DNA from: an uncultured Candidatus Peribacteria bacterium
GTDB taxonomy: Bacteria; Patescibacteriota; Gracilibacteria; BD1-5; UBA6164
Length of the DNA: 32,712 bases
Assembly: GCA_964438925.1 (NCBI GenBank)
Contig: CAYTMN010000001.1
Location: 9,725 to 42,436 of the forward strand
Reading direction: 5' to 3'
The position numbers were made by a program, and so were the translations under genes. Below, piece by piece: positions 1 through 32,712 of the stretch. The notes beneath the pieces were generated by a model. That model did no database searches. It was not told the origin of the DNA and saw nothing but the letters and a program-made list of their open reading frames with translations. Numbering within the stretch: position 1 is the first letter of the stretch; every line of letters begins with the position of its first letter.

Positions 1-833
1 AAAACGAGCTCTATATCGTGAACTTTTCCGTCAACTTCAAAGCTAAAGAGGTATGTTTCAAACGATGATTGAAGGAGTTTTCTAAAACCATTTTTATATG
101 GTTCATTGAGAAATCATGATACTTCTCCATAGTGCTCCATAGTAACGCTCCTTATGTTAAAATCAAAAAGCGTTTCAATATCACTGAGTCTATTTACGGT
201 AATATTTGAAATTTGTTCTTTTACTTTTCTATGTTCCGCATTGTATTTGATTCTCTTCTTTGAAGGAAATCCAGCATTTATATGCTGTAAATACGCTTCT
301 CCAGACTCGAAAGGGCGTACATCAAGGTCATAGAGTCCCATTTGAAAGTCAAACCCTTCAGGAGCCCAATCTTGCGTGCTCGTAAAGTATACGTACTCGA
401 GGTTTATTGGACTTTCGATTTTTGAAAGAAGAAAGTCTACTACTCCTTCATATCATTTTTTAATAAATACAGGATGTTGTGCTTTTTTGCTGAAAAATGA
501 TTCTAATTTTCCTGTATCTGTATCAAGGTTGAGAGGGATAAGCCCTACAGGAGTTTCTCAAACATATCCTACGAAAAACTGGAGAGAATGATGAAACTCG
601 TTATAAAATGTCATAAGGAAGTCCCAATTTTCAAAAAGTACATCAGGGTTTGCAAAGAGGTTCCATATAGATTTTGCCTCTTCTTTGTCAGTGATGACTT
701 TATGAGTATAGACTTGTGGAGTGTAGTGGATTGTGTGAGTAAAAGGAACTGGTTGTATGGTTATTATTGGATCTTGTGTTGGTTTTTCAAGGATCATAGT
801 TCCTTGATTTCAAGACAAAAATTGATTATTCAT
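1..833 (-). CDS. FemAB/CelD-type GNAT-fold acyltransferase-like protein (3' end lies outside the window)
   Basis: Minus-strand pieces 558..797 and 114..341 share one frame. They join through in-frame TGA (558-560, 114-116), and the frame stays open to position 1. Segments ...FVGYV[G]ETPVGLIPLN... and ...YLFSFEVDGKVHDIEL resemble CelD/BioF2-type GNAT proteins. The start is ATG 831-833 or ATG 795-797. Confidence 0.45.
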
Positions 834-1177
834 AATATAGTTATTAGATAAAAATGTGTTTCTCGGATGATGAGGGGAAATAGTTGCCTGATTTTCTTGT
901 AGTACGATGAGAGAATCTCTCAAAGTAGCTAAAGAAAAGAGGTTTGCATATATGTTTTTTAATAAAATAATGTTGCACAAAAAAAGCTACCTATAAATAC
1001 TTAGGCAACCTATGTTTTTCTTAGTACAGATATAACAACAGAGAGTGATCTCTTTCTTAAAAATGTGTCGGACGTGTCGTCTTCCATATACGTAGTTACT
1101 TATCTGTAGTTAGACATTATAGAGGTTTTTTCCTAAAATCAACTCGTTTTTTACATATTTTGTTTTTCGCTCTATAA

Positions 1178-1210
1178 AAGCAAAAATACCCGTTGCGCTC
1201 GGGTATTTTC
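1178..1210. terminator. Rho-independent hairpin, usable on both strands
   Basis: AAAATACCCG (1183-1192), loop TTGCGCT, CGGGTATTTT (1200-1209). A T-run follows on the plus strand and an A-run precedes it, which is a T-run on the minus strand. It lies 22 nt downstream of the small minus-strand ORF. Confidence 0.6.
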
Positions 1211-1230
1211 AGGGTTAGGCTTTTCTTGTC

Positions 1231-1356
1231 TTACGATAAAATGAGGTCTATTTGTGCGGCAGTAACATCTATTTCATGACACACTTCTATATCTTCACAC
1301 ATAATTTCACCAACAGCAGACGCTGAGTTGGCATCAGCCCATTTATAAAGAGTCAT
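1231..1356 (-). CDS. 41-aa acidic hypothetical small protein
   Basis: ATG 1354-1356 to TAA 1231-1233, encoding MTLYKWADANSASAVGEIMCEDIEVCHEIDVTAAQIDLILS. It has its own promoter-like element upstream and a terminator hairpin downstream. I recognise no homology. Confidence 0.3.
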   Translation of the reverse strand: MTLYKWADANSASAVGEIMCEDIEVCHEIDVTAAQIDLILS

Positions 1357-1389
1357 ATACGTCGAAGGCTAAGATATAAATACCTATAT

Positions 1390-1418
1390 ATTGTACCGTA
1401 CTTTTTTTGTAGTGTAAA
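1390..1418 (-). promoter_or_regulatory. Sigma70-like promoter for the small ORF
   Basis: On the minus strand: TTTACA (1413-1418), 17-nt spacer, TACAAT (1390-1395). It lies about 33 nt upstream of ATG 1356. Confidence 0.4.
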
Positions 1419-1509
1419 AAATTACTATTGGACAAACGCTTCTTTTTTTTCACTCTATAGATTTTTCTTTTTTCTCTTTTTGAATATTGTATGGCATATA
1501 TCTATACAT

Positions 1510-2343
1510 ATGGAAATATTTTGAATCCCTCTTTCGCATTTGCGATACAAAGACTTTTTTGAGATGATTACTGTCGAGAAACAGCATCCTTTTGTTGTAT
1601 TTACACCAAATCCTGAGATACTTCTGATCACTAAAAAGGACTCAGAGTATGCAGATATGTTGCGCAAGGCAGACTTCCTCCTTCCAGATGGAGTAGGACT
1701 CTATCTCGCATACCAAATACTTGATTCAAAAAAATCCCTTCTTTGAGATATATGTTCTTTACCTATGTATATTTATAGACTTTTGAGGCAAAAAAAAGCT
1801 CTATACGAAAAGTATGGAGAGAGAATATGTGGAAGTGATCTCACAAAAGATGTACTTCAGTTTGCAGCTAAAAATAAAAAAGAAATTACAGTAGTGGATC
1901 TGTACAATCCAAAAGATGCAGCGAAAATAGCTTCACAACAAGTTTTTGTAGAGAAAGTTCAGGCAGCATTTCCGTGACTGGTGATTCGATACTATATTTG
2001 GAAAGAAGAGCAAAAAGAAGATATTATAGCGCAGATAAAGAACACTTGAGAGCAATTTTTATTTTCAACACTTGGAATGAAAAGACAAGAGGAAAATATT
2101 GCAGAGATTATGTCCCAATGCCCAAATGTTGTTTTTGGTATTGGAGTTGGAGGATCATTTGACTACTTTACAGGACTACAAAAAAGAGCCCCAGAAAGTT
2201 TTCGTAGGCTTTGATTTGAGTGGTTGTATAGACTCATATATTGACCACAAAAGATAAAAAGAATTCAGAGGCTTTGGAATGCTATAGTTGTGTTTACCTA
2301 TGAAGTACTCAAGGAAAAAGCAAGAAAAAAATCTACTGTATAA
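1510..2343 (+). CDS. WecG/TagA/CpsF-family (GT26) glycosyltransferase
   Basis: Frame-1 pieces (1540..1746, 1765..1977 and onward) are joined only by TGA. Start ATG 1510, stop TAA 2341-2343. Family motifs present: IF[G]NPLS, FTPNPEILL, LLPDGVGL, GVGGSFDYFTGLQKRAPESFRRL[G]FEWLYRL. TGA 2212-2214 falls on the Gly of the G-x-EWLYRL motif. Confidence 0.85.
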
Positions 2344-3550
2344 CAAGGTAAAAATCTCCACCTTTTTCAAAGTGTTTCCCTTCAAAATCAAGAGTGGATA
2401 TTTGTACTCCTATAGGAGCCAATTTTTTGTTTATTACTTTTATTGCTTGAGAAATAATATCTTCTTTCCCAATAAGTCTTTCTAAAGTGAGAGATGGCAT
2501 GAGGAGTCACTTTTCAAAGGAGGCAGGACTTAAGAGCGTCGATAAAATCCAGAGTGCATACGTTTCATCTTGAGTAAAAGTGAGTTGTTCTTTCGTTCCA
2601 CTTTTCTCATCACTAAGAGATATGCTCATCTTACTCTCTCGAGTAAACGTGTATCTATAGCGTATCCTTTTTTGCCTTCCTGTGGGGAAAAGTTCAAGAG
2701 ATTTTTTGCTATATACACTCTCAATACTTACTTCTTCTCCTACCTCTTCTCATGCATCATTTTCTTCTACGTCTCCATCTCAAGCGAGGCATAGCGTATA
2801 GCTCAAAACCCTATTTTTTTCTTTTTGTTTTTTTATAGTAAATCCATGAAGAGAGAGTCTTTCCTTGAGGTTTCCTAGAGCATTTACCATGTTTTGGTAT
2901 GCATCAGGAAAAAGAGCTTTTACGACATCAGCTCAAACAGGCTGTCAAACACTTTTTGATAAAATAGCATACAGTTGCCATACTTTAGATGATGGGTCAT
3001 ACAGTCAAAGGGCGCGTGCATTTGGACTAGTAACAGAACTAGAAGGAGCTACTAGCACCTGTGCTACATCGCCTTTTGCTTTGCTTTGTACTGACTGTGC
3101 TCCAGATCATCTACCTTTTGAAGATGGAGGAGTTTTTTTCGCTACAGGCGTACGTACTACTGTATTGACTGCCTGTCTAGTAGAGTCTACGGCTGCTCAT
3201 CTTGAATTTTGGCGCTTTACTCTCGTTCATTCAGGGAGTGCAGCTTTTGTACTACCATTTGCAGATATATGATAGAGTCCATATCCATTATCAGAGATAA
3301 CCTGATATTCATTACTTGGGAAATTCACTTTTAAGCGAATTCTGAGAGTATTTACCGCTCCACTAAGAGAGTTACGATTGATCCCTAATTTACCCTGTAT
3401 TTCATGGGAGTCTATAGGTTTTCCAAAACTTTCATAGAGCATTTTTAACAGCTTGTAAGGATGTGTTCATGCTCACATTCAATCACTCAGTTGAGCAAAA
3501 GAGGCTCTGTGTTCACTATGAGAACTTGGAGAAGATGAAAGAGGGACCAT
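2333..3550 (-). CDS. DNA-binding protein with two winged-helix (OmpR/CadC-like) units joined by a low-complexity linker
   Basis: The minus frame is open from ATG 3548-3550 to TAG 2333-2335 when TGA is read as Gly (for example 3227-3229). The N-terminal unit is YKLLKMLYESFGKPIDSHEIQGKLGINRNSLSGAVNTLRIRLK...QVISDNGYGLY. The second unit is LYAILSKSVGQPVGADVVKALFP...NALGNLKERLSLHGFTI. Its 3' end overlaps the convergent glycosyltransferase gene by 11 nt. Confidence 0.55.
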
Positions 3551-3631
3551 AAAAAATAGTAAGCATATAAGTAAGTATTATTATTTTATAAAAATTATTT
3601 TTGTCAAATAAAACAATTATTTCTAAAAAAT

Positions 3632-3659
3632 TTGCAAAAGTCTAAAAAGTTATTATAAA
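3632..3659 (+). promoter_or_regulatory. Sigma70-like promoter of the leader-pheA operon
   Basis: TTGCAA (3632-3637), 16-nt spacer, TATAAA (3654-3659). It lies about 24 nt upstream of the leader ATG. Confidence 0.45.
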
Positions 3660-3682
3660 AATACTTACGTAATTTTCTACAG

Positions 3683-3754
3683 ATGAACCAAGCAAGAAAA
3701 TATACTGCATTCTTTTTCTTCTTCTTTTTCTCAAATAAAATGAAGAACTTTTAA
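3683..3754 (+). CDS. pheL: Phe-rich attenuation leader peptide (pheL-like)
   Basis: ATG 3683 to TAA 3752-3754, encoding MNQARKYTAFFFFFFFSNKMKNF. Seven consecutive Phe codons occupy 3710-3730. It sits directly upstream of an alternative-hairpin terminator and of pheA. Confidence 0.7.
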   Translation: MNQARKYTAFFFFFFFSNKMKNF

Positions 3755-3790
3755 AGTACGCATAACTTTATACCCAACCAAGAGTTCTTC
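3742..3790 (+). promoter_or_regulatory. Antiterminator (2:3) helix of the pheA attenuator
   Basis: GAAGAACTTTT (3742-3752, the last leader codons) pairs with AAGAGTTCTTC (3780-3790) for 11 bp including one G-U. The same 3742-3748 segment can instead pair with the Phe codons TTCTTCTTC (3716-3724). Confidence 0.6.
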
Positions 3791-3815
3791 AAACAAACGA
3801 AGAACTCTTTTTTTA
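3780..3815 (+). terminator. Attenuator terminator (3:4 helix plus T-run)
   Basis: AAGAGTTCTTC (3780-3790), loop AAACAAAC, GAAGAACTCTT (3799-3809). The 11-bp stem is perfect and runs into a T7 tract (3808-3814), 19 nt before the pheA ATG. Confidence 0.8.
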
Positions 3816-3833
3816 TACCCTAAACATGATAGT

Positions 3834-5186
3834 ATGACTGGAAATGAAATAATCGGCACAACAGCGTATGGAACTCTTACAGCACAAGATATGTGAGGAG
3901 ATGAAATGACCTGAACTCTTGTGGAAAAATCTCCTTGGGAAGAAGTATCAGTTACTACAAGAGCACTCAGAACTGAAACTTTAGAACAAGTGGAGAGAGT
4001 AATCAATGTGTATTATCAGTGAGAACCTGGAGCTTATAGTCATGGTGTAGCAAAACTCATGTATAAGCAACTTAAAATCACTCAAGAAGGGCAAGAAAGA
4101 GTAGAGAAAATAGATGGAGTATTGAAGACAGTAAGATATAGGATAGGAGAGATAGAATGACTCACAAACTTTGCCGCAGTACATAAAAAAATAAAAGAAG
4201 GACATATAGGAGTACTTCCAGTTGGAAATACGATAGCGGGGCCTGTTTGAGAAAATATGAACTACTTTTACAATACTACAGGAATCAAAGTAGTAGCAGG
4301 AAGATATGAGAGAATCAGGCATATGCTTATGGGGCTTCCGGGAACCGATATATCGCAGGCGCAGAAAGTTATCTCTCATTGGCAGGCTCTTGCTCAGTGC
4401 GAAGGAACGATGCGTGAAATGTGACTCTCAACAGAAGACTATTGAGATACTGCAGGTGCAGCAAAACATATCAGTGAAACACAAGATGTCACAAAACTTG
4501 CTATAGCTTCTGCTGATGCAGCAGAGAGGTATGGACTTGAAATAAAGAGAGAAAATGTCCAAGATAATCCAAAAAATAGAACAAAATTTCTTGTTATAGC
4601 AAATGAAGAGGCTCCAGTAGAGTGCTTAAAACAACCAAATAGAACTATCGTCGCTCTTCATGTATCTGAAGGTTCAGGAAGTCTCGATAAATTTCTCAAT
4701 ATTTTGTCACTTTTTCGAGTAAACTCTACAGAAATACACAGCTCAGTGGTTACAGGAAAAAACGAAGATCTTTCATATAACATCTTTTTGGAAATAGAAG
4801 GGACCCAAGAAGATGAAGAAATACAACTTGCGCTTCTCGCAGTGAGTAACCAAAAGATACGATCGATACTTTCAAACCCAATCGTTGCTCATATAACGGC
4901 ATATCTTTGAGATGGAGATAAGTGTTTAGGACTCAAAGAGCTTTGAAAGGGAAGTATTCTTCAAGCACTTTCAGCTCTTAGTAATCCAAATATTGGGATA
5001 TTTTTTACAGGGAAGAGCGTAAGATATGTCTCAGAAAACATGCAACAACAAACTCAAGAATTACAAGAACGTATTGCTGCAATAAATGGTCATGGAAATG
5101 AACTAAAAATAGGAGAAGATATTAGTATCGTATGAACGTATTTTTACAACGAATTAAAAAAAGAAGGAGAAGAGATAAAATCTTAA
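3834..5186 (+). CDS. pheA: Prephenate dehydratase (PDT plus ACT domains) with a C-terminal extension of about 90 aa
   Basis: The frame is open 3834..5186 with only TGA interruptions. PDT motifs: VYYQ[G]EPGAYSH, GVLPVGNTIAGPV, ISHWQALAQC, [G]DTAGAAK, NRTKFLVI. ACT-like segment: SGSLDKFLNILSLFRVNSTEIHSS...YNIFLEIEG. Stop TAA 5184-5186. Confidence 0.8.
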
Positions 5187-5249
5187 AACTTTTTGATTTT
5201 TCAAAGAAACCACTAGACTACGCGTATAATATAGCTTAAAAATATTTGC

Positions 5250-6203
5250 GTGAATATTCTCCTTTTTTGAACTTGAGCTTTTGGGTTTGCAATGTTAAAA
5301 CATATTGGTGATAGGGAAGACATCGTTTGACTCTACGCAACAGATAAAGATGAATTCAGTATCAATTTTCTCAAAAAATTTCGTAGGCATCCATATTTCT
5401 TTGAAGGAGTAAAAGTATCGGAAAAGATTATTTTTACGACACATCCAAAAGATATTATTCCTTCTGTAGATATTATCATTATCGCAGTACCAAGCCAAAG
5501 AGTTGTAGATTTGATTGCGGAGATAAAACCACAACTAAAAAAGTGAGTGATTCTTCTAAACCTTGCAAAAGGGATTAACAATGAAACACTGGAAACTATA
5601 GGTGAAGGTATCAAAAAACTTCTCAAAAAGTTTCCACACTATTATGGTGTACTTTCATGATGAATGATCGCACAAGAACTCGTAAATGATGCCCCTCTTG
5701 GAGCCGATATAGGTATAGTTGATGCACAAATGTGAGAAAAACTTAAAAATATTTTTCAGTATAAAAACCTAGAGGTACATATAGTAAACCATGGGATAAA
5801 AAACATAGAGCTCTATGGGGCTCTAAAAAACGTTATGTCTATCGTCCTGTGATACCACGAAGGAAAATGATACGCATCTTCAACTCTCGGATACTATACT
5901 TGTAACCTCTTAAAAGAAACAAGAGGTATTATCAAGCTCCTTTGAGGAGAAGATGACTTAGAGTTTGATAACTATTCATTTTGAGGTGATATCATTGCAT
6001 CTTGTTTCTGAGACTCAAGAAATAAGTATTTTGGAAAACTTCTCTGAAGTGGAAAAACCGTAGAGGAAGCACTAGAAATGCTAGCAAAAGAGAAAAAAAG
6101 AGCAGAGTGATTTGAGACCCTCAAAGGGATAAAAAAACTTTTAGCAAAAAAGAAAACCGGATTTCCTCTTATCCGTGAGATTATTCGTATAACCCTTCCA
6201 TAA
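5250..6203 (+). CDS. gpsA: NAD(P)H-dependent glycerol-3-phosphate dehydrogenase
   Basis: Start GTG 5250. The N-terminus NILLF[G]T[G]AFGFAML is a Rossmann GxGxxG in which the first two glycines are TGA (5268-5270, 5274-5276). Other family motifs: IIIAVPSQ, LNLAKGI, VLS[G][G] (tandem TGA 5658-5663), ALKNV, CF[G]DSRN. Stop TAA 6201-6203. Confidence 0.85.
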
Positions 6204-6205
6204 CT

Positions 6206-6856
6206 ATGAATCAAGTAGTACAAGACAAGATGATGCGCCAGATTATGGTCATTAAAAACGCGGTTATTTTTGCAAATATTGAGAGAGTTTCTGGATTTAT
6301 AGATGTAAGCAATATCAATTTTGAAGATATTCTCCTTCAAAATTATGAGTATATGCAAAGAGGTGTTGCTGAGACAAACTTTGACTATAAACAACCTATT
6401 CCATACGGGATTGTTCGTGATAGAGATACTGGAAAAATCTTTGTATATAAGAGATGAGGAAGTGGGAGTAATGCATGAGATGCAAGACTTCATTCAAAGA
6501 TATCTATAGGAGTGGGATGACACATAGAAAAAGATGATAGAGTATCGGAAAATATTATGGTAGATTGTCTTCTAAGAGAAGTGCAAGAAGAGATGTCTAT
6601 ACCATCTGATATAGTTGAATCTGTAGAACTTATAGGTGGGATAAACGATGATACAAATGAAGTAGGGAAAGTACACTTTTGACTGTGTTATTTAGTAACT
6701 ATACGTGGAGAAAATTTTTCACTTGAAGATGGGGAACTTGAAAAAGGAGAGTTCACAACACTAGAAGACTTAGAGCAGATGATAGTCTCGTGAGAGTTTG
6801 ATGTAGAATCATGGACGAAGATAGCATTTTGACCACTCAAACAATACCTAAAATAA
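6206..6856 (+). CDS. NUDIX-family hydrolase (COG4112/YmaB-like)
   Basis: The ATG is 2 nt after the gpsA stop. The segment ...KR[G]GSGSNA[G]DARLHSKISIGVG[G]HIEKDD...LLREVQEEMSI contains a Nudix-box-like G-x5-E-x7-REVQEE. Stop TAA 6854-6856. Confidence 0.65.
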
Positions 6857-6869
6857 GAGATTGTGTCTA

Positions 6870-6899
6870 AAGTACCTGAGAAATCAGGTACTTTTTTAT
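6870..6899 (+). terminator. Rho-independent terminator of the pheA-gpsA-NUDIX operon
   Basis: AAGTACCTGA (6870-6879), GAAA loop, TCAGGTACTT (6884-6893), followed by a T-run. Confidence 0.8.
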
Positions 6900-6955
6900 T
6901 GGTTATAAACACATTTATATGGGAAAAAGTTATTTACTTTTTTCAAAAAACTTGT

Positions 6956-6983
6956 TTGACAAAAAAATGACTCAGTCTATAAT
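6956..6983 (+). promoter_or_regulatory. Near-consensus sigma70 promoter of the 984-aa ORF
   Basis: TTGACA (6956-6961), 16-nt spacer, TATAAT (6978-6983). A second TTGACA lies about 45 nt downstream. Confidence 0.55.
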
Positions 6984-7038
6984 CGCCAGAAGTCTTTGTT
7001 TATTGACAATAAACATTTTATATATTTAATATATTTTT

Positions 7039-9993
7039 ATGCAGCAGCGCGTAGCTCCAGAGAGTCTAAAGCTCTCTTTGTGGAACATAGAATTTAGAGG
7101 AAATAGTGTGTTTTTTTGAGGAAAGATTCTCGCAGAAGTTGAAGAGAGTGAAGTAAAACCTCTAAAAGAAATTATCAGACAAGCAGCACTTTTTCAAGAT
7201 ACTGCTTGAGTATGGACTCCTCATATTGCTGCTCAAAAAGCCAAAGACCTTTCAGACTCTATTCAAAAACTCAAAGTATCACTCGTAAGTAAAGGAGCAA
7301 AAGAGATTTTTACTCTTGTTTCAAATGAAACTTTTGCGTGAGTTTCTTTTCCAGTGATTACTGCTACAAAAGATAGTATTGCAGATATTCAAAAGACACC
7401 ATCTGAGTTTACCAAAGAGTCTCAAAAAAGTGCAACGGGCGATGATAAAGCCACTATAAAAGAACATCTAGAGTGAAAAACAAAAGAGGAGCTTATAGCA
7501 AATTTACAACAAATAATAGACTTTATCGTTGTTCCAAAGAACAATACGCAAGCAGGTTCTGTACTTACATGGAGAGCCCATCTTTTAGCTCATAAACTAG
7601 AAAAAGAAGCCTCTTCATCACAAGAAAAGTTTACTCTTGCTCTCCAAGTAGAAACTTTCAGAACATATTTTAGACTTCAGTGAAAGACAAGTCATCTTCC
7701 TCACCTACAAGATGATGACACAAGAAAAGCTCGCCTACCAGCACAAGAAGTAACTTCTGCAGCCATAGAAGAAAATCTCGTAAAACATGGAACTCTCGAT
7801 GCAAACGTTCTTGTAGATCTTGTTTCCAGATTTTTACTAGGTATAACGTTTAATCCAGAAATAACCATCAGAGAAATACAGGCAAATCCTGAGTTGAGAA
7901 AGATGTATGAAACACTTACTAGAGTTGCCCTACAGTATAGAAACCAAAAAGAAAATAAACTCAGAGATAAACGTATAGTGGAAAAAGTAGAAGAGTTTCT
8001 TGAAACGCTCGATAGATATCAATACATTTTTGATTCAAAAACTATAAACCTTACTCCAAGAGGGATTGCAAGACAAGGGTTTTTACAAAAACTTAACGAT
8101 GAAACTCCAGAAAGGAACATACGTGATGCACTTTCAAGACTTGAAGCAGATATTGGGACAAGGCATTTTGAGGGTTCACTTTTTGTGGTAAATACACTTA
8201 TACAAAAGGCTGCAGAAGTTTCAATGTCATTTGAAGGACAACAAGAAAGGGTAGATATAGCAAAAGCACAGCACTATGCAAGTGATTTTGTTGTACTTGT
8301 AGTACAAAGCATGATTGAGACTGCAAAAAAACAAAGAAGAGACGAACAAGCTTTTGTACAAAATCTTTCAAGTATCGCTACATATATAGAAACACTTCCA
8401 GAAAGTGAGAAAAAATCTCAAGCTCAAAAACTCCTTGCAGACTTTAGAAAACCATACGATGATGTGCAAGCACAGAAGCAAGCAACAAAAGCTGAAAAAG
8501 AAGCGTCTGAAAAACAAGATAAACAAGAGATTCTTACAAAAGTAGGAAAAACAGTCGACCTCCTCAGAGAAAAACAAGACTTTAGAAGTGCCTATATTAC
8601 TGAGGTATACATTACTATATATACTGCTATCCAAAAGTATTTTTCCGATGAAGACTTTGTAGCACAATTATCGTATTTTGAAAGACGACTGTGAATGGAA
8701 TATCAACATGTAGCATATGGGATGGAAGCAACTACAAACTCGTATCCTCATCGCTATGTAGCAAGACAATCACTCCAAATACAGCTCAAAAACTGACTCT
8801 CTCCTGAGATACTTTTAGAAGAAATACAGCTGCATATGATACCACAACTTTCACCATATGAGTCAGTAAAGGGATCAAATTTGTACTATAGAATACTAGA
8901 TGCTCTTGCAGAGCTACAGAAGATATATATGGCAGATAAGCAAACTATCGCCCAACTTGAAGCTCTAGAAAAACAAGTTGATGAAATGTTGAATTTCAAA
9001 TCACAATTTACTTCAAAACAAGAGTGGGAAAACCATCAAAAAGTACAGTCTTTGAAAAAAGTACTCCCTCAAGAACTTTGAGTAAACTTTTATGATGACC
9101 AAGGAGCGTATTTTAGAATGGTAGAGGATTTTATTTCACAAGCATTTGTTGATAAAGCGGGAATGCAGTCAGAAGCGTACCTGAGAGCTCTTGCACTCAT
9201 AGAACTCTGAGAAGGGGAAACAGGATATGTAGCCCACTCAGCTTCTGCTAGAAAAAGACTTGAAGCAAGGAAACAAAACTTTATAGCACAAATGCAGGGA
9301 AGAGAAACCTACAGAAAGAACCCTATTCAAGCAACTCCTTCCACAGAGCTACAGACACCAACTCGTTCTATCTTGGGAACTATAGGAGAGAAAGTAGTTT
9401 CTATTTTCTGAAGAGTAACAAGGCAATCTATAGCTCTTGAACAAACTCGTTATACACACTGGACTTTTTCAAGTATGCAAGATGTACAAGACCTAGACAC
9501 TCATATTCGTAGCGATATTGACTGGTACAAACAAAACATTCAAAGAGTGAAAGATATTATTGGAGATATTCAGGCAGCTGTGAAAAAAGAGACTGTGTTT
9601 TCTTGAGGAGCATTTGCAAATATGATAGGTATATTTTATGAGTATTTTCCTGAAAATGAAGAACTTCTCAAGCAAATGAACTGAGCATGAGCTGAACTTG
9701 TGGAGGCACTAAAAAAGGAGTTTTTTAGTATCGTGTATGAGTACAACACATCGTATAACTCTCTTGTTGATGGACCTGAAACAGATGCATATATAGCTCT
9801 TCAAAAACAAAAAATGGAAGAAAGACTCAGTTTTGCTACGAGTCTCCCTGGAAACCTTTTAGAGAGAGAAATCCAGTTGTATGGATGACTTTTGAGGGCA
9901 AAAACATTTGCTGATTATAACGCAATTTGTAAACAACTTGACCTTCCCATTGTCCAAATAGAACCAGTAGAACCTATGAAAATCGCTGCATAA
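7039..9993 (+). CDS. 984-aa hypothetical protein, predicted helical and rich in E/K/Q, with no recognisable domain
   Basis: The frame-1 pieces (7039.., 7894..8694, 8836..9081, 9700..9888) are co-linear and interrupted only by TGA. Start ATG 7039, stop TAA 9991-9993. It has its own promoter and terminator. I saw no signal peptide or TM segment. Confidence 0.7.
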
Positions 9994-10024
9994 AAAAATC
10001 CCCAAAACTTTGGGGATTTTTTTC
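9994..10024. terminator. Bidirectional terminator shared by convergent genes
   Basis: AAATCCCCAAA / TTTGGGGATTT hairpin (about 9996-10019), flanked by an A-run and a T-run. It lies between the 984-aa ORF stop and the secA stop. Confidence 0.8.
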
Positions 10025-10031
10025 ATACGTT

Positions 10032-12653
10032 TTATACTCTAAATTTTTTTCTTTGAGATGGAGTTTGTGGAGGCATAAATAGAGGATTTGCTCACGTTGG
10101 AGCATCTGGATGATCTTGGATATGTGTAGCAAGATTTTCTTCTATTTGCGCTTCATTTACCACAAAGTCTGATGCATCGAGAGTGACCTCTTCTACCACT
10201 ACTCTAGCATCCTTTACGCTAAATATAGCTTTAGTAGTTTTATATTCGATCTCGTTAATAAGATGACGAAACTTTTCAAATGCTTTTTCTTTGTACACTA
10301 CGAGAGGATTTCTTTGAGCATATCATTCAAATGCAACTTCCTCACGCAGGCGACTCATAGAGTCTATATGGTTCATCCAAAGCTCGTCAATACTTTGTAA
10401 AACTATTCTTCTTTCAAGTTCAAAAAATGCTTCTTCACTCGTTGCAGTTCCACGAATTTTATGAAGCTCTTCTATAGCTATGTGACCTATATATTTTGAG
10501 AGTTCATGAGGTGTTTTTATTGCATTTATATCATCATTTTCGATGGTATCATCAATAATTTGAATTCATACAAACTCATTTACGAGTCCAGAGAGAGCCT
10601 TTCTATCTGCATACTCTCACATTCTCGACATTTCTCCTTCAACAAATTTACGGATTTGACTCAAAACCATTTCATGAATATCTTCATCGATATTTTCACT
10701 ATTAAGTATCTTATTTCTCTTTCCGTAGATAATCTCTCTATGTTTATTGATAACATCATCATACTCAAGTACGTGTTTTCTCGTATCAAAGTGATGTCCT
10801 TCAACCTGCTTTTGAACGCTTGTTACTTTATTGGTAAGCATTTTACTTTCTGTAAGTGGCTCATCATCAGGTAAAGATGAAAACATAGGAGAGTTAAATA
10901 CTCCAAAGAGTTTATCTCCTCAAAATATTCTCATGATGTCGTCACTTGGAGATACAAGATATTGTGTCACTCCAGGATCTCACTGTCTTCCAGATCTTCC
11001 ACGTAACTGGTTATCTATACGTCTTGTCTCGTGTTTTTCAGTACCGATGATAAAGAGTCCTCAAAGTTCTCTTACCTCATCTCAGAGCTTGATATCAGTC
11101 CCTCTTCAGGCCATATTGGTAGCTATAGTAACTGCATCTTTTTGACCTGCGTTTGCAACGATTTCTGCTTCTTTTTCATGATACTTCGCATTGAGTACAT
11201 TGTGGGGGATCCCGGCTTCTCTAAGTTTTTGACTCAAGTATTCTGACTTTTCCACGCTTACCGTTCAGACAAGAACTGGTTGTCATTTTTTATGAAGGTC
11301 ATCAATGAGTTTTACAACGTATTCAAACTTACCTTTTTCGTTTTTAAAGAGTAGATCAGGTTTGTCGATACGAACGATAGGTTTGTTGGTAGGGATAACA
11401 AGCGTTTCAAGAGCATATACTTTATAAAACTCTTCTTCTTCTGTTTTTGCAGTTCAGGTCATACCTGCGAGCTTCCAGTACATACGGAAATAGTTTTGAA
11501 ACGTAATACTTGCGAGAGTCTTTGATTCTTGTTTTATCTCTACTTTTTCTTTTGCCTCAAGTGCTTGGTGAAGTCCGTCTGAGTATCTTCTTCCTGGGAG
11601 AACTCTACCAGTATGTTCATCAACGATAAGCACCTCATCATTGACGACAATATAGTCTTTATCTCTTTTATACACTGCAGTAGCCCTCAGAGCGTTTTCT
11701 ACGTGGTGGAGGTCGTTATAGTGAGTTGAGATATAGATATTTTCAATCTTGAGGAGTTCTTCTACCTTTCCCACTCACGCTTCAGTAAGAGTTGCTGCCT
11801 TGTGTTTTTCATCTATTTTATAGTGTTCGTTTTCTTTGAGAAACTTTATGAGTTCTGAAAACTTCATATATTTTGAAGTTGGCTCATTGTCAGGCATAGA
11901 GATGATGAGAGGAGTTCTCGCTTCGTCTATGAGGATAGAGTCTACTTCATCAACGATAGCAAAAAACAGTCGTGATTGACTAATATCATTGTAAGAAGTT
12001 ACCATATTGTCTCTGAGATAGTCAAATCCTAACTCATTGTTAGTTGCATATACGATGTTTTTTCTATAGGCTTCCTTTTTTGCACTTTTTTCTTGATGAT
12101 GCGTGATAACTCAAACACTCAAACCGAGAGCATTATACAGTATTCCCATCTCTTCTGCATCACGTCTTGCGAGGTAATCATTGACGGTTACTATATGTAC
12201 CGGATTTCCTGTAAGGGCATTGAGGTAAGCAGGAAGTGTTGCAACAAGAGTTTTTCCTTCTCAGGTTTTCATCTCCGATATATTTCCGTCATGTATTGCA
12301 AGACCTCCTATAAGTTGAACATCATAAGGAATCATATTCCAAGTGATTTCTTTTCCACTTTGAAGTACAAACGTCTTTCCGTTAAGGAGTTTACAAGCTT
12401 GCTTTACGAGAGCAAAAGCTTCTTCTTTTATGTCATTGAGAATCGTTCAAATCTTTTCAGAGTCAGTAGGATTTTTAAAATCAAGACCTTGAAAAAGAGC
12501 CATAAACTCTTGAGTTTTTTGCTGTACTCATTCTTGAGTAAAACCAGCAAATTCTTGTTCTTTGAGGTGTATTTTTTCAACTATTGCTTGGTAGGATTTT
12601 ATTTTTTTTACGTCTGGGTCTCCGATAAGAGCTTTTATAATCGTTTCAATCAT
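10032..12653 (-). CDS. secA: Preprotein translocase ATPase SecA
   Basis: Minus-strand pieces ending at 12005, 11774, 10886 and 10298 are all in one frame. Start ATG 12651-12653, stop TAA 10032-10034. Walker A reads EMKT[G]EGKT, with TGA at 12261-12263. KLAGMT[G]TAKTEEEEF has TGA at 11454-11456. Other motifs: [43 protein letters not shown]. Confidence 0.95.
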
Positions 12654-12766
12654 GGTAAAATTTATTCATTAAATCGCACCAATTATATGAAAAAAACCAA
12701 TTTTTCCAACTTTTACTTTTCAATTCATTGCAGAAAAGTATACTGTAAATATATAACAAAAAAACT

Positions 12767-13366
12767 ATGATATCAGCGATACAAGGAAAAATACTCGAAA
12801 TAGACTTTACCAATGTCACTCTTATGACTTCTTGAGGGGTTGCCTATAAGATACATATCAACGAAAATACGTTTGGAAAAATATCGATGCAAGAGGAAAT
12901 ATTTCTGCATATCTATCATCACTTTACCCAAGATGCACAGTCTTTGTTTGGGTTTTTAGAATCAAGAGAAAAACTCCTTTTCATAGAACTTCTCAAGATA
13001 TCTGGTATAGGAGGGAAAGCGGGGCAGTCATTGTTATCTATGGGGTATGAAACGCTCGTTCGTGCTATAGCAATGAATGACGTTTTTTCTATTTTAGAGG
13101 TAAAAGGAATCGGTTCAAAAACTGCGGAGAAAATCATCCTAGAAATGAAAGATAAAGATATCATCAAAACAAGCTATGGAGAGTCTATGAGAGAAAAAAA
13201 CCAACCAAAAAATGTCCTCGATGATGCACTGTATAACGAGATACTCAAGACGTTGGTATCTTTGGGGTACAATGAAAAAAGTGTTGAAAAGATACTCAGA
13301 AATCTCCCAGAAGGACTTCATAGTGCAGAAAAAATAATCCCATATGTGATAAAACATATGGGATAG
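12767..13366 (+). CDS. ruvA: Holliday junction DNA helicase subunit RuvA
   Basis: MISAIQGKILEIDFTNVTLMTS[G]GVAYKIHI, with TGA 12833-12835 on the conserved Gly of the GVGY motif. Helix-hairpin-helix segments LLKISGIGGKAGQSLL and VKGIGSKTAEKII follow. Stop TAG 13364-13366. Confidence 0.9.
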
Positions 13367-13369
13367 AGG

Positions 13370-14476
13370 CTATTTCTTGATGATATTTTTTTTGTAAAAC
13401 ACGACTTCCTTTCCTCAGTTAAAAAGCTTTCTTCTTTTCCACATGTCTCTTTCTTTTGTGTCAAATTCATAACTCGTAATGATTCATCCACTCAACTCAG
13501 GATTTTTTCTGAAGAGATTTCGTATTTCTTGGTATAAAGAGTCTATATCAGAGGGGATGAGTCTATCTCCATATGGAGGATTACTCACTATAGTCCCGCT
13601 AAGAGTTGCTGCTTCATACTCAGTAAAGTCTTTTTTTGAAAATTGGATAAGACTCTCAACTCCAGCATTTTTTGCATTTTCTTGTGCAAGTTCAACACTC
13701 GCTTCATCTATGTCAGAAGCGATAAGAGTATAGCTTCAAGTATAGAGCTTTTTCTTTGCTTCTTCTACTACTTTTTCCTTGAGTCCAACAGGGAAAAAAG
13801 AAAATTTCTCGTATGCAAAATCTCTCAAAAGTCATGGTGCTCTGTTTTGAGCTATCATTGCTGCCTCTATGATGATAGTTCCACTTCCACAAAATACATC
13901 ATAAAATGGTTCTTTAAATCTCCAACCAGAAAGCAGTACGAGTCATGCTGCGAGGTTTTCTTTGAGAGGAGCTTCAACAGTACTTTTGCGATATCATCTC
14001 TTATGGAGCCCATCTCCTGAAGTATCTAGCATAATAAGTACTTCATCTTTTACGATAACTATTTCTATATCGATAACTGGTTTATTTCCATCTTCTTCTA
14101 TAAAACTTCCTTTTCCTCCGATAACATCAACGATAGCTCTTTTCGATATTTTTTGTATTGTTGGAGTACTTGTGAGAGCAGAGTGAATAGACTTAGCATT
14201 TACGATAACAGGATTTCCATCTATATATTTTTTCCAAGGAACTTTTGAAATACTCTCATAGAGTCCATCAAACGTGTCTATTTCTTTTGCACTTCCTAGG
14301 AGGATATACACTTTATTTCCAACTCTCGACCACATATTTACTTTCGCAACCGCCTCTTCATCACCATCAAAGATGATGACTCTATCGCGTCACTCAAGCA
14401 CGGTATACCCAAGCATCTCTATTTCTTTTCGAGCGATGCTTTCTAATCACAAAGAACACGAGAGAACTAACTTCAT
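13370..14476 (-). CDS. THUMP-domain class I SAM-dependent RNA methyltransferase (RlmL/RlmK-like, UPF0020)
   Basis: Start ATG 14474-14476, stop TAG 13370-13372. N-terminus MKLVLSCSL[G][14 protein letters not shown]. Catalytic region: GDGLHKR[G][36 protein letters not shown]. Confidence 0.85.
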
Positions 14477-14557
14477 ATTTTTTTAAATTCTTTACAAATA
14501 CGATAAACTTTTTACTATAACAATCATAGTGAAAAAAGTATTTTAAGCCAATTTGTT

Positions 14558-15586
14558 ATGAATATTTCTATTTTTGCAGCGATTTGATGTAAAAACCTCT
14601 GAGACGAACTCATCCTAAAAAATGAAATAGAAATTTTAGAAAAAAAGTATAAAAAAGAAGAGCAATTTCCAAGATTTAGAGTCTTTAGCTATGCGCCAAA
14701 AAAACCTTTTTTTCAAAAGGAAAATGTCGAATATGTAGAGTATTTTCCAAATGGTTCTAGACTAGGGAACAGGAAAAAAAACCTGAAAAATTATCTCCAA
14801 TTCCTCAAAACTATTTTTTGGTCAGACCTCATAGTTATAGGTGGAGGAGGACTGTTTTACGATGGGGAAGTTCAAGTATCAGACAAGTCACTTGATCTTT
14901 GGCTTTTACGTATGAAACACTTTCGTTTTTTTAGAAAAAAGGTGGTGTTTTATGCAGTAGGGGTAGACGTAAAAAACAAGCAAAATCTCGCAAAGATACG
15001 CCGTATATTTTCTGGAGCTGAAAAAGTGTATGTGAGAGATGAGACATCGAGAAGAATACTTTTTGAAAATAAAATAGCATCACATGAAATAGACGATCCA
15101 GTATTTCACGATAACCCCCTCTATAACCATAAAAAATCTCAATTTATCAAACTTCTCCACTCAAAAACTTTTTCTCTCAAAGAACTCAGCGATATAGATG
15201 TAGAAGGGAAGAGGATAGGAGTAGCGTTTCGTGCAGGGTATCTCTCTGGAGCTAACAATGAAGAGATAGAAGTCGCAAAACTTTGGGAGATGATACACTT
15301 TCTTGTTGGGAAGTGAGCAAAAAAAATTATTTTTCTCCCACATAGTATTCACCCAACAGATACTTCAGCAAATGACTACCATTTTTTGAAACAATTTGTA
15401 AGCACGAAAGTAGATGTAGTGGATACCATAGAGGAAGTGTATACATACTATACAGAACAAAAAATGGATATATGTTTTGCTATGAGGCTTCATTCTATCA
15501 TATTGAGTCAAGTCTACCATATTCCATACGTTGCCTTTTCATACTCTCAAAAGACCATCGAAGCCATAAAAAAAATCACTCGTTAA
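14558..15586 (+). CDS. Polysaccharide pyruvyl transferase family protein (CsaB/WcaK-like)
   Basis: MNISIFAAI[G]CKNL[G]DELILKNEI..., LIVIGGGGLFYD, ...VRDETS..., ...FAMRLHSIILS. Three same-frame pieces are joined by TGA. Stop TAA 15584-15586. Confidence 0.7.
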
Positions 15587-15598
15587 GAGTGATTTTTT
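15570..15598. terminator. Bidirectional terminator
   Basis: AAAAATCACTC (15571-15581), loop, GAGTGATTTTT (15587-15597). It spans the pyruvyl transferase stop and lies just downstream of the convergent pilin gene. Confidence 0.75.
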
Positions 15599-15612
15599 AA
15601 AGTGAAACAATA

Positions 15613-16236
15613 TTAGTTACAGTAAACGATAGGAGCAGTGATATCACTTGTGTTACCGTTGATTACAACAGTATCAGTTGCAGCTGGAACAGCAGGAGTT
15701 GCAGCAGTTGTACAAACTCAAGTTTTTACAGCAAGTGTACCAGTTGGATTGTATGTAGTAGCGAGTGTATTTGTAGTGATTCACATTTCAAGTCTTGCTA
15801 CATCATTTCCATCATCTTTAAGAGCCTTATCAGCAACATTATTTGCATTTTCAAATGCAGTTGATACTTCGTAGATAGAGTTAACTATACCATTTTGAGT
15901 TCCAGATACATAAGCATATCCACAGTACTCAGTAGCAGCAGTACTTGTTCCTTTATTACAACTCTTTCCATGCTTAGGATCTTTTGGAAGTTGTTGGAGA
16001 AATTTCATAATATCTACGTGGAGTGTATCTCCAGCAGGATACTCATATTTATCAGAGTATACTTGTTCTATAGCACCACGAAGAGTAGTAACGTCAGTGT
16101 ATCTTGTACTATCTCTCGCTTTTTGGATTTGACTTGTATAAACTCAAACTGCACCAGTTGCAAGGATACCGATAATCGTGATAACTACAAGGAGCTCAAT
16201 AAGAGTAAAACCTTTTAATAAGCTAATTTTTTTCAT
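15613..16236 (-). CDS. Type IV pilin / pseudopilin with a prepilin N-terminal methylation motif
   Basis: Start ATG 16234-16236. MKKISLLKG|FTLIELLVVITIIGILATGAV[G]VY is the class III signal peptide, with the G/F cleavage site and Glu at +5. The C-terminal part contains Cys residues. Stop TAA 15613-15615. Confidence 0.85.
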
Positions 16237-16261
16237 ACTGTAGGTTATTTGTAAAGTAAGT

Positions 16262-16296
16262 GCGTCAATTATATGACGCTTACCCGTTCTTGTCAA
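16262..16296 (-). promoter_or_regulatory. Consensus sigma70 promoter of the pilin gene with an operator-like palindrome over the -10 box
   Basis: On the minus strand: TTGACA (16291-16296), 17-nt spacer, TATAAT (16268-16273). The perfect inverted repeat GCGTCA (16262-16267) / TGACGC (16274-16279) brackets the -10 hexamer exactly. Confidence 0.6.
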
Positions 16297-16551
16297 AAGA
16301 AATTCACGTACTGCTCTTGAGGATTATCGCAAAATATATGTAAGTAGGAAGTAGGAAAACGAGTAGTAAACTTATTTTGGAAAAGAGTTTTTTAAAAAAT
16401 CTCAGAAATTTTTTAAAAACGCCTGACTTTATAGCATATTTAAGGGAAATTAACTTTTGTTTAATTTTTTACTACAAAAAAATACCTGTTTTTTGCTTTT
16501 TCTTTCCTGTTTCAGTACATTTTACTTTCTGTTTATTTGAGAGAAAAAACA

Positions 16552-19500
16552 ATGAAGGTGTTCAAGAAGATAATATACCTTGTACTTTTGCTTTTCTGTA
16601 AAGTGAGTCCGATTTTCTCAGCAGCAGAGTTATTACCGATACAAGTAAGTTTTCAGCAACCAACATATTTGCTGCAAAAGGACCAGATATTGGATACATA
16701 TGAGTGTGACTCTACAAAGCCAGAGTGCAAGGTAAATCTCGATATTACTCCCACTTTTTGAGATGTAAGTGCATCGAGTTTCAACTGCCATATAGACTTT
16801 TGATTTGAAACTCCAGAAAGTGAAAAGTGTAACCCTGGAACAGTGAGTATGCCAGTTTGAGAAACGCACGTACATATACAAGTTTTTGAAAAAAATAATC
16901 CATCAAATGTAGGGCAAAGAGAGATAGTCATAAAAAATACTCCTCAAAATTCAAATGTATGAATGGTTCTCGATGCAAGTGAGACGGTAGTTATTCCAGA
17001 TATTCTCTACACGTTGCAGACTCCTTCATATATTGAAAAAGTATCTACCTGAAGCCAAATATCGCAAACAGGAAGTATAGATACATATGTGTGTGACACG
17101 ACAAAACCTGAGTGTAGTGTAAACATTTCTTTAGAAGATACTTTTGGCTGATACATTCCTAAAAAATTCGCTTGTGAAATTGCATTTTGATTTGTGTCGT
17201 GAGAAGAAAACAACTGTAACCCAAATACGGTTACTTTTCCTGAGTGAGACTATATTGTCACATTTAAAATATATGAACTCCTTCATCCAGAAAATGCCAA
17301 GTCTACAAGTATAAAGATTATACATTCCACAGAAAAAAGAGAAATTCCAGAACCAATTATTACTGTCCAGAGTGGGCTTTCTCTTGTGTGAGAAATGTAT
17401 GAATGCAGAGCGAAAGATTGCACTGTAAACTTTTCTGCTCAAGACTCTTTTACTGGAGGATTTGTAGAACAAAACTATACGTGTAGTTGGGACTTTTGAA
17501 GCGGAAGTATACAAACGAGTACTTCTTGTAACCCTTGATACATCCACTTTTCTACAGGTGAGCAAAAGGCGACTCTTTCTATATATTCAAAAGAAGATGC
17601 AAGCACCTCTCGTCAAACTCAAGTGGTGTTTCATAATCCTTTTTTTACTTCTCAGACACAAACGGGCAGTACCTCTTATGAATTTTCTATTGAACCAACC
17701 TTTCAAACACCTAGCTCTATACAAACACAGTGACAAGATCTATGGTGCGATCAAAGCAAAGAAGAGTGCAAGATAAACATATCTCTTGAAGAAAACCTTA
17801 GTTGAGCTAAAGCTTCTGACATTATTTGTCGTGTAGATTTTTGATTTGTTGCATATGATGACTGTAACCCAACCACAGTTCTCGTACCGAGATGAGAACA
17901 TATTTTAATCCTCAGTATATCTCATAAAGATGTGCCAGATACTGTTATATCGAAAAAATATAATATCCATAATACTCCTCAACAACTGAGTATTCCACAA
18001 CCAATTATTTCTATCCAGAGTGGCATAATACAAGCATCATCATGATTGGTATGTAAAAATGAAAAATGTAGTATCAATGTTTCCGCTCTCGAGAACTTTA
18101 CGGGAAGTATTTCTCCTGAAAAAATAGGATGTGAATGGGATATGGGTGGTATACTAAGTTTTACAGGAGCATCACTTAAAAGCTGCAATCCTTGATACAT
18201 TTCGTTCCCAGAATGAGTACATACGATACGTTTAAAACTCTATGAAAAAGAGGACATATCAAACTTTTCCGAGAGTTTGCTCGTTTTTCAAGCCTCTACG
18301 AAAAAGATACAGGTGGCAACAGCGTGAGCACCACAAGAAGAAAGAAAAATACAAATACAGTCAGGACTTGTGCAAAGCAGTCAATGATATGTATGTGAAA
18401 AAGAAGAGTGTAAGGTCAATGTAAAATTTCCATCACATACATATGAAGCGTGCACGTGGAATTTTGGTACAGGGAAAGTCCAGAGAGAATCTAAAAGTTC
18501 ATGTAATCCTTGAATAGTTTCTTTTTGACCATGAGAGCACAATATTTCTCTCGTAGTTACAGACGAAAAAAGCCAACAATCATATGCTTATACACTTCAA
18601 TTTCAGAACTTATTTTCTGACATTCCAGAACTATATTCTCCTCCCATAGCACAAATAACTGTTGACGGAAAACTTTCAAAAAATAAAGTCATTCAAAAAA
18701 AGAACTTTATTTGTTACACACAAGACACTTGTAGCCTGAATCTTTCCTGAAAAGAAAGCTTTTCACTGGACAGAAAAAACCTCGAGTTTTACTGGGATTT
18801 TTGAGATGGAGAGACTTCAACAAAGGCCAATCCAAAAGCAAAAAAATTCTTACTTTGAACGTATACAGTAGTTTTGAAAGTGAGTGATGGGGTAAGTACT
18901 TCACAAGATGTTCTTACAGTACAAATTCTCAAAAAGTGAGATATTCCTCAGATACTCGAAGATGCACATATCTACTCTTCACTCAAGATAAAATCTCTTT
19001 TCCCAAATCCAGAATGAAAAGATAGTGATGAGTGGGTACAGCTCGAGAATACTTCATGGAATATATTGCACCTCAAATGACTCATCATACACTCAAGTGG
19101 TGATAAAAAATATACTATAGAAGAAAGTATCTATCTTTTACCACGTGCTACAAAAAAGTTCTACAAAGACCAGACACATTTGAGTCTTAAAAATCAAGAT
19201 GGGGAAGTATCTATTTGGTATAACCAACGTCGTGTAGACTTTCTTTTTTGGAGTTTTCCTGTACGACCGTGAAGTATTATCACCAGAGAAAGTTTAGAAA
19301 TATCTTCCCAGAAAGTACAAGTTTTACACGTCATTGATGGAGATACTCTGAGTATTGTTTTTGATGATGGTCACTCTGAGAAGCTCAGACTCATAGGCGT
19401 TGATACTCCAGAAACAAAACATCCAAAGAAAAAGGTCCAAGAGTTTGGGAAAGAAGCGTTTGAGTTTACTCGTACATCTCTTGAGTGACAAACGGTATTT

Positions 19501-20472
19501 CTCCAGATAGAAAAACAAAACTATAGGGACAAATATGGGAGACTTTTAGGATATATCCGTCTAGATGGACAAGAAAAGACATTTAATCAAATACTTATAG
19601 AAAAAGGATACGCTCGAGCATATCTCTATTTTCCTTTTGTATACTCAGAAGTATTTAAAAAAGCGGAAAAAGAAGCAAAGGAAGCAAAAGTATGACTTTG
19701 GGCTGATAAAGAACTTATCAAAGAAACTCTTCCAGAACCAGAGACACTTCCGCCTTTACTACATGACTTTTCTTTTTCTCAAGTCTTCGAAACTCTCGAT
19801 GATATTTCTTACTATTTTCAAGTAGAGCAGTATGTACCAAAAAATCTATCTCGGAGATCTACTATACTTGCTCTTTTCTGAGAAGATATAGAGCATAAAA
19901 AAGTGTCTAAACTGTGACAAAAAACAAAACAAGTAGCTTTATCCAAAAAAGAAAAAATTCCTTTTTCTCTCAAACTTTCTCTTTTAAAGTCATGAGTAAA
20001 AGTCTCTGGGAAAACAAAACCTTTGAGTCTGGTAAAAGTTCATATATTTCGAGAAGAAGTATCTCTACAAAGCGATAGTATAGGAAAGTTTTCCTATCTC
20101 TATACTTGACCTCTTGTAGAGTGACAACAGCTATTGAAAGTCCAGATTTTCACAGAAAATAGGGAAATTCTCAAGGAAAAGGAAAAAATATTTACCATAA
20201 CTCCTGAGTACAAAACCGCTGTTCTCCTCAAAAAACAAAAGGCAGCTGCAAAACTCAAAAACACAAAGAAAAAATCTACAAAAAAGAAAGGTGCAAAGAA
20301 AGTAAAATCTATACCTTTTCTAACAACAGTCTCAAAAAATTTTCAAGAAACTCCACAAAAATCTCTCAACTATGATATGATCTTTCTATATATATTTATT
20401 ATCGTGTGATGTGGAGGTGGATGATGATATATACTTCAATGAGTCCTAGAAAAAAGAAAACAAAAAATATAA
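16552..20472 (+). CDS. 1306-aa secreted, C-terminally membrane-anchored multidomain nuclease (seven PKD-like repeats, lamin-tail domain, SNase/thermonuclease domain)
   Basis: The frame is open from ATG 16552 to TAA 20470-20472, with only TGA interruptions. Signal peptide: MKVFKKIIYLVLLLFCKVSPIFSA. LTD at about 18982-19290: FPNPE[G]KDSDEWVQLENTS...LK[G]. SNase at about 19315-19710: VIDGDTL, RLIGVDTPET, KYGRLLGYI, AKV[G]LWAD. A Lys-rich tract follows (about 20218-20310), then a terminal hydrophobic segment MIFLYIFIIV[G]CGGG[G][G]YIL. Confidence 0.85.
16627..18960 (+). repeat. Seven tandem protein-coding repeats of about 105-130 codons (Cys-containing PKD-like modules) inside the nuclease gene
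   Basis: The recurrent pattern is C-x(5-6)-C-x-[VI]-N...C-x-[WI]-DFG...CNP[G]...G-x-H/Y. CNP codons fall at 16828, 17215, 17527, 17863, 18184 and 18502, all in the same frame. The seventh unit is a canonical PKD domain (FYWDF[G]DGETS...GTYTVVLKVSDG). Confidence 0.7.
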
Positions 20473-20499
20473 AAAAGGAAGGACAACCTTCCTTTTTTA
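20473..20499. terminator. Bidirectional terminator between the nuclease gene and the VIT-vWA gene
   Basis: AAAAGGAAGG (20473-20482), ACAA loop, CCTTCCTTTT (20487-20496), followed by a T-run. Confidence 0.75.
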
Positions 20500-20503
20500 T
20501 AGA

Positions 20504-23461
20504 TTATTTTTGCGTATCCTCTTTCTTAAAATATTTTCTTATAAAGAGTATCCAAGCAATATACTGTATAAGGAGTATTATATAAAAGAAGAAATCAAAG
20601 AGATTCATACTTCTTGAGTATCCATAATTGTAGTCATTCCACATACTACCTCTTACAGAGAAAGATTGAGACAATCATGATGAAGCTCATTTGATTCCAC
20701 TATGCACACTTGCTTCCCCAAAAGATATTCCTCTTCTTCCTGCAGAAGTGTCTGAAAACGAAGGAGTAAAAGATTCTCTTGGGTTACCTACATTTGCATT
20801 TGAAGGAACAGTTATGCTTTTTTGAGCAAATCCTTGAGGAAGCTCACGTACTGACATATCAGAGATTGGAGCAGTAATCTCAACATCACTAGGAAAAACG
20901 TCAGAGACTGGGGTAGGGAAACGTGAATTTGAAGTTGGAAAGTCTGGGAAATTCATTCTTGTAGGTTCTTTTTTTACCGTATCATACTTTGAACTATCAG
21001 AAGAATATCTTTCCAAATCTTGTCTTTGTTGCTCAGTTTGTAGAGCAATAAGAGAGTTGAATTGGTTTACTATTTTGTATCTTTTTGCTATAGATGTTTG
21101 CCAATCTGCAACCATTTCCCAATTTGTCTCATTTGCAATTTTTGACATCATAAGATTTCAAATGTATCCGGCGTATATAGTCTCTAGGGGAGCACTCCAT
21201 TCTATTTTTTCGCAAGCATCTGTAGATACTGTAGGAGGATAGAGTATTTTCCCTAGCACATCAGGGATATCTTTTTGAGAAACAACTTCATATATATTTC
21301 CTCTTGTTGCAGCAACAAGAGAGTTAAAATCTGCTTTATAAGACTTGATAGCTTGCCCTACCTTGATAACTGAAATATGATTTGAAAGTACTATTGAGAG
21401 ATTTCGTCCTTTTTGTTCTTCAGCTGAAAAGTTGAAGCTATCATCGTCAGTGACAAAAATAATACGTTGTTGAGAAATCTGATTGTTTATAATGTAATCA
21501 ATCGTAGTATCAATATCTGAGTATCCCCAGAACTTGATATCACTCACCTCACTTATCTTATGTACATCAAAGTTGTACGCATATACGTCAACATCATTGA
21601 GTTTTCCTCATTGGTTTTTTACCGCATCATATATTTCAGTATAGAGTCTATTTGCTCCATTTCTTTTAACACTTAAAGAGTTGTCAAAAAATATACTTAC
21701 TTTGTCTCCAGAATTTGACTTATCAGATACAGTCCCGCTTTGGGGCCCTGTATTTTTAGAGGTAAGTATATCAACCAGTCAAGAGGAAGGAGCAGTAATA
21801 TTATTTGAAATCAAAAATTGTAAAATACTAGGACTCGCACAGAAGTTTTGAATATCTTTTGTAGGCTCAATTTTTACATCTGCAAGAGTGAGAGTATGGT
21901 TTGAATGAAGATATTCTTCTATAGTAGCACTCTTGGTAATGTCCTCTTTTATAAGAGTGCCTTGAGTGTATACTTTTGAAATAAAAGAACTATTTTCATC
22001 ATGAGTAATATTTACAAATGAAAGTCTAGGAGAGTAGAGAATAGACTTTGTGTTTACTCAGATAGGACTTAAAAGAGTCACCTCAATGAGTTGTCTTCAA
22101 AGACTCTTGGTATCTTGGTTGCTAGGAATTGGAAAGACTCGTAAACTGTAGGTACTTTGACCTACCTTTTCTATAAGAGCTGGATCAATATTTTTTACAA
22201 GACTTTCTTCATACACTCTTCGAGCAGCTCATTTTGGAGCTATTTGTCCCATATTTTCTCCATTGAGCCCAAGCTTGAGCTCAGTTACTACAGAGTCAGG
22301 AGTAGGGGCTTCAAAGTAGATAATTCCTTCCTGATTTATTTTCGTTTTATTGGTGAGGTGAAATCTATAGGTTGTAGTCAGGATTCAAACTCCACTTTCT
22401 GGAACTGAGACTTTATTTTCTATTTCTCAAAGACTCAAAAGTACCTCAGCATTGGCTCCTACTTTGCTCATATTAGTTGCGAAAGAACGTCTATTTTGCT
22501 CAGTTTTAAGAGCGTCTTTAAAGTATGCTTCAGGTGTAGAATCATAGAGTTTTTGGAAATAATCAGTATTGTAAAAGTTATGAGCATTCAGCTTTTTCAA
22601 GATTGCCCAATCAAGAAATGCTACTTTAGCTTTTGTATAGGTTTCATAAGAGATGGACTCTGTTTGCAAAATGCGTACAGAACGAGAAATCTGATTGTCA
22701 TAAATAAATTCAAGAACTTTCCCTGAAAAAGAGAGGAAAAATAGACATCAAAAGACTAGGATTGCGATATGAAGTCCTCGTTTCTTAGAAGGGAGAGTCT
22801 GAGCATCATAGTAGGTATGAAGTGAATATATTGGACCAAGAACTGCAAGAAGTAAAACGATAAAAAAGAGGATTTGTATAAAAAATGTTCCGCTTGGATG
22901 ATCTCTTACGATTTGTATTATTCCATCTATCCATGGCTGCATGATTCCAACTTTTAATCATATAGAAACAACAAGGACATTGAGCGCTAAAAAGAAGAAA
23001 AATCAAAAAGAGTAAGAAAAAAATAAATGCTGTATCTTTGGAAAATATTTCATTTTTTGTACTGGAGTAAACCTCCCGAGGAGATATATGATTGGGTAAA
23101 CGAGAAGAAGAATACTAGTAAACCGATTGATGTTTGTATCTGTTCAATAAAAATAACCAGTAAGAGCTATAACTCAAAGACATAGTGGTATAAAGAGTAA
23201 AAAGAAGTTTTTTTCTGTCTCTTTTCAAAGCAAGTATATGATTGCAGCAATAACTACAATCAGTACTCATGAGAAGATATAAAGCGCAAGAGTAAATTCT
23301 CTAAACTGTGAATAGAGCAATACAAGAAGAAAAAACCCTAAAACTAAAGAGAGGATGATGTATACACCACTCAAAACTTTTTTAAAAATATCAGGATATT
23401 TTTTAAGTGTTAGAGAAATGGATGTGAGAAACTGAATAAGAGAATCAAGCATAAACTTCAA
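20504..23461 (-). CDS. 985-aa membrane protein: polytopic N-terminal domain, VIT domain, vWA domain, C-terminal TM helix
   Basis: Minus-strand pieces ending at 23461, 22942, 22669, 21547 and 21151 share one frame and are joined only by TGA. Start TTG 23459-23461 or ATG 23450-23452, stop TAA 20504-20506. The VIT-like segment is [10 protein letters not shown]...[18 protein letters not shown]...APK[G][10 protein letters not shown]...[11 protein letters not shown]. The vWA domain has an intact MIDAS motif in FFDNSLS and a IIFVTDDD strand. About seven hydrophobic helices precede the VIT domain. Confidence 0.7.
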
Positions 23462-23482
23462 ATGATGAAATAAAGTAAAGGC

Positions 23483-23511
23483 ATTATACTAGAATCCCTC
23501 AAAGAATTCAA
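23483..23511 (-). promoter_or_regulatory. Sigma70-like promoter of the VIT-vWA gene
   Basis: On the minus strand: TTGAAT (23506-23511), 17-nt spacer, TATAAT (23483-23488). Confidence 0.5.
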
Positions 23512-23540
23512 GATATTGCAAAGCAATCAAGAGAAAACAC

Positions 23541-23568
23541 TTGCCTTTTTTCTCTTTTTTCTTATAAA
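23541..23568 (+). promoter_or_regulatory. Possible promoter of the structured RNA
   Basis: TTGCCT (23541-23546), 16-nt spacer, TATAAA (23563-23568). It lies about 40 nt upstream of the closing helix of the RNA candidate. Confidence 0.35.
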
Positions 23569-23605
23569 ATAATGAATTTACCTTCTTACATATACACTAT
23601 GTGAA

Positions 23606-24047
23606 GACCTGAAAACTGTGGGGATTGTATCATAGCAACTGCTTCAGTGACACAGACTTGAATGGTATCTTGCCCGCTGACAGATAAACTCTATCCAAGA
23701 GACAAACACATCTGTTATAACCCTGCGCAAGCAGCAAGCTGGGGAGCTGAAAGTGTTGCCCATATTTTATGGCTTTGAGAAGGTCTAGACCCAAAGGCAA
23801 AAGCACAAAGAGGACTTCCTGTGGTAGAAACTCCAAAACCTACTCTTGTAACTTTGTAGTATGGCATCAGTACATTTTCCTATCAACTGTGCAGACTGTA
23901 GTGAGTTTGAAAACTGAAAGTGTGGTTTGACACAAGACCCTAAAAGTCATACTCAAAAGTGTTCACATCCTGACTTAGCAGAGAGGTGGTCTGTGGAGAG
24001 TAGAGCAGCTTCAAACAGAGTTCATAGAGTTATGGAGTTTTGAGTCT
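23606..24047 (+). ncRNA. Candidate structured ncRNA with an RNase P RNA (bacterial type A)-like core topology
   Basis: This lies in a 622-nt gap between two minus-strand genes, with no convincing ORF in any frame even under code 25. Nested long-range helices: AGAC..AAAACT (23606-23617) with AGTTTT..GTCT (24036-24047); AACTCTAT (23687-23694) with ATAGAGTT (24024-24031); CAAGAG (23696-23701) with CTCTTG (23843-23848). Local hairpins include CTGC-GCAA-GCAG (23723-23734, GNRA loop), 23644-23649/23675-23680, and 23931-23939/23988-23995 enclosing 23944-23949/23971-23976. Several strings resemble conserved RNase P regions: GCUGAAAGUG (23746-23755), GGUAGAAACUCCAAAACC (23823-23840), and ACAGAG just 5' of the P4-like 3' strand. 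The canonical GGAAAGUCC element and the bulged U are not evident. Confidence 0.4.
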
Positions 24048-24083
24048 GAGGAGATGAGAAGATAGTTCAAATCTATAGATAAG

Positions 24084-25196
24084 CTATTCGCTAAAACTCT
24101 TTCATACGACATACCCCGCACTCCACGCTACTTGGAGGTTAAATCCTCCTGTTTTTCCTGTGAGGTCCAGCACTTCTCCTATAAAGTAGAGTCCTGGGAC
24201 TTTTTTACTTTGAAAATGCTTATCGAGCTCATCAACTACCACTCCTCCTCACGTGACTTTTGCTTCAGCCCAAGACCTCAGGTCATTTATGTGCAGAGTT
24301 GTTTCCATATTTTCTTCATCAAGTCCAAAAAAGTCTCTCACTCTCTTGGTAAGGTGTTCGCTATCAAACACGAGCTTTGCGTGTATATGGTCTTTTATGT
24401 AGAGGTGTTCATCTTGGTGAATTCACTTTTCTCGCAAGTGTTCTCAAAGTCGTATAACTCCGTTAAAAACGAGTGGTCCTGAAAGTCAAAAATGCGTAAA
24501 AAGAAACGAACCATACTCACTATATATCTCTTTAGTATCATCAAACAGTCGAAAGGTAAGAAACACGGTACTTCCAGATAACTCCTTGAGATCTTCTTTC
24601 GTGATGAGAGCGCAGAGTCACTTGTACGGTTCTACAAGCTCTATCCCAAACTCTTTTGCAAGTCTGTACCCCCAACCGTCAGTTCCAACTTGAGCAAAGC
24701 TTTTCCCTCCAGTACTCACAACTACTTTTTTTGCATAAATTTTCGTTTCTCATGATTGTATGACAAATATCTCATCTTCTTTTTTGAGGCTCTCAACTCA
24801 AAAGTTACACAGTATTTGTGTGTTGTTTTCTCTGAGTTCTTTTTCCAGAAGTGTTACAAGTTCTTGCGCTTTTCCACTATGGAGGATGATACGACCTCTA
24901 TCTTCTATATGTGTTTGGACTCAGCGACTCTCAAGCCAGTCTATCATATCGTAGTTGGAAAACTTTTTGAAAAGAGAGTGCAGTACCTTTTTATTTTTCC
25001 CAAAATAATCATTTTCTGGAGTGATATCAATATTGGAAACATTACACCTTTCACCACCTGAGAGGAGCACTTTTTTTCCTATTTTCTCGTTTTTTTCTAT
25101 GAGGATTTTCGACATAGTTTTAGGAGCATTGATACAGGCAAATATCCCTGCAGCTCAGGCTCAAATCACGGCAAGATCATACACTTTCTCGTTCAT
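24084..25196 (-). CDS. HI0933/YhiN (BaiN)-family FAD-dependent oxidoreductase
   Basis: Start ATG 25194-25196, stop TAG 24084-24086. The N-terminus MNEKVYDLAVI[G]A[G]AAGIFA is an FAD GxGxxG with TGA at 25161-25163 and 25155-25157. Other family motifs: KVLLSGGERCNVSN, VVSTGGKSF, THF[G]LSGP, VT[G]GGV, GEVLDLTGKTGGFNLQVAWSAGY. Confidence 0.85.
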
Positions 25197-25367
25197 AGTT
25201 TTTTTGAGATTAACGAGCTAAAGTATACCTATAGAGAAAATATATGCAATTTTGCCCGCATACATTGACTATTTTATTATAGTGTATAAAATATAAAAAT
25301 AGCCAAGGATATATAGTGTCATTTTGAACAATGTTCTCTTTTCTCTTTGCTTGTAAACGTGAATAAT

Positions 25368-25787
25368 ATGCTCGATTCTTTAGTGCAATTTGACCAAATT
25401 AAAAAAGGGGATTCTGTTCCAAGAGAGGTACAGGACTTTTATGTGGAGCATCGGGTAGAGGAGTATGGAGTGCATCTGCTTAGCGGTATAAGAGACCCCT
25501 ATCTTGTAGCACAAGATCTCAGCGAAGTTTCTCTATGTGTAGGAAAAATAGACGGTCAGGTTATAGGTATTACTACGTATCGTGAAGATGTAGGGGATTT
25601 TGGCCTTATTTTGGTACACCCTGATTTTAGAGAACAAGGACTATGACGGCAACTGTGAAATAAAGTTTTAGATATCCTCACTAAAAGTCACCATACTATC
25701 TCGGTACAAATAGGTTCAGAAGAGGGAGAAAGGCTGATACATAAACTTAAAAAAGCTTTTAGCCATATTCTTTTCGATATTGTATAA
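25368..25787 (+). CDS. GNAT-family N-acetyltransferase
   Basis: ATG 25368; an in-frame TTG at 25347 is an alternative start. The segment ...VIGITTYREDVGDFGLILVHPDFREQGL[G]RQL[G]NKVLDIL matches GNAT motif A (Q/R-x-x-G-x-G/A), with both glycines encoded by TGA. Stop TAA 25785-25787. Confidence 0.7.
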
Positions 25788-25794
25788 TTTTGAT

Positions 25795-25822
25795 TTGCAA
25801 AAGGTTACAAGTTCACTAATAT
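25795..25822 (+). promoter_or_regulatory. Sigma70-like promoter of the metK leader
   Basis: TTGCAA (25795-25800), 16-nt spacer, TAATAT (25817-25822). The riboswitch P1 helix starts about 17 nt downstream. Confidence 0.45.
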
Positions 25823-25837
25823 ATTAGTACTTGATAA

Positions 25838-25950
25838 ACATATCAAGAGAGAGTGAGAGAGAATAGGCTCGTCATCATCACTCCAGCAACCTACCCCGCT
25901 AAAGCGCGGCAAGGTGCTAATTCCTACCCTCTTGCAGGGAAAGATATTTT
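25838..25950 (+). promoter_or_regulatory. SAM-I (S-box) riboswitch aptamer
   Basis: CAUAUCAAGAGAGAGUGAGAGAGAAUAGGCUCGUCAUCAUCACUCCAGCAACC...GCGGCAAGGUGCUAAUUCCUACC...GGGAAAGAUAU. This matches the S-box consensus blocks (AUCAAGAG, GCAACC, GGUGCUAAUUCC, and P1 closing with GAAAGAUAU). It lies directly upstream of metK. Confidence 0.85.
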
Positions 25951-25977
25951 CACACACTTCTTTTTTGAAGCACAAAA

Positions 25978-26012
25978 ATCTTTCTCGCTCGGGGAGAGAT
26001 TTTTTTATTTTT
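25978..26012 (+). terminator. Expression-platform terminator of the SAM riboswitch
   Basis: ATCTTTCTC (25978-25986), loop GCUCG, GGGAGAGAT (25992-26000). The 9-bp stem includes two G-U pairs and is followed by TTTTTTATTTTT, 15 nt before the metK ATG. Confidence 0.75.
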
Positions 26013-26026
26013 ATAACTTTTTTGTT

Positions 26027-27154
26027 ATGCACTACTTTTTAACTTCAGAGTCAGTAACGAGCGGTCACCCAGATAAAGTCTGTGACCAGATAAGTGACGC
26101 AGTACTTGACGCATGTTTTGCGGTTGACCCAAACTCTCGTGTAGCTTGTGAGTGTCTTGTAACCACTGGAACGGTTATCGTTTCAGGAGAAATAACTACA
26201 AAAGCATGGGTAAACTTTCAAGATGTAGCAAGAAAAGTCATACGTGAAATCGGGTACAACGAACCTGAAGCATGTTTTAGTGCTGATGATGTATGAGTAC
26301 AAATCCTTATCAACTCACAATCTCCAGATATCGCTCAAGGAGTAGATACAGGAGGAGCAGGGGATCAAGGACTTATGTACGGATACGCAACCAACGAAAC
26401 AGACAACTATCTCCCAACACCTATCAGTCTTGCACACAAACTTTCTCGCAGACTTGAAGAAGTTCGTAGAAACGGAACTCTTCCATTTTTGCTTCCAGAT
26501 GGAAAGACACAAGTTACAGTAGAGTATGCTGAGGGGAAACCTCTCAGAGTAGATACAGTAGTTGTTTCAAACCAACATAGAGCAAGCGCAACAAACGAAG
26601 AAATTCACCAAGGTATCATAGAGCACGTTATCAAACCAATTGTTGGAAATCTCACAGATGAAAAAACAGTGTTTCATATCAACCCTACAGGACGTTTTGT
26701 AACTGGAGGACCAAAGGGAGACTGTGGTCTTACTGGAAGAAAGATTATCGTAGATACGTATGGTGGTATTGGTCGTCACGGAGGAGGTGCGTTCTCAGGA
26801 AAAGACCCATCAAAAGTAGACAGAAGTGGAGCATATATCGCTCGTTACCTTGCTAAAAACATCGTAGCATCAGGAGTATGTGATAGATGTGAAATCCAAA
26901 TCAGTTACGCTATCGGAGTTGCTGAACCAGTATCTATCTTTGTAGATATGTTTGGAACTGAAAAAGTAGCAAGAGAAAAAGTGATCGAAGCTGTAAAAAC
27001 AAGTTTTAATCTCACTCCAAAGGGAATCATAGAAAAACTCAATCTTCGTAATCCTATCTACCAAAAAACCGCTACATACGGACACTTTGGAAGAGACGAT
27101 GTGAGTTGGGAAGCACTTGATAGTGTAGATGTTTTCAAAAAACTCCTTTCGTAA
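26027..27154 (+). CDS. metK: S-adenosylmethionine synthetase
   Basis: [28 protein letters not shown]..., then SADDV[G][36 protein letters not shown]..., then [21 protein letters not shown]...[19 protein letters not shown]. The two standard-code pieces are joined by a single TGA at 26294-26296. Stop TAA 27152-27154. Confidence 0.97.
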
Positions 27155-27156
27155 AT

Positions 27157-27183
27157 AAAATCCCGCAGATGCGGGATTTTTTA
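27157..27183. terminator. Bidirectional terminator
   Basis: AAAATCCCGC (27157-27166), AGAT loop, GCGGGATTTT (27171-27180). It lies between metK and the convergent HIT-like gene. Confidence 0.8.
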
Positions 27184-28170
27184 TGCCAATATTTGTGTGA
27201 TTTTTCTGCGAAAATCATTTGAGTTTGGGGTTGTAGGATTGGGCACTGCTTTTCTGGAAACAGGAAAACCAGCTATTTCCATAGAAGCCCCATGTTCTTT
27301 TGGATGACCTTCCTCAGTAACTCTACGATAGTTAAACTTTATTCTCAAAACTGTTTTTCCTCCCTGAGTAAAACTAGCCAAAGAGTAGGCCATCAGTTCT
27401 TTTGTAAACTGTAGTCAAAGAGAGTTTACAGCCATCCCAAAGTCGTAATCTATACTTTTATTAAAGCCAGTAGTATAGCTTTCCAGCAAGGAAAACAAAA
27501 GCATCATATACTTTGTATTTCTTCCTCAAGTGAGGGAGTTATTATCAGGCAAAATGATATCAAGCGCGTGATGTGTATTATTGTACACAACAGATGGTAT
27601 GGTTTGAGCGAGACTACTGTGTCTTTTGAGATAGTCTTCAAATCCATCAAGAAGATACTTATTTTCATCGTTAATACTGAGCTTTGAGAGAAACTCATCT
27701 ACTCTTCCAACCGTAACTCTCATATGGTTTTCGACGGTTGGCTCTGTACGAAATAGAGAGATATGTATGTGGGGACGAAAAACAGACTGTGCTTTCCCAT
27801 TTCATGGTTGTGTTGCTGCATTTATACCGACCACGAGCTTGTACTCTCCAGTAGCAAGTTGAGATTCATAGGTCTTTTCCAGCCCACTCACGACTTTTTT
27901 CAAGAGTGCATCTAGGCTTTTTCTCTCTTGAGGAGTACAGTCAACGAGCGTTCTCACTCACATATTTTCTCCTCCATAGACGATCATACAATCCATATCT
28001 GAGTATGGAGCGGCTTTTTCCGCTAGTACCCAGTCACCAGTATCCAATATAATCGGTGGATTATCGGCTCTGAGATTTTGTCTCATTCACGTAGCACTTC
28101 GTAGGCTCTCGAGATTTCCAACATCTCGAGTATAGCCGTGTGCCTCTAACTCTGTGTGTACTATCCTCAT
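27181..28170 (-). CDS. HIT/GalT-superfamily-like protein (degenerate His-triad HIHIS), 329 aa
   Basis: Start ATG 28168-28170, stop TAA 27181-27183; the pieces are joined by TGA. The segment ...LVVGINAATQP[G]NGKAQSVFRPHIHISLFR resembles the HIT core (G-x-N-x-G...Q-x-V-x-H-x-H-x-H-x-x-P-R), with Ser in place of the third His. The overall length and two-lobed layout recall GalT/Ap4A-phosphorylase-type enzymes. Confidence 0.5.
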
Positions 28171-28288
28171 ATATGTATAAAAAATTTTGGAGATTATAGA
28201 CCTATATTGACGAAATACAAGTTACATTTAAAATATCTTGCAAATCACCAAAAATTCATACAATACAATCATATTTTTTTATATAAAA

Positions 28289-28588
28289 ATGTGTATGAAT
28301 AAAAGAGATCAAGCACTCCAAGAGTGTAGAAATGATTTAAGTGGATATTGTAGGGGAAATGCTCACTTTCTAGCAGCAGGAGGAAATGTATATATGGAGT
28401 CAGATTTTGACGTGACTATTGCAGTGGCTCAAAGAGTAGATGCTATTAGAAAAAAACTTTGAACAGTTACAGGACAAGAGTTAGAGCAAATACTCAAAAT
28501 TCAAAACATTCGTTTTATCCCTACACCACAGATTCAAGACTTTTGCTCAATGATACAAACACAACTTTTAGAAAAAATCGCAGCATAA
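28289..28588 (+). CDS. Hypothetical protein, 99 aa
   Basis: ATG 28289; ATG 28295 or TTG 28238 are alternative starts. There is one in-frame TGA. Stop TAA 28586-28588. No recognisable motif. Confidence 0.5.
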
Positions 28589-28594
28589 AACTCT

Positions 28595-29164
28595 ATGGAC
28601 CATATCTGGAAAAGAGAAGTTGATGGAGGACAAAGTGATGTGTTTAAAGATGGAAACACCTGTGTAAAAGTGTACTCAGGGATACAGCGAGACGATATAG
28701 TGCTCTATCATACCATACAGTCACAGCTTTGCACACGAGTCTGTACTATTCTCACAAAAGTACAGCAGTATCAAGGACAAGAGGTACGAGAAGTAGAAGT
28801 ACAGTTTCTCTTACTTGATGAAAACTCAGTAGAGTCTCAAAAATACTCTCGTACAGGTATAAGTCAGGTAACCACAAGAGTTCCTTTTATAGAGGGGCAG
28901 AGTTTTGCTGAAGCATTTTCAAAAGACCCTATGTTTTGGGAGTTTGTACAAAAACGAGTCATCAGGTTTTTACGTCAACAGGTACCATCTCTGAGCATAG
29001 GAGCCAATCAATTGGCAAGACATAACATAAAGGTAGTATGATTTGCACAAGGAACACTCAAACTTCTCGTTACCGATATCGCTCAAAACATCAGAACATT
29101 TATAGATGCAAACAAAGATAAAGTAGAACAACTTACCTATTTGAGAGAGAGTAGAGAAAAATAA
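28595..29164 (+). CDS. Hypothetical protein, 189 aa, with weak protein-kinase-like features
   Basis: The ATG is 6 nt after the previous stop. GGQSDVFKDGNTCVKVY resembles a Gly-loop followed by a VxK strand. ARHNIKVV[G]...LLVTDIA resembles catalytic-loop and DFG-type elements. Stop TAA 29162-29164. Confidence 0.55.
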
Positions 29165-29226
29165 GGAGCAAACTTGTATTTTCAAAGAAAGTATGGTCTA
29201 ATAGATACATACTTTTTTATCTATAT

Positions 29227-29919
29227 ATGGGGAAAAAACCACTTGAACTTCGTGGAACTATAGGACCGAGCAATGACTGGGCGCCTGTGATACAAAAAGG
29301 AGACACACTCCCACTCACTCCCACAGAAAAACTTTCAAATACTCTAGAGATACAGGAACTAGAGCTTTTAACAGACTCACTCGTACTCTTCATACAAAAA
29401 CCAAACTTTAAAAAATCGGTCGACAAACAAACACTCAAGCTGGTACAAGCAAGCATCGTAGATACAAAACTCTTTATACGCTCAGCGCGCCTCCAAAAAG
29501 AAACACCTCAAAGTATTAGAGAGGTAAAGTGAGAGGTAGCAAAAACCCTGTCCCTCGCACAAAAAGCGATGATGGCATACGATACGCAAATACTTCTCAA
29601 AAGTATGTCTATAAAAGAAAATGCCCTTTGGCTATCTCCTCATAAACAAAAAGTGTTAGAGATGGAACAACCACTTGCGTATACCTATCTTAAAAACCTG
29701 CTACAGGTAAAAACGCATATAGATGCTTGGCTCAAAAATGGAATCATAGATGAGTTCACATGGTGGAATCTCCTCAAGTTTGCCAATCCTCCGAGAATCC
29801 TCCAGATCATTTATACCATAGAACAAAACAAAACCTCACAAGAACATGAGAGGCAGATGATACAGGAAGCAGTAAAAGAGTTTATGAAAGTAGTACTCAA
29901 AGATTCACAAGAGGCATAA
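29227..29919 (+). CDS. Hypothetical protein, 230 aa
   Basis: Pieces 29227..29532 and 29569..29919 share one frame and are joined through TGA 29530-29532. Stop TAA 29917-29919. No recognisable motif. Confidence 0.6.
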
Positions 29920-29931
29920 GCCTCTTTTTTA
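29909..29931. terminator. Short bidirectional terminator
   Basis: AGAGGC (29910-29915), ATAA loop (which contains the stop codon), GCCTCT (29920-29925), then T6. Confidence 0.6.
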
Positions 29932-30168
29932 GTACTGACTGTAGACTTTTTCTATGGTGATGTTTTTTGCTTGTATATGAAAGAGTATCTTGTATTCGCC
30001 AGCTCTAAAACAGTAAGACTGGGTAAAACGAGAAAGCATCTTGAGGTTTGGGAGACGTGGAAAACTGGAAAGAAGAGATATCTTTTCTATGATATATGCT
30101 ACATCAGTGTCAGGTACTTCTGAAAATACACTTACTGAAGCCTCACTAAAGAGTATATTAAAAGCCAT
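29929..30168 (-). CDS. RelE/ParE-superfamily type II toxin
   Basis: 79-aa ORF with no internal TGA. The C-terminal segment ...SYCFRAGEYKILFHIQAKNITIEKVYSQY matches the RelE/ParE pattern (y-R-x-R-v-G-d-Y-R-i-i-Y-x-i...I-x-I-x-x-V). Its start overlaps the upstream small ORF by 11 nt. Confidence 0.7.
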   Translation of the reverse strand: MAFNILFSEASVSVFSEVPDTDVAYIIEKISLLSSFPRLPNLKMLSRFTQSYCFRAGEYKILFHIQAKNITIEKVYSQY

Positions 30169-30349
30169 ATTGTTTTTTTACTTGAGCTAAAGTGAGTCCT
30201 TTTACTTTTTTGGCACTTTTTTCGAGTATCTTGAGGTCCACAACGTCTTCAAAGTCCTTTACTTCTACGTCAGGTTGGTCTTTGAGGTTTGTGAGAAATT
30301 TATCTCTTGCTATCTGGTTTTTAAAGTTGAGAATGATTTGTAGAGACAT
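30158..30349 (-). CDS. Putative cognate antitoxin, 63 aa
   Basis: It sits immediately upstream of the toxin and overlaps it, which is the typical type II TA layout. I do not recognise the sequence family. Confidence 0.5.
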   Translation of the reverse strand: MSLQIILNFKNQIARDKFLTNLKDQPDVEVKDFEDVVDLKILEKSAKKVKGLTLAQVKKQYGF

Positions 30350-30544
30350 AGTTGTATGATAAGCAAAATAGGACTCAATAGTACGAGTTTTTGCGAAAAT
30401 AGCAAATAAAAGCGAAAAACCCTGACCTGCTCTCGCTTTATAAAAACTGAAAATAAGAAAAGTTATAAAAATAGTAAAAGTACTATAAGTTATACAAAGT
30501 ATAAATAGTTGGAAAAGTAATACTTTTAATACTGAAAAGAAATG

Positions 30545-31126
30545 TTACTGAATGTCTCTGATAGCTTTATTTCAAGCGATAGTTGTTTGTATTTTTTCCT
30601 GTATTTTGTGTATTTTTTCTTTGCTAGCTTCGTCAAGTTCGATGTGTATATCTTCAAACATTTTTTTGAGAGCTGTTTTTTCGGTATCACTCAGATAGTC
30701 GTGAGAAAATATCTCTACAAAACTTTCGTTTTGCATCATTTGTTGTTGTACGTATCTTACGATATCCTCTACTATTTCTTTAAAAATTATAGCTATATCT
30801 ACCTCTATTTCATCGCTTTTTTCACTTACTAGGTAGTTGAGACTTTCACGATCATCTATGTCTATGATACTTTCAAGATACTGAAATATGAGCCTATACA
30901 CTACAGGCAAATGTTTTTGTGTTCTGTAGTTTTGTATAAGAGTTGCTATTTCTTGTGTCTCATCAACTATATCTTTTCCTACGAGAAATAGAGAGAGTTC
31001 TTTTTTGTCTTCAGAACTGATATTTTGGCTACTTATAGTATCTCTGAGACTGAGTATAGATGTTTGAATGTTTTCTCTGCGTAAGACATAGTCAAACAAG
31101 AAATTTTCCACAATAGAGTCAGACAT
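30545..31126 (-). CDS. Hypothetical acidic helical protein, 193 aa
   Basis: The standard-code ORF 30572..31126 extends through TGA 30572-30574 to TAA 30545-30547. Confidence 0.6.
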
Positions 31127-31187
31127 AAGAAAAAGTTAGGGAGTATAAGTAAGAGTATAACACCGTTTAAGAAAAATCAAAGAGTAA

Positions 31188-31538
31188 CTACACTCCTCAC
31201 TGAACAGACAAGATGAGCAGTATATCGACCATCTTTTTGTGAAAGTCTTCGAGAAGCGTAAGTACCTCTTGTTTACTGCGAGAGTTTTGAACCTGTTGTA
31301 TCAACCCTTGGAGGACTTCTTTGGTCTCTCATGGTCAAGAAAAGTCAAAAACTACCGACGCAGAGGAAAGTCTTTCCTCAAACTTTCACAGATAGGTTTC
31401 CATACTTTTTGCTATCTTTTTTGCGAGGGAAGCATGTAGAGTATTTCCTTCAACAGATGTTATCATCTGTCTGAGTGTTTCAAACCCTTCAGCGATCTTA
31501 ACATCTGAAGTATCAAAAGGTGTAGGAGTATCGGTCAT
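31188..31538 (-). CDS. Hypothetical protein, 116 aa
   Basis: ATG 31536-31538 to TAG 31188-31190, open only when four TGAs are read as Gly. The start lies 12 nt after the stop of the upstream gene, which suggests one operon. Confidence 0.45.
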
Positions 31539-31550
31539 AGAGTATAGGGG

Positions 31551-32117
31551 TTAGAGTATCTTTCCGTCTTCAAGCTGAAATATAACAGTACTGCTCTCAA
31601 TAACAGGGAGACGCAATATGTGTAAGGCGCTTCTTTTTTCTCCTTTCAGTTCCACAAAGAGGTGGTAGATATTTCCTTCTCCCTCTGTGTTTACAAATCT
31701 TTCTAACTGAGGGGATGAGCGTTGTTCCAGAAACTTTTTTTTGAGTGTATCTAGTGGTTCAAAAGTAAAAGGTACTTCAGCCATACTTCCTGCGTGTAGT
31801 AGTGGTGCAGAGAGTGTTTCTTTACAGAGAACAAGTCATCTGTCGTGCGGAGCAGCGGTCATACTTTTTTTCCCAAAACTCACAACGACATCACCTACGT
31901 TTGTGTCTTTTTTTACCATTATTTGTACCTTTCCAGTTATAGGATCGTGTATATCAAAAGGCTTTTTTGTAGGAACGACAGAGACTTGGTAGTTTCTTTT
32001 TGAGGTAACACCTACATACAAAACCCACATCGCTAAAAAGTAGAAACAACCGATGATTCAAAAAGTGATGAGAAATATACCTTTTTCAAAAAGTTCAGCA
32101 AAATCAGAAAGACTCAT
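31551..32117 (-). CDS. Hypothetical membrane-anchored protein, 188 aa
   Basis: Start ATG 32115-32117. The N-terminal hydrophobic helix is GIFLITF[G]IIGCFYFLAMWVLYV. Pieces 31836..32030 and 31551..31784 share one frame and are joined by TGA. Stop TAA 31551-31553. Confidence 0.55.
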
Positions 32118-32145
32118 AAAAAAATTTTAAAATATAAGATAAAAC

Positions 32146-32712
32146 CTACAGTTTTTCTCCAGAGAAAAACCTCTGAACCACATACTCTACAAATGGTCAT
32201 GGTTGGCGTATGATAGTGTTATGATCAGCGTCTGGTACTACTGCAAACCCGTCAAGATACTTTTCAGGTGCACCTCAAAACTTTGCCTTGAGTTGTTCTA
32301 GAGGAAATGCTGCATCATTTTCTGCATGTGTAAGCGACACTTTTACTCAAAGACTTCTCACTTTTTGTATGTAGGGAAGAAGTTGTACTTTTGGCATGAG
32401 TTTCAGTGAGCTCCAGAGCATATTTGCGACATTTCCAGTCCATCCATCCCAGTCTTTTGCAACCCTGTTTTTTGTTGCGTCATAGGACGTAGGTGTTCCA
32501 CGAAGGATGTCTTTTACTTTTCCTGAAACTTGTTCTTTGATAGTTTTCACCACCAGTCAAAGTACTGTTTTTTCTTCTGCGAGACCAACGGTACTGTTGA
32601 GAACAATGTTTTTAAATCTGTGAGGCAAAAGTTGTGCTGCTATAAGTGCATGGATCGCTCACTCTGAGTGAGCAAAAACATCGGTTTCTTGTATACCTTG
32701 ATGGTCTAGCGT
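32146..32712 (-). CDS. Alpha/beta-fold hydrolase (5' end lies outside the window)
   Basis: The frame is open from the window edge to TAG 32146-32148. The nucleophile elbow FAHSE[G]AI has TGA 32659-32661 on its final Gly. The C-terminal segment ...VVPDADHNTIIRQP is consistent with the catalytic His region. Confidence 0.7.

Follow-up and report, generated by a model that had tools for sequence, protein, structure and literature searches.

Evidence for UGA as a glycine codon (genetic code 25) in a genome fragment of uncultivated Gracilibacteria

Known reassignments of UGA

The reading of UGA as glycine has been known since 2012-2013. UGA is also a sense codon, there for tryptophan, in the Mycoplasmatales, the Entomoplasmatales and several insect endosymbionts, which use code 4 and for which the loss of RF2 is the presumed route to recoding. 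The glycine reading was validated by proteomics in BD1-5 (PMC4032931), and none of the BD1-5 genomes that were available by 2019 had prfB (PMC6851277). The Absconditabacteria (SR1) have an extended code, in which UGA=Gly is joined by CGA/CGG=Trp (Shulgina and Eddy 2021, PMC8629427); the same study predicted CGG=Trp in some Gracilibacteria, and two nominal Gracilibacteria species keep UGA as a stop (PMC8629427). Because of these two species, clade membership alone is no proof of the code, and the claim made here rests on the codon evidence of the window itself, that is, of the whole 32,712-nt stretch of DNA that was analysed.

This window is almost certainly a chromosomal fragment of uncultivated Gracilibacteria (BD1-5/GN02, NCBI 'Candidatus Altimarinota') with genetic code 25, which adds UGA to the four standard glycine codons and leaves UAA and UAG as the only stops. 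It resembles NCBI code 25 (SR1/Gracilibacteria) in having TGA in all genes on Gly columns, TAA and TAG as the only stops, low GC, a Gracilibacteria SecA and a Gly-type tRNA(UCA), the last known here from a relative; no difference was detectable in the window's code itself. The initial annotation had called this recoding an already known hallmark of the group, which agrees with earlier reports (PMC4032931, PMC6851277, PMC8629427).

Reading frames, composition and strain comparison

The features considered are as follows.

1..32712, no strand: whole window, 28 ORFs with the stop set TAA/TAG only, 91.6% coding
1276..2343, plus strand: wecG/tagA-family glycosyltransferase, 7 TGAs in the long ORF
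3834..5186, plus strand: prephenate dehydratase (PDT, pheA-type), 10 in-frame TGAs
5250..6203, plus strand: gpsA (NAD-dependent glycerol-3-phosphate dehydrogenase), 14 in-frame TGAs
7207..7209, plus strand: TGA codon in g07, GGA in a sister strain
10032..12653, minus strand: secA, 873 aa, 17 in-frame TGAs, Pfam SecA domains
12767..13366, plus strand: ruvA, 1 in-frame TGA (12833-12835)
13370..14476, minus strand: THUMP/RlmL-like methyltransferase, 8 in-frame TGAs
16552..20472, plus strand: surface protein, 1306 aa, with PKD, lamin-tail and SNase nuclease domains
24084..25196, minus strand: HI0933-like flavoprotein, 11 in-frame TGAs
26027..27154, plus strand: metK, 1 in-frame TGA (26294-26296)
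32146..32712, minus strand: partial alpha/beta-hydrolase-like gene, 5' end beyond the window, 5 TGAs

Genes g20-g27 (27181-32117) carry no Pfam annotation.

The initial annotation held that housekeeping genes are cut into pieces by TGA alone and that complete genes end in TAA or TAG. Both statements stood: every housekeeping gene lies in pieces under table 11, the 28 genes contain 202 in-frame TGAs (1-42 per gene) and neither TAA, TAG nor frameshifts, and the 27 complete 3' ends consist of 20 TAA and 7 TAG. All ten coordinates it cited are TGA, in frame and on the coding strand. It had also proposed a comparison of ORF length and coding density between translation tables. Among the stop sets compared, only the removal of TGA restored long genes. 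With TAA, TAG and TGA as stops, the longest open frame in the window is 336 aa, and only one frame reaches at least 300 aa; with TAA and TAG only, 16 frames do so, with a maximum of 1335 aa. No gain was obtained when TAA or TAG was dropped instead (1-2 frames of at least 300 aa, maximum 336). The gene model with TAA/TAG stops has its largest gene at 1306 aa. Every gene contains TGA as a sense codon. The GC content is 35.8%, TGA makes up about 31% of the Gly codons under code 25, and Gly content is 6.6% with code 25 against 4.6% with TGA ignored.

A public sister-strain contig (ENA ERZ27275536 k141_84945, 98.7% identical) differs by 282 SNPs, 271 of them in compared codons and 181 of these at third positions, which shows purifying selection. 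TGA was kept at 153 of 154 sites; the sole change, TGA to GGA at 7207..7209, is the only TGA-involving SNP. One 3.2 kb segment varies between the strains. These data bear on the reading in which the standard code holds and the genes are disrupted, through pseudogenes, assembly or sequencing errors, programmed readthrough or selenocysteine. The fragmentation under table 11 would fit such disruption, but the interruptions are TGA alone and always in frame, and they persist in a second strain under purifying selection. This explanation has next to no chance of being correct.

Residues and codons opposite TGA

Eight proteins were compared with their best PDB homologs, and Gly stood opposite 33 of 59 TGA sites (P ~4e-22 with a background of ~7.5%). 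Trp and Cys were found at none of the 59 in these standard-code homologs, nor was selenocysteine. Gly was opposite TGA at 11/14 sites in SecA, 6/14 in GpsA, 7/11 in the HI0933-like protein (against 4cnj), 4/8 in the RlmL-like protein (3k0b; 5/8 against 3ldu), 1/1 in RuvA, 3/5 in TagA, 1/5 in PDT and 0/1 in MetK. The other 26 aligned TGAs face non-Gly residues, among them fairly conserved sites: Pro in GpsA 'SGP', Tyr in the RlmL-like protein, Tyr/Phe in PDT and Lys/Met in HI0933 'VTxGGV'. This non-Gly rate is similar to that of SecA's own GGN codons: in an internal control against B. subtilis SecA, Gly was opposite 79% of TGA, 74% of GGN and 2% of other codons. A low level of ambiguous UGA decoding, which sequence would not reveal, may occur.

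The initial annotation had placed its TGAs on invariant glycines, and most of these assignments were sustained (residues encoded by TGA, or aligned to it, in brackets). B. subtilis SecA has Gly at both secA sites, Walker A MKT[G]EGKT (12261-12263) and AGMT[G]TA (11454-11456). The GpsA Rossmann motif F[G]T[G]AFG (5268-5270 and 5274-5276) is Gly, Gly in 1txg; the gene likely starts at GTG 5250, so that the motif lies inside it, upstream of the first ATG (5292). Gly, Gly is likewise found in 4cnj and 2gqf at the dinucleotide-binding motif I[G]A[G]AAG of the flavoprotein (25155-25163). The ruvA TGA ([G]GVAY) is matched by the bracketed Gly of VG[G]VGY in E. coli RuvA, and that at 2212-2214 in wecG/tagA (L[G]FEWLYRL), a gene whose true start is probably near 1510, faces Gly in 7mpk TagA (KL[G]QEWKYRL). 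MetK departs from this pattern, as its TGA is opposite Ala in E. coli MetK; metK strongly under-uses TGA (1 of 36 Gly codons). The prephenate dehydratase TGA in YQ[G]EPGAYS is opposite Gly, and its remaining aligned TGAs are at variable positions. The 1306-aa surface protein has 42 in-frame TGAs, 53% of its Gly codons; the one in WDF[G]DG (18802-18804) lies within the Pfam PKD match (residues 738-791), as claimed, at a site where Gly is presumably the PKD consensus (WxFGDG motif). The hydrolase TGA (32659-32661) is in frame at a putative nucleophile elbow, AHSE[G], but the family match is weak: Abhydrolase_1 scored 23.6 bits, below the cutoff of 25.8, and even this was reached only with Gly inserted.

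Codon usage in secA DNA from 80 relatives showed that TGA is evolutionarily exchangeable with GGN and not with TGG. Columns with TGA in the window contained 39% GGN, 35% TGA and 0% TGG; columns with GGN contained 44% GGN and 31% TGA; and columns with TGG contained 90% TGG and 0% TGA. Per gene, TGA ranged over 0-45 and GGN over 5-63, with their sum steady at 42-68. Among the 1915 TGAs in these genes, 890 were at columns at least 80% conserved, for Gly in 878 cases, for other residues in 12 and for Trp in none.

The alternative of code 4, with TGA as Trp, would account for the sense reading of UGA, the UAA/UAG stops and the AT-rich composition, and the public protein collection stores these genes so translated. 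A database protein (P0001) has W at 17/17 SecA TGA sites, which reflects the gene caller's choice of translation table and nothing more. The difference lies in the amino acid: TGA in the window tracks Gly/GGN, never Trp/TGG. The same TGA/Gly pattern was seen in 95 database proteins translated with code 4, and TGG columns remained 90-100% TGG/W across comparisons. Moreover, code 4 would raise Trp content to an abnormal 2.7%, against 0.7% from TGG alone, and the sole strain-level change is towards GGA. A Trp reading is therefore extremely unlikely.

The extended Absconditabacteria-type code, in which UGA=Gly is joined by a change of CGA and/or CGG from Arg to Trp, would leave 'code 25' incomplete. 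Only 4 of the 9966 codons in the window are CGG (4 per 10,000), a scarcity also reported for CGG-reassigned clades. However, CGA in this lineage acts as Arg: SecA residue 228 is opposite a conserved Arg of B. subtilis, and conserved columns with CGA in the 80 relatives' secA are Arg 130, Lys 19 and Trp 0. Those with CGG (Arg 10, Lys 4, Trp 0) behave like CGT and AGA, and Arg suits the CGG of the GNAT motif RxxGxG[R]. All three comparable CGG codons were unchanged in the sister strain, which does not discriminate between the two readings. No sign of an additional Trp reassignment was found in the window's codons or the relatives' secA, and the SecA relatives are Gracilibacteria, not Absconditabacteria. 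We regard this extension as very unlikely.

Placement and decoding

All close SecA homologs and the 80 genome loci are Gracilibacteria-type, which confirmed the placement at the level of SecA homology. Among the species representatives of GTDB, the nearest SecA shares only 73% identity, so that none of them is close to this organism. A recoded phage or mobile element could be suspected from g20-g27 and the strain-variable segment. However, the genes of the window include secA, ruvA, gpsA, metK together with a SAM riboswitch, a pheA-type PDT and an rRNA methyltransferase, and relatives of its secA sit in Gracilibacteria chromosomes that are closed (CP042461.1, CP017714.1 and CP060226.1, the last of them titled Candidatus Peribacteria). 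The probability of a mobile origin is thus negligible.

No tRNA genes were found in the 32.7 kb window, and Rfam found no SECIS in it. A relative (L041 5302-5380, minus strand) has a tRNA gene of 76 nt, followed by an encoded CCA. The tRNA has the anticodon UCA, an acceptor stem of 7 bp (GCGGGGG/CCCCCGC), U73 and a short variable arm, and by the criteria of PMC8629427 it would be a Gly acceptor. ARAGORN labels it 'SeC' by default, and selenocysteine recoding would indeed share the sense reading of UGA by a tRNA with anticodon UCA. Unlike tRNA-Sec, this tRNA combines Gly identity elements with the canonical 7/5 architecture, and it matches Rfam tRNA RF00005 (45.9 bits), not tRNA-Sec; moreover, the recoding is genome-wide, not site-specific. 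By analogy with the relative and the literature, a dedicated tRNA-Gly with anticodon UCA, retaining the GlyRS identity elements G1:C72, C2:G71, G3:C70 and U73, would decode UGA. Loss of prfB (release factor 2) would abolish termination at UGA, and RF1 would serve UAA and UAG.

In sum, four independent lines of evidence (PDB homologs, relatives' codons, strain SNPs and composition) support TGA as Gly over Trp, selenocysteine, stop or pseudogenes. The UGA=Gly recoding is correct here but not new, and reading UGA in this way matters for the annotation of the window.

Reading frames and gene content

The window is a Gracilibacteria genome fragment written throughout in genetic code 25, in which UGA is read as glycine. 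This reading, proposed in the initial annotation from sequence alone, was upheld by an open reading frame test, by comparison with PDB sequences, by the codons of relatives, and by a sister strain. With the standard stops, open frames on the two strands of the 32,712 bp (GC 35.8%) ran to 336 aa at most, and only one frame reached 300 aa. When TGA alone was dropped from the stop set, the number of frames reaching 300 aa rose to 16, with a maximum of 1335 aa; dropping TAA or TAG instead lengthened no ORF and left 1-2 ORFs of at least 300 aa. Because the gain occurs only when TGA is dropped, the interruption is specific to TGA, the triplet previously named as the sole cause of the broken frames. 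Ten TGAs that had been singled out were checked directly, and each proved to be an in-frame TGA of the coding strand.

Genes were modelled greedily and without overlap, with TAA and TAG as the only stops; this gave 28 genes (g01-g28), short intergenic gaps, and a coding density of 91.6%. These genes contain 202 in-frame TGAs, with 1-42 in each of the 28. Of the 27 genes with a complete 3' end, 20 stop at TAA and 7 at TAG, in line with the earlier claim, and both triplets are retained as stops. The supplied table-11 ORF track fragments every one of these genes and is invalid. No tRNA genes were found in the window. In the Pfam search of the window genes, TGA was translated as X, which left the amino acid open. 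The matches were as follows.

Pfam-supported genes of the window
g02, 1276-2343: WecG/TagA glycosyltransferase
g04, 3834-5186: prephenate dehydratase
g05, 5250-6203: GpsA
g06, 6206-6856: NUDIX hydrolase
g08, 10032-12653: SecA
g09, 12767-13366: RuvA
g10, 13370-14476: THUMP/RlmL-like methyltransferase
g11, 14558-15586: polysaccharide pyruvyl transferase
g12, 15613-16236: pilin-like protein
g13, 16552-20472, plus strand: 1306-aa PKD/LTD/SNase protein
g14, 20504-23452, minus strand: 982-aa multi-pass VIT-domain membrane protein with 17 in-frame TGAs
g17, 24084-25196: HI0933-like flavoprotein
g18, 25368-25787: GNAT acetyltransferase
g19, 26027-27154: MetK

Genes g20-g27 had no Pfam match. The "hydrolase" motif HSE[G] ascribed to g28 is plausible but weakly supported: the Pfam match was absent with TGA as X, and with Gly inserted Abhydrolase_1 scored 23.6 bits, under its 25.8 cutoff, over the nucleophile-elbow region. 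In gpsA, both Rossmann TGAs lie upstream of the first ATG (5292), and the start is most likely the GTG at 5250, yielding MNILLF[G]T[G]AFG. The public gpsA call on the contig of the sister strain also appears to miss these TGAs, since its 303-aa length equals that of the ATG-start model.

Several other features were observed. An SAM-I riboswitch (25837-25950, plus strand; RF00162; 46.0 bits, gathering score 44.4, E = 1.3e-7) lies directly upstream of metK and was the sole match in an Rfam scan of the window. The g13 protein begins with a signal-like segment followed by several Cys-containing repeats of ~130 aa (…YxCD…KxECxVN…CNP…), then carries PKD, lamin-tail, and staphylococcal-nuclease domains and a C-terminal hydrophobic anchor. 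The protein resembles a cell-surface nuclease, a role that would suit a nucleotide-scavenging episymbiont lifestyle. Next to each other at 23572-24082 (plus strand) lie g15 (95 aa) and g16 (73 aa), two short Cys-rich ORFs; they share the motifs …NC[GA]DC… and …SW/RW..ES.A…, lack a Pfam match, and both recur among the gene calls of the sister strain. They may be paralogues encoding small proteins that bind metal or are secreted. The frame g24 (29977-30324) has an odd composition, 6 TGAs in 115 codons, and no homology, and is probably spurious; the ~625 bp between g23 and g25 (29920-30544), which had no Rfam match, may therefore be non-coding.

The residue at TGA

Eight X-containing proteins were aligned to PDB sequences. 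These sequences come from standard-code organisms, and the comparison is free of annotation circularity.

Residues opposite window TGAs in PDB homologs (protein; PDB homolog; TGA opposite Gly/TGA aligned)
SecA; B. subtilis SecA; 11/14
GpsA; 1txg; 6/14
HI0933-like flavoprotein; 4cnj; 7/11
RlmL-like methyltransferase; 3k0b; 4/8
RuvA; E. coli RuvA; 1/1
TagA/WecG; 7mpk; 3/5
Prephenate dehydratase; 2qmx; 1/5
MetK; E. coli MetK; 0/1 (Ala)

Against the best PDB homolog of each protein, TGA lay opposite Gly at 33 of 59 positions (P ~4e-22 for a Gly background of ~7.5%) and opposite neither Trp nor Cys at any (0/59 each). The matched SecA sites include the Walker A motif MKT[G]EGKT, AGMT[G]TA, NMA[G]RGTD, and GRQ[G]DPG. 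Both Rossmann glycines of GpsA (F[G]T[G]AFG) were matched in 1txg, as were both dinucleotide-motif glycines of the flavoprotein (I[G]A[G]AAG) together with LFTHF[G]LSGP. Gly also stood opposite the TGAs of HKR[G]YR and AP[G] (methyltransferase) and of YQ[G]EPGAYS (prephenate dehydratase). The conserved glycines assigned earlier in SecA, GpsA, the flavoprotein, and RuvA are thus confirmed. The assignment for MetK fails: its TGA (26294-26296) had been placed on an invariant Gly, and E. coli MetK has Ala there. The general claim that TGAs fall on conserved glycines holds for many of them, but ~44% of the aligned TGAs occupy variable or non-Gly positions, a share similar to that of ordinary GGN codons. 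In SecA, 79% of TGAs, 74% of the gene's own GGN codons, and 2% of other codons lie opposite Gly of the B. subtilis protein; TGA therefore acts exactly as a glycine codon. Under code 25, Gly makes up 6.6% of residues; under code 4 (UGA = Trp), Trp would make up 2.7%, versus 0.7% encoded by TGG alone. A Gly content of 6.6% is ordinary for bacteria, and 2.7% would be roughly double their usual Trp content.

Homologs of the window SecA were searched in a collection of 5.8 billion proteins. Among the best 120, the named entries were only Gracilibacteria/Altimarinota-type MAGs; some relatives are titled Peribacteria or Patescibacteria group, and they include the closed genomes CP042461.1 and CP017714.1. 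On SecA similarity, the window is placed within Gracilibacteria. Comparison with such database entries was rejected as direct evidence for the code, being circular: the annotators chose the code. The top match (P0001, the database copy of the sister strain's SecA) differs from the window SecA at two residues outside the TGA sites and has W at all 17 TGA sites, Walker A included, which indicates that code 4 was applied to these genes in the collection. A Trp content above 1.5% in 96 of the 120 closest entries is consistent with the same artefact. Because a G in a code-4 translation arises only from a real GGN codon, a non-circular protein test is nevertheless possible. Across 95 code-4-translated relatives, the TGA columns of the window held 40% W and 36% G, its GGN columns 45% G and 33% W, and its three TGG columns 100% W and never G.

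The same interchange was seen at the codon level in secA loci from 80 GTDB species representatives, all of Gracilibacteria/Altimarinota type; the window SecA is at most 73% identical to that of any GTDB species representative. Window TGA columns held GGN in 39%, TGA in 35%, and TGG in 0% of cases; window GGN columns held GGN in 44% and TGA in 31%; and window TGG columns held TGG in 90% and TGA in 0%. Per gene, TGA ranged from 0 to 45 and GGN from 5 to 63, while their sum stayed at 42-68. Among the 1915 in-frame TGAs of these secA genes, 878 fell on Gly and 12 on other residues at columns at least 80% conserved, and none of these 890 fell on Trp. Code 4 is thus rejected by 0/59 Trp against the PDB, by 0/890 at conserved columns, and by the TGG columns, which never hold TGA in relatives. 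Selenocysteine is rejected as well, with 0/59 TGAs opposite Cys and no SECIS found by Rfam in the window. Pseudogenisation and a phage origin were also considered and rejected.

Some relatives have very few in-frame TGAs in secA: none in L071, 2 in L070, and 3 in L074 (SecA 53-54% identical to that of the window), and 4 in L002 (69% identical, GC 0.40). The secA of L070 has a GC of 0.54, and an RF1 gene lies near it. Some nominal Gracilibacteria keep UGA as a stop (PMC8629427), and the four loci may lie at that boundary.

The sister strain (ENA ERZ27275536, contig k141_84945, 64,807 bp) aligns to the window with 98.7% identity, ungapped save for one replaced segment. The 282 SNPs are natural variation under purifying selection: in the compared codons, 181 of 271 fall at third positions, and under code 25 synonymous changes account for 172 of the 253 codon differences. 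Of the comparable TGA codons, 153/154 are kept; the sole change is TGA to GGA in g07 (7207-7209). The replaced segment is a strain-specific 3.2 kb (20362-23540) comprising g14 and the last 111 bp of g13, with 108 bp in its place in the sister contig (positions 2185-2292 of its locus, L001). It represents an indel/replacement polymorphism at the convergent ends of two large surface/membrane proteins. No tRNA was found in the sister-strain locus.

Decoding of UGA and the CGA/CGG codons

In the source organism, UGA is a sense codon equivalent to glycine. We infer that it is decoded by a tRNA-Gly(UCA) and that RF2 has been lost. Every feature of code 25 that is testable within the window is present in it, whereas the tRNA was seen solely in one relative and the loss of RF2 rests on the literature. 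A tRNA scan of the loci of the 80 relatives found a single tRNA with a UCA anticodon, at 5302-5380 on the minus strand of L041 (contig CAYFMG010000008.1), from a genome whose SecA is 67% identical to that of the window. Its 76 nt are followed by an encoded CCA. The acceptor stem has 7 bp (GCGGGGG/CCCCCGC), the discriminator is U73, the anticodon loop reads CUUCAAC, and the variable loop is short. This tRNA receives the label SeC from ARAGORN by default; unlike tRNA-Sec, which has an 8-bp acceptor stem and a long variable arm, it has the 7-bp stem and short loop, and Rfam assigns it to tRNA (RF00005, 45.9 bits) and not to tRNA-Sec. Shulgina and Eddy used G1:C72, C2:G71, G3:C70, and U73 as Gly-acceptor criteria for tRNA(UCA) in these phyla (PMC8629427), and the L041 tRNA carries exactly these.

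A GGQ-motif scan of 1.39 Mb of DNA flanking the relatives' secA genes, a sample too sparse to speak for absence, found a single release-factor gene, in L070; it is of RF1 type (PET tripeptide), and none of RF2 type appeared. Sieber et al. report that prfA is present and that prfB was detected neither in their closed Gracilibacteria genome CP042461.1, which is our locus L044, nor in the other BD1-5 genomes then available (PMC6851277). The proteomics of Hanke et al. on a BD1-5 enrichment validated UGA = Gly; the unique peptides numbered 97 for translation as Gly, 3 for Trp, and 0 for stop (PMC4032931).

An extended code was also considered. In Absconditabacteria, CGA and CGG are both reported as reassigned to Trp, and for CGG a Trp reading is also predicted in some Gracilibacteria (PMC8629427). 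Among the 9966 codons of the window, CGG occurs 4 times (19852, 23123, 25452, 25647) and CGA 27 times, with Arg mostly encoded by AGA (227). The CGA at SecA residue 228 lies opposite a conserved Arg in B. subtilis. At conserved columns of the 80 relatives' secA, CGA falls on Arg 130 and on Lys 19 times, and CGG on Arg 10 and on Lys 4 times; neither falls on a Trp column, like CGT and AGA. Since both codons fall on Arg or Lys and never on Trp, there is no evidence for the extended code here, although for CGG, with four codons in the window, the test is a weak one.

Uneven TGA use and significance of the recoding

TGA supplies 31% of the Gly codons overall, very unevenly between genes. It accounts for 1 of 36 Gly codons in metK (26027-27154; p = 7e-5) and also for few in ruvA (1/16), and for 42 of 80 in the gene of the PKD/SNase surface protein g13 (p = 5e-5). 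Recent horizontal transfer was considered as the cause of the scarcity in metK; its GC3 of 0.26 is in line with the remainder of the window and gives no support to a recent import. UGA may be selected against in some genes: its decoding could be slower or less accurate than that of GGN, and hence avoided there. The near-extinction of CGG (4 per 10,000) is the state expected just before or after capture of a codon by another tRNA, such as is reported for Absconditabacteria and some Gracilibacteria. Based on the gene-dependent use of TGA and the scarcity of CGG, one might take the fine structure of codon use in this poorly represented Gracilibacteria lineage as a sign of code evolution still under way beyond code 25, a reading we consider very unlikely.

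The UGA = Gly recoding has been known since 2012-2013 and received proteomic validation in 2014; NCBI table 25 and Prodigal both provide for it. That it is not new, as the initial annotation acknowledged, is documented by the proteomic validation (PMC4032931) and by accounts of Gracilibacteria (PMC6851277, PMC8629427). In sum, the finding is correct, important for annotation of the window, and already known; given the known recoding and a public, near-identical contig, it is not novel. It is one more confirmed case of a recoding established in 2012-2014 and opens no new question. Its chief consequence is a practical one. The code-4 entries in the public collection place Trp at ~2% of residues, among them catalytic glycines such as those of Walker A in SecA and of the Rossmann motifs GxGxxG; table 25 is needed for domain calls, structure prediction, and homology searches on the window. 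The comparison also shows cleanly, and independently of annotation, that TGA and GGN interchange across 80 genomes.

Follow-up and report, generated by a model that had tools for sequence, protein, structure and literature searches.

Is a type IV pilin gene that lies divergently next to a gene for a large exported nuclease one half of a DNA-harvesting system, or are the two genes simply neighbours? The question is raised by a 32,712-nucleotide stretch of DNA (the window) from a tiny recoded Gracilibacterium in which TGA encodes glycine. Gracilibacteria and their relatives are uncultivated and probably host-dependent, and the supply of their building blocks has been deduced from genomes alone. 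A sequence-only reading of the window had proposed that the pilin and the nuclease constitute a DNA capture-and-degradation module. Gene models based on genetic code 25 confirmed that the pilin gene and a 1306-aa nuclease gene diverge across 315 nt (Table 1). Code 25 was required since the nuclease frame includes 42 in-frame TGA codons (read as Gly) and was found to yield only fragments under table 11. Behind the nuclease gene, a bidirectional hairpin terminator that also serves the convergent VIT-domain gene indicates that the nuclease gene is monocistronic. The source genome is 81% complete, and the absences of EndA, purD, and a small HEPN-like gene described below are therefore soft.

Table 1. 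Positions of the pilin and nuclease features, counted from the first nucleotide of the window
Feature	Position	Strand	Extent or basis
Pilin gene	15613..16236	-	207 aa, code 25
Divergent spacer, pilin/nuclease	16237..16551	.	exactly 315 nt
Pilin promoter, TTGACA-17-TATAAT	16268..16296	-	sigma-70-type, 12/12 match
Surface nuclease gene	16552..20472	+	1306 aa; stop codon within end coordinate
Sec-type signal peptide (predicted), aa 1-24 (MKVFKK / IIYLVLLLF / ...IFSA/A, cut before last A)	16552..16623	+	hydropathy and conservation
Seven tandem PKD-like beta-sandwich modules, aa 28-795	16633..18936	+	internal alignment, Pfam, AF2
Lamin-tail domain (LTD), aa about 805-905	18964..19266	+	Pfam below cut-off; orthologues; AF2
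SNase (thermonuclease) domain, aa 916-1056	19297..19719	+	Pfam, PDB phmmer, fold match
Disordered linker, aa 1057-1134 (1062-1133 in AF2 reading)	19720..19953	+	pLDDT 30-38
Ig-like beta-sandwich, aa 1135-1216	19954..20199	+	AF2 pLDDT 77-92
Lys-rich tract, aa 1217-1272	20200..20367	+	17 K, 0 R, 2 D+E in 56 aa
C-terminal TM helix (predicted) and basic tail EKRKQKI, aa 1273-1306	20368..20469	+	AF2 helix 1274-1305
Bidirectional hairpin terminator	20468..20501	.	common to nuclease gene and convergent VIT-domain gene

The catalytic domain of the nuclease was matched by the SNase profile of Pfam (PF00565, 96.4 bits, E = 1.7e-27, cut-off 21) and, in a phmmer search of the PDB, was aligned to residues 9-142 of the Staphylococcus aureus nuclease (E = 1.9e-23), with a predicted fold that superimposed on this enzyme at a TM of 0.83 (Foldseek). 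The equivalent residues (S. aureus in parentheses) are D931 (D21), R946 (R35), D951/T952/E954 (D40/T41/E43), Y995/R997 (Y85/R87), and Y1024/Y1026 (Y113/Y115), such that the Ca2+ ligands (D931, D951, and T952) and the catalytic residues (R946, E954, and R997) are all present. Among 24 family members, D931, R946, D951, T952, E954, Y995, R997, and Y1024 were found to be invariant and Y1026 nearly so. The earlier claim of an SNase domain with intact catalytic motifs thus held in both alignments, and the window nuclease is predicted to be Ca2+-dependent. A Pfam scan of the protein detected neither an endonuclease/exonuclease/phosphatase (EEP) domain nor a nucleotidase domain, leaving the SNase as the sole catalytic domain. 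Within the bin, SNase domains were detected only in the window gene and in a second copy on contig C29.

From the N-terminus, the protein is ordered as signal peptide, seven PKD-like modules, LTD, SNase, linker, Ig-like domain, Lys-rich tract, and C-terminal transmembrane (TM) helix that ends in a basic tail. The calls of the signal peptide and the TM helix were based on hydropathy, AF2, and conservation: the n/h/c pattern of the N-terminus was detected in 33 of 38 homologues and the hydrophobic C-terminus with its basic tail in nearly all of them. Cleavage is predicted at IFSA/A. The PKD-like modules measure about 105 aa each and share the pattern C..C..N..FG..(C)NP..G; a 4-Cys variant accounts for six of them, and module 7 is of the canonical PKD type, carrying WDFGDG. 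Pfam PKD profiles identified module 7 (PKD_4, 39.8 bits), module 6 (PKD, 23.9 bits), and, weakly, module 3, with modules 1, 2, 4, and 5 tied in solely by internal alignment and AF2, which modeled modules 1-3 as tandem beta-sandwiches (mean pLDDT 83). The LTD scored 22-27 bits against a cut-off of 34.3, yet three orthologues were above it (35-46 bits) and AF2 predicted a confident beta-sandwich (pLDDT about 90). The Lys-rich tract, which is also Lys-rich in the family consensus, was modeled as helical at its start and disordered thereafter. Overall, profile matches, AF2, and conservation bore out the signal peptide, PKD-like modules, LTD, Lys-rich tract, and C-terminal anchor put forward by the sequence-only reading. 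The linker and the additional Ig-like domain between the SNase and the Lys-rich tract had been missed; for the latter, the orthologue of genome G023 displayed a weak Big_13/E-set match. The TM helix and basic tail point to a type I topology (N-out, C-in) in the models. The notion of a catalytic domain held at the surface on a long stalk was therefore upheld as to membrane anchoring but inverted as to geometry: the PKD array is distal, as it is N-terminal and the anchor C-terminal, and the SNase is membrane-proximal, with no more than about 210 residues between it and the TM anchor.

Some part of the nuclease was matched in 57 of the 61 genomes of the order, and the full SNase-bearing architecture, including both targeting signals, was found in 26 other genomes and in the C29 copy. 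In databases the family forms about 25 clusters, every named one from Gracilibacteria, with automated names of "thermonuclease family protein" or "PKD domain-containing protein". When compared with the co-binned, syntenic C29 copy, the whole protein is 36% identical and the SNase domain 68%, with the remainder at 29-45%; the flanking genes HI0933 and MetK are 76% and 91% identical, respectively. This divergence of the ectodomain, far faster than that of the flanks, together with a module number that differs among homologues and a fold resembling adhesin-like beta-sandwich arrays (e.g., SiiE and GhpA), is what would be expected of a host-contact or attack protein, in which the PKD/LTD ectodomain recognises a host surface or matrix and the nuclease breaks down nucleic acids of the host or of a biofilm in the course of epibiotic predation, or guards against entrapment in extracellular DNA. 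Giant PKD-bearing surface proteins of Absconditabacterales/Gracilibacteria (Vampirococcus lugosii etc.), which share the clade, code 25, and a membrane-bound multi-beta-sandwich build with the window nuclease, have been proposed to mediate interaction with the host among related predators (PMC8080830, PMC9793634). The descriptions of these giants report no nuclease domain (the word "nuclease" is absent from the Vampirococcus paper). Against a host-contact role, the sequence gives no host or binding specificity, and phage or immune-like pressure would also be expected to drive fast divergence of any exposed protein. A role in host attack also overlaps with scavenging rather than excluding it, and as the primary function we consider it unlikely.

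Comparison with known systems placed the protein among surface-anchored SNase nucleases, of which it is an uncharacterised, Gracilibacteria-specific variant. The SNase domains of S. aureus Nuc (secreted) and Nuc2 (membrane-anchored) are homologous to that of the window nuclease (about 35-38% identity, with all Ca2+-ligand and catalytic residues kept), and Nuc2 is surface-tethered, as the window nuclease is predicted to be. Both S. aureus enzymes are small and consist of a single domain, with Nuc2 anchored by an N-terminal helix, whereas the 1306-aa window nuclease combines a C-terminal anchor with seven PKD-like modules, an LTD, and an Ig-like domain. Bacillus subtilis, which likewise has no outer membrane, has in YhcR a multidomain, surface-held nuclease of >1000 aa with SNase-type domains. 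YhcR is wall-anchored, Ca2+-dependent, and sugar-non-specific, and differs in its sortase/LPXTG anchoring and its OB-fold and 5'-nucleotidase/metallophosphatase domains; the window nuclease has a TM helix anchor, no nucleotidase domain, and no LP.TG sorting motif in its sequence. Large envelope-associated proteins in which an LTD is joined to an extracellular nuclease, as here, also include ExeM (Shewanella), Xds (Vibrio), and a 1049-aa Izemoplasma LTD/nucleic-acid-binding/nuclease protein, but the catalytic domain of ExeM and Xds is an EEP domain rather than an SNase. These proteins carry other sorting signals and have no PKD-like array, and the linkage of nucleases to transporters at the Izemoplasma loci was not seen at the window locus. 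LTD-nuclease proteins of this type have been implicated in the use of extracellular DNA (PMC6085458, PMC8289736).

The other half of the proposed pair is a genuine type IV pilin. Its class III leader (MKKISLLKG/FTLIELL) is intact, with a processing motif of KG/FTLIELLVV in which a terminal G precedes F-T-L-I-E (Glu5), after which comes a hydrophobic helix (KG/FTLIELLVVITIIGILA), and matches to Pfam N_methyl (E = 1.6e-7, 31.1 bits) and the TIGR02532 prepilin domain (33.2 bits) were both above cut-off. The protein has a GspG-like N-terminus and four Cys, and about 31 genomes encode a full-length orthologue (42-57% identity), conserved as a single orthologue. Comparable -35/-10 pairs were detected upstream of the pilin orthologues whatever the neighbour, with the same strong promoter also found beside trigger factor, a ribosomal-protein-sized gene cluster, and other genes. 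A palindrome (GCGTCA/TGACGC) flanks the -10 box in the source genome only and is not conserved in orthologues. Judged from these sequences, the pilin is likely a strongly promoted, highly expressed major subunit.

We compared the placement of the two genes in 61 genomes, including 13 genomes of the family in which both could be placed. Direct divergent adjacency was found in the source genome only (1/61). In five of the 13 family genomes the genes are at most two genes apart, invariably with others in between. The near pairs outside the source genome, in G001, G008, G023, and G028, are split by one or two unrelated genes (a small TM/HEPN-like gene, a GT2 glycosyltransferase, and a coiled-coil ORF). 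The genes are far apart in the remaining 8/13 and separated in all genomes of other families, and the large protein at the syntenic position in G016 is devoid of an SNase domain. The pilin was more often kept with housekeeping RuvA/pyruvyl transferase (PyrTr) genes (10/13 versus 5/13 for the nuclease; 18/32 overall), and in the nuclease tree the near-pilin copies are scattered among non-adjacent ones. Within the 315-nt spacer we found no Rfam RNA, no regulatory motif shared by the two genes, no remnant of the small gene that sits there in relatives, and no strong + strand promoter among the matches listed.

These results bear on the proposal that the pilin and tethered nuclease are a co-regulated module driven from the shared 315-nt region, with the pilus binding DNA and bringing it to the nuclease. 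The divergent arrangement, the near pairs in four other genomes, the presence of type IV pilus machinery, ComEA, and ComEC in the genome, and the detection of no other secreted nuclease type (in searches for SNase and Endonuclease_NS) are consistent with such a module. Against it, conserved synteny largely failed across the relatives, the pilin promoter is self-contained and kept next to other neighbours, and some adjacency is to be expected given about 10 pilin genes per genome. The module is thus very unlikely, and by synteny the two genes appear to have stayed side by side by chance rather than to make up a unit dedicated to DNA harvesting. The loose proximity in 5/13 genomes, which extends across deep family branches, nonetheless suggests an ancestral cluster and a possible past or weak functional link. 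Highly improbable, in our estimate, is the fuller version of this idea, in which the major pilin was joined by a divergent small membrane-anchored HEPN-like gene and then the PKD-LTD-SNase gene, the nuclease being the missing EndA-like entry nuclease for pilus/ComEC import and the window a compacted form with the small gene lost.

A search of the genome for pilus and competence genes detected pilB/C/D (four T2SSE matches for the assembly ATPase, four two-domain T2SSF genes for platform proteins, and a Peptidase_A24 prepilin peptidase at C1:1727-2035), comEC, and in addition a ComEA-like protein. At the level of the whole genome, DNA uptake of the CPR type via pili and ComEC is therefore plausible. 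Such uptake for nucleotides is already a standard idea in these bacteria (PMC8080830, PMC6851277, PMC11452946). The premise that they do not synthesize nucleotides de novo is weakened by the presence of pyrF in the genome and by a family member that reportedly carries the majority of the genes for making purines and pyrimidines de novo (PMC6851277); purD was not found in the 81%-complete genome.

EndA (Streptococcus pneumoniae) and NucA (B. subtilis), to which the sequence-only reading had likened the nuclease, are membrane nucleases that attack DNA as it enters cells equipped with a type IV pilus and ComEC. An analogous entry nuclease would require no linkage to the pilin: whichever pilus brought in the DNA, the SNase would nick or degrade one of its strands, and ComEC would import the single strand. 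The modeled distance of the SNase from the TM anchor would place it near the membrane site of ComEC, the Lys-rich stretch beside the membrane could serve to hold DNA, both ComEC and ComEA are encoded, and no Endonuclease_NS (EndA-type, PF01223) match was detected anywhere in the 81%-complete genome, although this incompleteness also limits the argument. However, S. aureus nuclease is a processive, non-specific endo-exonuclease that releases short 3'-phosphorylated products and not the long single strands needed for import. EndA and NucA are, moreover, small, competence-regulated, and unrelated in fold to the window SNase; linkage of the nuclease to com genes was absent at every locus inspected, and a long adhesin-like array would be superfluous for such a role. 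A function in competence entry is therefore decidedly doubtful.

The reading we prefer, with a probability of about 0.6, is that of two independent monocistronic neighbours, of which the nuclease is an exported, type I surface enzyme that cuts extracellular or host nucleic acids for salvage. The pilin would be the type IV pilin that the family conserves behind a strong promoter, and probably a major subunit. The nuclease would be exported by Sec, cleaved of its signal peptide, and held by the C-terminal TM helix and short basic cytoplasmic tail, with the Lys-rich segment, Ig-like domain, and flexible linker keeping the presumably Ca2+-dependent SNase a short way from the membrane. The LTD and seven PKD-like sandwiches may reach further out through the wall or S-layer, probably for reach, substrate binding, or adhesion. 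As to its predicted substrates and physiological role, the enzyme most likely cleaves extracellular or host DNA/RNA non-specifically at the cell surface, and the resulting 3'-phospho oligo- and mononucleotides would feed the salvage of bases, ribose, and phosphate. Pilus/ComEC uptake may use these products, but nothing links the enzyme specifically to the pilin gene of the window. As a counterpoint, ComEC does not take up the form in which SNase releases its products.

No less important than the nuclease itself is the negative result: relatives do not keep the pilus-nuclease pairing as a unit, and to pass it on as a system would be unwarranted. The advance is modest, since automated annotation already labels the family a thermonuclease and DNA uptake is an established idea for these bacteria. 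Nonetheless, a conserved, surface-tethered, and apparently active nuclease, as its sequence suggests, is a concrete candidate for how these bacteria begin to scavenge nucleic acids or to attack a host, and so rapid a divergence is the mark of a protein exposed at an interface.

Under NCBI table 25 (TGA = Gly), the nuclease gene reads through 1306 codons, 42 of them in-frame TGA, while a table 11 reading of the locus yielded short fragments only and was rejected; the window is coherent only under table 25. The two start codons were separated by 315 nt (16237-16551), as the sequence-only reading had stated. The pilin gene was convergent with a polysaccharide pyruvyl-transferase gene and the nuclease gene with a gene for a VIT-domain membrane protein, a bidirectional hairpin (20468-20501) lying between the latter two, and the pilin and nuclease genes are each effectively monocistronic. 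Housekeeping genes surrounded the locus (SecA, RuvA, RlmKL-like methyltransferase, HI0933-like, and MetK). Relative to contig C29 of the same bin and to the related genome G008, in both of which the nuclease and HI0933-like genes adjoin, the VIT gene was an insertion. A SAM riboswitch was the sole Rfam match in the window, with none in the 315-nt spacer; since the riboswitch spans the GTG at 25853, the true metK start lies downstream of this codon.

Features of the locus, nuclease domains and residues, and a small gene of related genomes (window positions unless marked; L, loci fetched from relatives)
Feature	Position	Strand	Remarks
Pyruvyl-transferase gene	14558-15586	+	
Type IV pilin gene	15613-16236	-	207 aa; N-terminus MKKISLLKG/FTLIELLVVITIIGILA
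Pilin promoter	16296-16268	-	TTGACA-17-TATAAT, perfect
Nuclease gene	16552-20472	+	
VIT-domain protein gene	20504-23461	-	985 aa; N-terminal hydrophobic segments, C-terminal TM helix with basic tail
SAM riboswitch (RF00162)	25837-25950	+	46 bits, over gathering score; upstream of S-adenosylmethionine synthetase gene
LTD sandwich	residues 805-905		AF2, confident
Active-site equivalents	D931, R946, D951/T952/E954, Y995/R997, Y1024/Y1026		S. aureus nuclease D21, R35, D40/T41/E43, Y85/R87, Y113/Y115
Disordered linker	between SNase and Ig-like sandwich		72 aa; AF2
Ig-like sandwich	residues 1135-1216		AF2
Lys-rich tract			17 K in 56 aa; helix then disordered (AF2)
Terminal TM helix	residues 1274-1305		AF2; followed by EKRKQKI
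TM/HEPN-like gene	L029:9099-9500, L055:4921-5328, L028:10350-10757, L071:3528-3920		also in L077, L079, L086, L075, L069, L051, L027, L056

The catalytic domain is a genuine member of the SNase family. It was matched by Pfam SNase at 96 bits and by NCBIfam as NucI-like, and phmmer against the PDB aligned nuclease residues 919-1052 with residues 9-142 of S. aureus nuclease. The active site, claimed to be intact, was found to retain all the residue equivalents listed in the table; across 24 family members each was invariant except Y1026, itself nearly invariant. The C-terminal half (residues 796-1306) was modeled with AF2, and the SNase fold at 915-1060 gave a TM score of 0.83 to S. aureus nuclease. 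Such an enzyme would cleave DNA and RNA non-specifically in a Ca2+-dependent manner near the cell surface and release short 3′-phosphorylated products.

The remaining architecture was recovered as described (predicted signal peptide, seven PKD-like modules, lamin-tail domain [LTD], Lys-rich tract, and hydrophobic C-terminal anchor), with an Ig-like sandwich as an added domain. The modules, of ~105 aa each, shared the pattern C..C..N..FG..(C)NP..G with four cysteines in six of them. Pfam PKD detected modules 3, 6, and 7, and a self-BLAST for internal repeats gave no match at 1e-3; the repeats were instead delimited by the Cys/CNP motif together with MAFFT alignment. The LTD profile scored under threshold in the window nuclease and over threshold in three orthologues. 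When modeled by AF2, modules 1-3 formed a string of beta-sandwiches (mean pLDDT 83) whose closest PDB matches were adhesin and receptor arrays; the LTD, Lys-rich tract, and PKD array may serve in substrate or wall binding, reach or adhesion. That the protein is primarily adhesive or offensive is a rather unlikely reading.

Signal-peptide-like N-termini and hydrophobic C-terminal helices with basic tails recurred in nearly all 38 homologues, and on this conservation rests the predicted export and C-terminal anchoring of the nuclease. Export would proceed by Sec, with cleavage after A24 and a type I topology. Two other anchors were rejected: (i) an N-terminal lipoprotein anchor, as LLLFC is no lipobox (F at position -1) and an SPase I site after IFSA would be preferred; and (ii) an LPXTG/sortase anchor, the motif being absent from the nuclease. 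In the homologues of family f3 (L032, L033, L035, L037-L041, L043, L046, and L050), a motif, YTLDLKD.PQDIGGG, was conserved immediately ahead of the C-terminal TM helix. The window's family lacks this motif, which could serve as a signal for sorting or processing specific to the f3 lineage. The domain order places the SNase close to the membrane, with the LTD/PKD array reaching outward beyond it, the reverse of the geometry first proposed, in which the catalytic domain was held out on a long stalk. What the sequence establishes is an intact SNase active site within a protein with conserved, predicted export and C-terminal anchor signals.

The nuclease resembles the surface-held nucleases S. 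aureus Nuc2 and B. subtilis YhcR as well as the LTD-bearing nucleases ExeM/Xds (PMC6085458), and a large LTD/nuclease protein has been described from Izemoplasma by Wasmund et al. (PMC8289736). However, it is outside all of these families, since it lacks an LPXTG motif, a nucleotidase domain, and an EEP domain and has its predicted anchor at the C-terminus, not the N-terminus. Homologues of the large protein were present in 57 of the 61 genomes of the order; in public databases the architecture formed ~25 clusters, the named ones all Gracilibacteria, auto-named as thermonuclease or PKD proteins. A search with a 265-aa fragment for LTD-SNase fusions outside Gracilibacteria returned mostly single-domain SNases, and its few short LTD+SNase entries resembled pieces of this same family cut short by code 11 translation, one example being a 223-aa "thermonuclease" on a contig of the related genome G023 labeled Peribacteria. 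Many public translations of the family (P0004-P0026) had W where the window protein has TGA-encoded G (e.g., LRLIWVDTPE) and others were truncated, which indicates that the deposited annotations were made under code 4 or 11, not 25. The nuclease is an uncharacterized, lineage-specific architectural variant of a known enzyme kind.

Within the bin, SNase domains were confined to the window gene and a second copy on C29 (G000:C29:129-14447), a stretch syntenic with window 16552-32712 from which the VIT gene was absent. Identity between the two was 36% for the nuclease (SNase 68%, rest 29-45%) compared with 76% for the HI0933-like protein, 91% for MetK, and 94% for the last ORF. The nuclease ectodomain evolves far faster than the flanking genes, and C29 most likely represents a close relative that was binned together with this genome.

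Identification of the neighboring gene as a type IV pilin was upheld by matches to the N-terminal methylation motif, the TIGR prepilin domain (over cut-off), and GspG-like N-terminal profiles. Full-length orthologues of 42-57% identity were found at one per genome in ~31 genomes, most of which belong to the same family. Given its perfect promoter and the equally good -35/-10 pairs before most orthologues irrespective of upstream neighbor, the pilin is probably a highly expressed major subunit with its own promoter. A GCGTCA/TGACGC palindrome, considered as a conserved operator common to both genes, was rejected as it was confined to this genome and part of the pilin -10 region.

To compare gene order, 36 nuclease and 26 pilin loci were fetched, and their ORFs re-called under code 25 and labeled by BLAST against the window proteins. 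Direct pilin-nuclease adjacency was observed in the window only. In four other genomes a pilin orthologue lay near an SNase-bearing homologue, with other genes intervening each time: a ~130-aa TM/HEPN-like gene in G001 (same genus), a GT2 glycosyltransferase in G008, both of these in G023, and the TM/HEPN-like gene plus a coiled-coil ORF in G028. The syntenic large protein of G016 had LTD and PKD without SNase. Of 13 family genomes in which both genes were placed, 5 had them near each other and 8 had them clearly separated (by at least 50 kb in two closed genomes, otherwise on different contigs with other neighbors visible), and the other two families (14 genomes) showed no such pairing. By comparison, in 10 of the same 13 genomes (18/32 overall) the pilin adjoined RuvA, pyruvyl transferase, or both; the pilin-nuclease junction is therefore the less stable. 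Elsewhere, the pilin's divergent neighbor was trigger factor or a ribosomal-protein-sized cluster. A tree built on the PKD7-LTD-SNase region had pilin-proximal copies scattered among non-proximal ones, which fits an ancestral arrangement that repeatedly decayed. Synteny was largely not conserved, loose proximity persisting in four other genomes and direct adjacency in none, and a dedicated pilin-nuclease module for DNA capture and degradation, as earlier proposed, is very improbable; of the overall interpretation, the surface nuclease is what stands.

The most stable neighbor relation of the pilin was the convergent pyruvyl-transferase (CsaB-like) gene, seen in 13 genomes; this could stem from modification of the pilin or of wall polymers, or from synteny alone. 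The product of the conserved TM/HEPN-like gene (~130-135 aa) combines a TM helix at the N-terminus with a basic stretch and, at the C-terminus, a HEPN/HepT-like domain that carries RNx3H (LHKLRNRLVHE). Depending on the relative, the gene lay between pilin and nuclease or accompanied only one of them (next to the pilin, or directly upstream of the nuclease), and was linked to each more often than those two to each other; a code 25 tblastn search yielded nothing above noise in the 315-nt spacer and no match in the window genome. In G012, an SNase-less LTD/PKD family member (L054:5824-8646, minus strand) was divergent, by 183 bp, from a pilin-like gene (L054:8829-10374, plus strand; >500 aa) different from and much larger than the window pilin, a second, non-orthologous juxtaposition of pilin and surface protein.

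The bin (1.06 Mb, 99 contigs, 81% complete) was found to encode the pilus machinery and ComEC sought, with four T2SSE ATPase matches, four two-domain platform proteins, a prepilin peptidase on the same contig as the pilin gene, ~10 further pilin-motif ORFs, and a ComEA-like HHH_3 protein; an EndA-type nuclease was not found in this 81% complete bin. Uptake of host or environmental DNA by T4P and ComEC for nucleotides is already how these lineages are usually interpreted (PMC8080830, PMC6851277, and PMC11452946), and in them strongly expressed endonucleases have been noted (PMC11452946). The premise that these cells cannot make nucleotides de novo was found to be shaky: purD, a marker of de novo purine synthesis, was not found in the 81% complete bin, but pyrF was present, and the closed genome of family member G026 (Gracilibacteria bacterium 28_42_T64) is reported to encode the majority of steps for making purines and pyrimidines de novo, though not the pentose-phosphate pathway (PMC6851277). 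A competence-entry nuclease, for which ComEC and the ComEA-like protein would provide the setting, is quite an improbable reading. As ComEC and a ComEA-like protein are present, SNase occurs in two copies only, and no EndA-type nuclease was found, a surface nuclease that feeds or assists nucleic-acid uptake is plausible genome-wide; its role would be scavenging, possibly combined with host contact.
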